Positions 1 through 64,000 of a stretch of 64,000 nucleotides of DNA are shown piece by piece. Origin of the DNA: Vulcanimicrobiota bacterium (lineage in GTDB: Bacteria; Vulcanimicrobiota; Vulcanimicrobiia; Vulcanimicrobiales; Vulcanimicrobiaceae); contig CAWGBN010000008.1 in assembly GCA_963820825.1 (NCBI GenBank), forward strand, positions 615,921 to 679,920, in the 5' to 3' direction. A program made the translations under genes and the position numbers. Under the pieces are notes generated by a model. It had not been told where the DNA came from. It saw nothing but the letters and a program-made list of their open reading frames with translations, and searched no databases. Positions within the stretch are counted from its first letter, which is position 1. Every line of letters starts with the position of its first letter.

Positions 1-2423
1 CCGGCCCTTGGTAGAGCGTCTCGAGCGTCGAGCTGCCGTGGTGAGGCTCGGCCTTGAAGGCAAATAGCGTCATGCTTCCGGGAACGTACTGCGGCCGGGC
101 GAGGGCCCAAATAATCGCGCCGCGGCGAGTTCCGTGCGACGAGACGCTCGTGAAGAAACCCGGATCTTGACCGCTGGGCAACCCGGGTGAGGAACCCTTC
201 GGCAACAACTTTACGTTCGGCGAAGTTTGAACTCTCCAAACGGTCACGGTGTTGCCGCCGCTTGCGACGATGTGCGGCACCGCGTTCTTGCCGGCGGCGA
301 AGTATGACTGGCCGCACCAGCACCCGCCGATCTCCTTCGCGTCGAGATCGTTGTTATAGCTTGGATTGTATCCACCCAAATCGTTCTGATTGAGTAAGAA
401 CATCGTTCCTTCTTTGCCGGCCGCGGCGGCGAGCGGCGGCACCGACGAACCCAATGACGGCAGCAATATGACGCCGCCCGATCCGAAGTCTACGTCACCT
501 TGGTCGAGACCTCCGACGTCCGACGGTGTGAAGATGCTCAGCAGCTGCGTCAAGTCCGCACTGACTTTGACGACGCTCTCTTGAACGTTCGTGACGCCGT
601 TATAGGTCGTTCCCGACGGATCGGAGTTGCCGGTAACGAAGTACACGTTCCCCGACGGATCGGCCGCAACGCCGTACCCCGACATCCAGATTGCCGATAA
701 GAAGAAGTTATTGGGCGAGGAGGAGAGGCTGTCGTTCAGCCGGTTCGCCGCAAGCGGCGTCAGCGACCCAGCCTGCCATCCCAACAACCAACCCCGTGAC
801 TTTGACGCGTCGAAGTCGCAGAAGCTGCCGAATCCGGCATAGATGTTTCCGTTGGCTTCGAGTAGGGCCGGCCGCTGTCGCTGATACGTGGCGTTGAACG
901 CAAACTTCGTCCCGTTGGTCAAGAGGTGCGAGGCGGAGACGACGACCGGCGGAACGGCATCCGTAAGGTCGGAGAGATTGAGCTCGTGGATCTTATAGGT
1001 CGGAACGCCGCCCTGGCTTGTGTAGGCAACGACGTACATCACGCCCGCAGCGAGATCGATCACGGGCGTCCCGGTGATGCCCACGTTTGGCCCGTTGTTG
1101 TTGCAGCCGAGCGGGGTTGCAACCGGAGTGCCCAAACTCTGCTCGAAGAGAATCGAGCCGGTTGAGGCGTCGATCGCATAGATCGTGTCGTTCTCGGTTG
1201 CGACGTAGACCACGTCGTGTTTGCCCGGCATCGTGCCGCGCGTTGTGGTCTCGTCGGGAACGACGAGCGGCTGCGCGTCGACCTGGTCGTCAAGCGCCAC
1301 GGTGTGCAGCAGTCCGAACGATCCGCTCTTGACCTTCTTAGCGGTCAAGATCGACTCGCTATCGTTCCATCCGGTTCGCAGATTGTCGTAATGATAGGTC
1401 GTCACGGCGAACTTGTGCCTTGGAGCGAGACTGACGGTCGCCGCCTGCGCCATTGGAACGTCTTTGAGCGTCGACGTCGGGCTGCCGCCCAACGGGTAGG
1501 CGTAGAACCGAACGCCGGAGCCGTTAGGGCCCTGATTCGGCACGACGATTTGACCGCCGTGAATCCAGACCTGGGTTAGGCTTCCGGTGCCATGCAGCTC
1601 GGTCCGGCCCACCGATGTGGCGCGCGCTGCGTTGAGCGCATAGCGAAAGATCGTGGCCGGACCGGCGCCGCTCGCCGGACTCAACACTGCGAGGTATCGG
1701 CCATCCCATTGAATCGAGCCGAGCCGCGTCGGCCTCGCCCCGCTCCACGCGACGCGTACGAATCGCTGACCGCCTTTGGGGAGCTCGAAGAGCGCGACGG
1801 TAAGCTGCGCCGGTCGCGCGGCTGCGCCGCCGGCAGCAGCGCCGGAGTTGCGGATGAAGCCTTCGACAAAAAGATCTCCGTCGTCGTCGTACGCACACGA
1901 CCAATAGCCGCCATTGCGGACTTCTGCCCGGTATATCTTGGGAGTGCCATTGGCATCGGCGTAAACCGCCACGCCCAACTCGGGATAAGCGCCCCCCGAG
2001 ACGGCGACGCTTCCGGTCGATGGATCGACCGAGCAGAAATTGGAGTGTCCCTCCGAGCGAGTCGTGCAGCACCGCGATCGGGCGCGTCCCGCCGTGAGCG
2101 TATTCGAGTACCTCGTTGCCTTCCGGAATGAAGACGTCGCCGTGGGCGTTCGAGCAGAGCCCGCTGGCTCGCACGTCGAGAAGCCGCCCTTTCGGCGCTC
2201 CCTCAGGATACGAGTACATGTCGACGCTGCCATCCGCCGCGTGCGACACGTAGAGCAGGTCTTGTGCCTCGGCATTCGATGCCGTCCTCGAGGCGCTGCC
2301 GGTTCGGCCGGCAGCGTTCCCCGCGCTCAACCGGTCCGGAACGAGCGAATTGGTCTGCGTCCGCGACCCCCCGCATCCCGCAGCCATCACAAGGATAGCG
2401 CAAGCGCCTATCAGGCGACGCAT
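1..2423 (-). CDS. Secreted lipoprotein: N-terminal beta-propeller fused to a PQQ-like beta-propeller; 1-nt frameshift near 2038; runs off the window start
   Basis: Signal/lipobox MRRLIGACAILVMAAGCGG at 2423. After the shift the frame reads CSVDPSTGSVAV... and the same frame gives VTTYHYDNLRTGWNDSESILT and LDDQVDAQPLVVP; no stop seen to the window edge. Confidence 0.75.
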
Positions 2424-2543
2424 AGACCCCGAGTGAGCCATCGAAGCAACGCTCCTTTTTAGCCCGTAGACCATTCATCGCCGAGCGCATGGCGCCCTCG
2501 CAGAAGGGTCCGGCGGCGCCTCACTACGAGTGGAGCGTGGGGC

Positions 2544-2581
2544 AGAAAGATAAAGGGCGCCCTACTTCCCAAGGACGCCCT
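2544..2581 (-). terminator. Intrinsic terminator-like hairpin
   Basis: Minus strand AGGGCGTCCT-TGGGAAGT-AGGGCGCCCT (10-bp stem, one G-U) followed by TTATCTTTCT. Confidence 0.6.
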
Positions 2582-2719
2582 CCCCCTCTTTGAATCAGGA
2601 ACTGCTTTTGCGTTGTCAAATTATCTCCGTTTCATCGAAATCCAAACCTAAAGGAAAATCGGTTAGCCTCCGCAGACTATCGAGTCGACCCATCGCTCGA
2701 GGAGGGACGTCGTTCGGAG

Positions 2720-3712
2720 ATGTGCGTTCGTAATGGTGCTTCGCTCGTTGGATTGAGCCTCGCTCTGCTGAGCGGTTGCTCGGGGGGCGGCTCGAACCCG
2801 AATACGCCGTTGCCGCTCGCCCGATGGACGTCGCAATATAGCGGGGCCACCCTCGCTCCCGACCGCGCGAGACCGCGTTGGATGCGGCCTCCGCCCAAAG
2901 GAACGAAAGCCCATCTCGCGGTGGCAGAGTTCGGCACGTCGACCGTTCTTTGGTTCAAAGAGAACGACAAGAAAAATGCACCGCCTAAAACGTGCGAGCC
3001 GGCTTCGTCGACGAACGGCATCCGCATCGATCGGCAGGGCAATCTTTGGGTTCCGGACGGAAAGGCCGATACGACGACGGAGTACGCGCCGGACTGCGGC
3101 GCGGCGAAGCTCACCATCCCCGATCCGGACGGCGAACCGGCGGACGTCGGCTTCGATAATCACGCAAACGTCTACATTCTAAATATCAACAACGTCAGCG
3201 GGCCACCGGTGGTGCACGTCTATACCTCGTCGGGAACCGAGATCCGAACGTTGACCGACCCGTCGTTTTCCGAACTCTTCGGGGTCAACAGCGACAACAA
3301 AGGCAACGTCTTCGTGTCCAACCTCACCAGCGGAAACGTCGGCAACGTGGTCGAGTTCAAAAACGGCAAGATGCCCGGAAAGCAGCTTTCGGGCGTGCGT
3401 TTGAAGCTGCCCGGAGTTCCCGTCTTCGATTCGGCCAACAACTTGATTATCAGCGACTGGAGCAGCAACAGGACGATCGATGTCTTCGCACCGCCCTATA
3501 CGGGGGCACCCACTACCTCGCATTTGATGGGTCCGTCGATTTGGTGCCCGCTCGACCATGCCGAGCGTCACATTTATTGCGGCGATGCCGGCCATGGAGC
3601 CATCGACGTCTACGCGTACCCCGGCGGAGCCTATCTCTACAGCTTCACCGCCGGTCTCTCCGCGAGCGAGCTCGTCACCGGCGTGGCGCCGGATCCACCG
3701 GCACCTTACTAG
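2720..3712 (+). CDS. Secreted NHL-like beta-propeller lipoprotein
   Basis: Lipobox LLSGCSGG; repeated blades (IDRQGNLWV, SDNKGNVFV, FDSANNLII, IDVYAYPGG). Confidence 0.75.
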   Translation: MCVRNGASLVGLSLALLSGCSGGGSNPNTPLPLARWTSQYSGATLAPDRARPRWMRPPPKGTKAHLAVAEFGTSTVLWFKENDKKNAPPKTCEPASSTNGIRIDRQGNLWVPDGKADTTTEYAPDCGAAKLTIPDPDGEPADVGFDNHANVYILNINNVSGPPVVHVYTSSGTEIRTLTDPSFSELFGVNSDNKGNVFVSNLTSGNVGNVVEFKNGKMPGKQLSGVRLKLPGVPVFDSANNLIISDWSSNRTIDVFAPPYTGAPTTSHLMGPSIWCPLDHAERHIYCGDAGHGAIDVYAYPGGAYLYSFTAGLSASELVTGVAPDPPAPY

Positions 3713-3724
3713 CCGAGGACGACT

Positions 3725-4189
3725 TTGCCCGGCGATCTCTCGGGACTGATCCTTGCACCGTACTCCGGCGACTTGTCGGCGTTAGGCGATGAGGTCGAAA
3801 CGGCGATACGTCGTCGCATGGAGTCGATTCCGGTCTTTAGCATGCTCGGATTCTCGGGTGTGCGCATCGGCACCGGCTGGTTGGAATGCACGGTCGCGCG
3901 TAATCACAAGTACGACGGAGTCTTCGATTCGTTTCACGGCGGATTGTTGATGACCGCCGCCGATTCGGCGGCCGCAATCGTCAGTCTGACGCTCTGGGGC
4001 GCCGACGCGCGCATCGCCACGACCGATATGAATATCCGGTTCTTAGCTCCGGCCCGCAGCGACGTCAAACTCTTCGTTCAAGCCATAAAGGCCGGCCGCA
4101 CGCTGATTCCGGCAATCGCGAATTTCTGGCGCGACGACGGCACGCTGGTCGCAATCGCGCAAGTGACCTATATGCGCGTCGGTTCCTGA
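3725..4189 (+). CDS. PaaI family thioesterase
   Basis: FHGGLLMTAADSAA and TTDMNIRFLAPA hotdog-fold motifs. Confidence 0.85.
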   Translation: MPGDLSGLILAPYSGDLSALGDEVETAIRRRMESIPVFSMLGFSGVRIGTGWLECTVARNHKYDGVFDSFHGGLLMTAADSAAAIVSLTLWGADARIATTDMNIRFLAPARSDVKLFVQAIKAGRTLIPAIANFWRDDGTLVAIAQVTYMRVGS

Positions 4190-4299
4190 AGATACGTGAA
4201 GACTCTCTGAAGGCGTTCGCTTACACTTTCTTCATCGATGGCGTGTATCGTGGCTCTCGAAACCTTACCAATACTCGAAATGGGAGAGCGAAACGATAC

Positions 4300-4758
4300 A
4301 TGTTTGAAAAATCCTTTGGAATCGCCGCCGTAACCGCGGCGCTCTCGCTCGCCGCGTGCGGAGGGGGAGCAGCCGGTGGCCCGGGCGCAGGAGCGTACGG
4401 CGGACCGCCGACGACGGGTGGTCAAGCAAACGTTCCGATTCAGCAAAACGTCGCCGGGGGCCCGGCGTTCGAAAACCCGTCAAGTAATATGACGCTCTAC
4501 TTTCTGAGCGTCGATACTCCGGCCGGTGCCAAGTGCACCGGCGGCTGCCTCTCCGTCTGGCTGCCGATCGTACCGAGCTCGGGATCGCACGCGCAAGACG
4601 GCTTCACGATCGTCGCGCGTTCCGACGGCACCAGCAAGCAGTGGGACTACAAGAACCATCCGCTTTATATGTACGCCGGCGACAGCGGCCCCGATCAGGC
4701 TCATGGCGAGGGCATTCCGTTCGCCGGCGGCACGTGGCACGTGGCGCGTTCGAAGTAA
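4300..4758 (+). CDS. Secreted lipoprotein with Yx(F/W/Y)xxD repeats (COG4315/Lipoprotein_15-like)
   Basis: Lipobox LAACGG; TLYFLSVD, CTGGCLSVW, QWDYKNHPLYMYAGD, GTWHVA. Confidence 0.8.
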   Translation: MFEKSFGIAAVTAALSLAACGGGAAGGPGAGAYGGPPTTGGQANVPIQQNVAGGPAFENPSSNMTLYFLSVDTPAGAKCTGGCLSVWLPIVPSSGSHAQDGFTIVARSDGTSKQWDYKNHPLYMYAGDSGPDQAHGEGIPFAGGTWHVARSK

Positions 4759-4825
4759 ATCCGTTCCAGAGAGCACCACGGAACCCGAGTGAAGTCTTCA
4801 TTTGGGCTTCACTCGGTCTTCCGAT

Positions 4826-5305
4826 TCATCGCTGCGAGTGCGGCACGACCCAAACGTAGGGTGTTTTCGGTTCGACGCCGGGCGAAAGATCTGCCGGGGC
4901 GTCGACGCCGCTGGGGCCAAGACTCCTAATGAAGCGATAGATCGCGCGCTGGTCCTCTACCTTGAGAAAGCGCAGATCGTGCCAAACCATCGGCCAATGG
5001 CCACCACGCGTGCGAATCATGAAGAGCCAATCTGATTCGGAGATGCGTTGAAACTCCAAACGCGTGTTGGCTGCGTAGCTGGTGCCCCACGGCCCGCGAT
5101 ACCCGAGGTTGCTCCCGACCATCCAGCGCGAGAGTGGGACCGTACCGTCCGATTCGCGCCACCCCGGCGTGTGGCAATCGTTGCAGCTGCCGAATCCGAC
5201 GAGGTAATGGCCACGTGCTATCAGCGGATCGACGTGTGACGAGGCCGCGACCCCTAGGCAAAGCAGACCGAGAACGGTAAGCGTAATGGCGCTCCAGGGC
5301 TTCAT
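4826..5305 (-). CDS. Cytochrome c family protein
   Basis: Signal peptide; ARGHYLV..GSCNDCHTPG; GPWGTSYAAN. Confidence 0.8.
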   Translation of the reverse strand: MKPWSAITLTVLGLLCLGVAASSHVDPLIARGHYLVGFGSCNDCHTPGWRESDGTVPLSRWMVGSNLGYRGPWGTSYAANTRLEFQRISESDWLFMIRTRGGHWPMVWHDLRFLKVEDQRAIYRFIRSLGPSGVDAPADLSPGVEPKTPYVWVVPHSQR

Positions 5306-5452
5306 TTAATCTGACGTACGACGCGCCGGTTCGATCCCATTCCGAGTGGCGCATCGTCGGCCGGCCTCCCCCGCCTCACGCTGAGTGGACTAACTCTATA
5401 TTCGGCGCAAGCGCAGAAGATGCTGCACCTCGCGTTGCCTCGCGAAAGAGGG

Positions 5453-5656
5453 CTAATGAAGCCGCTTGAGGAGCTGTTCGACTCGTTGCAGGTCGGCCTC
5501 CGCAGCCGTGTCACGTGTAGCCGCAGCCAGTTGATACCAGTGCAGCGCCGCTGCGTAATCCTGAGGCACGCCCTCGCCGTGCTCGTACATGTGACCGATC
5601 GAAATCTCGTCCGCGGTTTCGGGTTCGTCGTAGAGGCCGTACGTAGAGATTATCAT
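5453..5656 (-). CDS. Small Sel1-repeat protein (possibly truncated)
   Basis: IGHMYEHGEGVPQDYAAALHWYQLAA is a Sel1 repeat; start overlaps the upstream stop. Confidence 0.65.
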   Translation of the reverse strand: MIISTYGLYDEPETADEISIGHMYEHGEGVPQDYAAALHWYQLAAATRDTAAEADLQRVEQLLKRLH

Positions 5657-5943
5657 GGCCGCGAATCCTTAGCACGCGGGTATTGGCGTCCTTCAGCTAA
5701 GTGACTGGGTGAAAGTTGCGATGCGAGCTCTCGATAGAGATGTCGCATCGTGTCGCTGAGTAACGCAGAGATTCGGAAGAGACCGTCACCGGAGAGACGC
5801 AGCGCCGTCCACGGCGTACCTTCGTGTCGTTGAACCAAAAGGTACGTTTGGCTACCCAGGGCATAGATTGCAAACTGATTGGATTCGGCAATTGGCTCCA
5901 GACCCTCGACGGTTGACCGATCGATATGTTCGATAAGATCCAT
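5653..5943 (-). CDS. Hypothetical protein
   Basis: 96-aa ORF with GGAG upstream and protein-like composition. Confidence 0.55.
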   Translation of the reverse strand: MDLIEHIDRSTVEGLEPIAESNQFAIYALGSQTYLLVQRHEGTPWTALRLSGDGLFRISALLSDTMRHLYRELASQLSPSHLAEGRQYPRAKDSRP

Positions 5944-5967
5944 GGCTTCGCTCCGCTTTCTAAAGGC

Positions 5968-6321
5968 TTAGAATCTCGAGCCGATCCTAAAGTGACCGGC
6001 CGCGCAAATATCCGCGATCTGCTGACGACTCAACCGGCGGAAAGTCTTGCTGCAATACTCAAAGTCTTCGCCGGCTGCAGCCGCATCGTAGCGCGCCTGC
6101 GCGCCGGCATTCAAGGGCGGCCCTTGCTTCAAGATCTGGTACTTGAAGTTGACGCGGTAAGCGAGGTCTTTCGCAAACAAGACGACCTCACCCCGTCCGT
6201 TTGCGTAGCCGCCGTAGACCGGTTCGGAGCGCTCCTGACCGCTCGGCCCCTTGACGGCCCCTGTAATGGCGAGAGTGGCGATCGCCTGAAATCTAGCTTC
6301 GTTCATCGTTCTGATCATCAT
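5968..6321 (-). CDS. Hypothetical protein
   Basis: 117-aa ORF co-oriented with its neighbours. Confidence 0.5.
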   Translation of the reverse strand: MMIRTMNEARFQAIATLAITGAVKGPSGQERSEPVYGGYANGRGEVVLFAKDLAYRVNFKYQILKQGPPLNAGAQARYDAAAAGEDFEYCSKTFRRLSRQQIADICAAGHFRIGSRF

Positions 6322-6574
6322 GAACCGAAGAGACCAAGCTAAGGTTGCAAGGGATTAGAGCACTGCATGCATCGTTCGTTCGGTGAAAACGCCCCCAACG
6401 GTTATTTCTTGGCCTTTTTGCCGCAAAAGCGTCGTTTTCCGCGGAAGATGCTACCCCGCTAAAGATTTCAGATCACCTGCACCTTCTTCAACAAAAAAGT
6501 ACCCGGCAACCTTATTGAGTCCGTGGCGTTTAGGTAAGGCAGGAAAAGAAACTTAAACTGAAAGTTGATAGTTA

Positions 6575-7018
6575 ATGAAGGACCTAACCAAGACCGCGCC
6601 GCGTAGCTCCAGCGAAATGATGCTCGGCATCGTGCAACTTGCCCGCGTGATCGATAAGGCAAAGGCCGTAACGCACGGCAGCATTGGCGAATATAAGTAC
6701 GCTTGCCCGATGGATCAGAGCCTTTTTGAGTACCTCGGTATCGATCCGAAGGCGTTCCTCGAGATCGTGAACAATGCGAAGAGCGATTACGAGATCGAAG
6801 CTTACGCGAAGACGTTCGTTGCTCGGAAAGACCCCCGCAATATCGAGGCGTTCAACAAGAAGTTCCTCTCGGCGGTTCCGACCGGAGAGTCGTTGACGCA
6901 TTTCGAAGAGCTGCGCAGCAAAATCGCTCCGAGCCGGACCGATGTGGTCTCGTGGTCGGATCTGCTCGACCTCGAAGAAGGCCGGACGGTTCCCCATCGT
7001 GAGTTGGCACACGCCTAA
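6575..7018 (+). CDS. DUF5069-like protein
   Basis: DLTKTAPRS...LARVIDKAKA...GEYKYACPMDQ...DLLDLEEGR pattern. Confidence 0.75.
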   Translation: MKDLTKTAPRSSSEMMLGIVQLARVIDKAKAVTHGSIGEYKYACPMDQSLFEYLGIDPKAFLEIVNNAKSDYEIEAYAKTFVARKDPRNIEAFNKKFLSAVPTGESLTHFEELRSKIAPSRTDVVSWSDLLDLEEGRTVPHRELAHA

Positions 7019-7044
7019 CAAGCCTTAGAGCCGGAGTGAGCTTC

Positions 7045-7074
7045 AGGAGCGCGATGCAGATCGCGCTCCTTTTT
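7045..7074 (+). terminator. Intrinsic terminator
   Basis: AGGAGCGCGAT-GCAG-ATCGCGCTCCT followed by TTTT, 26 nt after the stop. Confidence 0.8.
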
Positions 7075-7101
7075 CAAATGACCGAAGGACTAGGCCCTCT
7101 T

Positions 7102-7512
7102 TTACTCCGGCAGCGCAATGGGGGCACAGGCCACATACCTCTTCATGTCGGCGGTGCTCTCGTGGACGTCGATGACGTACTTGCCCTTGAGCAGATCGCC
7201 GAGCGTGATGCCGGATATCGTCGTCGTGCTGCTCCCGTGCACGATATTGGTCAAAGCATACTTAGGTACCGGGTTCGGATTAGCGCACGTGCCCGTGTGA
7301 ATGTGGATGGGTTGCGTGCCATTCTGGCCGCCGGCCATCTTCACGACGATCTTGACACCGCCGGAAATCTGCTCGAACGTTGCCGTGCCGGTTTCACCCG
7401 GCCGGTTCTGCGCGTACAGTTTTAACTTTAGCGTGCCCGGATAAGCACCGGCCGCCGTGCAAGCGATTGCGCCGATCGTGGCGGCGGCGATTGTCGTGCG
7501 CAGAATATGCAT
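7102..7512 (-). CDS. Secreted CHRD / Cu-Zn SOD-like small protein
   Basis: Signal peptide; QPIHIHTGTC, YVIDVHES, YVAC. Confidence 0.65.
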   Translation of the reverse strand: MHILRTTIAAATIGAIACTAAGAYPGTLKLKLYAQNRPGETGTATFEQISGGVKIVVKMAGGQNGTQPIHIHTGTCANPNPVPKYALTNIVHGSSTTTISGITLGDLLKGKYVIDVHESTADMKRYVACAPIALPE

Positions 7513-7691
7513 GGTCTTTCTTTCCTACGGGCAAGAAGAAAGCGGTTCCTTCGTATTACGTGTAAACGTGGAGCAGCGCGACACCAGTACGCGGCGATGC
7601 CGTTTGGCGTTCCCCACCCGGCCTCGCAGAGCGCGTGCAGTTCCGTTTTGCGTTTAGAAGGCCGCGCGAGCGTCGCCTTCCGACTCGGGGT

Positions 7692-8837
7692 TTACGCGCG
7701 CGGCCAGTACTTGAGCGACGTCGCGGTGTTGAAGAGCACGATCGGCGGCGGCAGATGCACGCCCGCGGTGCACAGCAAGCGAAGGCCGGCCAGGGTGGCG
7801 CCACCCTCCTCCGTCACGTCGATGCCTTCGCGCCGATGGATGTCGCCCATCGCCGCAGCAGCGGCTTCGTCGGAGACGGCGACGGCATGGCCGCGCGACT
7901 CGCGAAGCGCACGCAGCGAGAGCCGATCGCCGATTCCACCGGGAACGCGCAAGCCCCACATTTCGGTCGTGCCGTTCTCGATCCGTGCCGCCGATTCCGC
8001 ACCGGCATTGAACGCCTGGACGATCGGCGCGCAGCCTTGAGCTTGCACGCAGACCATCACCGGTCGGGCCGATCCGATCCAACCCAGAGCTTCGAGTTCG
8101 TCGAAGGCCTTCCACATCGCGACGAGCCCGGTGCCGCCGCCGGTCGGATAGACGATCGTACCCGGAGCCGCGCCGATCTGCTCGACGAGCTCGTACGCCA
8201 TCGTCTTTTTCCCCTCAACCCGATACGGCTCGCGGAACGTCGCACAGTTGAACGCTCCGCGCTCGCGCGCGTACTCGGCCGCGATGCGGCCCGCATCGTC
8301 GATCAAACCGTCGACGAGAACGACGTCGGCACCGTATCCGCACATCTCGTCGATCAACAGCGCCGGCGTGTCGCGCGGAACGTAGACGCGGACCGGCAGG
8401 CCGGCGCGCGCGCCGTACGCGGCCAGCGCGCTGCCGGCATTCCCTGCACTCGGGGCAACGAGCGCGGCAACACCGAGCCGTTTTGCGACCGTCACCGCAA
8501 CCGACATGCCGCGCGCTTTGAACGAGCCCGTCGGGTTCTGGCCTTCATCCTTGAGGTAGAGCGCTCCGCCTCCCAAATCGGCTGCCAACGCCGTTAGATC
8601 GAGCAGCGGCGTTGCGCCCTCGCCCAACGAGATCGGCTCCTCGCCTTCGGCGATCGGGAGCATCTCGCGATAACGCCACATGGTCCACGCGCGAGCCGTT
8701 ACCGTCGCGCGTGACATCTCCACCGCGCCATAGCGCACGAGCAGCGGGGCGCCGTCGTGCGGGCACGTGGTCGCTAAATGCTCCGGCGAGACGCGGTGTG
8801 CCGCGTCGCGCGAGCACTCAAGATATTGCGGCAGCAT
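7692..8837 (-). CDS. thrC: Threonine synthase-like PLP enzyme
   Basis: SLGEGATPL, NPTGSFKARG (PLP lysine), SAGNAG, YRVEGKKT, YPTGGGTG; start MLPQYLEC overlaps the upstream stop (TGATG). Confidence 0.8.
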   Translation of the reverse strand: MLPQYLECSRDAAHRVSPEHLATTCPHDGAPLLVRYGAVEMSRATVTARAWTMWRYREMLPIAEGEEPISLGEGATPLLDLTALAADLGGGALYLKDEGQNPTGSFKARGMSVAVTVAKRLGVAALVAPSAGNAGSALAAYGARAGLPVRVYVPRDTPALLIDEMCGYGADVVLVDGLIDDAGRIAAEYARERGAFNCATFREPYRVEGKKTMAYELVEQIGAAPGTIVYPTGGGTGLVAMWKAFDELEALGWIGSARPVMVCVQAQGCAPIVQAFNAGAESAARIENGTTEMWGLRVPGGIGDRLSLRALRESRGHAVAVSDEAAAAAMGDIHRREGIDVTEEGGATLAGLRLLCTAGVHLPPPIVLFNTATSLKYWPRA

Positions 8838-10165
8838 CAGCTGGCCGTTCCCGCGATCGCGCCGCGGCGCGTCCAGAGAAAGTAGGCCGGAATTGCGCTG
8901 AGTAGGATTCCCAAGCCGGCGAGACCGTCGCGTGGATCGGCAACGCACGCAGCGATCGCAACGCCCCACGACGCCACGAGGTACACGGCCATCGAAACGG
9001 GATGTACGGGGCCGCGAAACCCTCCCGGCGACGCCGCGGCGCGATCGCGTACGCGCAGCACGACGAGCGCGAGCGCAAGCAATCCGTTGAACGCATAAAA
9101 CGTGGCGACGACGTAGTTGAGAATCTGGTCGTAATTACCCCACAGCACGATGAGCATCGCAACGATCCCTTGCAGAGCGATCGCGACGACGGGCGCGTGC
9201 GTGCGCGGATCGATCCGCGCGACGTGGCGAAAGAAGAGCCCGTCTTGCGCCATCGCCTGATAGAGCCGCGGAACCGTCAGCACGCGGTTGCTGATGAACC
9301 CGAGCGTAACGATCGCGACGACCAGCGCCGCGATGCGGCTGCCGAGCGCACCCGTCCAGACGAAGAGTACCGACGAAGCCGGAACCGGCGTTTGCGCCAA
9401 GCCGTTGATACCGAGAACGCGCAGGCAGCTCGCATTGACGAGCACGTAGAGGATCGTAACGCAGGCCATCCCCAGGATGAGCCCCAACGGCAGCGTTCGC
9501 ACCGCATCTTTGGTCTCCGCGGCCATGAAGTTGGCGACCATCGCGCCGTTATAACTGAAGAGGATCGGGATCATTGCGATGCCGAGCGCGCCGGGCCACG
9601 CCGCCATTGCGATCGGCGCTGCAGGCCAGCTCGGCGCCGCCGGATGCGCAAAAATGCCGGCCGCGACGATTGCCAGCAGCGCTGCGATCTTCAGTAGCGT
9701 CAACGCGCCTTGGAGGCGGTTCCCGGTGCGCACTCCGAACGCATTAACGAGCGAGAGCGCTGCGAGCGCGGCTGCCGCGACGAGGGACGGCGCGAAGCGA
9801 AAGCCGGTCAACGAAAGAAAATAGCCCGCAAAAAGCGCCGCCGCAGCGGCGATGCCGCCGCTAAACGATGCGAGCAATCCCGTCCAGCCGTATGCGAATC
9901 CAACGATCGGATGAAACGCTTCGCTGAGATACGCGTACGGTCCGCAGCCCTTCGGAAGACGAGCGCCCAACTCGCCGAGCACGAGGGCACCACAGAGTGC
10001 AACGATGCCGCCCGCGACCCACGCACCAAGCACGAAGCCCGTCATTGGCAGGCGCTGCGCGACGACGGCCGGCGTGCGGAAGATGCCCGAGCCAATGACG
10101 CTGCCAACGACGATGAGCGCCACGTCGGATAACCCGAGATGGCGCGGGAGCGAGAGCGGACGCAC
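8837..10165 (-). CDS. APC family amino acid permease
   Basis: VGSVIGSGIF, ELGARLP..G.Y.YL, about 12 hydrophobic segments; GTG start just after the tauD stop. Confidence 0.85.
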   Translation of the reverse strand: MRPLSLPRHLGLSDVALIVVGSVIGSGIFRTPAVVAQRLPMTGFVLGAWVAGGIVALCGALVLGELGARLPKGCGPYAYLSEAFHPIVGFAYGWTGLLASFSGGIAAAAALFAGYFLSLTGFRFAPSLVAAAALAALSLVNAFGVRTGNRLQGALTLLKIAALLAIVAAGIFAHPAAPSWPAAPIAMAAWPGALGIAMIPILFSYNGAMVANFMAAETKDAVRTLPLGLILGMACVTILYVLVNASCLRVLGINGLAQTPVPASSVLFVWTGALGSRIAALVVAIVTLGFISNRVLTVPRLYQAMAQDGLFFRHVARIDPRTHAPVVAIALQGIVAMLIVLWGNYDQILNYVVATFYAFNGLLALALVVLRVRDRAAASPGGFRGPVHPVSMAVYLVASWGVAIAACVADPRDGLAGLGILLSAIPAYFLWTRRGAIAGTAS

Positions 10166-10167
10166 GC

Positions 10168-10998
10168 TCAGACGGGTGCTTCGCCGGCGATCGTCGCTCG
10201 TCGAACCAGGCGGTGCGCGGGGAAGTAGTCGGCGAGCGCGCAGTGCTGCGTCCAGCGGTTGTCCCACATTGCCACGGTTCCCGCGCTCCATCGCCAGCGT
10301 ACTTGAAACTGCGGCGCGCTCATGTGATCGAAGAGAAAACGCAGCAATGCCTCGCTTTCGCTCGGCGAGAGGCCCTCGATGTGCGAGGTGAAGTCTTGGT
10401 TGACGAAGAGTGCCTTTCGTCCGGTGGCGGGATTGGTCCGGGCGACCGGATGCGAGACGGCGGGATGGCGCGCGTACATCGCGTCGCGACGCTCTTCCAT
10501 GCCGAGCGCCGCGAAACGCTCCGGCGTGAAGTTTTTGGCAAAGGAATGCACCGCACGCAATCCATCGACGAGCTCCTTGAGCGGATCGGAGAGCGCCTCG
10601 TACGCCAGATACATATTCGCCCAGAGCGTGTCGCCGCCAAGCGGGGGTATCTCTTCCGCGTACAGGACCGCCGCCTTCGGCGGCGTCGCGAGATACGTGA
10701 CGTCGTTGTGCCAACGATCGCTGTTCGCACGTCGCGTCGCGTCGTGCTCCAGCACCATGATCTCCGGAGCCTCTTCGTGACCCGGGTAGAACGGATGCAC
10801 GTAGAGCGGTCCGAAACGCCGGGCAAAGTCGCGCTGCTGCACCGGCGTGAGCGACTGATTCTCGAAGAAGAGCACTAGACGGTCGTCGAGCGCCGCGACG
10901 ATCTCCCCTATTTCGTTCTCGGAGAGCGGCTCTCGCAGGTCGAGCCCTTCGACGACGGCACCGATCGCCGGGGTGAGCGGCGTCGTCTTGAGCTTCAC
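10168..10998 (-). CDS. tauD: TauD/TfdA Fe(II)/2-oxoglutarate dioxygenase (taurine dioxygenase-like)
   Basis: PAIGAVVEGLDL, WHNDVT (HxD), GGDTLWANM, HPVARTNP, WDNRWTQH. Confidence 0.85.
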   Translation of the reverse strand: MKLKTTPLTPAIGAVVEGLDLREPLSENEIGEIVAALDDRLVLFFENQSLTPVQQRDFARRFGPLYVHPFYPGHEEAPEIMVLEHDATRRANSDRWHNDVTYLATPPKAAVLYAEEIPPLGGDTLWANMYLAYEALSDPLKELVDGLRAVHSFAKNFTPERFAALGMEERRDAMYARHPAVSHPVARTNPATGRKALFVNQDFTSHIEGLSPSESEALLRFLFDHMSAPQFQVRWRWSAGTVAMWDNRWTQHCALADYFPAHRLVRRATIAGEAPV

Positions 10999-11011
10999 GC
11001 GCGGCGCCGGA

Positions 11012-11602
11012 TTAAAACTCGCCGCCCAGATCGACCGAAACGGTCATTGCGGAGACTCGGCCCTTTTCAATTACGAACGTGAGCGATTCGGGATTCTCGA
11101 CCTTCGTACTCGGATGGGCCATGCTGGTGCCGGGAACCGTGGCCGCGTACATAACGACGAAGCGTGCGCCTTGCGCTCTTGGTTTGCCGCCATAGGTTGC
11201 TAACAGCTCTTGGTACGTGCTGCCGATGCGAACGCCGCGCCCCGTGCTCACCTGCGATAGATCGCCATCGGGAACCGTTACGGCGGGCGGTGACGCCCTG
11301 AAGACCGCAACGCTGCACTGATCGGTGCTCGCTGCAGCCAGTCCGATCTCGTGTTTGCGATCGTACGTTACGAGCTGCCAGATGCCGCCACCGATCGCGA
11401 CCCCACTCCCGCCGCAGTGCATGGAGTGCATCGTCTTCCCCGGCAGAAAATCCGGCTCGATCGTGGCGGCGGCGGTTCCGGACTGGTTCGCCGCCGTTGC
11501 CTTGTAGAACCAGTCGCTCAGGTCGCGATTGGCCACGCCGTTCGCGCCGATGGCCGCAACCAGCATCACGACCGCTAGCGGACGATTTAATGACCGATGC
11601 AT
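11012..11602 (-). CDS. Hypothetical secreted protein
   Basis: Signal-like N-terminus; 196-aa ORF. Confidence 0.55.
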   Translation of the reverse strand: MHRSLNRPLAVVMLVAAIGANGVANRDLSDWFYKATAANQSGTAAATIEPDFLPGKTMHSMHCGGSGVAIGGGIWQLVTYDRKHEIGLAAASTDQCSVAVFRASPPAVTVPDGDLSQVSTGRGVRIGSTYQELLATYGGKPRAQGARFVVMYAATVPGTSMAHPSTKVENPESLTFVIEKGRVSAMTVSVDLGGEF

Positions 11603-11689
11603 ACGATGCTCCAAAGTCCGTCGCGGCCACCGAATCACCTTCTTGGTAGCGCGGTCACAGGCACGTACCGTCACCGGTTAACAGAGAGT

Positions 11690-12406
11690 ATGCGCCACGT
11701 CTTCTTTGCGACGGCACTGGTCTTCGTAGCGGCCGGCGTACGCCCGGCCCCCGCCTGGGCGCAGAGTCTCGCTTACGAACGGATGGCCCCGCTCAGCCGG
11801 TACCTCATCTCCGACCGTCAAGCGGAGATCGACCTCGCGCGAAGCGCGGCGCCGCCGGCGATTTCGCTTCACGCGACCCTCCTCGTGCTCGGCGCTCGCG
11901 GCTATGAGACCGCGGCCAAAGGCACCAACGGTTTTACTTGTCTCGTGGAACGAGCGTGGATGTCGCCGTTCGACTCCCCCCAGTTCTGGAATTGGAAGAT
12001 GCGCGGGCCGATCTGCTACAACCCGGCGGCATCGCGTACCGTTCTGCTCTACACGCTCCGACGCACGCGGCTGGCGGTCTCGGGGCTGACCAAGTCACAA
12101 ATGCTCGATCGCATCAAGGTCGACGTTGCCGATAAGCAGCTGCCGGCACCCGAGTCCGGCTCGATGTCATATATGATGTCGAAGCACGCCAATCTCAGCG
12201 ACGGCGTCGGACCGTGGGTGCCGCACCTGATGCTCTACGCTCCGAAAGCAGATGGCGCGAACGACGGAGCGAGCTGGGGCGCCGACGTGCCCGCGTCGCC
12301 GGTCATACTCGACACGTCGCACCGCGTCGTGCCGGAGCCGGAAACGATCTTTATGATCCCCGTCGCCCATTGGTCTGACGGAACCTTTAGCAGTTCCAAG
12401 CACTGA
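11690..12406 (+). CDS. Hypothetical secreted protein
   Basis: Signal peptide ending AWA; EIDLARSAAP, GTNGFTCLVER, PHLM motifs. Confidence 0.7.
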   Translation: MRHVFFATALVFVAAGVRPAPAWAQSLAYERMAPLSRYLISDRQAEIDLARSAAPPAISLHATLLVLGARGYETAAKGTNGFTCLVERAWMSPFDSPQFWNWKMRGPICYNPAASRTVLLYTLRRTRLAVSGLTKSQMLDRIKVDVADKQLPAPESGSMSYMMSKHANLSDGVGPWVPHLMLYAPKADGANDGASWGADVPASPVILDTSHRVVPEPETIFMIPVAHWSDGTFSSSKH

Positions 12407-13409
12407 GGAACTTGAGCAAATCGCCGACGGGACCCGCATAGTAGTAGCGAGGTTCGTCGTAGAGCAGATTGCCGATTGCGTACCACGCCCCGCGCCGGTA
12501 AACGACGACGGTGATCTGGTTCACCATAGCCGAGCGATTGCCGGGCGACCGCAAGGAGACCGGAACGAGCGTGTTATTCTCTTGCCTCCGAGGCACTCCA
12601 ACGGCGTACGATGACGCCGCCGATGAGGCGTTTGCAAAGAGATCGAAGGGCACGCTGCCGTTGCAGTCGGAGCACGTACGAACAGCGAAGCCTCCGCCGG
12701 TTGCGTAGGAGTTCGAAAGGTACTCGAAGAGGTCGTTATCGAGCAGCGCTTTGGCTTCGAGCATATGTTCTTCGATGTGCCCGCGGCTTGCGACGTATAA
12801 ATCGTAGAAGGCTTTGACCACTCCGACCGCGCTGGTGGCGCTGCCTCTCGCCGCCGGATCGAGCGGCATCACGCCGATTAGCATGAGAAAGCTGCGCAGG
12901 TCGGTGATCGGCCCGAAGTTGTAATATCGCGGACGCGGGTATTCCAGGTCGGAGATCGTGTAGTGCGCGCCGTGGCGAGAGAGCACCACAGTGACCCGTG
13001 AGGTCGTTTTGGAGCGGCCGGACAACCGAAGCGTCACGTCCACGAAGGCGCGGCCGTCGACGATGCGCGCGGCGGCGAGCGAATACGACGATACGGGCGA
13101 CTGAGCATAGACGACGGGATCGAAAGGTCCGTACGGACACCGGCCGACATCCATGTATCCCGGGCACGAGTTAGCCAATAGCATTCCGGGATTTGCCTGG
13201 CTCAGCGCGGCATAGAGCGCAGGCTCGAATAGCGCTTTCACCTCCACAAGCCGCTCGCCGACACGACCGTTCTTGGTGACGTACCAGTTGTAGAAAGCGC
13301 TTACCGTCCGCACGGGACCGGTCTCGGCGGCGTGCGCGCCGAGCGTCGTCATTCCGAGCAGCGTCATGACGAGGAGCGCGAGAGGGACGCCGTATCTCAT
13401 CGGCTTCAC
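12387..13409 (-). CDS. Secreted protein with two tandem DUF3828-like domains
   Basis: Internal duplication: VSAFYNWYV/VKAFYDLYV, PFDPVV/PFDLFA, ISDLEYPRPRYY/IGNLLYDEPRYY. Confidence 0.6.
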   Translation of the reverse strand: MKPMRYGVPLALLVMTLLGMTTLGAHAAETGPVRTVSAFYNWYVTKNGRVGERLVEVKALFEPALYAALSQANPGMLLANSCPGYMDVGRCPYGPFDPVVYAQSPVSSYSLAAARIVDGRAFVDVTLRLSGRSKTTSRVTVVLSRHGAHYTISDLEYPRPRYYNFGPITDLRSFLMLIGVMPLDPAARGSATSAVGVVKAFYDLYVASRGHIEEHMLEAKALLDNDLFEYLSNSYATGGGFAVRTCSDCNGSVPFDLFANASSAASSYAVGVPRRQENNTLVPVSLRSPGNRSAMVNQITVVVYRRGAWYAIGNLLYDEPRYYYAGPVGDLLKFLSAWNC

Positions 13410-13554
13410 CGGAGCAGAAGCATTCTCGCCCGAGCGCAGACGAATCCCCCCGCCCTGGATTGAGTTAGCCCAAACCCTGACTATGGTTTTCCTAACGAGG
13501 AGGGAGCTCGTGGAAGGGATGGTAAGGACTGAGCCGATCGGAGGTGCGCGGAGA

Positions 13555-14070
13555 ATGGCGCGGAATTTGACGCCTCATCGGCATGGATCGAGAGTCCTCG
13601 GGATCTGCGCTCTCGCTGCGTCGTGTATCGCCGTGATGAATTCGCTCCCCGCTTTGGGCCAGGCCGAGCAGTACGTCCCCGGGGTATGGCATTACCGGTC
13701 GGTTGCGTGTGTCGACGCGACGGTCACGTCGGTCGAGCCGCGCCTCGTGGGTGAGGGGCAAACCAAATTCAGCGTGCAAGACTTTGAAAACGGGGTTGCC
13801 GTTACGTTCAACACGCATCTCGGCAGCGATCCGGCGCATCCGCACACGTTCGCTTCGGTGACGCACTACGGCGGATTGCCGGGCAACGAGATCATGGTAC
13901 GCGAACGGCCCGGAGACAAGGTTCAGGTCTGTTTTCTCTCGCGCCCGGCGCCAACGGTTGATTGCAACCCGGACCTAGACGAAAGAGGCCGTATCTACCG
14001 GGTTTACGATTACCGTCAGCGCGAGCAGTACTCCGGGATGAACACCGAACACGGCTGCGGAGGAGCGTAG
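13555..14070 (+). CDS. Hypothetical secreted Cys-containing protein
   Basis: GGAG upstream; signal peptide; C-terminal HGCGGA. Confidence 0.6.
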   Translation: MARNLTPHRHGSRVLGICALAASCIAVMNSLPALGQAEQYVPGVWHYRSVACVDATVTSVEPRLVGEGQTKFSVQDFENGVAVTFNTHLGSDPAHPHTFASVTHYGGLPGNEIMVRERPGDKVQVCFLSRPAPTVDCNPDLDERGRIYRVYDYRQREQYSGMNTEHGCGGA

Positions 14071-14074
14071 CCGG

Positions 14075-14908
14075 TTGATCGTTCATCTCGTCGACGGAAC
14101 CTACGAGCTCTTCCGGCATTTCTATGGACTGCGTCGCGCTACCGATGGGAGGGAGCGACGATTCGGCGCGGCTCTCGGAGTGCTCAATACCGTATTACAA
14201 ATGATCGGCGAGAGTGCCACGCACCTCGGTGTCGCCACCGATCACGTTATCGAGTCCTTCCGCAACGGACTGTGGAGCGGCTACAAAACGGGAGAGGGCA
14301 TCGACTCATCGCTGTTCGCGCAGTTCGAACCGCTCGAGGAGGCGTTGCGCGCGATGGGGATTCCCACTTGGGCGATGATCGAGCTCGAGGCCGATGATGC
14401 TCTGGCCTCGGCGGCCACCGTCGCCGCGCAGGATTCGCGGGTAGATAGAGTCTGCATTTGGACTCCGGATAAAGATCTCGCCCAATGCGTGCGCGACGAT
14501 CGCATCGTGCAAGTCGACCGGAGGAGCAAGGTCGTTCGGAACGCCGACGGCGTGCGGGCGAAGTTTGGGGTGAGCCCCGAACTGATACCCGACTATCTTG
14601 CGCTCGTCGGCGATTCGGCCGACGGCTATCCCGGCATGGCAGGCATTGGGCCCAAGGGCGCTGCCGCTCTCCTCACACGGTATGGCGCGATCGAGCAGTT
14701 CCCGCCGGAGGTGCTCGGTGAGCGGCAGCCTCTCGCGCTGTTATTTAAGGAACTGGCGACCCTTCGAACCGATGCGCAACTCTTTGGCGACGTCAACGAA
14801 CTAGAGTGGCGCGGCCCTACCGCCGGGTTTCCCGCCATATGCGAGCGGCTCGACGCCCCCGATCTCCTTGCGCGCGTCACGAGAGTCGCGCGAGATCGCG
14901 AACGCTAA
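14075..14908 (+). CDS. 5'-3' exonuclease / flap endonuclease (Pol I N-terminal-like)
   Basis: LVDGTYELFR, EADDALAS, TPDKDLAQ, YLALVGDSADGYPGMAGIGPKGA (H3TH). Confidence 0.9.
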   Translation: MIVHLVDGTYELFRHFYGLRRATDGRERRFGAALGVLNTVLQMIGESATHLGVATDHVIESFRNGLWSGYKTGEGIDSSLFAQFEPLEEALRAMGIPTWAMIELEADDALASAATVAAQDSRVDRVCIWTPDKDLAQCVRDDRIVQVDRRSKVVRNADGVRAKFGVSPELIPDYLALVGDSADGYPGMAGIGPKGAAALLTRYGAIEQFPPEVLGERQPLALLFKELATLRTDAQLFGDVNELEWRGPTAGFPAICERLDAPDLLARVTRVARDRER

Positions 14909-15015
14909 CTGCGTAGCGATCGAAAGCTCGCGCGCTCGTCGTCTCGACTGTGATGTGCTTCTTGGCAAGCCGTGCTAAATTTGACGGCGGTTTCGCCTAC
15001 CCAAGTCGGCGTCGC

Positions 15016-15972
15016 TTAGCGTGCGATAAAGATTCCCATTGCTCCGGCGTCCGCGTCACCGAAGGCATGGGTGACGAACGGGTACTTCCCAGGCTGCAAA
15101 ACCGCGAACTCGGTGACGGCGGCTCCGCCCGGAGGAATCGCGAGAGTCTGGATTCCGACCAAGAGGTTCTTCGGATTGCCGTCGATGTAGGCGCGCTGGA
15201 GAAGCGTGCCTACCACGTGAAACGCAGAGAAATGCGACGGCCCTGCGTTAACGATGAAGACGCGGACCCTTCGGCCCACTGAGATCGGAAGCGGCTTGCG
15301 CATGTATTGAAGCGCCATGCCGTTGAAATCGACGACATCGGCGACGCCGCTCTGCATTTTTACGAAGTCGCCCTGATACTCGTCGGTCCCCTCGACCTGT
15401 TTGGGATAGAACTCACTCTGTACGAACACGTACGACTGCGCACTGGGCCCCCACCCCCCTTTCGGGTCGACGACGATCGCGCCGTACATGCCGTTGCTGA
15501 TGTGCATAAGCACCGGCGTCGTTCCGCAATGATAGAGAAATGCCCCGGGCGACGATGCGACCCAGGAGAAATGCAGTGTCTGGCCGGGCTGAATCGTTTG
15601 ATAGGCGACGTTTGGCGGCGCGAGCGCGGCATGAAAGTCGATCGAGTGTCCGATCGATGCCTTATTCGTCAGCGTGACGTCGATGCGGTCTCCTACCCGC
15701 GCATGAATCACTGGTCCCGGCACGATACCGTTGAACGTCCAAGCACGATACTTTATCGTCGGCGAGATTTGCACGACGGTGTCGATCAGCGCCAATCGAA
15801 CGAAAACGGTACGATTCGCCGAGAGCGGCGGCAGTAGGTCGAGTATCGATGGATCGCCTGGTGGCACGTCGACGGTGCCGCTCGTCACTTGTGCGGTCAC
15901 GGGTGGTAGCTGGTCCGCCGATGCTACGAGCGGGATCGCGACCGCGGCAACGATCGACCAGAAGTAGCGCAT
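15016..15972 (-). CDS. nirK: Copper-containing nitrite reductase-like two-domain multicopper protein
   Basis: HSIDFH, YHC...MHISNGMYG, SAFHVVG, FVTH: type 1 and type 2 Cu ligands plus catalytic Asp/His; signal peptide. Confidence 0.75.
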   Translation of the reverse strand: MRYFWSIVAAVAIPLVASADQLPPVTAQVTSGTVDVPPGDPSILDLLPPLSANRTVFVRLALIDTVVQISPTIKYRAWTFNGIVPGPVIHARVGDRIDVTLTNKASIGHSIDFHAALAPPNVAYQTIQPGQTLHFSWVASSPGAFLYHCGTTPVLMHISNGMYGAIVVDPKGGWGPSAQSYVFVQSEFYPKQVEGTDEYQGDFVKMQSGVADVVDFNGMALQYMRKPLPISVGRRVRVFIVNAGPSHFSAFHVVGTLLQRAYIDGNPKNLLVGIQTLAIPPGGAAVTEFAVLQPGKYPFVTHAFGDADAGAMGIFIAR

Positions 15973-16092
15973 GCTCAATCCCTTCACCTCGCCGGAGAAC
16001 CTGTTCGACTTCATTTTATGACAGCATACGTCGCACTTGAGAAGATCCCATGAAAGTCGCGATCCGGCCCACCTCGTCCATATCGTTTGCTC

Positions 16093-16602
16093 TCAGAGGG
16101 AAGGTCGTTGCTCCGCACCCTGATCCGCGCCACCCGCTTGGCTGCCGGCAAGCGTCATTACATCGAGGGTTGCGGCGTTCTCTGCGGCGATTGCCTTTTC
16201 GACTCGATCAATTAGCAATTTTAGTCTTTGCTGTTCCGATGCTACCTTTTCATAAGGACCCGTACCTGTAAGAAAAAAGACTTGCTCGTGTCCCAAGAAC
16301 TGCTCGGTGGAACGGTAGTTCTTCCATTGTTCTCGATAGTGATATACGGATTCCAGCGCGATCGTCGCGGCCACGGCAACACTCACTAATGTGCTTACGA
16401 TAGTGTGATATGGGAAAGACAGATTTACCAAAACAGGTATTACGACGCCACCGGCCACCGTAATCGTTCGCATCTGAAAATAACGCGACTTGCAAATTAC
16501 GGCTTTTGAATCATACCAGCCCTGATACTGCTTTACACGCCGGTTGATGTAGTCTTCGGCACTTTGAAACAGTTCCACAGTGTTCCCCTCTTGGAGAGCC
16601 AT
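16093..16602 (-). CDS. DUF4231 / SLATT-like 2TM protein
   Basis: YINRRVKQYQGWYDSKA, two TM helices, YREQWKNYRSTEQFL; visibly more AT-rich than flanks. Confidence 0.75.
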   Translation of the reverse strand: MALQEGNTVELFQSAEDYINRRVKQYQGWYDSKAVICKSRYFQMRTITVAGGVVIPVLVNLSFPYHTIVSTLVSVAVAATIALESVYHYREQWKNYRSTEQFLGHEQVFFLTGTGPYEKVASEQQRLKLLIDRVEKAIAAENAATLDVMTLAGSQAGGADQGAEQRPSL

Positions 16603-17069
16603 CGAGACACGCTTCGTCTTAAAGCGATTAGCGATTCTAGCTCGTACCGCTGAGCGCCTAGTGTTGCGCGAGAAGATGGCGCCACAGCGTCCGAACGAGC
16701 GAGCGCAAACGTCGCGGCTATTACGGGGGACGACTCGCGGCCATCTGCAAAGCTTCGCTAGGAGACGCGCTCGCCCTGAGGCTGCCGTTGGGCCGGGCGT
16801 CGACGTACTGCTCCAAGGTTGAGACGTTCGGCGCCGCGGTAGCCAAAGCCATGCAGTGGCGATGCCGCCGACGGTTATCCCGGCATCGCGGACGCCGGGC
16901 CGAAGGATCCCGGAAACTCACCGGGGTCTCGGAAGAAAATGCAACCTTTTTCGCTTCTCTGCGGTAGAAGGGTTTGCATCGGCCAGGAATCTGTGAGACA
17001 CTCCTTGCCGTCCTCAAGCGCGATCTTTCGAGTGGTCGATAAGTTGCGCCCACCGAAAGATAGGTTTCA

Positions 17070-18263
17070 ATCATCTCCATTTTCTTAGAGCTTCCCCTGG
17101 ATGCTGCCATACGTCGCGGCATCGAAGACCTTCACTATAAAGAGCCCACGGCTATCCAGCGAAACGCCATTCCCATTGCTCTGGCCGGCCGCGACGTCTT
17201 TGCCAGCGCTCCAACCGGCAGCGGCAAGACCGCGGCCTTCGGCATTCCGTTACTGCAACGACTGCTCGCCCGACGCGCCGACCGGCGTGCCGCGCTGATC
17301 CTGACGCCGACCCGCGAGCTGGCGCAGCAAATCGCGGAGCATCTTCGGCAGTTGGCAAAACACACCAGCCTGCAGATCACGCCGATTTACGGCGGGGTGG
17401 CCATGAAACCGCAGATCAAGGCGATGCGCCGCGGTACCGACGTTATCGTCGCAACGCCCGGACGGCTCATCGATTTGATGCAGCAGGGCGAAGCGCGTCT
17501 CGACAACGTTGCTATTCTCGTGCTCGACGAAGCGGACCGTATGCTCGACATGGGGTTCTTACCGGCCGTAAAGCGCGTTGTCGCCAAACTCCCAGCCGAC
17601 CGGCAAACGCTCTGCTTTTCGGCAACGCTCGGAAGCGCGGTGGTTCAGCTTGCACGCGAATTTCTCCGCGATCCCGTGCGCATCAACTTGGCACCGCCAA
17701 CGCCGGTAGCAACCGTAACCCAGTGGGTATACGAAGTGGAACCGCACAAAAAGACCGATCTTCTGGTGGATCTGCTCAAAGACGGACGCGTCTTCAACGC
17801 AATCGTTTTTACGCGGACTAAGTCGCGGGCCGAGCGCGTCGCCGGTGCTCTGATGCGGCATCGCGTCGATGCGGAGCGCATTCACGGCGATCGTTCGCAG
17901 GCGCAGCGCTCGCGAGCGCTCGAGGCCTTTAAGAAGGGGCGCTACCAGGTCTTAGTCGCGACCGACGTCGCCGCGCGAGGCCTCGACATCGACGATCTCG
18001 GACACGTCATCAACTACGACGTCCCCGCCGAGCCCACCGATTACTTGCATCGCATCGGACGTACGGCGCGCGCTCAAAAGACCGGCGACGCGATTACGTT
18101 CGTTTCGCGTGACGAAGCCCGCTCGTTTGCACGGATCGAAGGCGCAATCGGCACGTCTTTAGCGCGCAGCGAGCACGGTTTCATGGAGCCCGCGTCCGAT
18201 CGAGCGGTTGCGGTCGCGCCGCCGGTGCGTCGCCGGTCATTTCAGCGACGGCGTCGTCGCTAA
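17070..18263 (+). CDS. DEAD-box RNA helicase (RhlE-like); start codon appears non-canonical
   Basis: Frame open from 17064: Q motif (F.EL.L...YKEPTAIQ), APTGSGKT, PTRELAQQ, DEAD, SAT, HRIGRTAR. First ATG/GTG/TTG (17352) lies downstream of motif Ia. Confidence 0.85.
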   Translation: MISIFLELPLDAAIRRGIEDLHYKEPTAIQRNAIPIALAGRDVFASAPTGSGKTAAFGIPLLQRLLARRADRRAALILTPTRELAQQIAEHLRQLAKHTSLQITPIYGGVAMKPQIKAMRRGTDVIVATPGRLIDLMQQGEARLDNVAILVLDEADRMLDMGFLPAVKRVVAKLPADRQTLCFSATLGSAVVQLAREFLRDPVRINLAPPTPVATVTQWVYEVEPHKKTDLLVDLLKDGRVFNAIVFTRTKSRAERVAGALMRHRVDAERIHGDRSQAQRSRALEAFKKGRYQVLVATDVAARGLDIDDLGHVINYDVPAEPTDYLHRIGRTARAQKTGDAITFVSRDEARSFARIEGAIGTSLARSEHGFMEPASDRAVAVAPPVRRRSFQRRRRR

Positions 18264-18324
18264 TATTTCACCAAAACCAGGCGGTCTTCCTAACGGCCGT
18301 CGAATCGAGACCTAGGAGGCTCAA

Positions 18325-18636
18325 ATGTACACCGACGAAACCCTTACCTGCGTCGACTGCGGACGCGCATTTCAATTCACTGCGAGCGAACAAGAGTTCT
18401 TTGCAAGCAAAGGATTCACGAACAAGCCCAGCCGGTGCGGCGATTGCCGCGCGGCACGAAAAGCCGCCGGCGGCGGCCGCAGCGGATCGAGAGGCGGCGG
18501 CTACGGCGGTCAACGCGAGATGTTCAAGGCCACCTGCAGCCAATGCGGCGGCGTAGCGGAAGTTCCGTTCGAACCGCGCGGAGACAAGCCGGTGTATTGC
18601 CGGGATTGCTTCGCATCGCGACCAAATTACCGCTAA
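18325..18636 (+). CDS. Zinc-ribbon / CxxC-x17-CxxC domain protein
   Basis: Two CxxC..CxxC modules linked by a Gly-rich segment; SD GGAGG. Confidence 0.85.
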   Translation: MYTDETLTCVDCGRAFQFTASEQEFFASKGFTNKPSRCGDCRAARKAAGGGRSGSRGGGYGGQREMFKATCSQCGGVAEVPFEPRGDKPVYCRDCFASRPNYR

Positions 18637-18807
18637 TGGCCGGCGATCGTTGCGCGAATTATCGTACGAGCATATAGGTCTGGGTATGCCACGAACCGGC
18701 AAGGAACGTACCACCTAGGGCAAACGCGGCCCAGCCGGCGAGCAGCCAAAGATCTCTTAAATCGTTCGTCATGCGTTGTAGTGTAGCGGCCGAGGCGTAC
18801 GAAAACG

Positions 18808-19527
18808 TCACACGAGGCAGGTGACGATGGCCAGCCCCTTGGCCGCGGCGTCCGAAAAGAAACCGCGCAGGCGGCGGAAGCCGTCGAGAATCCAGTCCGC
18901 GTCGGAAGATTGCCAGCCAGGGTAGATTTCGAGTTCGGACATCCGCTTGGGGTCGAAGCGCGCGGCTGCCTCCGACTCGAGCTCCGGGCGGCCGAGCGCC
19001 GCCGCGAGTTCCTTCACCTGGACCGGGGTGAAGTAGCGTGCCGGCCCGTAGCCCGAGAAGCCTTCGTTGTCGTCGTCACCGAGAGCCGTTCCGCCCAGGA
19101 CGGCCTGGCTCAGAAGCGACGGCCCGGCTTCGGCTTCACCGCAGAGAACGTAGTGCACGCCGTGCCACGCTTTGTCGAGTGAGAGAACCGCGTGCGTGCC
19201 GGCCGCCTTCGGTGGCGAAGTGGAACGGCGCCGCTCCATCACGGTCAAGATCTCGTCCCCGCTCAGGCCGCGTGCCCACTCTGCCGGCGTCTTGCCGAGG
19301 CGCTCCGCGAGCCGCTCCTGCAGCCTTGGATCGAGCCGCGAAAGCGTATCGGCCAGCATTTGCGGCCCGACAGCCCGCACTCGATCCTGCATCGTCTTCG
19401 CGAGCCTGATGAAGGCGTCGGGCATGCCGCTCTCCTCGTTGAAGAGAGCCTCCACCGACGACGGATCGGCTTCGAATTGTGAAAGCTCGTCGGCGTGCAC
19501 CTGAACGAACGTTGCGTTCATCGACAT
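18808..19527 (-). CDS. YfbM / DUF1877 family protein
   Basis: MSM N-terminus, LDKAWHGVHYVL, GYGPARYFTP, IYPGW. Confidence 0.8.
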   Translation of the reverse strand: MSMNATFVQVHADELSQFEADPSSVEALFNEESGMPDAFIRLAKTMQDRVRAVGPQMLADTLSRLDPRLQERLAERLGKTPAEWARGLSGDEILTVMERRRSTSPPKAAGTHAVLSLDKAWHGVHYVLCGEAEAGPSLLSQAVLGGTALGDDDNEGFSGYGPARYFTPVQVKELAAALGRPELESEAAARFDPKRMSELEIYPGWQSSDADWILDGFRRLRGFFSDAAAKGLAIVTCLV

Positions 19528-19563
19528 ACCCCATTTGATTAGTGCACGAGCCGGGGTATTCCG

Positions 19564-19914
19564 TTACGTAGGCGGTCCGATGAGGATCCACGTCCTCCCT
19601 TGGAAGCTCCGGATCATGACGACCAATGCGTGCGCTCCCTCTCCGATGAGGAAAGCGTCTTCGGTCTTTTCCATCCCCGGTTGCTGCATCTCGGTCTTAT
19701 CTGCGAGATGCGCCTGATACCAGGCTTTGACCGTGGCGAAGCTCGCCGAAGTGACGAAGGCTTTGACTTGCGGAGGCGGCGTCTTCAGCGCGACCCCCTT
19801 TGGGAGATTGCCGGGAACTGCGTCCGGATAGACTGGTGGCGCCGTGGAAGCCGCCGACGCTGCCCCAATCGCGGCGAGAGCCGCGAACGACAATGTGGTT
19901 AGAAACGCTCGCAC
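19564..19914 (-). CDS. Hypothetical secreted protein
   Basis: SD AAGGAG; signal peptide; PVYPDA motif. Confidence 0.6.
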   Translation of the reverse strand: MRAFLTTLSFAALAAIGAASAASTAPPVYPDAVPGNLPKGVALKTPPPQVKAFVTSASFATVKAWYQAHLADKTEMQQPGMEKTEDAFLIGEGAHALVVMIRSFQGRTWILIGPPT

Positions 19915-19953
19915 GATATCTCCTTAAAACATCGACTCCGTTTTGACCGCTTT

Positions 19954-21792
19954 TTAGCGCCGGCCCTCTTTCATGTGCTCGACGATAGCGTCGGGAAGGT
20001 CACGCAAGGCATCGTTGGTAGCTCGCGTGAGCGCTTCGAGCGATGCAAGCGCATTGAGTAGCCCGTCCGTTCTTCCGGCGGCGCCCGCGCCGAGCAAGTC
20101 GAGCGCGACGCCGACACCGTGCGCGACCTGTGCAACGGCTGCCGACTCGTCGGGTGCGTACGTCTCGCCGTTGATCTTCGCACCGAGGACGAGCACGCCG
20201 ACGAGGCGCCCGCGCGCAAGCATGGGATAAGCGAACTCTCCCGACAATTTGGTCTTCACAAGATGCAGCTCGAGCGCCTCGTGCGAGGCGCGCAGCGCGA
20301 CGAGCGCCGCATCGTTCTCATCGACGCTGCCGTATCGCGTGCCGTCGTAGATCGAAAAGTCCGCCAACGACGCGCCCGTATGCTGCAGCAGCGTCTCCTT
20401 TGCACGCTCTAACACGATGCCGGCGTCAGTGATAAATGCAACCTCCTGCGCAAAGCGCCGCAGTGCGTGCTCGTCCTCGTGGCGCCTGCGGAAGAAAACG
20501 TTGTCGACGAAACGATCGACGCGCGCGTGAATCTGGTGCAGCGATAGACCGAGTCCCAGGGCGATCGCCGCGCTCACGGCGATATTGGCAACGCGGCCCG
20601 CGGTATGCAACCAGCCTCCTAGCGCCCATTCCACGAGCGTAAATGCGCCCACGACCAAGAGCGACACGCCGGTGAACACGGCCGCGCGGTTGAGGACGAA
20701 GCCGACGTCGAGGAGGCGCCGGCTGAGCAGCGCGTACATCAAGCCGAGCGGAGCGATGAACCAGGCCGCGTTGAGAATCCAATAGTACGCGATGACATTC
20801 GCGGTGAGATACGACTGGATCGTAGCGATGCCAAACAGATAGAGGACCGCGAGCGAACCCGTCGCCCACGCGACGCGCGAACGCTCCGCTCCACTCGAGG
20901 CGCGCACTGCAAGCACCGCACAGAGCAAGGCCATCGCCGCCGGCCCGACGACCGCGATAAGCTGCGGCAGCGGATGCGACGCGAACCACGCGTGCAGATC
21001 GAGCGTCCCCAGCCACAGGCCGATGATGCCGATCGCTCCGCCTGGGCCGTAGCCGCCTTGCGCGGCTCCGGTCCAGATAACCGCCGAGAGCGCGGCTGCG
21101 ACGTACGTCAACGCGGTGAGGACTCGCCGAGTAAATGAGAGCGGGCGCCCAAACAACAAGGCGTAACGTGCGAACAGCGCGACGCCGGCCATGAATCCGA
21201 ACTGCGCGACGACGTTGAGCGTAACGTCGAGCGCGACCCATGGCGTGAGCCACCCATTGATCGGAAATAGATTCTCGCCGAGCTGGATGAGGATGAGTGT
21301 GAGCGCGAGCGTGCGCACTTCGACGTTTTCGGGACGACGCCACATCAGTATCGCGGCTACGAACAGACTAAACGCCGATCCGAGCCAGAAGGCCCAGGCG
21401 AAGAGCACTTGCCACGTATTGAAAAATGCGGTTTGAGTGTACGGGCCCGGCGTGACGGTGATCGATCGGGTGACCCCGTTTCGCACGATCGGCAGCGCGA
21501 TCGGCGTTGCGACGAGCCATTCGTTGCGCAACCAGTATCTCGCTTGGGGCGTCATAGAGCGCAGATCGACGACATCGCCGGCGCGAATTCCGCTGTGCTC
21601 GGCGAGCGAACCGGGGACGACTGAATCGAAGCGGTCGAGGAACGGCGCCTCCGTAACCGGGCCGAACGGCGAGCCTCCGAAGACGTCGCCATAGAGAGCG
21701 TACGTTGCCCACGCGCTCTCCGCGACGGCGAAAAGCCCAATGAGACATAATGCAAAGTACACGCCCTGCACTATTCGTGTGCCGCTCGGCAT
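19954..21792 (-). CDS. Multi-pass membrane protein with PDZ-like and GAF-like domains
   Basis: VVPGSLAEHSGIRAGDVV (PDZ-like); many TM segments; YPMLARGRLVGVLVLG...YAPDE (GAF-like). Confidence 0.7.
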   Translation of the reverse strand: MPSGTRIVQGVYFALCLIGLFAVAESAWATYALYGDVFGGSPFGPVTEAPFLDRFDSVVPGSLAEHSGIRAGDVVDLRSMTPQARYWLRNEWLVATPIALPIVRNGVTRSITVTPGPYTQTAFFNTWQVLFAWAFWLGSAFSLFVAAILMWRRPENVEVRTLALTLILIQLGENLFPINGWLTPWVALDVTLNVVAQFGFMAGVALFARYALLFGRPLSFTRRVLTALTYVAAALSAVIWTGAAQGGYGPGGAIGIIGLWLGTLDLHAWFASHPLPQLIAVVGPAAMALLCAVLAVRASSGAERSRVAWATGSLAVLYLFGIATIQSYLTANVIAYYWILNAAWFIAPLGLMYALLSRRLLDVGFVLNRAAVFTGVSLLVVGAFTLVEWALGGWLHTAGRVANIAVSAAIALGLGLSLHQIHARVDRFVDNVFFRRRHEDEHALRRFAQEVAFITDAGIVLERAKETLLQHTGASLADFSIYDGTRYGSVDENDAALVALRASHEALELHLVKTKLSGEFAYPMLARGRLVGVLVLGAKINGETYAPDESAAVAQVAHGVGVALDLLGAGAAGRTDGLLNALASLEALTRATNDALRDLPDAIVEHMKEGRR

Positions 21793-21987
21793 GCCGCGAG
21801 TCTTACGCAAGGTCGGCCCTACGAGCGGACCTTGACCGCGATAGACAATGAGGGCCCCCTCCTCAAGAGCGTGGAGGCAGTTTTCCGTTTGAGCGCGCAA
21901 AAGCCTAGGGAAACGATCGGAGGCACACGATTCGATGGGATGTCTATGCCGCAGCCTGCGGCGTCGCAAAAATGACGTCGACGCCGT

Positions 21988-23193
21988 TTAAGGGTGGGCG
22001 ATCCTCAGCCCCGCGGTGAGAATCGGATCGGCTCCCGAGGCCGTCGCAAGATTGACGAGTACGTCCGGCTTGAAATCGGAGCGCGGCTTCCCGGTCGCGT
22101 CGTAAACGGGCTCCGCGGAGATCTGCGCGTCGACGTCGTTCTGCGGCAGATGATCTTTGATAACCGCCGCGCCGAGACCGGCCATCTGCGTGCCGACGAC
22201 GATCGATGCGGACCCTTCATGCATCGCCATCGCGAAGCCCTCGGCCACACTCTCACTCCATCGATCTACGAGGACCACCACTCTGCCGCCGTAGCGCCAC
22301 GGGCCGCGCGGATCGATATACTCGGGCCAGCGGGGACCTAGGTGCGCACCCGCTCGGCGCGCCATCCACGCATAAAGCCTGCGTTTAGCAAAGAAGCGTC
22401 CCGCGATGGGCCGCATCACGGCAGTGTCACCGCCCCCGTCGTTGCGCACGTCGATGATCAGCGCGGGAGCGGTGCGCACCGCCGCGAGCGCTCGATCGAA
22501 CTCGCCCACGACCCGCGCGTCGGCAAACGACCTGATGGCGATGTATGGTACGTCACCCACCTCTGACGAGCTCAAGTCGGGCGACGCCGCTCCGTCGTTC
22601 TTGTCGTGCGGAATGGTTACGGTTTTCGTCTTTCCGCTTTTATCGCGTAGCCGCAGGACGCGCGCGCGGTCGTGACGCCCAGAAAGCGCAGAGAGAAGCG
22701 CCCATTCGTCGGCCGCGGGATCGGGCGAGCGAAGAAAATGCGGCTTGCGCGCGGCGATCGCATCGAAAACCGCGTGGCCGCCGATCGAGAGTAGCGCGTC
22801 GCCGGCGCGAACGCCCGCCTTCTGCGCGGCCGATCCGCCACGCACTGCGGTCACGACGTAACCCTCGGCGCTCGGCTCGGCCCAGATGTCGTACGCCGGC
22901 AGCCTCCACGAATCGCGATAATTTGCCGTCAGGTGCGTGTGAGAATCGTAGAGCTCGTCGAGCATGGCTTCGAGCACGCCGAAGCGCGCGCGATCGTCAG
23001 CGGCAGTCGCATATTTGGCGCGATAGTACCGCACGGTGGCCGGCCAGTCAGTTCGCTTGACATCGAGATAGGCGTAACGGTTAGAGACGAAGTTTGCCAA
23101 GAGATCGACGTCGCTCGTCGGCTGCGGCACGGGCGACGCACTCAGAAGAGCAACGGTTGATGCGAGGATCAACACGGCGACTAAAGAGTTCAC
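21988..23193 (-). CDS. S41 family (tail-specific) peptidase
   Basis: Signal peptide, PDZ-like segment, LIIDVRNDGGG, SESVAEGF, VVGTQMAG. Confidence 0.85.
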   Translation of the reverse strand: MNSLVAVLILASTVALLSASPVPQPTSDVDLLANFVSNRYAYLDVKRTDWPATVRYYRAKYATAADDRARFGVLEAMLDELYDSHTHLTANYRDSWRLPAYDIWAEPSAEGYVVTAVRGGSAAQKAGVRAGDALLSIGGHAVFDAIAARKPHFLRSPDPAADEWALLSALSGRHDRARVLRLRDKSGKTKTVTIPHDKNDGAASPDLSSSEVGDVPYIAIRSFADARVVGEFDRALAAVRTAPALIIDVRNDGGGDTAVMRPIAGRFFAKRRLYAWMARRAGAHLGPRWPEYIDPRGPWRYGGRVVVLVDRWSESVAEGFAMAMHEGSASIVVGTQMAGLGAAVIKDHLPQNDVDAQISAEPVYDATGKPRSDFKPDVLVNLATASGADPILTAGLRIAHP

Positions 23194-23353
23194 CGCGGGT
23201 GCACTACGCTAAGTGACGCGCGGATGCCCGTCAGCCGGCGATGACGGCGATGCATCCAATCTGACTGCATTGGCGCTGGAAAGGGGAGTGCCCCCTGAAA
23301 AAGCGAACGAGCTAGCCCTTGGCTGGGCTAGGCTTGCAGCCGAAGGAGGAAGT

Positions 23354-23815
23354 ATGTTCGCCATGAGACTGGCCGCGTTGGCCTTAGTCATGACAGCCGT
23401 TATTTGGTTCCCCGGAACGGCAATCGCCTCGGATTCGAGCGACGTGATGGCGACGGTAAATACCGCCATCGCGTCGTTTAACAAGGGGGACGGCAAGACG
23501 TGGTTGACGCTATGCACCGCGTCAGCACCCGTCATTTCCAATATTCCGCCTTACCTATATCGCTCGTGCGCCGATTGGTGGAACTCCCATGTCGCGTCGG
23601 ACAAAAAGAACGAGATCTCCGGTGAGAGAGTAACGCTTGCGAAAGCGTGGGACCTCACTATTACCGGCGATCGCGCTTATGGTTCATTTCCTGCCAACCT
23701 CGTTTATGAGCAAAAGGGGAAGGCGATGAGCACGTCGGGTGTACTAACGATTGCGCTGCAGAAAACATCGGGCGGTTGGCTCATGACCGGCTGGTCGTGG
23801 TCGGCACACTCTTAG
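23354..23815 (+). CDS. Secreted NTF2-like (SnoaL/DUF4440) protein
   Basis: SD AGGAGG; signal peptide; LQKTSGGWLMTGWSWS C-terminus. Confidence 0.7.
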   Translation: MFAMRLAALALVMTAVIWFPGTAIASDSSDVMATVNTAIASFNKGDGKTWLTLCTASAPVISNIPPYLYRSCADWWNSHVASDKKNEISGERVTLAKAWDLTITGDRAYGSFPANLVYEQKGKAMSTSGVLTIALQKTSGGWLMTGWSWSAHS

Positions 23816-23933
23816 TCGGGTGCGGCAACCCGACGAGCTGCAACAAGTAGCCTTCTGAACGACGGCGATCACCGCAGATCGCGGAAGAAGGCGCGTGAGC
23901 CAATCGCGAGCGCGCCTTCTAAAACATCTCGGA

Positions 23934-24953
23934 TTATTTCTCTGCTGCGACCGCGCCGAGCGGCAGGTCGAAGTTGCCCGTAAAGACCGCAACTGGTGAA
24001 CCGCCGGCCGGGTACTTGAAAACCTCGCCGCCGTCGTTCCCCGCATCGCCGCAGTAGACAAGGCCCTTCACGATCCAGGTCTGCGCGCAGTCGCTGGAAC
24101 CCGAAAACGATACGGTGCCCTTCAACGTCGCCTTCGTTCCCTTCACGTTGTACTGATACATCTGGTTCGTTAACTGATCGAAGACGGTCAGGTACGTGCC
24201 GTCCCACTGGACGGACCCAGGGAACTGCACCGAATTGCTCGTTGTGATCGTTTGGAACTTGCTGCTGCCCTTTGGGAGTTCGACGAGCGCGAAGCCCGAG
24301 CGATCGCCGGTAAAGCCGTCGGCAAAGAGATTACCCTGGATGTCGTAGCCATTGAAGAACTCTTCGTCCAACGGCGTGGTGTAAACGGTCGGGGAGCCGC
24401 TCCCGTTCTTGAAGATGAGGACCTCGCCGCCAGGGCCAAACGTCGTCGTCCCATACAAGATCCCGACTGCAAGATCGCCGCTGGTATTCATCGCGCAGCT
24501 GGATGGGAAATAGTAGGTGGTGGAGAGCGTCTTGATCGGCGTTTGAGGGACCTGGTACTCCGTGATCTGGGTGGGGCCCCCGACGTTCCAAAAGGTCTTC
24601 TTCCCATAGCCGTATAGAACGTTCGTGCACCCTTGACCACCGTCGCCGTAGATCGAACCGATCTGCTGAACGCTCTTGGGGTAGTTGAAAATACTGGCGT
24701 ACGTTTCGTAGTAATTGAAGATGTACTCAAACTTCTTCTTCCTCCGATGACGGTCGGGAACGAGCGTCGCGTAACGGGGCATGGGGCTCAGACGCGCTGC
24801 CGTTACCGGCCGGCCGTTCACAAAGAGCGTCCTACCGACGTATGTGCCATTGAGCGCAGCGGTCGACGGCGATACCGTGCCGCCTTGGCACGCCGTGAAT
24901 ATCGCGAGTGCGGCCAGAGCACCGGCGAATTTCACGAAACCAGTGGTATTCAT
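23934..24953 (-). CDS. Secreted beta-propeller lipoprotein
   Basis: Lipobox FTACQGG; GYDIQGNLFADG, PGSVQWDGTYL, FKYPAGG. Confidence 0.75.
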   Translation of the reverse strand: MNTTGFVKFAGALAALAIFTACQGGTVSPSTAALNGTYVGRTLFVNGRPVTAARLSPMPRYATLVPDRHRRKKKFEYIFNYYETYASIFNYPKSVQQIGSIYGDGGQGCTNVLYGYGKKTFWNVGGPTQITEYQVPQTPIKTLSTTYYFPSSCAMNTSGDLAVGILYGTTTFGPGGEVLIFKNGSGSPTVYTTPLDEEFFNGYDIQGNLFADGFTGDRSGFALVELPKGSSKFQTITTSNSVQFPGSVQWDGTYLTVFDQLTNQMYQYNVKGTKATLKGTVSFSGSSDCAQTWIVKGLVYCGDAGNDGGEVFKYPAGGSPVAVFTGNFDLPLGAVAAEK

Positions 24954-25286
24954 AAGGTTACTCCTTCGTAAGTAGACAGGGTCGCTTTACTTCTTTAGCC
25001 GGCTCCAAAGAGCGCGAAGGCGCAACAGATTCATCAACTCGTATGTGCGTGCCTTTTCTGCATCTCAAATGGCATAATGCATAGGCTCAAGTTCGATTAG
25101 ACGCAGCACTTCTGCCCTGAGCAGTACAAGCTTGCTACGCCGGCACCGAAGCCCCAGAGAGCTCGCGCCATAGCTTCTGCGATGATACCGTTACATGTTC
25201 GGACGCCGATGGTAAGCGCGCGCTTTCCGTTTGAAATATGTTAATAGACCAAAGGTAGGGGGACCTAACGCAGAGTAGCCAGGGGT

Positions 25287-27134
25287 GTGGCTACTCGCCA
25301 GGCCGCTGACGCATTGGCTACGCCGCACGACGTGCGGTGGAAATGGCTGCTCGTGACGGCCTGCGCCGTTGGATTTGTTGCCGTATTTGTTACTTCCGCG
25401 GACATTTTTGGTTTGGGGGGCCGCCCATGGTTCGGCAATTGGGACGCCGGCTTCGTGCCGACGGACAAACCGTTCGTCGTAACTGTCGTCGAGTCGTTCG
25501 CAGCGGGCGCCTCAGCAAAGGCGGGCCTTCGCGATGGCGATCGCGTCGATTTACGCGCGCAAGGCCTCGACGCGCGGGTGAGGGTTCTCGGAAGCCCAAT
25601 GGCTTCGCGGGCGACGCGACTCTCGCTTCGCCGCGCTGAGGAAAAGCTGTCAGTTAGCGTCGTGGGCAGTTCGGCATGGGAAGGCAACGTGCTGTTGAAG
25701 CTGTCGAACCCGGTTCTGGGGACGATTGCCGACCTTTGGCTACTTGCATGTGCACTCCTAATTGCAGTGCGGCGATGGTGGCTGTACGAGGCGCGTACGC
25801 TCGTCTTGATCCTCGTTTGCATCGCAAGCTACTGGACCGGCTTGGTTTTCCCAAGTCCGACGTTCACCGTCGTGGAAAACCTTGCATCGACCGTTGTGCA
25901 ACTCGCCGGTTTGGTATTGATTGTCGTCCTGTCGTCCCACTTTGGCGCGCCGAGCTCTTGGAGGCGGCGACTCGAATCGTTTACGTATGCGGCGATCGCT
26001 CTGAGTTTTCTTAGTACCGTTCTTCTGGCCGTTGGTCTCCTTACGCTCGCGTTTGACCCATTGCCTTACGTCTACGGAAGGTTTTGGGTTAACACCGCCA
26101 ACGCTGCCGCCTTAGCAGTTGCGCTCTGCGCATTTGCAGCGGTCGCGACGACGACGCGTGCAACACGCCCCCGAGCTGCCTGGCTTCTTCTTCCTCTCCC
26201 TCTCGCAGCTGCCGGCGCGATCCTGACTGGGAGCTTCTCGGGATTATACGGCGGGTCGGTTTTCTCGTATGGCGGCTCTCTCTACGTCAACCCCGTCGTT
26301 CCCGTTGTCTATAATCTATTCTATGCCTTGGGTGCCGCTGCGGTAACGTACGCGGTGCTCAAGCGCCATGTTTTCGATTTCGGCTTCATAATAAGTCGCG
26401 CAATTGTCGTCGCCGCCGTTTCGCTGATCGTCGTCGCATCGTTCGTCCTACTCGAATGGGTGCTTGGATCGGTCCTAACGGGGATAAGCCACGCTACGGG
26501 ATTGATCGCCAATGCAGCTTTGGCTCTGCTCATTGGCGTCTCGTTGCGATACATCCATAAGCGAGTTGACGTGTTGGTCGATTCGTTGCTCTTTCGCCGG
26601 CGATATGAGGACGCCGTGGCACTCCGGGATTATTCGCAGGAAGCGGCATACGTTACTCGGCGCGATGTCCTGCTCGATCAAACAATCGAAAAGATTCGTT
26701 GCCACACCGATGCCAGTAACGCCAAGGTTTTTCTCGCAAAGAACGGCGAATACACTTCAGAGCGGTCGTTTGGTGATTGTTCTTTATCGAGCGTTGACGA
26801 GAACGACGGCGCGATACTGGCACTCAAGACGTGGCACAAGCCTATAGAGCCGCACCGCTACGAGTCGGCGATGCAGGGAGCGCTCGCATTCCCCTTGCTC
26901 GCGCGCGGCCATCTACTTGGCGTCTTATTATTGGGTGAACGCAGCAGCGGCGAGATTTACGCGCCCGACGAGGTCGAGGCTGTGTCCCTGTTTGCGCACG
27001 GCGTGGGGTCGGCACTGGGCGCCCTCACGCTAAACCCGGACGGCGTCACGACGCGATTGTTGGAGACCCAGGAGAACGTGCTCGACCAGTTGCGAACAAT
27101 TACAAAGATCCTAACCGATCCTTCAAAGCCATAG
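25287..27134 (+). CDS. Multi-pass membrane protein with PDZ-like and GAF-like domains (paralog of 19954-21792)
   Basis: ASAKAGLRDGDRVDLR; many TMs; VDENDGAIL, FPLLARGHLLGVLLLG...YAPDE. Confidence 0.7.
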   Translation: MATRQAADALATPHDVRWKWLLVTACAVGFVAVFVTSADIFGLGGRPWFGNWDAGFVPTDKPFVVTVVESFAAGASAKAGLRDGDRVDLRAQGLDARVRVLGSPMASRATRLSLRRAEEKLSVSVVGSSAWEGNVLLKLSNPVLGTIADLWLLACALLIAVRRWWLYEARTLVLILVCIASYWTGLVFPSPTFTVVENLASTVVQLAGLVLIVVLSSHFGAPSSWRRRLESFTYAAIALSFLSTVLLAVGLLTLAFDPLPYVYGRFWVNTANAAALAVALCAFAAVATTTRATRPRAAWLLLPLPLAAAGAILTGSFSGLYGGSVFSYGGSLYVNPVVPVVYNLFYALGAAAVTYAVLKRHVFDFGFIISRAIVVAAVSLIVVASFVLLEWVLGSVLTGISHATGLIANAALALLIGVSLRYIHKRVDVLVDSLLFRRRYEDAVALRDYSQEAAYVTRRDVLLDQTIEKIRCHTDASNAKVFLAKNGEYTSERSFGDCSLSSVDENDGAILALKTWHKPIEPHRYESAMQGALAFPLLARGHLLGVLLLGERSSGEIYAPDEVEAVSLFAHGVGSALGALTLNPDGVTTRLLETQENVLDQLRTITKILTDPSKP

Positions 27135-27273
27135 AATCTTCATTCGATCGAAGGCGCGAGGGACGTTCCAAATTGATGGGCCGGGCCCGGTAGCTTCGCG
27201 GAGTCCGTTAGACGGCCGATTGCTTTTGTTCTGGGCGCGATGGCGCAGACCAAGCCCTCTCATCTTTTTCGAA

Positions 27274-27546
27274 GGCGCTTCTTTACTCGGCGCGGCTGCG
27301 CCGGCATCGGCGGCTCACGTCTACCTTGGAACCGTCCGACCGCCAGCGACGGGGCGGGTGCTCCGGGGAAACCCCTACCGCGGACCCGGATACCGGGCCT
27401 ACGGCTATCCCTACGGCCATGGCGTTGGCGTTGGCTACGGCTACGCGCCCTATCCAGCCGTATATGGGCGTCGCGCATATTGGGCACATCGTCCCTATTG
27501 GCGCCCTTATCGCCGCGCATACTGGGGACGGCGCGTCGTTCGCTAA
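27274..27546 (+). pseudogene. 5'-truncated paralog of the Tyr/Gly-rich secreted protein at 48464-48865
   Basis: SLLGAAAPASAAHV..GTVRP..TGRVL.GN and YWRPYRRAYWGR shared; the cognate start and early signal peptide are missing. Confidence 0.65.
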
Positions 27547-27674
27547 CGTATCGGCTCCCATCGTTGAATAAGGTCTAACCGTTAGAGGGCAGACAGCGGT
27601 CTCGCGTGGCTTCGTCCGTTAGACGGATTGGAAGTGAGCAGGAACGCCTCCGTTTTCGAGATGATACTTGCGCA

Positions 27675-28658
27675 ATGCCGTTCGCGCTGGCATCGTTCGC
27701 ATTGTTTCTTTCGATTTGGATCGTAATTCCAGGCCCGATCGTTCCACTGTTCGTTCTGACGGTCGCCGGTACCGAGCTCTGGCCGGTCTTGACACTCCTC
27801 AACGTTATCGTCCTATCCATCATACTGCACTCTCGGAGTTCCGGGCGACCTGCGGCCGTCGCCATCGCACTCGCGGCTCTGCTGTGTTCGCTGGCCCCGC
27901 CTCTCGCTTATGCGATACGGGGCCCGCACGTACCGTTGTCGGCTTTGCTCATGCCGCTTTCCGAACGCGCGAGCACGACCGCCGTTCGCCCCGGCGCCCC
28001 CATCGTGGTCGTGATTTATGGTGGCGCGTGGGAACACGGTTCGGCAAGAAACGACGCGCGGCTCAATGCGATTATCGCTTCATGGGGCTATCGAGTTATT
28101 GCGCTGAGTTATCCGCACGCGCCTCGCTCGCGCTGGCCCACGCAACGTGACGCCGTTCTGCATCAGATCGATTCGCTGTCGACGGGCCGTATCGCCGTGC
28201 TCGGACATTCGTCCGGCGCACAGTTGGCAATCATCGCGGCGGCCCTGCGGCCGCACCGAATCAACGCTGTGATAACCTACGAAAGCCCGGTGGATCTTCG
28301 TCTCGCCTATGAATATCCGCCCCACCCCGACTTAATCCACATCCGTCACGTCCTGCTCGACCTCTGCGGCGGAACGCCGGAGCAGCGTCCCGTATGTTAT
28401 CGAAGCGGATCTCCACGGTACGTCGTCCATGCCGGTATGCCGCCGGTCCTCATGATCGCGGCAGGGCGTGATCACGTCGTCGACCTTGGTTTTGAACGTT
28501 TCTTGCGCGACGAATTGCGCAGCTATGGCGTCGGCGTTACCTACGTCGAGCTGCCTTGGGCCGATCATGCCTTCGAGTATATCGCCACCGGCTTTCACGA
28601 TCGGATCGCGCTGTGGTACGTTCGCCGATTCCTGGATCTTCATTTGAACAAGCCATGA
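27675..28658 (+). CDS. Membrane-anchored alpha/beta hydrolase (esterase/lipase-like)
   Basis: YGGAWEHG oxyanion motif, GHSSG nucleophile, GRDHVV, ADHAF. Confidence 0.8.
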   Translation: MPFALASFALFLSIWIVIPGPIVPLFVLTVAGTELWPVLTLLNVIVLSIILHSRSSGRPAAVAIALAALLCSLAPPLAYAIRGPHVPLSALLMPLSERASTTAVRPGAPIVVVIYGGAWEHGSARNDARLNAIIASWGYRVIALSYPHAPRSRWPTQRDAVLHQIDSLSTGRIAVLGHSSGAQLAIIAAALRPHRINAVITYESPVDLRLAYEYPPHPDLIHIRHVLLDLCGGTPEQRPVCYRSGSPRYVVHAGMPPVLMIAAGRDHVVDLGFERFLRDELRSYGVGVTYVELPWADHAFEYIATGFHDRIALWYVRRFLDLHLNKP

Positions 28659-28742
28659 CGAACGGATTTCACCAGTATAGTGTAACTATCTTGGTGCATC
28701 GGTCGCCCGGGATTGGGAGCACCCGCCCGCCAATGGGAGAGA

Positions 28743-29144
28743 ATGCATGTGGTGCGCCAAATTGCTCTAGTGGTTCTAGCACTCTTTTTTTTGGCGGCAG
28801 GCATCAACCATTTTGTGCATTTTGGTGTCTACGTGCGGATGGTTCCGCCTTGGCTTCCGGCACCTGCGCTGCTCGTCCAAATCAGTGGCGTCTGTGAAAT
28901 ACTTGGTGGAATCGGCGTGCTAGTTCCCAACACCCGAAGATTTGCCGGCGTGGGGTTAATTGCGCTCCTGGTCGCGGTCTTTCCGGCGAACGTGCAAATG
29001 GCGCAGCACCCAGGGTTATATGCAGATCTTGGTACCGTGGCAGCGTTTTACATTCGGCTTCCTCTCCAGCTCATTCTCGTCGCTTGGGTTTGGTGGATTA
29101 GCATGCTGCCGTTACCCGCCGCGGAAAGCCGGCCGGGATACTGA
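28743..29144 (+). CDS. DoxX-like membrane protein
   Basis: AGINHF, MVPPWLP, SGVCEILGG, AVFPANVQMA, RLPLQ. Confidence 0.8.
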   Translation: MHVVRQIALVVLALFFLAAGINHFVHFGVYVRMVPPWLPAPALLVQISGVCEILGGIGVLVPNTRRFAGVGLIALLVAVFPANVQMAQHPGLYADLGTVAAFYIRLPLQLILVAWVWWISMLPLPAAESRPGY

Positions 29145-29176
29145 TCGGTTTCGACACGGAGGACGGTTCGTTTGAC

Positions 29177-29187
29177 TGGTAGCGCCA
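29177..29187 (-). repeat. Possible degenerate tRNA 3'-end (att) copy
   Basis: TGGTAGCGCCA, 11-nt exact match to the CCA end of the repeat; intergenic and co-oriented. Confidence 0.4.
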
Positions 29188-29320
29188 GAACCAATCGCAT
29201 TCCTCGATCGCCATAACGCAAACGACTGCCAAAAGGAGCCCGGTATCGACGAAAGTCGCATTCATAGTTTCTTCGTCGATTATTCACGAGGCCTTCCTGG
29301 ATCCAGCGTACAGTGACGAC

Positions 29321-29689
29321 ATGAAAAGCCTTCTTTCGGCACTTACTGCCACCACGCTGGGTCTCTCGCTGAGCATCGCGGTCCCTATCTCCGGATCCGC
29401 CGCGCCGAGTCCCCAAGTCGTAACGGTTACAGCATCCTCTGAAGCAATGTTCAGCCCGTCGGAAATCACCGTTCACGCCGGACAACCCGTCGAATTGAAG
29501 CTCGTCGGGAAGAGCGGCGTGCATGGCATCGAGTCGAGCGCGCTCGGAATTCCGGCTACGACGATTACCCTCGGATCCACACAAACCGTGACGTTCACGC
29601 CTCCAAAGGTGGGTACGTATACGCTGCACTGCACGATTCCGTGTGGGCCGGATCACAGCAAGATGACGATTGTCGTTAAGGTCGTCTAG
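29321..29689 (+). CDS. Secreted cupredoxin-domain protein
   Basis: FSPSEITV, VHG, CTIPCGPDHSKM (CuA-like C-x3-C-x3-H-x2-M). Confidence 0.8.
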   Translation: MKSLLSALTATTLGLSLSIAVPISGSAAPSPQVVTVTASSEAMFSPSEITVHAGQPVELKLVGKSGVHGIESSALGIPATTITLGSTQTVTFTPPKVGTYTLHCTIPCGPDHSKMTIVVKVV

Positions 29690-29743
29690 CTACTCCGGCG
29701 GCTCAGCGATGGAGGCTGCGCGACTCGATACCCGACCTTAGGG

Positions 29744-30583
29744 TTAAGGTTTAGCAGCCGTCAGGACGAACGATGCAACGTGCAGCGAAGGTCCAGCATG
29801 AAATTGGAACCACAGCTTGTAGGTTCCAGGCTCGCTTACCGTCACGTGGAGAAGCATGTTCGGCGATACGATCGCTTTGTCGTTGGAGTACACCGCGGTG
29901 CTAGCAGATCCCATCGGCACTTCAGGGGCGACCGGGTGTAAGTGAACGTATGTAAGGTCGTCGGCGTCGAGAAAAACGGCATGTGCGAGCGCTCCGAGAT
30001 ACGGATGGACGTCCATGGCGGGCTTCCCGCCCTTCGCAACGCGCACGGCGATGTCGGCTGAGGAGCCGGCCTGCAATGACAAGCTCGAAAGCGTTACCGA
30101 ATATCCGCCGACCTGCGCGACCGCGTTGCGTTCGCTCAGATCTCTCGCCGTAGGCATCGCCTTCCCGGCTTGAAGATCGAAGCGAAACACTTGCTGCCCG
30201 ATGCCGGTCGGCCGACCGTCCGAATAGACGTGGTATAGCCCCGGGCGCGGCAGCGTTTGGTCGAGCAGGAAGTGGCCATTCGCCGAAAATGTAGGATGCA
30301 CGTGAAAGAACGTCTTGAAATCGTCGCTGACGATGATAACGTGCAGTAGCTTCGTCATGTCGAGGTCATAAGCTCGGATCGGAGCACCGCCATTCTTCGG
30401 AGTCATCCAGAAATCGAGCCTCCAAGCCTCGGGGCGGGGACCCGATGCGGTCTCGAGGTATCCGGCCGTGCGTGCCGGACCTCCCTGTAACGCAAATGTT
30501 CCATGGAGCACCGTTCCTGCATACGTCATCACCATGGTCATCAGCCAGATCCCGCCAGTCAGGGCTAACGCACGCATCGTCAC
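29744..30583 (-). CDS. Secreted His-rich putative heavy-metal-binding protein
   Basis: Two related modules: LLHVIIVSDDFKTFFHVHP and PYLGALAHAV...YVHLHP; PGTYKLWFQF. Confidence 0.65.
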   Translation of the reverse strand: MTMRALALTGGIWLMTMVMTYAGTVLHGTFALQGGPARTAGYLETASGPRPEAWRLDFWMTPKNGGAPIRAYDLDMTKLLHVIIVSDDFKTFFHVHPTFSANGHFLLDQTLPRPGLYHVYSDGRPTGIGQQVFRFDLQAGKAMPTARDLSERNAVAQVGGYSVTLSSLSLQAGSSADIAVRVAKGGKPAMDVHPYLGALAHAVFLDADDLTYVHLHPVAPEVPMGSASTAVYSNDKAIVSPNMLLHVTVSEPGTYKLWFQFHAGPSLHVASFVLTAAKP

Positions 30584-30658
30584 GGCTTGCTCCTTCTTAT
30601 CTCGCCGAAGTTGGCGTTACGCGGCGGCCTCATAAACCCTCCACAGCCCAGCCAATCC

Positions 30659-32038
30659 TCACACGGGTTGGAAGCGTGCCGTGAAATGCCGTAACGGCGG
30701 TGCTTGCGACATCATGCGGAGGCCGGCGATCCGGTCGCGCCCGGCGAAGACGTCGCCCATCACCTCGCACACGTAATCGATGTGACTCTGCGTGTAGACG
30801 CGGCGCGGAATGGCCAAGCGGACGAGTTCCATCGCCGCGACCGTTTCTTCGCCGGTCTGCGCGTCGGTCGATCCGAACATTACCGTTCCAATCTCGACGG
30901 CACGAATGCCGCCTTCCAAATAGAGTTCGGCTACCAACGCCTGCCCCGGAAACATCCGCCCCGGGATGTGCGGCAGCATTGCGGCAGCATCGATGTAGAT
31001 GGCGTGCCCTCCGGGGGGTTGCACGATCGGGACGCCGATCCGCGTGAGATGGTCGCCCAGATAGGCGGTCGATGCAATGCGATAATGCAGGTAGTCTTCG
31101 TGAAGCACCTCCTCGAGGCCGGTCGCCATCGCTTCAAGGTCGCGTCCCGCAAGGCCGCCGTATGTGGGAAAACCCTCGGTCAGAATCAGCAAGCGCGATT
31201 CTTGTTTTACAAGTGCCTCATCGTTGCACGCGAGGAAGCCTCCGATGTTAACCAGCCCATCCTTCTTTGCCGACATCGTGCACCCGTCGGCATAGGAGAA
31301 GAGCTCTCGCGCAACCTGGCGAGGCGTTTTTTCCGCGTAGCCCTCTTCTCGTTCGCGTATGAACCAGCTATTTTCCGCGAAACGACAGGCGTCGATATAG
31401 AGCGGAATGCGATGCCGGTTACAGACCGCACGGACCGCTCGGACGTTCGCCATTGAAACGGGCTGCCCGCCGCCGGAGTTGTTGGTGATCGTCAGCACGA
31501 CGAGCGGGACGCGATCGGCACCGGTTTGCGCGATTAATGCCTCCAGCGAGTCGACATCCATGTTCCCTTTGAACGGATGGATTGCAGAGGGAAGGCGCCC
31601 TTCGATGGTGGGAAGGTCAACCGCCTTCGCGCCGGTCTCTTCGATATTTGCGCGCGTCGTATCGAAGTGAGTATTGTTCGGCACGACGTCACCCGGTTTG
31701 CACATGCTGCTGAAGAGGATGCGCTCGGCCGCGCGGCCTTGGTGCGTCGGCAGAACGTAACGAAAGCCGAAGATGCTTTGGATAACGTCGAGCAAGCGAT
31801 AGTACGATCTTCCGCCGGCGTATGATTCGTCCCCGCGCATGATCGATGCCCATTGCTCGGCGCTCATCGCGCCGGTTCCGCTGTCGGTCAGCAGATCGAT
31901 CAACACGTGATCCGCATGCAGTAGAAATGGATTGTAAGCCGCCTCTTCGAGAAAATTCCGGCGCTGAGCGCGCGTCGTCATGCGGATCGGTTCGACGCAC
32001 TTGATACGGAAGGGTTCGATGATCGACCGATGGCCCAT
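30659..32038 (-). CDS. tnaA: Tryptophanase (beta-eliminating lyase)
   Basis: IDLLTDSGT, THQGRAAE, HFDTTR, MSAKKD, LRHFTARF; the Asp, Ala and His residues match tryptophanase rather than tyrosine phenol-lyase. Confidence 0.85.
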   Translation of the reverse strand: MGHRSIIEPFRIKCVEPIRMTTRAQRRNFLEEAAYNPFLLHADHVLIDLLTDSGTGAMSAEQWASIMRGDESYAGGRSYYRLLDVIQSIFGFRYVLPTHQGRAAERILFSSMCKPGDVVPNNTHFDTTRANIEETGAKAVDLPTIEGRLPSAIHPFKGNMDVDSLEALIAQTGADRVPLVVLTITNNSGGGQPVSMANVRAVRAVCNRHRIPLYIDACRFAENSWFIREREEGYAEKTPRQVARELFSYADGCTMSAKKDGLVNIGGFLACNDEALVKQESRLLILTEGFPTYGGLAGRDLEAMATGLEEVLHEDYLHYRIASTAYLGDHLTRIGVPIVQPPGGHAIYIDAAAMLPHIPGRMFPGQALVAELYLEGGIRAVEIGTVMFGSTDAQTGEETVAAMELVRLAIPRRVYTQSHIDYVCEVMGDVFAGRDRIAGLRMMSQAPPLRHFTARFQPV

Positions 32039-32297
32039 TCTGGGCGCGCTTCTCCGGAAGACGGGCCCCGCCTGTGCTTCGCCAAGGGACGCGTTCAAAG
32101 AGTGGGCTCTCCGTGGCGAGGGCTCCGAGGACGTGACGACAGTCGAGGCCCTCTGCGATCGAGGAGTCCCACGAGCAGCTCAGTGCCGAGCTCCCGAACG
32201 ACTCGACCAATCAGCAAGCTCTCGCATCTCGAGCCGCTTATCACCCATCCGTCACCTTAGACAACAATTCGTAAGGCGATGACCCTCATAGGTTTTT

Positions 32298-32323
32298 TCG
32301 TGGCGCCAACGGGAATCGAACCC
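32298..32323 (-). repeat. tRNA 3'-end (att-like) repeat, copy 1
   Basis: TCGTGGCGCCAACGGGAATCGAACCC; 2 mismatches to TGGTAGCGCCAACGGGAATCGAACCC. Confidence 0.85.
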
Positions 32324-32673
32324 CTCACGGAGTCCCCGGCCGCTCCCGTCGATTACTGGAAACTCCCTTACCGTCTTGTTGAAGGCCTCGATATTCCGAG
32401 CGTCTCTCTTGGCGACGATGGAGTGAACCTAAAGGCTGAATACGGTTGCACTATTCGATTTTGATCGACATCGAGCAGGTTTCTTGAAGTTCTGTTAAAT
32501 CGGGCGCCATTTTGGGCGCAAAGCCATGCTTTTGCGGTAAAGGCCAAGACATGACTCCAAGGCGGACCTTTCCCAAAGTAATCCTCGGATCAAGCGCTCG
32601 ATCCCCACCCGCGGGCGATGCTTGCTGTGCTTGGAAGTTTCTTCAAAAATTCGACCATTGATGTTGCGAACTG

Positions 32674-32682
32674 TGCTATACT
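32674..32682 (+). promoter_or_regulatory. Extended -10 promoter element
   Basis: TGcTATACT about 140 nt upstream of the ABM-like gene. Confidence 0.5.
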
Positions 32683-32819
32683 TTGTTTACAGCGACTCTA
32701 GGCGCCATTTCGAAAAGCTGCCCACCGTTACTGCCGCCCTCTAAGCGGTATCAAAATACGGGGCAGTTTCTTTTTTATGGTCGAATCAGTGAGACTGCTG
32801 CGAAATCTAAGGAGTGATT

Positions 32820-33140
32820 ATGTTTTCAAGAATCGTAACGATGCACCTAAAACCCAACAACGTCGTCCAACTTACGAAAACGGTCGAAGAGCAGGTGCTC
32901 CCGCTGCTTCGTAAACAGGACGGGTTTAAAGATGCGATCTTCTTCGTAAGCCCAGACGGAAGGGACGCGACTGCAATCAGTCTGTGGGATCGGAAAGAAA
33001 ATGCCGAGTCTTATAGTAGCAAAGCGTATCCGCAAGTGCTTCAGACACTAACGAGCCTCTATGATGGAAGCCCGCAAGTCAAGACGTACGACGTTTTCAG
33101 TTCGACTTTCCACAAGATTGCCGCTCAAGCCGCAGTCTAA
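32820..33140 (+). CDS. Antibiotic biosynthesis monooxygenase-like (dimeric alpha-beta barrel) protein
   Basis: SD AAGGAG; VLPLLRKQDGF, AISLWDRKENAESY. Confidence 0.7.
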   Translation: MFSRIVTMHLKPNNVVQLTKTVEEQVLPLLRKQDGFKDAIFFVSPDGRDATAISLWDRKENAESYSSKAYPQVLQTLTSLYDGSPQVKTYDVFSSTFHKIAAQAAV

Positions 33141-33335
33141 AAGCAACCCGTCTTTCCATCCGGTAAAGAGCGGCCACCGATGGGCCGCTCTCCGTTGCTT
33201 GGAGCAGCGGACTGAAGTCCTTGAGTCGACCCTAAGTGGGCCCGGCGGTTACCGGAGCGAACGGCGGCCCTCATTTACGCGCTAATTTTGACAGAGCAAA
33301 GGCTAGGCGGCGGATACGGCTAAAGGGGACCCCTC

Positions 33336-33773
33336 ATGAAGGCTTCGCCGACGTTGATCGTGGCGATCTGCACTGGCGCCGTCACCGCACTTTCTCTCGC
33401 AGGGCCGAGCGATCGGCTCGCCCTCGCTGAATCGAACGGTCCCGCGATTTATCAGAATCGTTGCGCCATCTGTCACGAGCGATCGGGGGAAGGCGTACCC
33501 GGCGCGTTTCCACCGTTGGCTCAGAACCCGCATGTTACCACAAGCGACCCCAGTGCGGCGATCGTCGCCGTCCTCAATGGGATGCTCGTCGCCATTACCG
33601 TGCACGGGCACCGGTACACCGGCGGAATGCCGGGCTGGAGAGATTTCCTCTCAGACGCCGATGTGGCCGCCGTCGTAACGTACATTCGCACGTCCTGGGG
33701 GAATCGCGCTTCGACGGTGACCGCGTCTCAGGTCGCGCGAATTCGGGGAAACGCGTCGACGCTCACACCGTAA
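33336..33773 (+). CDS. Cytochrome c (copy 1)
   Basis: CAICH, GEGVPGAFPPLA, GMPGW, YIRTSWGN. Confidence 0.85.
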   Translation: MKASPTLIVAICTGAVTALSLAGPSDRLALAESNGPAIYQNRCAICHERSGEGVPGAFPPLAQNPHVTTSDPSAAIVAVLNGMLVAITVHGHRYTGGMPGWRDFLSDADVAAVVTYIRTSWGNRASTVTASQVARIRGNASTLTP

Positions 33774-34306
33774 TGGCGACAAGACCCACGATGAAAGTTC
33801 CGTTCTCGGCTCCTCGTAGTGCCGCGCGCTGCGCGCTACTGCTCGCATCGATGGTATTCGCGGCATCGGCCGGCGCGCTTGCGGCCGACAAGGCTAGCGG
33901 GAGGGTCAGTTTCAAGACTTACTCGACCGCGGTCAAATACGGGTGGCTCGTTCGTGGTCCAGACGAAATGGATCCGAACAAGGCCGTTCTTCGCATTTAC
34001 TTGTCGAGCGTCGACATCGGCGCCAAGATCAGGGCGTGTAAAACCTTGTCTTGTGCAGACGGCGCGCTAGACGATGGGGCCATGATCGATTTCGGCGACG
34101 CAACGCATCTTGGCTACGCACTTAGGTTTAACGGCGACCTGGTCCAATATTCCGGCGGTACCAACGCGCAGGCATTCACACTTTCGACGAACCAGCCCGA
34201 CCATCTCGCAGGCAAGCTGCACGTCGACGACAGCGCCGTTGGCGGTGGTAAGGTCGACGCAGAATTCGACCTGACACTGACACGTACGTTCGAGACTATC
34301 CTTTAG
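33773..34306 (+). CDS. Hypothetical secreted protein
   Basis: ATG overlaps the cytochrome c stop (TAATG); signal peptide ending ALA. Confidence 0.55.
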   Translation: MATRPTMKVPFSAPRSAARCALLLASMVFAASAGALAADKASGRVSFKTYSTAVKYGWLVRGPDEMDPNKAVLRIYLSSVDIGAKIRACKTLSCADGALDDGAMIDFGDATHLGYALRFNGDLVQYSGGTNAQAFTLSTNQPDHLAGKLHVDDSAVGGGKVDAEFDLTLTRTFETIL

Positions 34307-34381
34307 CTCCGTCAAACGCGCGAGTCGCCTCGACGAACCGAGTGAGTCGAATATAATTCCACACTACCGACGACAGCAAAG

Positions 34382-34403
34382 AAGGCCCGTCGTTACGAGC
34401 CTT
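34382..34403 (-). terminator. Terminator-like hairpin just 3' of the att copy's CCA position
   Basis: Minus strand AAGGCTCGT-AACG-ACGGGCCTT followed by CTTT. Confidence 0.55.
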
Positions 34404-34406
34404 GTG

Positions 34407-34435
34407 TAGTAGCGCCAACGAGAATCGAACCCGCG
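34407..34435 (-). repeat. tRNA 3'-end (att-like) repeat, copy 2
   Basis: TAGTAGCGCCAACGAGAATCGAACCCGCG; 2 mismatches to the consensus. Confidence 0.85.
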
Positions 34436-34599
34436 AATCGGAGTCCCGGCCGCTCCCGTCTAGTACACGATACTCCTTTCATGTATGGGGTCTCGTGTTT
34501 TCGCGTCCCTTCTTAGTCCCGTCGAGCCCCGGCGAGTTTCCCTTCGGGTCGTTACTGCGGTCGTCGCGAATGACTGACGCCCTAGCGCGGGTGACCGCG

Positions 34600-35823
34600 C
34601 TACGGCTTTATTGCGAAAACGACACCAGCGCCAGTAAGGCTTTGCGAACCGTACCCTCCGCCCTCGGACGTAGTGCCATACAGGAGACTGTCGACGGCAA
34701 TCAGACCGGCATCCGGATGTGCCGGCGTCCTGTCGTCCCTGGCGCGAGGGAACACGTGAAGAATGGTCCGCGCACCCGACGGCGTGACTCTGAACACGCT
34801 GCCGCCTCGCTGATTCGCACCGGCGAACTGACCGTAGGTCGTTCCGTATAGAAGGCCTTTATAAACGAGCAGGGCCGATGCCGGATACTTACTGTCGCGA
34901 GTGAAGCGGCAGAGGACGTGCTCACTGCCGGAAGTCGTGATCGCAAAAACGGATCCGTTCCCAAGCCCCCGGTGATGCGCGCCGCCATAGAAGGTCGTGC
35001 CGTACAGGGCCCCGTTCAGTGCGACCACGCCGCCCTGCGGCTCGAAACCGTCTCGCGCGTTCTTCCCAAAACTATGCAGGATGCTTTCTTTGCCCGATGC
35101 GTTTACTTTGAAAACCGCTCCCGCGGTGTAGGCGCCGCTTGTTCGGGTCGAGCCATAGAACCAACCATGAAGAAATGCAAGATTACCATTCGGTTGGCAA
35201 CCGTCCGGGATGCCCTTGAAACTATAGATGACCTGGAAGTCGCCCGACGTCCCGATCGAGAAGAACGCCCCACAATGGTGCGCGCCTCCTGAGTCCGTCG
35301 TTCCGTAGAGCCGTCCCTTGACGTAAATTAGCGGCGAGTCAGGATGCGCGCCGTCGCGGCCAACGAAGCGGTACATGACGCGCTCTTGCCCCGTCGTAGT
35401 GATCTTAAAAACAGTCCCGCAGCCGCTGTGGCGAAAACATTGGGAACCGCCGCCATCGTTCGTGGTTCCATAGAGCTCACCCTTAACGGCCGTCAAACTT
35501 GTGGTTGGCGTCGCGCCGTCGCGTCTGCCCTCGAAACTGTAGAGTACGCTCTCCGCTCCGGAGCCGTCGATTTGATAGACCGTGCCCGCCCCACTCGTGC
35601 CGCCGCCGGCTGTCGTGCCGTAGAGGATACCATTGAGATCACTTAGCGCCGCCTCAGGGTCCGCACCGTCGCCGTTACCTTTGAAAGCGTAGATCGTGTG
35701 GTAGCCGCCTCGGGCCTCAGGGGTGGTAACCGAATCGAGTTGCGAGCCGCTCGTAGGCAACACTGGCGTGCGGCTCGAGCAGCTCACGAGGATAACACAA
35801 AGCAGCAAAAAGCTTACACGCAT
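34600..35823 (-). CDS. GloVer-type tandem-repeat (choice-of-anchor) lipoprotein
   Basis: Lipobox LVSCSS; about 7 repeats of LYGTT..GG...G.VF.I...G.E..L..F. Confidence 0.8.
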   Translation of the reverse strand: MRVSFLLLCVILVSCSSRTPVLPTSGSQLDSVTTPEARGGYHTIYAFKGNGDGADPEAALSDLNGILYGTTAGGGTSGAGTVYQIDGSGAESVLYSFEGRRDGATPTTSLTAVKGELYGTTNDGGGSQCFRHSGCGTVFKITTTGQERVMYRFVGRDGAHPDSPLIYVKGRLYGTTDSGGAHHCGAFFSIGTSGDFQVIYSFKGIPDGCQPNGNLAFLHGWFYGSTRTSGAYTAGAVFKVNASGKESILHSFGKNARDGFEPQGGVVALNGALYGTTFYGGAHHRGLGNGSVFAITTSGSEHVLCRFTRDSKYPASALLVYKGLLYGTTYGQFAGANQRGGSVFRVTPSGARTILHVFPRARDDRTPAHPDAGLIAVDSLLYGTTSEGGGYGSQSLTGAGVVFAIKP

Positions 35824-35907
35824 GATCGTAGAATAGGACGAAAGGCATGATAGCGCAAGCGCATTGCGTAGGGCGCCGCCGCGGCACTGGAAACACCAAG
35901 TGGTAGC

Positions 35908-35978
35908 AGCCGTCGAGCGCATCTCCGAACGCCTGCGAACGGCTGCTCGACCTCCGGTTAAGGTTTGGCCGCCGTAAG
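35908..35978 (+). pseudogene. Remnant: internal piece and 3' end of the PNPOx-family gene joined to the 3' end of the metal-binding gene
   Basis: 35908-35942 identical to 42159-42193; 35946-35978 matches 61316-61349. Confidence 0.7.
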
Positions 35979-36060
35979 CCGTGGCGGCGACGTCTTCACA
36001 AATAGTTCTTCCCAATGCCCTAGACTGTGGGCTTGAGGAACTCGAAAGGATGATATCGAT

Positions 36061-36552
36061 ATGGGCACGCTGAGAGAGCATATTGACGTGAGATGTCCTC
36101 GCTACTATCTAATTCATCACGCGGAACGCTACTTTACCGTCCACCGCTCCGGCCAGACACCAGGGACATTCAGCTTAGCAGTCGACATGTCCAAAGTCGG
36201 CCTTCCCGGAAAGGTACAAGCACGCCACGACGTGCGGATGCGATACGAAACTTCGAAAGACGCCAACGATCAGCCCATAGTCGCGCTGACGTGGGATCCG
36301 GACGACCGTTTCGTTCCGAGGTTTACCGGTGCGCTATCCGGCGAAATGTTGGAGGACGGAAGAGCACGCTTGACTCTCGAGGGTACATACGATGCACCTT
36401 TCGGACCGGTAGGAGCCGTGTTCGACGCAGTTCTGGGCCACCGGATCGCCGCGGCGACGGCCGACGCCTTCCTGCAAGACGTCAAACAATTCATCGAGTC
36501 GGACTATCAGGTCGCGGCGGCGACGTCGCTTGCCGAATCTCCGAAAGACTGA
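36061..36552 (+). CDS. Hypothetical protein (SRPBCC/START-like fold suspected)
   Basis: LTLEGTYDAPFGPVGAVFDAVLGHRIAAATA pattern; duplicated in part at 42320. Confidence 0.65.
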   Translation: MGTLREHIDVRCPRYYLIHHAERYFTVHRSGQTPGTFSLAVDMSKVGLPGKVQARHDVRMRYETSKDANDQPIVALTWDPDDRFVPRFTGALSGEMLEDGRARLTLEGTYDAPFGPVGAVFDAVLGHRIAAATADAFLQDVKQFIESDYQVAAATSLAESPKD

Positions 36553-36577
36553 CGAGAGGACGAACCCTTAGCCGATT

Positions 36578-36606
36578 TGGTAGCGCCAACGGGAATCGAA
36601 CCCGCG
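36578..36606 (-). repeat. tRNA 3'-end (att-like) repeat, copy 3 (perfect)
   Basis: Minus strand CGCGGGTTCGATTCCCGTTGGCGCTACCA: T-arm, acceptor 3' strand and CCA. Confidence 0.9.
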
Positions 36607-36726
36607 TCCTTCGACAAGCCTCAGGATGACACGCGGCTATCGCTGGGGGAACTCGTCGTAGTCAGGGTCAAGAGCCAAACATGGAACCAGCACGCTTTGC
36701 CCTAGACGACGTTAGGGAGTTGCACC

Positions 36727-36900
36727 GTGATTCGACTCGGTGATCACGTCATCGTGAAAGGCGAGGACGAGGAAGCGATCGTTACCGCCGTGCATCCCGA
36801 CTCACAGGTCGAAATCGAGTTCCTTCATGCGTCGGAGGGAAGACCGCGGCGCAGGCGCTACGCCGCCGAAGCGCTCGAGAAAGTTTTGCGGACCTCCTAA
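36727..36900 (+). CDS. Small hypothetical protein (57 aa, below the ORF-track cutoff)
   Basis: SD AGGGAG then GTG; MIRLGDHVIVKGEDEEAIVTAVHPDSQVEIEF..., an SH3/KOW-like pattern. Confidence 0.55.
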   Translation: MIRLGDHVIVKGEDEEAIVTAVHPDSQVEIEFLHASEGRPRRRRYAAEALEKVLRTS

Positions 36901-36908
36901 TCCGCCTA

Positions 36909-37355
36909 CTACATGCTTTGCTTGACTGGAATGTTCGTCAGTGGCCCGTCTCCGCCGACCTGCTCGATGGTAACGCCCTGTGCGACCGACCAGTGATGGA
37001 CGCCTGCTGGGACTGCAATGAACGAACCCGCCGGTAGCACCCGCGCGTTAGACTTGTCGATGGTATTACCCGTCCCGAACAAAAGCGTTCCTTGGATCAC
37101 GGTGATATATTCGGCGTGCGAATGGTAATGCGGCTTGTTCGTGTAGCCGTCGGGCATCTTAACGCGAATGATTGCGGTGCCGGATGAGCTCGGATTGCCA
37201 ACCATCACCGCATTCCAAGAGCCCTTCGCAGGACCGGTGGCGGCCACCCAGTGGAGGCTATCGGACGTAAAAAAGATCGGAGCTGACTGCATCGCGGCGA
37301 GCGTAGCGCCGGCGGTCACGAGCAGCCCCAAAACGAGCCACGAGAAGAGTTTCAT
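36909..37355 (-). CDS. Secreted cupin-domain protein
   Basis: PHYHSHAEYITVIQG and AGSFIAVPAGVHH cupin motifs. Confidence 0.8.
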   Translation of the reverse strand: MKLFSWLVLGLLVTAGATLAAMQSAPIFFTSDSLHWVAATGPAKGSWNAVMVGNPSSSGTAIIRVKMPDGYTNKPHYHSHAEYITVIQGTLLFGTGNTIDKSNARVLPAGSFIAVPAGVHHWSVAQGVTIEQVGGDGPLTNIPVKQSM

Positions 37356-37551
37356 AGACTATCCTTTCATCGAAAACCTATAGAAATGCAACGGGATTGC
37401 TTGCCCCCTTCGCTACTACGAAGACGGGGGCCCTTTGCGAAACCGATGTTCGTTAGAACGCCCCGATGCTAAGCGCAGCTTTGCCGCTCCGCCCCATTTC
37501 CCGAAGGTTCTCGACGGGTTAGGACCATACAAGAGTCGGATGAAAAGGCTT

Positions 37552-37758
37552 TTAACAGCTTGAATCGACGACGGGTCCGAGGCATCTCCCGAGAATGCAG
37601 CGGCGTCGATCCCTCGAGTTTTCAACCGCGGCAACGCCGGCGGCAAGGCGATCTTCGCTGCGCCCGATCACGGAGACCGCAAAGCCCTCAGCCCCGAACT
37701 TCCCGGCCACGGCCGTTGCCGTGCCTGGGCCGACGACCATAACGATGTTCTTTACCAT
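37552..37758 (-). pseudogene. Truncated SDR oxidoreductase N-terminus
   Basis: IVMVVGPGTATAVAGKFGAEGFAVSVIGRS; the continuation LKTRGIDAAAFSGDASDPSSI is in another frame and then ends. Confidence 0.65.
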
Positions 37759-38306
37759 TATTGCTGCGCCAATACCGCCTCGACGTTGAGTTCGATCCGA
37801 ACCTCGTCACCCACCACCACGCCACCGGTCTCCAGCGCGGCGTTCCAGGCGAGCCCGAAATCCTTGCGATTGACCGTCGTGTGCGCGGCGTAGCCGACGC
37901 GGGTACCGCCCCACGGATCGACCGTGCGCCCTTCAAACGTACCGTTCAGCCGCACGTCGCGCGTCACGCCGTGAATCGTGAGTTTGCCGTCGATTGCGAT
38001 CGCCTCCGGTGTGCCGTCGATCTGCGTGCTTTCAAAGGTCAGGTGCGGATACTTCTCCACCTCGAAAAAGTCGGCCGAGCGCAGATGCGCGTCGCGCTGT
38101 TCTTCGCGAGTATCGATCGAGGCCGCATCGATCGTCACGCTGATTGAAATCGGCAGATCGCTTCCCGCTGGAAGCTCGATTCTGCCGTCAAAGGCGGTAA
38201 AACGGCCCCGGACCTTGGTGATCATAAGATGGCGGACGACGAACTCCACCGTTGTGTGGGCCGGGTCCAGCGTATAAACCGCGTTCGCTTGCAGCTGAGT
38301 GGTCAT
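37758..38306 (-). CDS. YceI family protein
   Basis: LDPAHTTVEFVVRHLM, RDAHLRSADFF, LTIHGVT, DPWG. Confidence 0.9.
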   Translation of the reverse strand: MTTQLQANAVYTLDPAHTTVEFVVRHLMITKVRGRFTAFDGRIELPAGSDLPISISVTIDAASIDTREEQRDAHLRSADFFEVEKYPHLTFESTQIDGTPEAIAIDGKLTIHGVTRDVRLNGTFEGRTVDPWGGTRVGYAAHTTVNRKDFGLAWNAALETGGVVVGDEVRIELNVEAVLAQQ

Positions 38307-38384
38307 TCTTCTCCTCCTGCCTTGATGATAGGCAACGGTTGTCGTATAATCAGCTTGTGTCGCGTATAGTACAACTGTCGGACC

Positions 38385-38400
38385 TGTCGGTCAACCGACA
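38385..38400. promoter_or_regulatory. Palindrome, candidate TetR operator
   Basis: TGTCGGT-CA-ACCGACA between divergent yceI and tetR; several more TGTCG half-sites at 38340-38417. Confidence 0.5.
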
Positions 38401-38439
38401 AAACGGCGGAAATGTCGTTTACCCAACGGGAGCGAGAGA

Positions 38440-39021
38440 ATGACGCCTAGCGTGGCCGGGGAGCGCCTTTCCCGGGAGGACCCGCGCATCACCCGCACGC
38501 GCAAGCTCATCCGCGATTCGCTCGGGTCGCTGCTCGCGGAAAAGAACTTTGAGTCGATCACCGTACAAGATATCGCCGAACGTGCGACGGTCAACCGCGC
38601 AACGTTCTATGCCCACTTTACCGATAAGTTCGCATTGCTCGATGCGATGATCCGCGATGATTTCGCCGGCTATCTGGCGGACGGCGATCCCTTAGGGGCG
38701 CCCGACACTCGTACGTTATTGCTGGCGGTTGGCAACAACGTCTTCGGCTTTGTCGGTTTGCATCGAAAGTGCCGTATCGATCGTGACTTCGAACCGCAGC
38801 TCCAGCGGAGCATCGAAACCGGCCTCGTCGAGTTTCTTGCATCGAAATTCACGCCGTGCACGGCGACGCTGGTTGCTTCGGCGCTCGTCGGTGCGGCGAT
38901 GAACTGGCGCCACGAAACGCCAAAGTTGCCGTCCAGACCAATCGTCGAGAACATCGTCGGGATTCTCGTCAATGGGGTCCAGCAGGTCCACGTCTTTCCA
39001 GATTCACCACCCTCCGGCTAG
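38440..39021 (+). CDS. TetR/AcrR family regulator
   Basis: DPRITRTR, ITVQDIAERATVNRATFYAHFTDK. Confidence 0.9.
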   Translation: MTPSVAGERLSREDPRITRTRKLIRDSLGSLLAEKNFESITVQDIAERATVNRATFYAHFTDKFALLDAMIRDDFAGYLADGDPLGAPDTRTLLLAVGNNVFGFVGLHRKCRIDRDFEPQLQRSIETGLVEFLASKFTPCTATLVASALVGAAMNWRHETPKLPSRPIVENIVGILVNGVQQVHVFPDSPPSG

Positions 39022-39055
39022 TGAAACAGCCGCTCTCTATTTAGGAGGTTTTTAC

Positions 39056-39733
39056 ATGGTGCGCAACATCGTTCTGGTCCACGGGGGTTTTGTCGACGGG
39101 TCCGGCTGGCTGGGTGTCTACAATATTCTTCAAAAAGACGGCTTCAGGGTGAGCGTCGTGCAGAATCCAACGATCTCGCTCGAGGGTGACGTCGCGGCGA
39201 CAAAAATGATCCTCGACCAGCAGTCGGATGACGTCATTCTCGTGGGCCACTCCTACGGCGGCGCGGTTATCACGGAAGCCGGCACGCATCCGAAGGTCAC
39301 TGGTCTGGTCTACATCACCGCCTTTGCGCCGGATGCGGGTGAATCGGTAAACACGCTCATCGCTAATCCGCCGCCTGGCGCACCCGTCCCGCCGATCCTG
39401 CCGCCTGTTGACGGCTATCTGTTCTTAGATAGGCAGAAATTCGCCGCTTCATTTGCGGGCGACGTCGATGCCGCCACCGCGAAGTTCATGGCGGATTCGC
39501 AGGTTCCATGGGGCGTCAACGCGCTCAGCGGCGCGATCACGACTCCGGCATGGAAAAGCAAGAAGAGTTGGTATTTGCTTGTCACCGACGACAAAATGAT
39601 TCCGCTGCCTGCGCAGCGCCTTATGTGCGAACGCGCCGGCGCAACGTCGACGGAAGTGCCGGGCAGTCACGCGATTTACGTATCCAACCCCGGCGCAGTC
39701 GCCGCGCTGATAGAGGTCGCCGCGAACTCCTAA
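39056..39733 (+). CDS. Alpha/beta hydrolase
   Basis: SD AGGAGG; VLVHGG, GHSYGG, DDKMIP, GSHA. Confidence 0.85.
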   Translation: MVRNIVLVHGGFVDGSGWLGVYNILQKDGFRVSVVQNPTISLEGDVAATKMILDQQSDDVILVGHSYGGAVITEAGTHPKVTGLVYITAFAPDAGESVNTLIANPPPGAPVPPILPPVDGYLFLDRQKFAASFAGDVDAATAKFMADSQVPWGVNALSGAITTPAWKSKKSWYLLVTDDKMIPLPAQRLMCERAGATSTEVPGSHAIYVSNPGAVAALIEVAANS

Positions 39734-40281
39734 GGTTCGACCAGAATCGCCTCGACGTCGATCACGATATCAATCTGCGCGCTCACGACGATGCCGCCGT
39801 CGGACATCGTATCGTTCCAGTTGACGCCGAAGTCGTAGCGATCGATCTGCGTTCGCGCGACAAACCCCGCCCGCGTCTTGGGCCCCTTGTCAACGCCGTC
39901 TTCCCACCATGGGGTCTCCCACGACCCCAGATACCGTACGCTGAGCGTAGCCGGGTGCGTAACACCCCTAATGGTGAGATCGCCCGTGACCCGATAATCG
40001 ACCGGACCGACTTCGTTGATGCCGGTGCTTTTAAAGCGAATCTGCGGAAACTGCTCGCAGTGCAAGAAGTCGGCGCTGCGCAGATGATTGTCGCGCGCGT
40101 CGACGCCCGTCCAACACGTCGTCGCACTAATCGTGGTTTCGACGGTGAGGCTCCGCGGATCGGCCGGATCGAACTCCAGTTTCCCCTCGATATTTTTGAA
40201 CGAGCCGCGCACCCAAGTGATCATCATATGCCGCGCTCGGAACTCCGCGGCAGAGTGTCCCGGTTCAAAGATCCATTTCAT
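39730..40281 (-). CDS. YceI family protein
   Basis: EPGHSAAEFRARHMM, RDNHLRSADF, GDLTIRGVT. Confidence 0.9.
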   Translation of the reverse strand: MKWIFEPGHSAAEFRARHMMITWVRGSFKNIEGKLEFDPADPRSLTVETTISATTCWTGVDARDNHLRSADFLHCEQFPQIRFKSTGINEVGPVDYRVTGDLTIRGVTHPATLSVRYLGSWETPWWEDGVDKGPKTRAGFVARTQIDRYDFGVNWNDTMSDGGIVVSAQIDIVIDVEAILVEP

Positions 40282-40661
40282 TCAACGACCCTTTCGTTTG
40301 ACGCTTCGCGGCTTGCGGCTGTGAACCGTGCGCCTGCGGTGCCCTCCATTTTTCCCCGTCCGGGCGCCTGACCTCGGAGGTTGATATCGGCTGCGATGGC
40401 GTCGCGAGCAACCTCAACCGGGCGCCGGCTCGCCAGTTGCCCTCGATTTGGATGTGCTTACCCTTACCAGAGCCTCGGCTCTCTGTTAACTCCGCCGCAC
40501 CCCAACCCCCAACACGCGCGCGGGTGCAATGAATGCCTAACGTCCTACCTCCTCATCCTCGAAGCGCGGTACCGCGGCACCTTTGCGATCAACCCTTCAA
40601 ATCGAAGATCCAACCAGAACGCTTGCGGGATTCTCGTCTTAAGCGACGTGTAGTCCAACAC

Positions 40662-41411
40662 CTAGGACGTATTGGGCGCCGCACCCGGATGCGTGCCCGC
40701 CCGTTGGGGGAGAACCGTAATGCAGATGATGATGAAGGTGGCAATGATCACCGATGCCAGCGGTCGGCTCACATCAAGCCCGCCTTGTGCGTGCGGCTTG
40801 TCGAAGAAGTCCCCGACCGTCGCGCCGAGCGGGCGTGTCAAAATGAATGCGCCCCAAAAGAGCGCGACGCGCGAGATCTTCGTCCAGTAATACGCTGCGG
40901 CGACGAGTGCTAATGCGGCGCCGAAGACGAGCGCGCCTCGCTCGTAGCCCAATCCCGAACCGGCAACCCAATCTCCGAGTGCCGTTCCCAGCGTCTGTGA
41001 AAACGTAATCGTTGCCCAGTAAAATGCTTCCACCCGGGGCGTGCTGACGGTTTGAACCGAGACCGAACCTTCCGACCAGTACCACAGGCCGAGCGCGAGC
41101 AGCACGCTCGCCAAGAGCACGATGGAACCACCGGCATAGCCGATGCCCAGCGTGCGATCAGCAAAGTCAGCCATCGTGGTGCCCGCCGTCGTCGAGGCGA
41201 CGATGGTGGCCCAGTAAATCACCGGGTGAAATCTTTTGGCGATGATCTGGAGTGAGACCAAAAGCACAAGCACGGCAAGAAAAATCGCAGTGCTCGTCAG
41301 ATAGCCGAGACTCATAGTCATCGAGAACGTGTCGCCGCCGGTCTCCCCGAGTGTCGTGGCGGCGATCTTGATGATCCAAAAGCCCAGCGTGACGGCGGGT
41401 ACCTTTGTCAT
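40662..41411 (-). CDS. COG4705 / DUF347 membrane protein
   Basis: KVPAVTLGFWIIKIAATTLGETGGD, QTLGTALGD, TRPLGATVGD. Confidence 0.85.
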   Translation of the reverse strand: MTKVPAVTLGFWIIKIAATTLGETGGDTFSMTMSLGYLTSTAIFLAVLVLLVSLQIIAKRFHPVIYWATIVASTTAGTTMADFADRTLGIGYAGGSIVLLASVLLALGLWYWSEGSVSVQTVSTPRVEAFYWATITFSQTLGTALGDWVAGSGLGYERGALVFGAALALVAAAYYWTKISRVALFWGAFILTRPLGATVGDFFDKPHAQGGLDVSRPLASVIIATFIIICITVLPQRAGTHPGAAPNTS

Positions 41412-41584
41412 GACTGCTTCAAGTTACATCTTTGCCGCCCCGCCCCCGCCTCGCGGCCGCGCGCGCGTAGAGCCATTCACCCTTCGCGATACCGCGCTCG
41501 TGGCCGGTTTTGATGCGGCACGGCAACCGAATGGCAACCGCATCGCCGCGAGCACCAAAAAGGCCCGCAAATACCGGCCGTTGA

Positions 41585-41791
41585 TGGTAGCGCCAACGGG
41601 AATCGAACCTTCTCTCTTTCGGAAACTGACGAAACTGAGGCAACCGGCGAACACGAATTCGCGCTGCCCGTCTTCCAGGTGCTTCGGTTTCGGCTATTTC
41701 TCCTATTGCTCGTCACCCATCCGTCCCAGAGGGCACCATGGCCGCGTAACCCGCCTGCCGTCCCCAAGAAATCCCGGCGCCCGTTCCGCCG
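41585..41791 (-). repeat. tRNA 3'-end repeat copy 4 (41585-41609) plus about 180-bp type-B arm
   Basis: TGGTAGCGCCAACGGGAATCGAACC; the following sequence recurs at 61096-61281. Confidence 0.9.
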
Positions 41792-41871
41792 TTCAAAAAG
41801 GGGAAAACGGCAAATCGCGGGTTAAGTGGTTCGAGCCATCTAGTTGCTTGGATGACATCACTAATTGCAGT

Positions 41872-42318
41872 ATGTTTGGCCAATTAACGCCCGGTGCGAT
41901 CGAAGCCCTACTCCACGAAGAGATCGTAGGCCGGATCGGCTACGTCGATCGTCGCGGTCTCCCGACCATCGTTCCGATCACGTATGCGTACGATGGGCGA
42001 GCGATCTACGGATACAGCATGCTGGGAGCGAAAATCGAGAACATGGCAGCCAACCCCCGGGTATGCCTCGAGATCGACCGCGTTGACAACGCCGCGGAGT
42101 GGCGCTCGGTGCTGGTTCGCGGAACCTTCGAGCTGCTCGACGGCAGAGCTGCCGTAGAAGCCGTCGAGCGCATCTCCGAACGCCTGCGAACGGTTGCCGC
42201 CGCCACGGCGGCCCCCGCGATGGCCTGGCGTACGTTCGTTACCCGTACGGGCGGGGACGGCATCGCGTATCGCATCCACATTACGGAGAAGTACGGCCGT
42301 TACTCGACCCCCGATTAA
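41872..42318 (+). CDS. Pyridoxamine 5'-phosphate oxidase-like (NimA-like) flavin-binding protein
   Basis: VGRIGY, PTIVPITYAYD, GAKIENMAANPRVCLEID, WRSVLVRGTFE. Confidence 0.85.
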   Translation: MFGQLTPGAIEALLHEEIVGRIGYVDRRGLPTIVPITYAYDGRAIYGYSMLGAKIENMAANPRVCLEIDRVDNAAEWRSVLVRGTFELLDGRAAVEAVERISERLRTVAAATAAPAMAWRTFVTRTGGDGIAYRIHITEKYGRYSTPD

Positions 42319-42319
42319 G

Positions 42320-42608
42320 CGCCAACGGTCAGCCCATAATCGCGCTGACGTGGGATCCGGACGACCGTTTCGTTCCGAGGTTTACCGGTGCGCTATCCGG
42401 CGAAATGTTGGAGGACGGAAGAGCACGCTTGACTCTCGAGGGTACATACGATGTACCTTTCGGACCGGTAGGAGCCGTGTTCGATGCAGTTCTGGGCCAC
42501 CGGATCGCCGCGACGACGGCCGACGCCTTCCTGCACGTCAAACGATTCATCGAGGTGGACTATCAGGTTGCGGCGGCGACGTCGCTTGCCGACTCTCCGA
42601 AAGACTAA
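42320..42608 (+). pseudogene. 5'-truncated duplicate of the 36061-36552 gene
   Basis: 42320-42621 nearly identical to 36261-36564, with a 3-nt deletion (LQDVK to LHVK). Confidence 0.85.
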
Positions 42609-42675
42609 ACGAGAGGACGAAGCAGCTAATCTTGACAGCAAAGACTAGGCGACGGGTACGGCTAAGAAACCCTTC

Positions 42676-43113
42676 GTGAAGGCTTCGCCGACGTTGATCG
42701 TGGCGATCTGCACTGGCGCCGTCACGGCATTTTCTCTCGCCGGGCCGAGCGATCGGCTCGCCCTCGCTGAATCGAACGGTGCCGCGATTTATCAGAATCG
42801 TTGCGCCATCTGCCATGAGCGATCGGGGGAAGGCGTACCCGGCGCGTTTCCGCCGTTGGCTCAGAACCCGCATGTTACCACAAGCGACCCCAGTGCGGCG
42901 ATCGTCGCCGTCCTCAATGGGATGCTCGTCGCCATTACCGTGCGCGGGCACCGGTACACCGGCGGAATGCCGGGCTGGCGAGATTTCCTCTCCGACGCCG
43001 ATGTGGCCGCCGTCGTAACGTACATTCGCACGTCCTGGGGGAATCGCGCTTCGACGGTGACCGCGTCTCAGGTCGCGCGAATTCGGGGAAACGCGTCGAC
43101 GCTCACGCCGTAA
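42676..43113 (+). CDS. Cytochrome c (copy 2)
   Basis: Differs from 33336-33773 at 3 residues; 42625-43123 duplicates 33281-33783. Confidence 0.85.
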   Translation: MKASPTLIVAICTGAVTAFSLAGPSDRLALAESNGAAIYQNRCAICHERSGEGVPGAFPPLAQNPHVTTSDPSAAIVAVLNGMLVAITVRGHRYTGGMPGWRDFLSDADVAAVVTYIRTSWGNRASTVTASQVARIRGNASTLTP

Positions 43114-43199
43114 TGGCGACAAGTCCTCGGCGAAGCGAGCCGGGACCGGCAGGACTCAGCGCTCCGAACAGCCCAGTTCGACTGCGACGCCCCGTCTGC

Positions 43200-43403
43200 C
43201 TCGATCTCATCAACTCGCCAATGCTTCCGAATTTAAAACTTGACGACGATGGCGCCCTGACGATTTACATCCAGAACGCTTCGCCCGGAGCTAGCAAGGA
43301 ATCCAACTGGCTGCACGCGCCGTCGGGACCCTTCTTTATGATTCTAGGGGTCTACTGGCCGGAGGAGTCCGCCTCGACGGTCAATGGAAGCCCCCGCTCG
43401 TGA
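43200..43403 (+). pseudogene. DUF1214-family C-terminal fragment
   Basis: LINSPMLPNLK..DGALTIYIQ..SPG..KESNWL.AP.GPF..IL.VYWP with no N-terminal part. Confidence 0.7.
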
Positions 43404-43453
43404 AGATCGCCAACTAACCGCGAACGCGGAGCTCGCCAATAGCAGTTGGGCCG

Positions 43454-44512
43454 CTATCGTTTAAAGATTTGCGCCTCGATACCCGCAGACATCCAAATGC
43501 GATGGGTATTGTCAAACGCCAACGCCCATTCCCATTCGTATCCTTTGGGAGAAGCCAAAGCAGAAAATTGCTGTCTGTGCGTGTCGAAGCGCAGCAGCCC
43601 CCCGCCGGCAACCCGCTGGTTCACGATATGCTGCGTTACGATCCAGAGCGCACCATCTGGACCGACGATCATTCCCTGCGGCGTGCCGGACTGGATGAAG
43701 CCGTTCGTGCCCTGGTAGATCGTCGAACCGCCGGAGACCGTAAGCTTTACAAGATGCGTTTGATATGATGAAGCGGACCAGCCGTCGGTATACCAGATGT
43801 TCCCGTCCGGGCCGGCGATGACCGGGCCGCCACTCTCGCCGTCAGGCGCTACGGTGCGGAGCGATCCGGTGACCGGATCGAGGTTAACGATAAAATAGCC
43901 GCTTGCGAAGGCTCCGAACCAAAGGTGTCCGTCGTTCCCCCAGGCGATTCCGGTCTCACCGATCGTGAGAAATTGCTGCGAACCGCTCTTCAGCGGGTAT
44001 TCCTTTAACTCACCCGCTGGGGTCAACCGCCCGATGTAATGCTGCTCTACAAACCAGACGTTTCCATCTCCGCCGGTCACGATGCCGCCGGCCAAAAACT
44101 CGCTTACCTGATATTTTGTAATCTTGAGCTTCGTCGTGACGCGCAGAATCGTCGCTCCGTCGGTTGTCAGCCAAAACGCGCCGTCCGGGCCGACGATCAG
44201 TTGTTCGGGATGGTATCCCAGCTCGTACTTTTTCACCCCGCCGCCGGGCAAGAATCGGTCGAGCGTGGTACCGAAGTCACCGTCGCACATCCAGATATCG
44301 CCGTCAGGTCCGAGCGCAACGCCGGCGTAGGTAACGCCTTTCGTGTAACGGATTCGCCAGTGCGCCCCCGCCTTCGCATCGGCCGTTTCATGACGAGTGG
44401 GTGCTCGCAGACTCGTCAGTTTCCCGCTGGCGACGAGATCCGGAACCGTACCGCGCGTGCTGCATGCCGTCAGGAGCGCTAAGAAACCGCAGGTTAAAAA
44501 CGGTCTATGCAC
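43454..44512 (-). CDS. Vgb (virginiamycin B lyase)-like beta-propeller lipoprotein
   Basis: Lipobox LTACST; repeated GPDGxxW blades. Confidence 0.75.
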   Translation of the reverse strand: MHRPFLTCGFLALLTACSTRGTVPDLVASGKLTSLRAPTRHETADAKAGAHWRIRYTKGVTYAGVALGPDGDIWMCDGDFGTTLDRFLPGGGVKKYELGYHPEQLIVGPDGAFWLTTDGATILRVTTKLKITKYQVSEFLAGGIVTGGDGNVWFVEQHYIGRLTPAGELKEYPLKSGSQQFLTIGETGIAWGNDGHLWFGAFASGYFIVNLDPVTGSLRTVAPDGESGGPVIAGPDGNIWYTDGWSASSYQTHLVKLTVSGGSTIYQGTNGFIQSGTPQGMIVGPDGALWIVTQHIVNQRVAGGGLLRFDTHRQQFSALASPKGYEWEWALAFDNTHRIWMSAGIEAQIFKR

Positions 44513-44538
44513 CGGTTTCCGATCTCATCGAGCGATTT

Positions 44539-47500
44539 CTACGGCGGCGTGCCGGACGCGGAGACGGGTTTCTCGTTCGCGGCTTTGAGCGTGGCGTTAG
44601 CTGCGCTGAGTGAAGCCACCCATGCGTCGTAGGCTTTCGCACGGTCGGCGTAGTCGCGCTCGAGGCGGGCATACAGCAGTAGGCTCGCTTGCGCGAGCGG
44701 CTCGTCGTTCATCAGGCCCAAAACGTCTTCGCGCAGCTGTCCCGGCTTCTGAATGAAATCCTCAAAGCTCTGCGGCGACGACGTTAGCGTTGCAACGAGC
44801 GCGTCGATGCTATCGATCGCCGACTGTAGCTTTGCCGCGCTCGACGTGTCCCCGGGCTTGAGCGACTTCTTGTCGTCGACGAGCGTCTCGCGAACCGAAT
44901 GCAGCGCGTTGAGCTTCGCGTCGATGCGTCCTAAGAGGTTGTAGACGCGGCGCTGCTGCTCGAATTGCGCACGGTACTCGGCCGCCGTCGTGCTCGAGAG
45001 CGGATCGGCGATTTTGAGCAGCGGGAAGCGATACGTCTTGCCGTCGAGATGAAAGACCATGACGTAACGGCCCGGCGGAAGTGCCGGACCTTCCTCGGGA
45101 CCGCGGAAGAAGAACGGCGCGCTATCATAGCGAGTCGGGCCGTCGATCGTAAAATCGTAGTCGAACTCGTTCTTGCCGTCGCCCCGGCTCAGCCAATACG
45201 ATTCACCCTCTTCGCCGGTGAAGACGTCGTGTTTGCCCTCGACGTGGCGCCACAGCTGCCCGTGGAGATCGTAAATGTCGATCGTCGGGCGCTTCTTGGC
45301 GGCGACGGGGAGCCAGTAGTATAACGCTGCGACGGCCCCGCCGTTGCTCAATATTCCACCGCCGGGCTGCTGCCCGACGAAGTCGTTGTAGTTCCCTTCG
45401 TCGTCGCGATAGCCGATCAAGTCGATGCCGGGCCGCGGACCGATGACCAGGGGCGCCGTCGGCACCGAACATGCCGACTGCTGCACCGGGCGGATGTCGT
45501 CCATTACCCAAATCGCGCGACCGTGCGTCGCGATCACGAGATCGTCGAACTGCGGCTGGATGCGAATGTCGCGCACCTCCACCGCCGGCAGGTTGTTTTG
45601 GAAACTCTGCCAGTTCGCGCCGCCGTCGCACGATATGAGGACGCCGCGATTGGTGCCCGCGTAAACGATGCTCGCATTACTCGTGTCCGGACGGACCGCA
45701 CGGACGTACTGGCCGGCCGGTACTCCGTTCGTCACGCGTTGCCAATGCGCGCCATAATCGTGGGTCACGAAGATATAGGCGGCATCGTCGCCCATTGCGT
45801 GCCGATCGGCCGAAACGAAGACCGTACCGCCGGCAAGCACCGAGGGTGCCACGGTTTCGACGGCGCTATCGGGCGGCAGGCCGGGCGGCGTGACGTTGCG
45901 CCAATGCGCGCCGCCATCGTGGGTAAGGTAGACGAGGCCGTCGTCCGAGCCCGTCCAGATTTCGCCCTTGCGCTGCGACGAGGTTTCGATGTCGAGAATC
46001 GTGCCGTAGTTTTCCGCCCCTGACTCGTCGTGGGTTACCGAGTTCTTCGCGACCTGCTGCTTCGACTTGTCGTCCCTGGTGAGGTCGGGGCTGATCGCCT
46101 TCCAATGCTTGCCGTTATCGCTCGTTTCGAAGAGTACGTTCGCGCCGATAAAGGCCACGCGCGGATCGTATGCTGCGAACGCGATCGGCGACTGCCAATT
46201 GAACCGATAGCGCGACGTTGCGAGCACGAAGTCTTCTTTCGCCGTCCCGCGATACGGCCGGATGTTCGTCGCTTCGTGCGAGACGCGGTCGTACACGACG
46301 AGCTCGCCGTTCTGCGAATCTGCCCAGATCAGGCGCTGGTTCGTCGGATCGGGGACGGCCCACTCGCCATCGCCCTCGGTGACCTTGAACCAATCGCGGT
46401 TGGTGATTCCGTCGGTGTTGCCGTTGAACGCGGGGCCGCAGTAGGCATTGTTATCCTGCAGTCCGCCGCAGACGAGATACGGGATACCGTTCGAAAGGCC
46501 GACGCGATAGACTTGGCCGATCGCAATGTTGCGAGAGTTCGACCAAGTCGTGCCGCCGTTGGTAGAGACGGCAATTCCGCCGTCACCGGCCAAGGCCATG
46601 CGATTGCCGTCGGGGGATATCCACATGTCGTGCAGATCGGGGTGGACGCCGAAGGCGGAGAGATCGAACTTCTCACCGCCGTTGAAGGATGTCGCGAGCA
46701 GCATGCTTACGGCATAGACGGTGCCGGCGTCGGTCGGCGAGACGCGCACGTGCGAAAAATAGAACGGGCGCTGGTTCGCCAACGAATCCTTACTGACCAT
46801 CTTCCAGGTGACGCCGGAGTCGTCGGAGCGCCAGAGAACGCCGGCGGCCGATTCGACGAGTGCGTAGACGCGATCGGGCTGCGAGGGCGCGATCGCCACG
46901 CCGATGCGCCCGATGGGCGGAGCGGGGAAGCCGTTGCCGGTCACTTCCTTCCACGTCCGGCCCCCGTCGTTCGAACGATAGAGCCCGTCGTCACCCGTTC
47001 CGCCGCTGCTCATCGCCCAGGGACGACGTAGAGCGTGCCACATCCCGGCGTAGATCAGGCTCGGGTTTTTGGGATCCATCGCCATGTCGCTCGCGCCGGA
47101 TTGCTCCGACAGGTAGAGCGTTTTGCTAAACGTTAGGCCGCCGTCGAACGAGACGTAGACGCCGCGCTGAGAGCTGGGCGCAAAGACGTCGCCGAGCACG
47201 GCAACCACGATATGCTTCGGATCGGACGGATCTAAAAGGATGCGCGAGATGCCGGGCGCGTTGGGAAAGGCTACCGCTTGCCACGAGCGGCCGCCGTTGG
47301 TCGAGTGGTAGAGTCCGCTCTCCGGGATGACGTCGTTACGCGGATTCGTCTCGCCGGCGCCTGCCCAAACGTCGGCGTCGTCGTTCGGGTTGACGGCGAT
47401 GGCGCCGACGCTGCTCAAATGGATGAAGTCCGAGACGTTCTGCCACGAGGTGCCGCCGTCGACGCTCTTCCAGACGCCCCCGCCCGCAGTGCCCGCGTAA

Positions 47501-47673
47501 TACAAGAGCGCGTGTTGGTTACTCCCGGCGACGGCCGTAGCGCGGCCCTCCGGAAGCGCGGGACCGATCGCGCGCCAGTGCATCTGCGTGATCGGTTCTT
47601 CGGCGGCGCGCGCGGCGAACGGAACGGCCACCCAAAGAACGCCGGCGGCCAGCAGAGCGATGCTCCAACGCAT
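44539..47673 (-). CDS. VPS10/BNR (Asp-box) repeat secreted protein, glycosyl hydrolase-like
   Basis: WRAIGP..GR, many SxDGGxTW Asp-boxes, GGLQDN, ISPDLT, LVIATHGR. Confidence 0.85.
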   Translation of the reverse strand: MRWSIALLAAGVLWVAVPFAARAAEEPITQMHWRAIGPALPEGRATAVAGSNQHALLYYAGTAGGGVWKSVDGGTSWQNVSDFIHLSSVGAIAVNPNDDADVWAGAGETNPRNDVIPESGLYHSTNGGRSWQAVAFPNAPGISRILLDPSDPKHIVVAVLGDVFAPSSQRGVYVSFDGGLTFSKTLYLSEQSGASDMAMDPKNPSLIYAGMWHALRRPWAMSSGGTGDDGLYRSNDGGRTWKEVTGNGFPAPPIGRIGVAIAPSQPDRVYALVESAAGVLWRSDDSGVTWKMVSKDSLANQRPFYFSHVRVSPTDAGTVYAVSMLLATSFNGGEKFDLSAFGVHPDLHDMWISPDGNRMALAGDGGIAVSTNGGTTWSNSRNIAIGQVYRVGLSNGIPYLVCGGLQDNNAYCGPAFNGNTDGITNRDWFKVTEGDGEWAVPDPTNQRLIWADSQNGELVVYDRVSHEATNIRPYRGTAKEDFVLATSRYRFNWQSPIAFAAYDPRVAFIGANVLFETSDNGKHWKAISPDLTRDDKSKQQVAKNSVTHDESGAENYGTILDIETSSQRKGEIWTGSDDGLVYLTHDGGAHWRNVTPPGLPPDSAVETVAPSVLAGGTVFVSADRHAMGDDAAYIFVTHDYGAHWQRVTNGVPAGQYVRAVRPDTSNASIVYAGTNRGVLISCDGGANWQSFQNNLPAVEVRDIRIQPQFDDLVIATHGRAIWVMDDIRPVQQSACSVPTAPLVIGPRPGIDLIGYRDDEGNYNDFVGQQPGGGILSNGGAVAALYYWLPVAAKKRPTIDIYDLHGQLWRHVEGKHDVFTGEEGESYWLSRGDGKNEFDYDFTIDGPTRYDSAPFFFRGPEEGPALPPGRYVMVFHLDGKTYRFPLLKIADPLSSTTAAEYRAQFEQQRRVYNLLGRIDAKLNALHSVRETLVDDKKSLKPGDTSSAAKLQSAIDSIDALVATLTSSPQSFEDFIQKPGQLREDVLGLMNDEPLAQASLLLYARLERDYADRAKAYDAWVASLSAANATLKAANEKPVSASGTPP

Positions 47674-47677
47674 GAGC

Positions 47678-48193
47678 TTAGTTGCCTTCGTCTTGAACGA
47701 CTTTACCGTCGATCTTTACTAAGGCGCTCACGTCCTTACTCTGTGTTTGCAGCCACGTCCCGTTCTCGAGCTTCCACGTGTCCTGCGAGCTCGTGGTCGC
47801 ATCGAGGTCGTGATTGCCGTCGGGCGCCTGAATCTGTCCGGCAATCTTGCCGGTAACGGTGACAACGACCGTGTTTGGATCGGAAGAGGTCGTCGAGTCG
47901 ATCGTATTGGCGCACGTCGTGATGTGCAGCTGTTTGATCTGCTGCTTTCCCTGTGCGATGTACGCGTCGCGCTGCATCTCCTTCCCCTTGAAGTCGACGT
48001 GCACGAACTCAGTGGCGAGTGAAGCAAATGCCGCATTGAGGTTCGCGTCGGTCGGGTCTTGGGTGGCGGTGCAGTACAACTGATAGTCGGTGGTGATCGC
48101 CTTCGTAGCGGCATCGGGGACTGCGTCGGCACGGGCGGCGACCGGAGCAAAAACGGCCGCGCACAGCAGCAACGCTGAAATCTTAAGAAACAT
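47678..48193 (-). CDS. Secreted NTF2-like (DUF4440) protein
   Basis: Signal peptide ARA; SQDTWKLENGTWLQ. Confidence 0.6.
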   Translation of the reverse strand: MFLKISALLLCAAVFAPVAARADAVPDAATKAITTDYQLYCTATQDPTDANLNAAFASLATEFVHVDFKGKEMQRDAYIAQGKQQIKQLHITTCANTIDSTTSSDPNTVVVTVTGKIAGQIQAPDGNHDLDATTSSQDTWKLENGTWLQTQSKDVSALVKIDGKVVQDEGN

Positions 48194-48463
48194 AAGTCCG
48201 GACCTTTCTTCGGCGAATTTCTGCCGTGGTTACCGAGGAGGGGCTCGTCATGTTTCGCCGCTCGGCGTCAGGACGCCCCGCCGGTTCGCGGAGCCCAGCG
48301 GCGGCGACGGGCAGAGCACCGGCGGCAGTAGCGGCGGGAACCGGTCAGATCGTCATCTCTTGGTAGGCGCCAGTCAGAACGATAATGCGCTCTCATCCTT
48401 TTCGAAGTTGGTTCTAATCATTACCGATGAGAGCTTCTGCCGCGACGATGCTAGAAATAAAGG

Positions 48464-48865
48464 ATGACGAAATCCCATAACATCGTACTGGCCTGCGCTC
48501 TGGGCGCGGCATCCTTACTCGGCGCAGCGGCGCCGGCATCGGCGGCGCACGTCGCCGTTGGAACCGTGCGACCGGCAACGACGGGGCGAGTGCTCCCCGG
48601 CAACCGCTACTACGGAACCACGTACCGCAGCTACGGCTATCGGTACGGCTACGGTTACCCCTATCGTTACGGCTATGGTTACCCCTATCGCTACGCGTAC
48701 GGCTATCCCTACGGCTACGGCATCGGCGGCGGCGTTGGTTACGTCGGCGGAGGCTACGGGTACGCGCCCTATCCGGTCGTATATCGGCCTCGGGCGTATT
48801 GGGCACGTCGTCCCTATTGGCGTCCGTATCGCCGCGCATATTGGGGACGGCCCATCGTTCGCTAA
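48464..48865 (+). CDS. Secreted Tyr/Gly/Arg-rich low-complexity protein
   Basis: Signal peptide; tandem YRYGYGYP-type repeats; YW-rich basic tail. Confidence 0.7.
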   Translation: MTKSHNIVLACALGAASLLGAAAPASAAHVAVGTVRPATTGRVLPGNRYYGTTYRSYGYRYGYGYPYRYGYGYPYRYAYGYPYGYGIGGGVGYVGGGYGYAPYPVVYRPRAYWARRPYWRPYRRAYWGRPIVR

Positions 48866-48917
48866 CTGATCGCGCCTCGGCGGACCTCACGACGCGCTGC
48901 GGAGGTTACCGATGATG

Positions 48918-51482
48918 CTATTTCTTGAAACACAGCGCGTCAAGCGCCTCTCGTGTGGCGTTCGTCCACGGATGATTCGGGCCAAGGGTCTTTTCGCGAA
49001 TCGTTAACGCGCACTCAAGCAACGCCTCCGACTTCGCAGAGTCTCCTTGATTGCGGTACACGGTCGCGAGGCCTTTGAGAACCTCCGCGACGTCTGGATG
49101 GTCAGGGCCCAGCGCCCTCTCCCAAATCGCCAGCGCGCGCAGGTAAAGCGGCTCAGCTTCTGCCCCGCATCCCGAGGCGGCGTAGACGTCGGCGAGGTGC
49201 ATGAGGCTCATGGCAACGTCGGGATGATCCGGACCCAGCGCTTCTTCCCGCCCTCAGCACGCGGACGAGAATCGGCTCGGCGTCGGCGTAGCGTCCTACG
49301 GTTCGATACAAGACCCCAAGACCGGTCTGGCCCCACAGAGCTTCAGGATCATTTGATTCGAATGCTTTTTCGCAAATCGCTAGCGCGCGCTTATGAAGCG
49401 ATTCTGCCTCCGTATATCGCGCCAGTTCCATGTACACGATCGCGAGGTTGTGCAGCGTTCTCCCAACAATGGGGTGATCGGGTCCAAGCTCTATTTGCCG
49501 CATTGCCAAAGCGCGTGAAAGAAGCGGCTCCGCTTCCACGTATCGCCCCAGCTCCATGTATAGCACCCCGAGGTTGTTGAGCGCCCTCGAAACCTCGGGG
49601 TGATCCGGTCCGTGCGCGTTCTCTAAAATCGCCAGCGCGCGCGCGCAGTACTGTTCGGCAGCGCCGTATTCGCCGCGTGCCCAAAGATAAATCACACATC
49701 GCCGCGCCAGATCGGCCGCCGTTAGCGGTTCGGCACCCTTCTGAAGGGCGTCCAATGCGGCCCGTGCGTGCGAAAGTATCCGCTCGCATTGCGGCCAATT
49801 TGCGAACTGCGCGCGCGGGAACACCGCTAAGGCAGCAGCCACAGCAAAATTTGCCCACGCGGTGATATCCTGAAGAAGATCGCGTCCGGCGAGCTGTACG
49901 AGGCGATGCATCCCGTAGGTGCGCGAGCTCGCAACGAAGGCGAGTAAGCCGAGCCGATCGAGCGCAGCAAGAGCATCGTCCAGCCGCAAGTCGTCCGACA
50001 ATGCCGAGCGCAAATCGAGCGCGCCATCTCCGGAAACAACCGGCACCAGTCGATCGGGACAGCGGTCGCTGACCTGATGAAAGAGCTCGTCGGGGATAGC
50101 GTCGGGCGCGAAGGAGGCAGCGAAACAAAGCACTGCCGCGGCCCCTAGCGCTTGCTGCTCGGCGTGCACAATTGATTCGCTAAAGGTCGCAAAGACCGAG
50201 CGGGGATAGTCCGCACCACGCGGGGCTTTCTTGAGATGCGCGTTGATGCGCTCCAAGTATCGGCGAGGGCTGGTCATGCGCATGCCGCGCAGTGCGGCTG
50301 CTGCATGCGCCAATGCCAACGGAAGAGCGCCGAGCGCTTGCGCGATGTCGTGCGCCTCAGCCTCGCTCAGGTCGGCGCGTCCGCTAGCGCGGCGCAGGTA
50401 GGCAACGGAGATCTCGAGACGCCACACTTGCAAGGGAATTGCGATGAAGTCGCTGCTCAGCGCGGCGTCGCGCGACGTGACCAAGGCGCGAGCCCCTGTG
50501 CGGGGCAACCACCTCCGAAGGAGCCCTGCGTCTTCAAGATTGTCGAAAACGAGGAGGACCGGCTTGTGGAAGCCCGCCAGCACTGAATTGATAACTCGCT
50601 GTGCTGCAACGCGCCGATCCGCCAGCTGATCGAGTCCGTGCGCGAACATCGCACCGAATCGCACCAATCCGTCGATGATCCCGTCTTCAGTGTGTGCGTT
50701 GAGCCACCACACCACGGAATACCCGTCGCGGTTGCGCCATCCATACTCGCGAGCGATGGACGATTTCCCGACGCCGCCCAACCCATGTATCAATGCTACC
50801 ACGCCGTCGCCCTTCAGCGCCGCGTGCACGGCGGCGAGCTCGTCGTCGCGCCCGCTAAAGCTGGGAACGGCGTAAAACTCAGCCGCGTCGACGACCGAAA
50901 GATCGCTGGGCAGCGTCCCTAGCGAACGCAGCGGTGGAAACTCCGAGGGCAAGGCCGCCGTCAGCAGCTGATACACGCGTTGCGGCTGAGTAAAGTCTTT
51001 GAGATGATACGCGCCAAGATCGCGCAGCGACACTTCTTTCGGTAGCGCGCCATCGACGAGCTCGGCCGTCTCGGCAGTCGGCAGGATCTGACCGCCGTGA
51101 CGATTGCGAGCAGCCGCGCAACTTTATTAACCGCCGGACCGAAGTAATCGCCCTCGCGCGCATCCGCGGTGCCGCTATGGATCGCGGTGCGCACTCGCAA
51201 CCCATCGACGCTCGAGAAATTTTCGGCCGCGAGCCTACATTGCGCGACGAGCATCGCCGCGACGGCACTCTCGGGGCGTTCGAACGTGCTGCAGAAGGCG
51301 TCGCCGATGGTCTTGAATACCTGGCCGCCGTGTTCGGTGATTGCGTCGCGTAAAATCGCGTCGTGGCGGCGTACGGCCTCCTGCATCGCGACGCGGTCAC
51401 GTTCCCATCGTGATGTACTGCCCTCGATATCGGTGAAGGCAAACGTCACGGCACGGGCCGATAGCGGTGCCGGTATCGCCAT
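48918..51482 (-). CDS. Class III adenylate/guanylate cyclase + NB-ARC (STAND) + TPR protein, broken by frameshifts near 51101 and 49250
   Basis: FTDIEGST, KTIGDAF, DYFGPAVN; GLGGVGKS, LLVFDN, LGALPLAL; TPR repeats LGPDHP. One restored G gives LAIGHGGQIL. Confidence 0.8.
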
Positions 51483-51530
51483 GGCGAGAAGTTCAAAGCC
51501 GAGGGCAGCGACGCCTGGAAGCCGGGAATA

Positions 51531-51975
51531 TCAAACGTTCACGGCGAGAACACTATACACGACGCCAGCATTGAAAGTTCCACCACCGCCGGTCGTGTCG
51601 TAGAAGGTCTCGTTGACCGCAACGAGTCCGCCTTCCGAAAGTCCACCGTCGTCGGCGCCGTCGTCAAAGCCGTGCAAAACCGTAAATTTACCAGCCGGAA
51701 TACCGTTCCCGCACCCAGCTTTCGCCGGTGTACGCCGTACCGTACAAAGAGCCCTTGCTTTCAATCAGATTGCCGACGGGTTGAACTCCATCGTCTTGCG
51801 CGAAATTATGACGAATGGTCTCACGGCCCGCCGGCGTGATGCGAAAGACCGTGCCCGAACCCATCGCCCCACCGTTGCTCGTAATTCCATACAACAGGCT
51901 TTTAACGGCGATCGGGCTCGACCGCGGAGCCTGTCCGTCGTCCGACCTCTCTCCGGAACGAATAGATGGCACGAA
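51531..51975 (-). pseudogene. Degraded GloVer-repeat protein
   Basis: LLYGITSNGG.GSGTVFRITPAG and FYDTTGGGGTFNAGVVY in different frames; no signal peptide. Confidence 0.7.
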
Positions 51976-52194
51976 ACGTTGCTTTAGCAGGCGCGATCCG
52001 GTTCGAATTTTCCAGAGCGACCGGTGCGATGCCGGCGCTCGTGAAAAAGCCGGGTTGCGAACAGGCCGCGAAAAAATGATGCTCGTCCCCGCCAAAAACG
52101 CCCGAGTGCACATCATAGCCGCCTTTCCCCTGCAATGCTTATGACGCCACTTTTGCCGCGTGGCGGCAAGGGGCTTTTTCAACCACCTTCTATA

Positions 52195-52830
52195 TCAGTT
52201 CTTCTGCACCGAGAACCCGGCCACGACCGGGCCGTATGTGGTGGGAGGACTGTCAAGGTTTACGATCTTGAGCGTGGTGGTGGGCGCGGCGGCGGTAAAG
52301 CTCCAAGACTTCTTCGCATATTTACCATGGCGAGGATCGTTGCCACCGGAAGTGTCCCATGTGAACGTCATAGAGTGGCCCGCGGCGGTGACTTTCATAC
52401 TCTTTACGGTCGGTCCACCGTCACCGTTGCCCGACAACAGGAACGTCACCTTATATTTCGCGCCGGCGGTCGTGGCGAAACGCTTATGCGCAATCGTGCC
52501 GCCGGCGCCGGCGTCAAGGTCGACGCTGCATAGACCGTCGACGCTCCAATAGGTCGAACTTACGAGCTTGACGCTGCCATTGGCGACGTGCCAGGATGGG
52601 GCGAATTTTTGACCCTTGGTGTAGAGCGTGTAGCTGAGCGGCTGCGTAGCTTTTGAAAAGTCGCCGTCCACAAGAAGGCCCGAGCCTCCAGGTTCCGCCG
52701 GACACTTGGCCAGCGGGGAGCGCGAGTCTCCTTGTGCGATCTGCATAGGCGCGAGTGCGGTTTGTGCGCCGAAGCCAGCGCAGCCGGCAAGAATGGAGGC
52801 GCCGAGCATCGCAAGACAACGAGTCACCAT
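52195..52830 (-). CDS. DUF642-like (galactose-binding fold) lipoprotein
   Basis: Lipobox LAGCAG; LLVDGDFS, SVDLDA, YKVTFLLSGN, YGPVV. Confidence 0.7.
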   Translation of the reverse strand: MVTRCLAMLGASILAGCAGFGAQTALAPMQIAQGDSRSPLAKCPAEPGGSGLLVDGDFSKATQPLSYTLYTKGQKFAPSWHVANGSVKLVSSTYWSVDGLCSVDLDAGAGGTIAHKRFATTAGAKYKVTFLLSGNGDGGPTVKSMKVTAAGHSMTFTWDTSGGNDPRHGKYAKKSWSFTAAAPTTTLKIVNLDSPPTTYGPVVAGFSVQKN

Positions 52831-52836
52831 ATGATT

Positions 52837-52919
52837 ACCCGTGACTCGGGGGTCCCGGCCGCTCCCGTTGACTACCCGAGAGTCCTTTCCTGTATGGGTT
52901 TTCGCGTTTTCGAGTCCCT
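52837..52919. repeat. Type-A arm copy lacking the tRNA core
   Basis: ACCCGTGACTCGGGGGTCCCGGCCGCTCCCGT...TCCTTTCCTGTATGGGTTTTCGCGTTTTCGAGTCCCT aligns to 34429-34510. Confidence 0.75.
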
Positions 52920-52961
52920 CTGTCCGATGGAACGTTAATCAGCGAAAGCAACAAAGCACTG

Positions 52962-54554
52962 TTAAAGCGTTGAATCTCTTACTTTGAGCTTCGCGGCAGG
53001 GTCGAACGGTCTCCAATAGAGATGCCGCATGCGAGCGCGCATTTCTTCAACTTCACCTTGAGTCGGCTTCGGTTGAGCCGCTGTGGCCGAGCTTTCAGGC
53101 AGATTCCCCGACGACTTCGCGTTGCAGCCATCTTTAGGAATCAGAAGCACGGCGTGACCTTCCCCCGATGGACTCGTGCCCACGCCCATGATCATTCCGC
53201 ACGGAGTTATACCGTCTGCGAAGATAATGTGCAGCGCGAATCTCGGAGAAATAAGGTCATTCAAGTTCGCGAGTCGTCCGTCTTCCCAAATGAACGCATT
53301 TGTATTATTGAAGCTGCAGTCAAACCCGCCGCCTACGACTTGTTCGCGTGAGTTGACTCCCATGGCTTCACTGAAACAATCGCCGTTTGGATGCCCGAGG
53401 TTCGTAGCTCGACCATGCCTCCACAGATAGGCATCGTACGAGCTCGGCGAAAAAACCGCACCGCCGATGATCTCCTCGCCGTCGGTTATCGCCCTCGCAT
53501 CTTGAGGCGTTCCACCTTTGGTCGAGGTGGCAAGATCGGTCATGCGACCGCCTTTCCAGAGGAATGGGTCCGACGTTTGATCGCCGGCGAGATCGGACCG
53601 CCCGATGACGTCACCACGGTTGTTGACGCCGCTCGGGATTCCCAGAACGCCGCCGAGCGTTCCTAAGTCTTGCATGTGTCCGTTCTTCCAGAGAAAAGGA
53701 TCCAACGTCGGCACTCCAGTCTGCTGGTTTGGCGTCGTATCCGTGTAAGAAGACCCGGTAACGAGACCGCCGTCGCTATTGAACAGGGCCAAAGCGTCGT
53801 TGCCCCCGAGCGTTCCCAAGTCGATGAGCTTCCCGTTCCGCCAAACAAACCCGCGAGTCTGTGTGCCGTTCGCGCTGCCGTAAAGGAAGACGTCGAGAAT
53901 AGAATACGGATCGGAAGTAATATTCTCAGATCCGCCGATGATGTCCCCGCGAGTGTTGACATCGTTCGCGCCGTTTTGATTTCCGCCAAATGACCCAAGG
54001 TCGGCAATATGGCCGTTTACCCAACGGACCGCACGCGTCTGGTTAAAGCCAACTTGCGGATCGAACGATCCGTTTTCCGAGGATCCGATGATAATACTTC
54101 CGTCGGAGCTTTCTGCAAAAGGAACGCTACAGTCGGCGGCGCCCCCAAGCGCACCGAGAGTCGTAACAATGCCGCGATACCAGTTGAACGTTTGCAGCAC
54201 AAAAGACTCGGGGCCGACGATATCGCAAATGCTAGGGTTGCCATGCGGGCCCGTTGGCGTAGAATCGGGCAGCGCTCCGGCAAAGACGCCGTTACGGCTC
54301 AGGAGCGGGTGGCCATTTGCTCCTCCCTCACCGGTGTCGACTGAACCGCTACCGAGATCGACTACGTCGTAAAGGACATGACTTTGCTTTGGGGTTGCCG
54401 CCCTAGTTTGCGACGCACCGATGACGTTCATCCCGGGCTGTGGATTAACGAAATGCCCACCGCACCCAGCGAAAAACGTAGCCGCAACGGTCACCCAGAC
54501 CCGGCCGAGCGAAAAGGTTCGACCAATCAACTGCGAGCCACAAAAACTACGCAT
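52962..54554 (-). CDS. HAF-repeat extracellular lipoprotein
   Basis: FAGCGG lipobox; repeated W.NG...DLGTLGG. Confidence 0.8.
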   Translation of the reverse strand: MRSFCGSQLIGRTFSLGRVWVTVAATFFAGCGGHFVNPQPGMNVIGASQTRAATPKQSHVLYDVVDLGSGSVDTGEGGANGHPLLSRNGVFAGALPDSTPTGPHGNPSICDIVGPESFVLQTFNWYRGIVTTLGALGGAADCSVPFAESSDGSIIIGSSENGSFDPQVGFNQTRAVRWVNGHIADLGSFGGNQNGANDVNTRGDIIGGSENITSDPYSILDVFLYGSANGTQTRGFVWRNGKLIDLGTLGGNDALALFNSDGGLVTGSSYTDTTPNQQTGVPTLDPFLWKNGHMQDLGTLGGVLGIPSGVNNRGDVIGRSDLAGDQTSDPFLWKGGRMTDLATSTKGGTPQDARAITDGEEIIGGAVFSPSSYDAYLWRHGRATNLGHPNGDCFSEAMGVNSREQVVGGGFDCSFNNTNAFIWEDGRLANLNDLISPRFALHIIFADGITPCGMIMGVGTSPSGEGHAVLLIPKDGCNAKSSGNLPESSATAAQPKPTQGEVEEMRARMRHLYWRPFDPAAKLKVRDSTL

Positions 54555-54662
54555 ATAGAGCTCCTTCTGTCATGGGGGCGGTAGTCGGTTCAGAAATGGC
54601 ATGTGTTTCATGCGAGCTTCTCGCGCGAGAATAAAAGTTAGCAGTTCTTTGGGCGTTTAGAA

Positions 54663-54765
54663 TTGCTGCAGCAGTACCAATGCTTAAAGCATGACAGCAA
54701 GAATTTAAAGCCTTCATTTTACTCCTTCAACGCACTATCTGGCCGCGGGCACTACGAATGGATCT
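54663..54765 (-). repeat. Duplicated promoter region and 5' end of the Gly-rich lipoprotein gene
   Basis: 54663-54720 identical to 57474-57531; 54741-54765 matches 57575-57599 with 1 mismatch. Confidence 0.85.
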
Positions 54766-54782
54766 CAATCCTGAAGCGCCAA

Positions 54783-56396
54783 TTAATATTGTTCCGGCGA
54801 GCCGAACGCCGCTAAATGAAAGTGGCGAGCGACCACAGCGCGTATCGCTGCTAAGCCAGTCAGCGGTTTAAAATTAAAAGCTTTTTGCGATTGTGGAATC
54901 CTCCGCGGAGCGATGTCACGCGTGACAACGCTACGATGCGTTACATTCTCGCCACAGGGTTTTGGGTTACCAAGCCGCTCGCACGGGACCAGCACGAACG
55001 CGTGCCCTTTTAACTCTTGGTCTACGATGCGAACTCCGGGCGGCAAACCAGTCCCAGAAATGTCGCCGGCGTCGTCGACATCGAATGCGATGACTAAACG
55101 CAATTTTGAGCCAGGCCCGACAACGTCGTTTAAATTAACGATCGAACCGTCTTGCCACAGCACCGCCCTCATATCGGTTTGCGACGATGAGGGCCAATTG
55201 CACGAGCTAGGTTCAGCGAACGATGTGCCAACGACCTCATCAAGGTCGTTTATGCCGTACCCGAACGAGCAGTTGTCGTCGGCAAGCGGCCCGAGGTCAG
55301 TTATACTGGATGCATGCCTCCACAGCGCGCCGTGGATCGTCACGTCGTCCGATTCACCGGCCCAGCCTACGGCTACGCCCGCTTCATTTATCCACTGCGC
55401 GTAGCCGAAGGAGCCACCGAGCGTGCCGAGGTTTATTAACTTCCCTTCGCGCCAAAGGAATGGATCGGCGGTTTGATCCCCCGCCAGGTTCGAAAAGCCA
55501 ACCACTTCGCCGCGATCATTGATCGCGTTTACCGCTCCAAATGTGCCGCCAAACCCGCCGAGATCGACCATATGTCCGCCATGTCGCGACGGCGACCAAA
55601 GAAACGGGTCCACCACAGAAATCGATCCTTGCGTCTTCCCCGTGTACGAGAATCCTGCAACTTGACCGCGGTTGTTGATGTCTTGGCCGAAGGCATCCGT
55701 GCCGCCCAACGTGCCTAAATCCCGCATGTGCCCGTCTTTCCAGAGAAAGGCGCGCGACTGTGTAGTGCCGGGAATGAAGGGATTTGGATCGTACACCGTG
55801 TTCTCCGCGACACCGGCTACAGCACCTAAGTCGTTGACGCCGGTCGATGCGCTGAAGGTGCCGCCGAGCGTTCCGAGATCGTGGATCTCACCATCGTGCC
55901 ACAGCACCGCACGGTTCTGCTCTCCGAAAATCGGGTCGGGCACTCCATTTTGGGAGGCGCCCGCTGTATCGCCGCGTGCGTTGATCCAGATCGTTTCGCT
56001 GCTCGTCCCGTGCGGAAGCGTGCCTAAGTCATGTAGCGTGTGGTCTTTCCACAAGAAAGCGCGAATGACGTGGCAATCCGGATAGTCGAAGCAGTTAGGG
56101 TAGTGTGGATCGCGTCTCGACGTGTCGGCAAATCCAGTAAGGATTCCGCCGGGAAGTAGCCACTGCTCCGACTCGAATATCCTGCTTCGCGGACCGCCGA
56201 AGGTGCCAACGTCTTCCAAGACGTACCGTACGCGGTTGTGGCTTACGCGTACTTGTGCATGCTCGGCATTGCTTGATGGCGGCCGCACCTGTATCACGGG
56301 AATTTGCGGTGCAGATTGGTTCCCACCGCATCCGGTGAGCAGCCCTGCAGTAATGCTAATGCTTGACGCATAGCGGCCGAAAATCAAAGACTTCAT
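54783..56396 (-). CDS. HAF-repeat extracellular lipoprotein
   Basis: LTGCGG lipobox; repeated AFLW.DG.M.DLGTLGG. Confidence 0.8.
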   Translation of the reverse strand: MKSLIFGRYASSISITAGLLTGCGGNQSAPQIPVIQVRPPSSNAEHAQVRVSHNRVRYVLEDVGTFGGPRSRIFESEQWLLPGGILTGFADTSRRDPHYPNCFDYPDCHVIRAFLWKDHTLHDLGTLPHGTSSETIWINARGDTAGASQNGVPDPIFGEQNRAVLWHDGEIHDLGTLGGTFSASTGVNDLGAVAGVAENTVYDPNPFIPGTTQSRAFLWKDGHMRDLGTLGGTDAFGQDINNRGQVAGFSYTGKTQGSISVVDPFLWSPSRHGGHMVDLGGFGGTFGAVNAINDRGEVVGFSNLAGDQTADPFLWREGKLINLGTLGGSFGYAQWINEAGVAVGWAGESDDVTIHGALWRHASSITDLGPLADDNCSFGYGINDLDEVVGTSFAEPSSCNWPSSSQTDMRAVLWQDGSIVNLNDVVGPGSKLRLVIAFDVDDAGDISGTGLPPGVRIVDQELKGHAFVLVPCERLGNPKPCGENVTHRSVVTRDIAPRRIPQSQKAFNFKPLTGLAAIRAVVARHFHLAAFGSPEQY

Positions 56397-56598
56397 TTGA
56401 ATACTCTCCAGTAGCGCGAATCCCGGCGCTTCCAGGCGATCTTGCGCCGGACGAAGATCGTTTGTCGTATACCGCATTCTCAGATGATTCTGATTGTAGG
56501 GACCACTCCGGCAGTAACCGAGCCGATTGCCTAAGGCACTTCCCACGTCATAACTGTTCTGCCGTCGCCTAGCTTCGCGTTTGCGCTCCATCGAAAAC

Positions 56599-57528
56599 CT
56601 ACCAGGAGATGACGACTAAGCCGGCAGCACTTCCGCCTTGCTGGTCGGTGACGCTTTTTGCATTCGACTCCGTGTACGATGAACCGCCGCCGCCGCCACC
56701 GCTAGCAGAGCTATAAACAAACTCCCCATAGCGCGCCAGGACGCCGCCACCGCCGCCGCCGCCGCCGTAGTAGCCGCCGCCCCCGCCACCACCGGGAATG
56801 CCGCCCAGGTTACCGCAACCGCGACCACCCGTGCCACCGATGCCGAGCGTCCCGCTTTGGCCGTCGGCAAAGCCCTCGCGACAAAGGGAGTCGTCTCCGT
56901 CGCCGCCGCTGCCGCCTGCGCTCTGCGCCCCGCCACCTCCGCCAGAGCCGCCACAACCGCCCGCGGCGCCGTTGCCGCCGATCAGATCGCCTCCGGCTCC
57001 TCCGGCTCCGCCCTGGCAATTGTTACTGGGGGCCCCGGCACCGCCACCTCCGCCAGCCACGATCACACGGTGGGCGAATGCATCACCGCCTTCGCGCACG
57101 TCGGAGGCCCCGCCACCACCATAACCTCGCCTGACGCCGCTGTTGCCGCCTCCGTTAAAGCCGCCTGAACTGCCCGAGGGGTTGCCGCCAACGAATACCG
57201 CGAGTGACTCTCCCGGGGTGACGGGAATCGTGGCCTTGACGTAACCGCCGCCCAGGCCACTCCCGGAACTTCCGCCATAGGCCTTAACCGTGACGTGCGT
57301 CACGCCGGTGGGCACTGTGAAGTTCTGCTGCGCGCCGGTGTAGTTAAAGGTCGTGCTATAGTGATGGCGCGGCGCGGCTACCGCCGCGACCGCCTTCGTG
57401 GCTTGAGGAACGCCGATCGGTGACGACGCTGCAGAAATCGGTGTCTGCCCTGATCCGCCGCACGCTGCGAGAGTTGCTGCAGCAGTACCAATGCTTAAAG
57501 CATGACAGCAAGAATTTAAAGCCTTCAT
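56599..57528 (-). CDS. Glycine-rich domain lipoprotein
   Basis: LAACGG lipobox; FNYTGAQQNFTVPTGV, GGGGASDVR, IVAGGGGG, GGGGSSY. Confidence 0.8.
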   Translation of the reverse strand: MKALNSCCHALSIGTAAATLAACGGSGQTPISAASSPIGVPQATKAVAAVAAPRHHYSTTFNYTGAQQNFTVPTGVTHVTVKAYGGSSGSGLGGGYVKATIPVTPGESLAVFVGGNPSGSSGGFNGGGNSGVRRGYGGGGASDVREGGDAFAHRVIVAGGGGGAGAPSNNCQGGAGGAGGDLIGGNGAAGGCGGSGGGGGAQSAGGSGGDGDDSLCREGFADGQSGTLGIGGTGGRGCGNLGGIPGGGGGGGYYGGGGGGGGVLARYGEFVYSSASGGGGGGSSYTESNAKSVTDQQGGSAAGLVVISW

Positions 57529-57643
57529 TTTTAAGTCGCTCCTTAAACCAAAAGCGTAAACGGCTAGAGCTACCGGCCGCAGGCACTACGAATGGATCTA
57601 AACGGCACGCGCCAATCGTAGCAGAATCATTTTCGCTCACGCG

Positions 57644-57659
57644 TCCGTAAAAATACGGA
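57644..57659. promoter_or_regulatory. Inverted repeat, candidate LuxR-family operator
   Basis: TCCGTA-AAAA-TACGGA between the LuxR-STAND gene and the lipoprotein cluster. Confidence 0.5.
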
Positions 57660-57676
57660 GGACGTGCGTCAAGAGC

Positions 57677-60137
57677 TCAGACTTGGAGGGCTTCGGCGAT
57701 AGCCTCGTCTTCGCACCAGCTACCTCCGCTAGCCGTCAGCACTTGGTAGCGGTTCGCGCCGAGCCCCGCCTTTAAGGCTTGCACGATTTCGTGGTGCTCT
57801 CGCCGCTCGGCCCCCTCACGCCGATATTTGGTCCTCGCGAGCGTCGCATCCACGTACCCCAATAATTGAGCTGCGCGAACTTGATGCTCGCGTAAAAATA
57901 CCCTATCGCGTGCGGGTTGCAGGGCCGTAGTCGCCGCAAGGTGTTGGAGTGTTATCGCGGTGTAAACTTCGTTCTGTGATTCAAGCGTAAGCGTTAGCGC
58001 TTCACGCGCATGAATGCGAGCCTCTTCAAATCGTGCGGTAGCTATAAGGTATGCGGTCAGGTTCATAAGAGCTTCTGCTAGACTGGATGAGTGTTCCATC
58101 CCGCGCAGGACGGTTAGCGCCCGTTGGCCCAGCTCGAGCGCTTCTTCCAGTTCATTGCTTGCATAAGCGATTTCAGCGAGGTTCTGGGCCGCAATGGACG
58201 CTCCATGGTCATGTCCGCCTAATTCGAACTCGACCAGCGCCTCGCGGAGGTTAGTGCGAGCCTCCGCGATGTTGCCACGGTCAAACTGTACGCGGGCGAT
58301 TCCATTGAGCGCCAGTCCGGCTAGCCGATGGTGGTTGTAATGTCTAGCCACCGAGAGTACCTCTTGCATGTGCGTCTCGGCTTCGGCAAAGCGACGGAGA
58401 TTGCACAAGGCGTGGGCGTACATGGCACGCGCCCTAACGGCCTTCGTGTGATCGGCCACGTGCTCGTACAGCTTCCACGCCCGTTCGGCTTGAACTAGCG
58501 CTTCTTCTCGGTGCCACCCGACACTCACGGCAGCTCGCGCCAGCTCGAGGCGTGCGCGCACCGTTGCTGGAGCACGATGGCCCAGCGTTGTTAGGGCGCT
58601 TTCTATCCAGCGTGAACCCTCTACTTCGCGACCGTAAGAAAACCAGAGATGCTCAATCGAACCGGCGATCGTAGCTCCCAAAAGCATGTCGCCGTCGTTG
58701 CCGAAAGCCCATTGCAGCGCCGCTCGCCAGTTCGCAAACTCCGGCCGAGCCTGCGCAGAATAGAGGGCGTCCGGCATGGTCGGGCACGCCTCATCGAGGC
58801 GCTGAGCCAAGTCCGTCATTGCTTGCGCGTGCGCATACGCAACGGTAGCGGATTCCCCCGCAGCCTGTAGCTTCTCCAACCCGAAGTGACGCGTCGACTC
58901 GGCAAGCGCGTAACGCGATTCGTTGCGACCCTGTGTCCGTTGCACCAGGGACTTCTCGGTCAGCGACCCAAGCACGCTGAGCACTTCGGTTCTCCGGATG
59001 CCATCTCGGCAAACCGCAGCCGCGAGATCGAGCGTGAAGCCTCCGACAAAAACGGCGAGCCGCCTAAGGAGCGTCCGTTCGTTGGGCGACAAGAGATCGT
59101 AACTCCAATCCAGCAACGCGCGCATCGTCTGGTGACGCGCAGGCGCAGCCCGACCAACCGCGCGCGAAATTAAGCACGATTTCCCCGATGTTCTCGGACA
59201 GTGCGTCGATCGAAAACTCAGTGACTCGCGCGGCAGCCAGCTCGATTGCCAACGGAATTCCATCTAAATTCCGGCATAGCTCGCCGAGCGCGGGCGCATT
59301 GTCGTCGGTGAGCGTAAATCGCGGCTGAGCGGCGCAGGCTCGGTCCACGAAGAGCGCTACCGACCCGGAGGTCATCGCAACATCTGCCGTGAGGCCCGAT
59401 ACCTCGGCTGGAAACGCCAGTGACGGCACGCGATGCACGGCCTCGTCGGCGATGCCCAGCCGCTGCCGCGATGTCGCAAGGATCCTGACGTCGGGGCAAG
59501 CCTGAACGATTTTATCGGCTAGGGCAGCGGCCGCTTTCGCGACATGTTCGCAGTTGTCGAAGATCAGCAGCAGAAGTTTCGGCTTGAGCGAGGTAACGAT
59601 CGATTCGCTGAGCGGACAATCGTGCCGTTCGCGAACGCCGATCGCCCACGCGACCGCACGTTGAACGGAGCCCAGATCGGAGATCGTAGAGAAATCGCAA
59701 AACCACACGCCGCTTCTCAAGCGATCAGCGAGTTTGGCGCAGGCCTCGACCGCGAGGCGCGTTTTGCCAACACCTCCGGCGCCTGTAAGCGTAACTAGGC
59801 GATGTTGTTCGAGCAAATGTAAAACGTGCGCGAGATCCGCTTCACGTCCGAGCAGCGGCGCGGTGAAAGCTGGTAGGTTATGCCGTGAGCGTTCGGCCGA
59901 ATGAACCGGCGCGGACGCCGGCGTTGCGGCTAGCAAACCCCGCTCTCGCGCTTCCGCAATGGCGCTTGTGCGGGTACGGGCGTTAAGCTTGCCGAGGACG
60001 TGCGCAACGTGAGTCTCGACCGTACGGGCGCCTAGCCCCAAGCGCGCAGCGATATCTTTATTGGTCAGACCAATCGCCATCAGCTCGAGAACGTCGTGCT
60101 CTCGCGCGGTGAGGGGACTGTGGACCCGCTCCTGCAT
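57677..60137 (-). CDS. LuxR-HTH + NB-ARC/AAA + TPR regulator, +1 frameshift near 59183
   Basis: LTAREHDVL..GLTNKDIA..TVETHV; GAGGVGKT, IFDNCEH, LDGIPLAIELAA; continues as RHQTMRALLDWSYDLL in the next frame. Confidence 0.85.
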
Positions 60138-60184
60138 AGCGCTTTTTGAGCCTCAGGGCGACTTGGCGCTTTGCCGCTTGGGCT

Positions 60185-60336
60185 TCGACTGACGAAGCTG
60201 AAATTCCGGTCTATCGACGCCAATGGCGACGACGTGCGCCTTCGACCGTATCGCACGCAAGGCGAGGATTTCGACGACGCGTTTACATGACCTGCGGCGC
60301 ACCGGCCCCGACGCGCGATCCGGCCGCAGACGATAG
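60185..60336 (+). pseudogene. Tyrosine recombinase remnant (HxxR region)
   Basis: 60223-60336 reads MATTCAFDRIARKARISTTRLHDLRRT...; not in the ORF track. Confidence 0.65.
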
Positions 60337-60574
60337 CGGCAAGGAGCGGATCGCACCGGAATAAGCCGTGAGGGCGAGGCAACCCAGAAATACGCAAATG
60401 CGCATCGTTAGAACCCCCAAGGAACCGCAGAGGACGTAGGCATACTACTCTGCTGGAGTAGGGACCTCCAGCAGTCTGGTGGCCGCCCGTGTTGGCGTCC
60501 CCGCAAAACGAGGCTCCCCTGGCTGGGCGCCGACGTCCATCTCGGAGCCCCGACCTAAATACGTTATGCTGCCG

Positions 60575-60722
60575 CTCCAATCGCCACCTGGAAACGCACT
60601 TGAGCCGCGCAAGGGAGGGCGCAAAGGCCAGCATTCGATTCGGGTCAATAAGTAGTACCGCATCTGCTCTTTGTGGAGAAATGGCGATGCGTAGGAAGTT
60701 GAAATTACTGATTAATCACTAA
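60575..60722 (+). pseudogene. higB: HigB (RelE-like) toxin pseudogene
   Basis: LQSPPGNALEPRKGGRKGQHSIRVNK*YRICSLWRNGDA*EVEITD..H: two in-frame TAG stops (60653, 60692) and an indel near the end; directly upstream of higA. Confidence 0.8.
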
Positions 60723-60733
60723 GGGATCTCAAA

Positions 60734-61045
60734 ATGGGCAAGAGTCAGCGCATTCAGCCAACGCATCCTGGCGAAATCGTTCTCGATGAGTACGCGGGGC
60801 CTTATTCGCTGAGGGCAAACGCCCTAGCAACCGATTTGGGTCCTCCGGCGACGCGTAAAGGAAACATTATTCATCAGCGCCGTGGCATTACGGCGGAGAC
60901 CGCGATTGCGCTCGCTGAGTATTTCAAAACATCCGCTGCGTTCTGGCTTGGCATTCAGATGCAATACGACAAGGAAATAGCCGAGGACGAAATCGGTCAA
61001 TGGGTTCGATCGCGCGTTCGTCGTCGGGAGCTAGTCGAAAGATAG
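60734..61045 (+). CDS. higA: HigA family antitoxin (HTH)
   Basis: PTHPGEIV, RRGITAETAIALAEYFKTSAAFWLGIQMQYD. Confidence 0.85.
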   Translation: MGKSQRIQPTHPGEIVLDEYAGPYSLRANALATDLGPPATRKGNIIHQRRGITAETAIALAEYFKTSAAFWLGIQMQYDKEIAEDEIGQWVRSRVRRRELVER

Positions 61046-61073
61046 CGGCTGCGCGTGCGAACGTGAAGTTCTA

Positions 61074-61281
61074 TAGCGCCAACGGGAATCGAACCTTTTC
61101 TCATTCAGAAACTGGGGAAACTGAGGCAACCGGCGAGCACAAATCCGCCGTTGCGCGGTGTCCAAACCGCTTCGGTTTCCCCTATTTCTCCTATTGCTCG
61201 TCACCCATCCGTCACCCAGAGGTACCATGGCCGCGTAACCCGCCTGCCGTCCCCGGGGAAATTCAGGCGTCTGTTCCGCCG
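61074..61281 (-). repeat. tRNA 3'-end repeat copy 5 (61074-61095) plus type-B arm
   Basis: TAGCGCCAACGGGAATCGAACC; the arm matches 41610-41791. Confidence 0.9.
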
Positions 61282-61288
61282 CGCCCAA

Positions 61289-61419
61289 CCACATTACGAA
61301 GAAGTACGGCCGCTACTCGGACCTCCGATTAAGGTTTGGCCGCCGTAAGGACGAACGATGCAACGTGCAGCAACGCTCCGGCATGAAATTGGAACCACCA
61401 CTTGTACGCTCCAGGCTCG
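61289..61419. pseudogene. 3' ends of the PNPOx-family gene (+) and the metal-binding gene (-), joined at TTAA
   Basis: 61289-61332 matches 42276-42318; 61329-61419 matches 29744-29834. Confidence 0.8.
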
Positions 61420-61994
61420 AACCGAGGTACTGGGCTAGGCGAATTCTTGCCGCGTTGGCGCTCGCAGCGATCCTCTGGTTTGCAGTCGGCTGGCTGGACG
61501 CGCAAACCGCCTGTGCCCACGACCCGCGTTTTTCCTGCTCGCCTCGCGACTCTCAGCATGCGGTTGTGATTCCCGACCCGCAAAAATCTTGGGCATATTA
61601 CGGACGCCTCGCTCGCGGGCAACGGGATATCTATCGTGTCGTCTTACGTGACACCCTCGCGCTGCCGCTGAGCGTCTCCGTCGAAACGGCCGACACCGTC
61701 AACCCCGGACGACCTCGCGTGGTCGTCAGCGACTCCTTCCACCGCGCCATCGCGAGAGTGCCGTTCGATCGAGTGCAAGCTTTCTATGAGCCGTTCTCGC
61801 GAATCTCGTATCTTACGACGCCGAATCGGGAGCTAAGCCTTCCCCCCGGAACGTACTCGATCACCGTCACGATGGATCGAGCGACTCTACCGCAGCGTTA
61901 CGTCCTGGCCGTTGGCGCGTCGGAGCGCTTCACGGTCGGCGAAATCCCGTACGTCATCGGCGCCGTCCACCGAATCCGCGTTCGGGGGTACTGA
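61383..61994 (+). CDS. Hypothetical secreted protein (start uncertain)
   Basis: Hydrophobic signal ending ACA-H; FYEPFS and YVLAVGASERF; stop overlaps the next ATG. Confidence 0.6.
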   Translation: MKLEPPLVRSRLEPRYWARRILAALALAAILWFAVGWLDAQTACAHDPRFSCSPRDSQHAVVIPDPQKSWAYYGRLARGQRDIYRVVLRDTLALPLSVSVETADTVNPGRPRVVVSDSFHRAIARVPFDRVQAFYEPFSRISYLTTPNRELSLPPGTYSITVTMDRATLPQRYVLAVGASERFTVGEIPYVIGAVHRIRVRGY

Positions 61995-63437
61995 TGCCGG
62001 CGACGCTGCGCGTACTCGTGACCGGGGCGACCGGCTACATCGGCGGACGACTCGTTCCGCTCTTATACGACCACGGATATACAGTGCGCTGCTTTGCGCG
62101 CGCGGCGCATCGTTTGCGCGGCCGATTCCCATCCGACGTCGAGATCGCCGAAGGTACCATTCACGACCCTGTCGCGTTGAGGACGGCGCTATCGGGCTGC
62201 GACGTTGCCTATTATCTCGTGCACTCGATGAGTTCGACGAAAGAGTTCGCCACGGCGGACCGCGAAGGGGCGCGGAAGTTCGGCGAAGCAGCGAGGGACG
62301 CCGGACTTCGACTCATCATTTACCTCGGCGGCCTCGGAAGCGACCGCGAAACGTTGTCGACGCATTTACGCAGCCGCCACGAGGTCGGCAGCGTGTTACG
62401 AGAAAGCGGAGTCCCGGTCATCGAGTTTCGCGCCGCGCAAATAATCGGAAGTGGCTCGATCAGCTTCGAAATGATTCGTTACCTAACGGAACGCCTTCCG
62501 GTGATGATCGCGCCGCGATGGGTGCAGACGCGCTGCCAGCCGATCGGCGTTCGCGATGTGTTGTCGTACCTTGTCGGGGCCTTGTCGTTGCCGTTCGAAA
62601 ACTGCATCTATGAGATCGGCGGACCTACGGTGCTAACGTATCGTGAAATGATGTTGCGTTACGCGGCCGTGCGCGGCTTGCGACGCTACATTCTAGTGGT
62701 TCCGTTCTTTACCCCCAAACTGTCGTCGTACTGGGTGCATCTCATCACTCCGATACCGGCAACGCTGGCGCAGCCATTAATTTCAGGGGCTTTACAATGA
62801 GGTCGTGGCCCACGACGAGCGCGCCGCTCGCGATTTTCCATCGATTCGTCCACAATCGTTCGACGATGCGCTCGAACTCGCGCTCGATCGGTCGCGGAGC
62901 GCCGATCGCGAGTCAACGTGGTTTGACGCATTTGCGGCTCAAACACCCAAGGGCACTTTCACCGGTCTGGAAGAGGGGATGCTCATCGATCGGCGCGAGC
63001 GCACGGTCAACGCGAGCGCGGGGCGCGCGGCCGAGGTTTTCTCGTCGCTCGGCGGGGCGCGCGGCTGGCTCGCCGCCGACTTTCTCTGGCGAGCGCGCGG
63101 TTGGATCGACCGGGCCGTCGGTGGCACCGGACTGCGGCGAGGGCGCCGCTCGATGAAGAATCTTCGTGTCGGCGATGCGGTCGACTTCTGGCGGGTCGAG
63201 GAGTATCGCCCTGGCGGAATGCTGCGCCTGCGCGCGGAGATGGTGCTTCCCGGTCGAGCGTGGCTGCAGTTTGAGGCCGAACCGCTTTCGGCGGCGAGAA
63301 GCAGGCTCGTGCAGACCGCGTTCTTCGAACCGCGCGGGGTGTGGGGGTATATCTATTGGTACGGGATCATGCCATTTCACGGCATCGTTTTCGGCCGCAT
63401 GATCGAGCAAGTCGTTCGAGCTGCGGAGTCGGGCTGA
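61994..63437 (+). CDS. NAD(P)H-binding SDR + DUF2867 protein (YbjT-like), +1 frameshift at GGGG 62786-62789
   Basis: VTGATGYIGG, YYLVHSM, HLRSRHEVG; removing one G gives ISGLYNEVVAHD and joins VGDAVDFWRV...AEMVLPGRAWL. Confidence 0.85.
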
Positions 63438-63544
63438 CGCGCCCAACGCCGCGCTGACTTCATTCTGTAACGTGGGCGTTTCTTCGTAGCGCCCGGATAC
63501 GAGGATCCATCTCGGCAAGGCGCCGCTGGATCCAGTTTTTCGGC

Positions 63545-63720
63545 GTGGACTTGGCGCAGAGCGGCGTTTGCTTTCGCTCCATCACCCATAGCATTCCATG
63601 CAAGGGCGAGTTCGAGCGCTCCGAGTTGGCCGGATCACGTGGCCGTCCAGCGGATTCTGGGGCATTCTACGGCGGCAACTACGCTCGACGTTTACGGACA
63701 CGACCCCAGGGCACCGCCAT
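63545..63720 (+). pseudogene. Tyrosine recombinase C-terminal remnant
   Basis: 63639-63701 VAVQRILGHSTAATTLDVYGH, the conserved LGH...T..Y catalytic Tyr motif. Confidence 0.75.
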
Positions 63721-63809
63721 GCGATCAAGGTGCTGGACGGCTGCTCCGACGCAAAGCGTCCAGCGAGTGCTTTTGTAGCAGGGGCTGTAGCAAAACACCG
63801 TGGCGTGAA

Positions 63810-63833
63810 AGACGCTCGTCAAGTCGAGCGTCT
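63810..63833 (-). terminator. Hairpin immediately 3' of the CCA of att copy 6
   Basis: Minus strand AGACGCTCG-ACTTGA-CGAGCGTCT followed by TTC. Confidence 0.6.
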
Positions 63834-63835
63834 CT

Positions 63836-63925
63836 TGGTAGCGCCAACGGGAATCGAACTGAGCATAGCGGTCCTGGCCGTTCCGCCTAGCTACTGAAGA
63901 GGTCGATGGAATAAGGGTTTTCGCG
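63836..63925 (-). repeat. tRNA 3'-end repeat copy 6 (63836-63859) plus divergent type-A-like arm
   Basis: TGGTAGCGCCAACGGGAATCGAAC then GTCCTGGCCGTTCC...ATAAGGGTTTTCGCG. Confidence 0.85.
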
Positions 63926-64000
63926 ATGCCTCACTCCTGACCGTTCCGGCCAGATTCTACCCTTTTCTGACCCGTCTGTTACACGGGCGTTACACGGGGT

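Follow-up and report, generated by a model that had tools for sequence, protein, structure and literature searches.

The part of the stretch of DNA analysed here (64,000 nt, referred to as the window) that runs from ~29 kb to the contig end probably derives from a tandem array of small integrative elements at a tRNA-Glu(TTC) gene, which arrived with their own integrases and later lost them by decay. Serial entry at a tRNA site followed by integrase loss is an ordinary route to variable gene islands in bacteria. In the proposed scheme, the window would hold the distal, older part of the array; a tRNA-Glu(TTC) on the minus strand, beyond the contig end, would have served every element as target, with the element's own tyrosine integrase acting at the T-arm and acceptor strand of the 3' end. 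The tRNA would have been rebuilt at each entry and the earlier elements pushed leftwards, every one of them with a displaced 3' piece of the tRNA at its head. This one site would be shared by several integrase lineages, each with its own att arms, and later deletions would have removed the integrases and in places the cores, leaving accessory cargo between att scars. We infer the order of these events, as well as the tRNA following the contig end; the reading draws on the identity and co-orientation of the repeats, the tRNA genes and integrases found beside them in relatives, integrase relics in the window and the architecture of the att arms.

The repeated core, TAGCGCCAACGGGAATCGAAC, has six matches in the window, all on the + strand, at 32301, 34410, 36581, 41588, 61074 and 63839 (the start positions of the preliminary description are 3 lower because TGG was counted in). 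The two leftmost copies have one mismatch each and the remaining four are perfect, a distribution that fits entry at the tRNA end with older units farther off. No match was found in 100 dinucleotide-preserving shuffles of the window, and a gapless 27-mer scan of both strands (at least 19/27 matches) returned the same six sites alone; 50 shuffles averaged 0.16 matches and never gave more than 1. In the 2.98-Mb assembly the core occurs six times forward and never in reverse, every copy being inside the window, so that both the six co-oriented repeats initially described and the genome-wide count proposed alongside them lead to one locus with one orientation. The cores are placed between genes backed by Pfam or NCBIfam; an ORF at 41329-42318 overlaps the core at 41588, and its Pfam domain begins past the core. 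The reverse complement reads as a T-arm, an acceptor 3' strand, the discriminator A and CCA, as the preliminary description had recognised. Identity with the tRNA stops in or just past the T-loop or T-stem, in agreement with the T-loop crossover suggested there, and the stop point varies from copy to copy.

In relatives, an intact tRNA-Glu(TTC) has the core sequence as its 3' end; ARAGORN called it at 14 of 29 loci, and the tRNA-Glu assignment guessed from the T-stem was therefore right. An intact tRNA stands at the right end of the array in G014, G018, G022, G002, G080, G081, G082 and G084. No intact tRNA-Glu(TTC) was found in the window or in the assembly, which is 85% complete and whose contig breaks at the array; the gene is not assembled here because the contig stops 141 nt after the last core, and this break leaves the tRNA-proximal, key end of the array unseen. 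Such arrays recur throughout the genus, where 84 of 91 genomes have the core, with up to 17 copies per genome; within the genome studied here, the tRNAs for Asn, SeC and Ala(CGC) show this pattern too.

Table 1. Features of the array, in order of position in the window. nhmmer E values refer to a profile of the conserved right flank of the cores.
Feature	Position	Strand	Content or support
Possible oldest decayed att remnant, TGGTAGCGCCAG	29177-29188	+	12-nt match at left edge of array, unproven
Att copy 1: core and truncated type-A arm	32298-32374	+	nhmmer E 8e-13, model positions 3-79; core 22/24 matches, CCA end mutated
Unit 1	32301-34410		Cytochrome c and an ORF
Att copy 2: core (23/24) and type-A arm of ~105 nt	34407-34539	+	nhmmer E 1e-32
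Unit 2	34410-36581		GloVer-repeat protein (493 aa), ORF (163 aa)
Att copy 3: perfect core, REP-like module TCCTTCGACAAGCCTCAGGATGACA, 1-kb conserved left-end module	36578-37558	+	
Cupin gene in left-end module of att copy 3	36912-37355	-	
Unit 3	36581-41588		YceI (two), TetR, hydrolase, DUF347
Right (integrase-proximal) F-type arm, 83 nt	41504-41587	+	GGCAACC at 41522 and 41533
Att copy 4: core and type-B arm, head of composite 19.5-kb stretch	41585-41791	+	tRNA identity ends at GAACC; GAAACTG at 41622 and 41631, GGCAACC at 41639; arm 85% identical over ~200 nt to that at 61076
Decayed att copy TGGTAGGCGCCA, T-arm part lost	48361-48372	+	Homology of flank
Type-A arm without core (CCCG remains)	52837-52919	+	nhmmer E 2e-19, model positions 24-105
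F-type tyrosine integrase relic, ..TRLHDLRRT (HxLRH box)	60217-60303	+	tblastn
Att copy 5: core and type-B arm	61071-61281	+	
Unit 5	61074-63839		ORF (209 aa), NmrA-like reductase, DUF2867
Integrase C-terminus relic, ..ILGHSTAATTLDVYGH (LGH...Y box)	63597-63701	+	Weak on its own
Att copy 6: core and complete left arm	63836-64000	+	nhmmer E 3.5e-10; tRNA identity ends at GAAC; GTTACA at 63978 and 63989 (+139 and +150 from core)

Three further, decayed copies had been proposed, and they fare differently. At 29177, comparison with G022 places the left edge of the array, since the hydrolase and DoxX genes at 27606-29141 are syntenic with those preceding the first G022 core, while the 12-nt match itself is plausible at most. 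The copy at 48361 gains support from homology, since its flank (48386-48876) matches the DNA that follows a good core at G022:C1:1135039. The arm without a core at 52837 is confirmed by its profile match and by the last CCCG of the core left in place; blocks shared with G101 and G096 stop at 52836 and 52839, and at this point a deletion took the core together with the end of the unit to the left. The left-end module of copy 3 recurs in at least 10 other species at 94-97% identity, with the core as its starting point in every case. The repeat geometry of copy 6 agrees with that of D-type arms, and the body of its unit, like the tRNA, would lie beyond the contig end.

The core-bounded units 32301-34410, 34410-36581, 36581-41588 and 61074-63839 contain no recombinase or transfer domain, and in this respect they agree with cis-mobilizable elements (CIMEs), which have att sites on either side but no genes for integration or transfer. 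Window cargo includes a tryptophanase-family lyase, cytochromes c, redox enzymes, regulators and surface-repeat proteins, and both strands carry Pfam-supported genes, inside single units as well as from one unit to the next. Alignment with the arrays of relatives, a check suggested at the outset, gave 17 shared homology blocks of at least 400 nt, 13 of which have an edge no more than 60 nt from an att boundary; one runs across a boundary and three do neither. Content thus differs between relatives, with breaks mostly at the repeats.

The absence of an intact integrase from the window, noted earlier, is borne out by Pfam and ORF searches. PF00589 has no match in the 101 ORFs of at least 100 aa between 25 and 64 kb or on contig C8, a Pfam search of 55 stop-to-stop pieces from the left side of the cores gave no integrase domain with E values up to 1 admitted, and the 85%-complete assembly yielded no integrase for the tRNA-Glu site. 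Relatives do have full-length PF00589 integrases (for example G022, G018, G014, G101, G104, G084 and G096), oriented towards a core that follows 50-140 nt to their right. These genes are located inside units, several being possible per array, and among 84 closed units from 13 genomes, 13 hold a full-length integrase and 10 more hold relics. Integrases left of the cores and a tRNA at the right end of the arrays bear out the view that the repeats are att scars of serial tyrosine-integrase entries.

Integrase remains are found in the window at the corresponding places. The relic at 60217-60303, 770 nt left of the core at 61074 and oriented as intact integrases are, is identical to a G101C4 integrase at 26/29 aa (tblastn E 2.6e-10) and to a G014:C4 integrase at 19/29 (E 7e-7). 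The relic at 63597-63701 has tblastn matches to two different integrases from the tRNA-Glu side (E 0.004 and 0.02), both at the equivalent position, and lies 135-240 nt left of the next core, on the strand and at the place of an intact integrase end. The F-type arm stump at 41504-41587 includes ~33 nt with homology to the 3' terminus of an integrase gene that is otherwise deleted; the right end of the integrase-bearing unit G101C4 44916-53375 aligns at the stump over 107 nt with 89.7% identity, and in that unit the integrase match ends 51 nt before the core. Those ~33 nt excepted, no integrase-coding relic was found at junctions 32301, 34410, 36581 and 41588. The two window relics are based on short tblastn matches, one of them weak, and together with the arm stump they point to serial integration followed by decay.

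The core-adjacent arms of the window are the att arms of integrase-bearing elements in relatives. Arms are specific to the integrase lineage and contain 6-7-mers in pairs spaced 11 nt apart, and at least five arm types occur among the copies. The left arm is ~170 nt long and ends in a 6-7-mer pair, and the right arm spans the 50-100 nt from the integrase stop codon to the core; judged by sequence, the pairs are probably arm-type integrase binding sites. In the D type, a GTGCCAC pair is present at +139/+150 or +140/+151 in all six left arms and recurs in the right arm, and in the E type GTGACA repeats match across both arms of integrase-bearing elements. The H-type right arm carries CCGTTAGAcggCCGTTAGA, which is the pair that ends the type-A left arm. 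The arms are distinct enough to act as markers: with one geometry common to five lineage-specific paired repeats, automatic mapping of island borders would be feasible in these genomes, and the arms yield testable predictions of which integrase binds which arm.

The type-A units, which carry the commonest arm, bear most on the proposal made in the preliminary description, in which the locus would act as an integron-like gene-capture platform served by an integrase in trans. In an active cassette platform of this kind, integrase-less type-A units would be non-autonomous, with genes captured without an integrase of the unit's own and the enzyme supplied in trans or from a neighbouring element; the H-type integrase is the candidate supplier. 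Consistent with this, 37 of 44 closed type-A units (13 genomes; median size 4.3 kb) have no integrase trace, and their ~170-nt left arm is 80-90% identical next to unrelated cargo. Full integrase genes are present in 8/11 D- and E-type units against one of these 44, a skew not obviously predicted by plain random decay. Nor could a complete H-type element headed by a type-A left arm be pieced together, a further point against serial integration with decay. Some integrase-less units keep both arms (e.g. G101C4 42926-44916, 2 kb), the arm repeats are those of the H-type right arm, and the H-type integrase is near-identical across species (97-99% protein identity over full length in seven other species and over 375/386 residues in an eighth) and adjoins a tRNA-Glu gene or core in at least six genomes. 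Some integrase-less units are 96.5-99.8% identical between species, compared with 92.4% for one tRNA-side flank, which indicates that such units still move. However, seven of the 44 type-A units do have an integrase or relic (one of them a full gene), and the both-armed integrase-less units G014C1 22024-27583 and G022a 46300-51236 retain an integrase C-terminus (GHGNLGIAYNRHQ vs LGHSDISITYDRYI; the last ~14 codons, seen by eye in three-frame translations and below the tblastn cut-off), which marks both as deletion products. Most type-A units lack a recognisable matching right arm, the type-A arms of the window are truncated (76 and ~105 nt) or coreless, and the nearest homologue of the H-type integrase in this genome is 45% identical and sited at another tRNA. 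Homologous recombination via conserved core-plus-arm modules would explain the interspecies spread equally well. In the window itself, two relics and an arm stump are found where intact elements carry the integrase, and these, the arms of integrase-bearing elements, the C-terminal relics and the cargo running both ways leave the integron-like proposal unsupported; we regard an active platform as unlikely. An integron proper fits poorly, as the 101 ORFs searched between 25 and 64 kb and contig C8 lack PF00589, the integrases of relatives lie within units, and genes on both strands are unlike a one-orientation array. The idea that the tRNA-Glu(TTC) locus is a shared cassette exchange, in which the H-type integrase would move type-A units, arises from the CCGTTAGA pair common to the H-type right arm and the type-A arm. 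It is unlikely, and if true would provide a tRNA-anchored functional analogue of the integron and account for the near-identical units of different species; trans or cis mobilisation of integrase-less units in such arrays was already proposed in PMC3146451.

Growth of the array mainly through unequal homologous recombination or duplication of a few att copies, instead of many integrations, would account for several internal resemblances. A cytochrome c segment at ~33281-33749 is 95% identical to ~42625-43090, units 18121 and 6113 of G018 share 1.5 kb at 87% identity, units 59161 and 79625 of G104 share 3.4 kb at 99% identity, and pieces of window units 1, 2 and 4 are reordered in G101 and G096. 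Most units nevertheless carry unrelated cargo, with three whole-unit homologue clusters among the closed units, and both the arm types and the end point of tRNA identity differ between copies, which suggests that nearly all units are of independent origin and makes duplication a very improbable main source. It is hardly credible that the repeats are copies of a short repeat element derived from a tRNA, or of a gene for a small structured RNA, instead of att scars: the core does retain a whole T-arm hairpin and its ~170-nt flank is conserved and non-coding, but the window gave no Rfam match at gathering score and no tRNA or tmRNA call, the repeat is confined to one locus and orientation, the arm has no strand able to pair with the acceptor 3' strand, and the arrays of relatives end in a real tRNA with integrases beside the copies.

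Serial integration followed by decay thus remains the favoured explanation, and it shows how the uncultured soil phylum Eremiobacterota (= Vulcanimicrobiota) builds its flexible genome, with a single tRNA gene serving as the landing site of several integrase lineages and tens of kilobases of accessory genes left behind. Co-oriented tRNA 3' fragments lacking an integrase are, by themselves, no indication of a new capture system. Integrons likewise comprise arrays of small accessory-gene units parted by recombination sites. In contrast, the present array has no IntI-type integrase beside an attI, its genes are in both orientations, its sites are, by form, tRNA-derived direct repeats with asymmetric lambda-like arms and not attC hairpins, and its units hold relics of their own integrases. 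Tandem accretion and CIMEs are also known from Streptococcus ICESt1/ICESt3, where, as here, units flanked by att sites but devoid of recombination and transfer genes sit at one site next to elements that bear an integrase. The target there is the 3' end of fda, and the arrays are short. Pavlovic et al. (2004) reportedly showed cis mobilisation by experiment, whereas for the present array it would be a prediction from sequence.

Serial entry with decay has been described for tmRNA and tRNA targets (PMC3146451; bioRxiv 10.1101/2020.12.28.424599). According to Hackl et al. (bioRxiv 10.1101/2020.12.28.424599), the tycheposons of Prochlorococcus likewise use a tyrosine recombinase and target tRNA genes; newcomers displace their predecessors into the island, integrase fragments and partial tRNAs are left, and the cargo is niche-adaptive, as here. 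Their definition includes a recombinase clade and replication modules of their own, and they number ~1-2 elements per genome, against up to 17 core copies in this genus. The ssrA islands of Dehalococcoides described by McMurdie et al. (2011, PMC3146451) are similarly multiple and tandem, downstream of a tRNA-like gene, and share with the present array a ~20 bp direct repeat from the 3' end, T-loop insertion, extra conserved sequence by the repeat, accessory cargo and many islands without an integration module, there proposed to be cis-mobilizable elements. They differ in using a tmRNA target and a serine recombinase (CcrB-like) in a six-gene module, whereas the array in Eremiobacterota occupies tRNA-Glu(TTC), with several tyrosine-recombinase lineages and ~170-nt arms with paired repeats.

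The six co-oriented tRNA-Glu(TTC) 3' fragments in the window (here termed cores) are best read as landmarks in the older portion of an array built by tandem accretion, from which the integrases have been deleted. The 21-mer TAGCGCCAACGGGAATCGAAC matches all six, always on the + strand, with one mismatch in each of cores 1 and 2 and a perfect match in the other four, and was matched in 0 of 100 shuffles. A gapless Hamming scan of both strands with a 27-mer (threshold of at least 19 of 27 matches) returned the same six copies only, the mean over 50 shuffles being 0.16. The co-oriented repeats reported in the preliminary description are thus borne out, and the genome-wide count that it proposed found six copies in forward and none in reverse orientation across the whole assembly (G000; 2.98 Mb, 9 contigs, 85% complete), each of them inside the window. 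The window spans positions 615921-679920 of contig C8, which has 679,920 bases and therefore ends 141 nt beyond the last core.

The earlier guess that the target is tRNA-Glu proved right, since ARAGORN calls an intact 75-nt tRNA-Glu(TTC) exactly on the repeat match in 14 of 29 loci fetched from relatives. Within the window no RNA gene was found by ARAGORN or Rfam, and tRNA-Glu(TTC) is not among the 47 tRNAs that ARAGORN calls in the 85%-complete assembly, which include tRNA-Glu(CTC). tmRNA was ruled out as the target, as position 3:70 of the acceptor stem is C-G, not G-U, and relatives show tRNA-Glu. ARAGORN also makes no tmRNA call in this 85%-complete assembly. Together with the A1-U72-like end this had hinted at an archaeal origin, which was rejected because the initiator tRNA has a C1-A72 end, of bacterial type.

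In arrays assembled from 13 genomes and oriented as the window, the intact tRNA closes the array on the right and the fragments, co-oriented with it, lie to its left; full-length PF00589 integrases read rightwards and stop 50–140 nt before a core. This is the geometry expected if each newcomer were to enter the intact tRNA and push older elements away. The DNA immediately to the right of a core (the arm) is of several types, of which type A is the commonest (~170–180 nt conserved at 80–90% identity, with unrelated cargo behind it); in one variant a REP-like module is inserted between core and arm (REP-headed), and the remaining arms are of types B, D and E or of several single forms. The arms share a design in which two 6–7-mers 11 nt apart end the arm ~140–165 nt from the core: CCGTTAGA twice in type A, GTGACA twice in type E, GTGCCAC twice in type D (at +139/+150 or +140/+151 in six of six arms) and GTTACA twice behind the last core of the window. 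The respective word appears again, in D-, E- and H-type elements, within the short arm that separates the integrase stop codon from the following core. Such a layout is characteristic of lambda-like attP arms that contain arm-type sites, and we infer that the paired words are putative binding sites of the integrases. A ~24-nt word, TCCTTCGACAAGCTCAGGATGACA, lies between core and type-A arm in the window and in many units of relatives, and is doubled once, in the relative G022; it resembles a widespread REP-like palindromic repeat. In another relative, two adjoining array units (G018:C1:2674000-2686000, loci L037/L038) hold seven serine-hydrolase (Pfam Beta-lactamase) ORFs.

Features of the array in the window, from left to right
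Feature	Position	Description
12-nt putative remnant	29177	syntenic left edge of array
Unit 0	right of 29177	cupredoxin, ORF of 279 aa, tryptophanase-family lyase
Core 1	32301	type-A arm, truncated at 76 nt; unit 1, cytochrome c
Core 2	34410	type-A arm of ~105 nt; unit 2, GloVer-repeat protein
Core 3	36581	followed by 1-kb module with cupin gene; unit 3, two YceI, TetR, hydrolase, DUF347
REP-like word	36605-36632	TCCTTCGACAAGCTCAGGATGACA
F-type right arm	41504-41587	GGCAACC twice
Core 4	41588	type-B arm
Decayed core	48361	its flank follows a good core in G022
Type-A arm without core	52837	E 2e-19
Integrase relic ..TRLHDLRRT	60217-60303	26/29 residues as F-type integrase, E 2.6e-10
Core 5	61074	type-B arm; unit 5, NmrA-like reductase, DUF2867
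Second integrase relic ..LGHSTAATTLDVYGH	63597-63701	E 0.004 and 0.02
Core 6	63839	complete arm, then contig end

A 107-nt stretch made up of the F-type right arm (the integrase-proximal arm, left of a core) and the core that follows it matches, at 89.7% identity, the end of a unit that carries an integrase in the relative G101; the stretch takes in ~33 nt of the integrase 3' end. The integrase relics were detected solely by tblastn with the integrases of relatives; Pfam found no recombinase or transposase in 101 ORFs of at least 100 aa between 25 and 64 kb, nor any integrase family at E ≤1 in the sequence to the left of the six cores, examined as 55 stop-to-stop pieces. The assembly has five PF00589 genes, all on contigs other than C8, and none exceeds 45% identity to the three tRNA-Glu-side integrases used for comparison. 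The cargo consists of ordinary accessory genes (NCBIfam, PADLOC), and since PADLOC gave only two weak domain-level matches among 12 large cargo proteins, a defence island is ruled out. Diverged copies of a small gene of unassigned family lie at 27240-27588 and 48386-48876, and the G022 homologue directly follows a core. Two STAND-type NTPase/TPR regulators are encoded at 49156-51482 and 57680-60137; an ORF with an adenylate-cyclase domain lies immediately upstream of one, and the other is divided between two ORFs, LuxR-NTPase and TPR, whose overlap may reflect a frameshift.

The reading as a decayed accretion array follows from the relics and arm stumps that occupy the places where intact elements carry integrases, from the arms in the window, which are those of integrase-bearing elements in relatives, and from the two leftmost cores being the only mutated ones. 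Serial integration at a tRNA, as initially put forward, is supported by the relics, stumps and arms; the further proposal of an integron-like capture platform served by an integrase in trans finds no support, on the same grounds.

Alignment with relatives' arrays, also proposed at the outset, showed that differences break at the repeats: 17 BLAST blocks of at least 400 nt link the 29–64 kb part of the window to the fetched arrays, and 13 of them have an end no more than 60 nt from an att boundary; of the other four, one runs across a boundary and three show neither pattern. Parts of window units 1, 2 and 4 occur together, reordered, inside single units of G101 and of a second relative, G096, and two copies of a cytochrome c segment sit in separate units of the window (33281-33749 and 42625-43090, 95% identical), so the arrays have also been reshuffled by deletion and duplication. 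At least 10 other species of the genus have the 1-kb cupin module (36567-37558: core, REP-like word and cupin gene) at 94–97% identity, often in two copies and always starting at the core, and a 90% copy lies on contig C4 of the same assembly (G000:C4:21761-22597), 170 nt from a tRNA-SeC fragment. As genes such as those at 44.5–48.3 kb are only 77–86% identical between species, the module looks to have spread recently.

Integrase content of 84 closed units from 13 genomes by arm class (tblastn with trimmed queries; the genomes are related, so counts are not independent)
Arm class	Closed units	Full integrase	Relic	None
D	6	5	1	0
E	5	3	0	2
A	44	1	6	37
REP-headed	9	0	2	7
B	3	0	1	2
Other	17	4	0	13

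Random decay does not fully account for the strong bias of type-A units towards lacking an integrase; nor does it fully explain three clusters of whole integrase-less units (K1, K2 and K3) that are 96.5–99.8% identical between species, compared with 92.4% over 2.2 kb for the tRNA-side flank of two relatives (G002 vs G082). Both observations would be accommodated if the units were active cassettes, and the H-type integrase may move the integrase-less units along. The right arm of this one integrase lineage (reference G018:C2:14293-15450, 386 aa) also contains the type-A repeat pair, CCGTTAGAcggCCGTTAGA. The H-type protein is 97–99% identical at full length in seven other species and 99% identical over residues 1–375 in an eighth, with further homologues in one 89% copy and two partial or split 97–98% copies; flanks between the genomes that carry it are 80–93% identical, compared with 97–99% for the protein. 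It adjoins tRNA-Glu or a core in seven genomes (G018, G017, G008, G006, G074, G098 and G075). The link between this integrase and the type-A left arm is drawn solely from the shared repeat pair, since no complete H-type element with both ends was found: in G098 the 51 kb upstream contain no core, and in G075 and G018 the left arm was not seen because the contigs end.

Against active cassettes, two type-A units without an integrase but with both arms intact enough to be recognised (G014C1 22024-27583 and G022a 46300-51236) retain a degenerate integrase end immediately ahead of the right arm: GHGNLGIAYNRHQ, corresponding to LGHSDISITYDRYI in the H type, read from three-frame translations and below the tblastn cut-off. 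Alternatively, homologous recombination at the conserved core-plus-arm modules may account for the exchange of integrase-less units. Overall, active cassettes are considered improbable, and the older part of an array that lost its integrases remains the preferred reading.

The same pattern occurs at other tRNAs of the assembly, with five co-oriented 3' fragments within 22 kb at tRNA-Asn(GTT) (G000:C2:329578-351790), four co-oriented fragments within 31 kb at tRNA-SeC, where an integrase adjoins the tRNA (G000:C6:467130-498007), and two co-oriented 3' fragments at tRNA-Ala(CGC) (G000:C6:691205-700616). At the Asn and SeC loci, too, the arms terminate in a pair of repeats spaced 11 nt apart (GGCTGCAC twice and GTGTAGT twice). 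Beyond this genome, a 25-mer search allowing up to two mismatches matched 25 of 41 genomes, namely G000, 20 of 24 others in the genus, four of five in the sister family and none of 11 in a third family, and an 18-nt core (up to one mismatch) is present in 84 of 91 genus genomes, with up to 17 copies per genome. When the core joined to its commonest flank was scanned against 185,579 species (one genome each), 62 stretches were found, 61 of them in MAGs titled Eremiobacterota or Vulcanimicrobiota, some as Candidatus Cybelea or Candidatus Tumulicola. The other, an exact match to core and type-A arm in a MAG titled Terriglobia (L123), may be due to inter-phylum transfer or to an error in binning.

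A full-text literature search found no published description of the tRNA-Glu locus in Eremiobacterota. The process itself is already published; it is seen here in a little-studied phylum and with an unusually clear att-arm architecture. In Dehalococcoides, tandem islands have 20-bp ssrA repeats at their borders and insert in the T-loop, and islands without the module were proposed to be cis-mobilizable elements (PMC3146451). A Prochlorococcus preprint describes islands that contain tycheposons along with fragmented integrases and partial tRNAs as remnants of successive entries (bioRxiv 10.1101/2020.12.28.424599).
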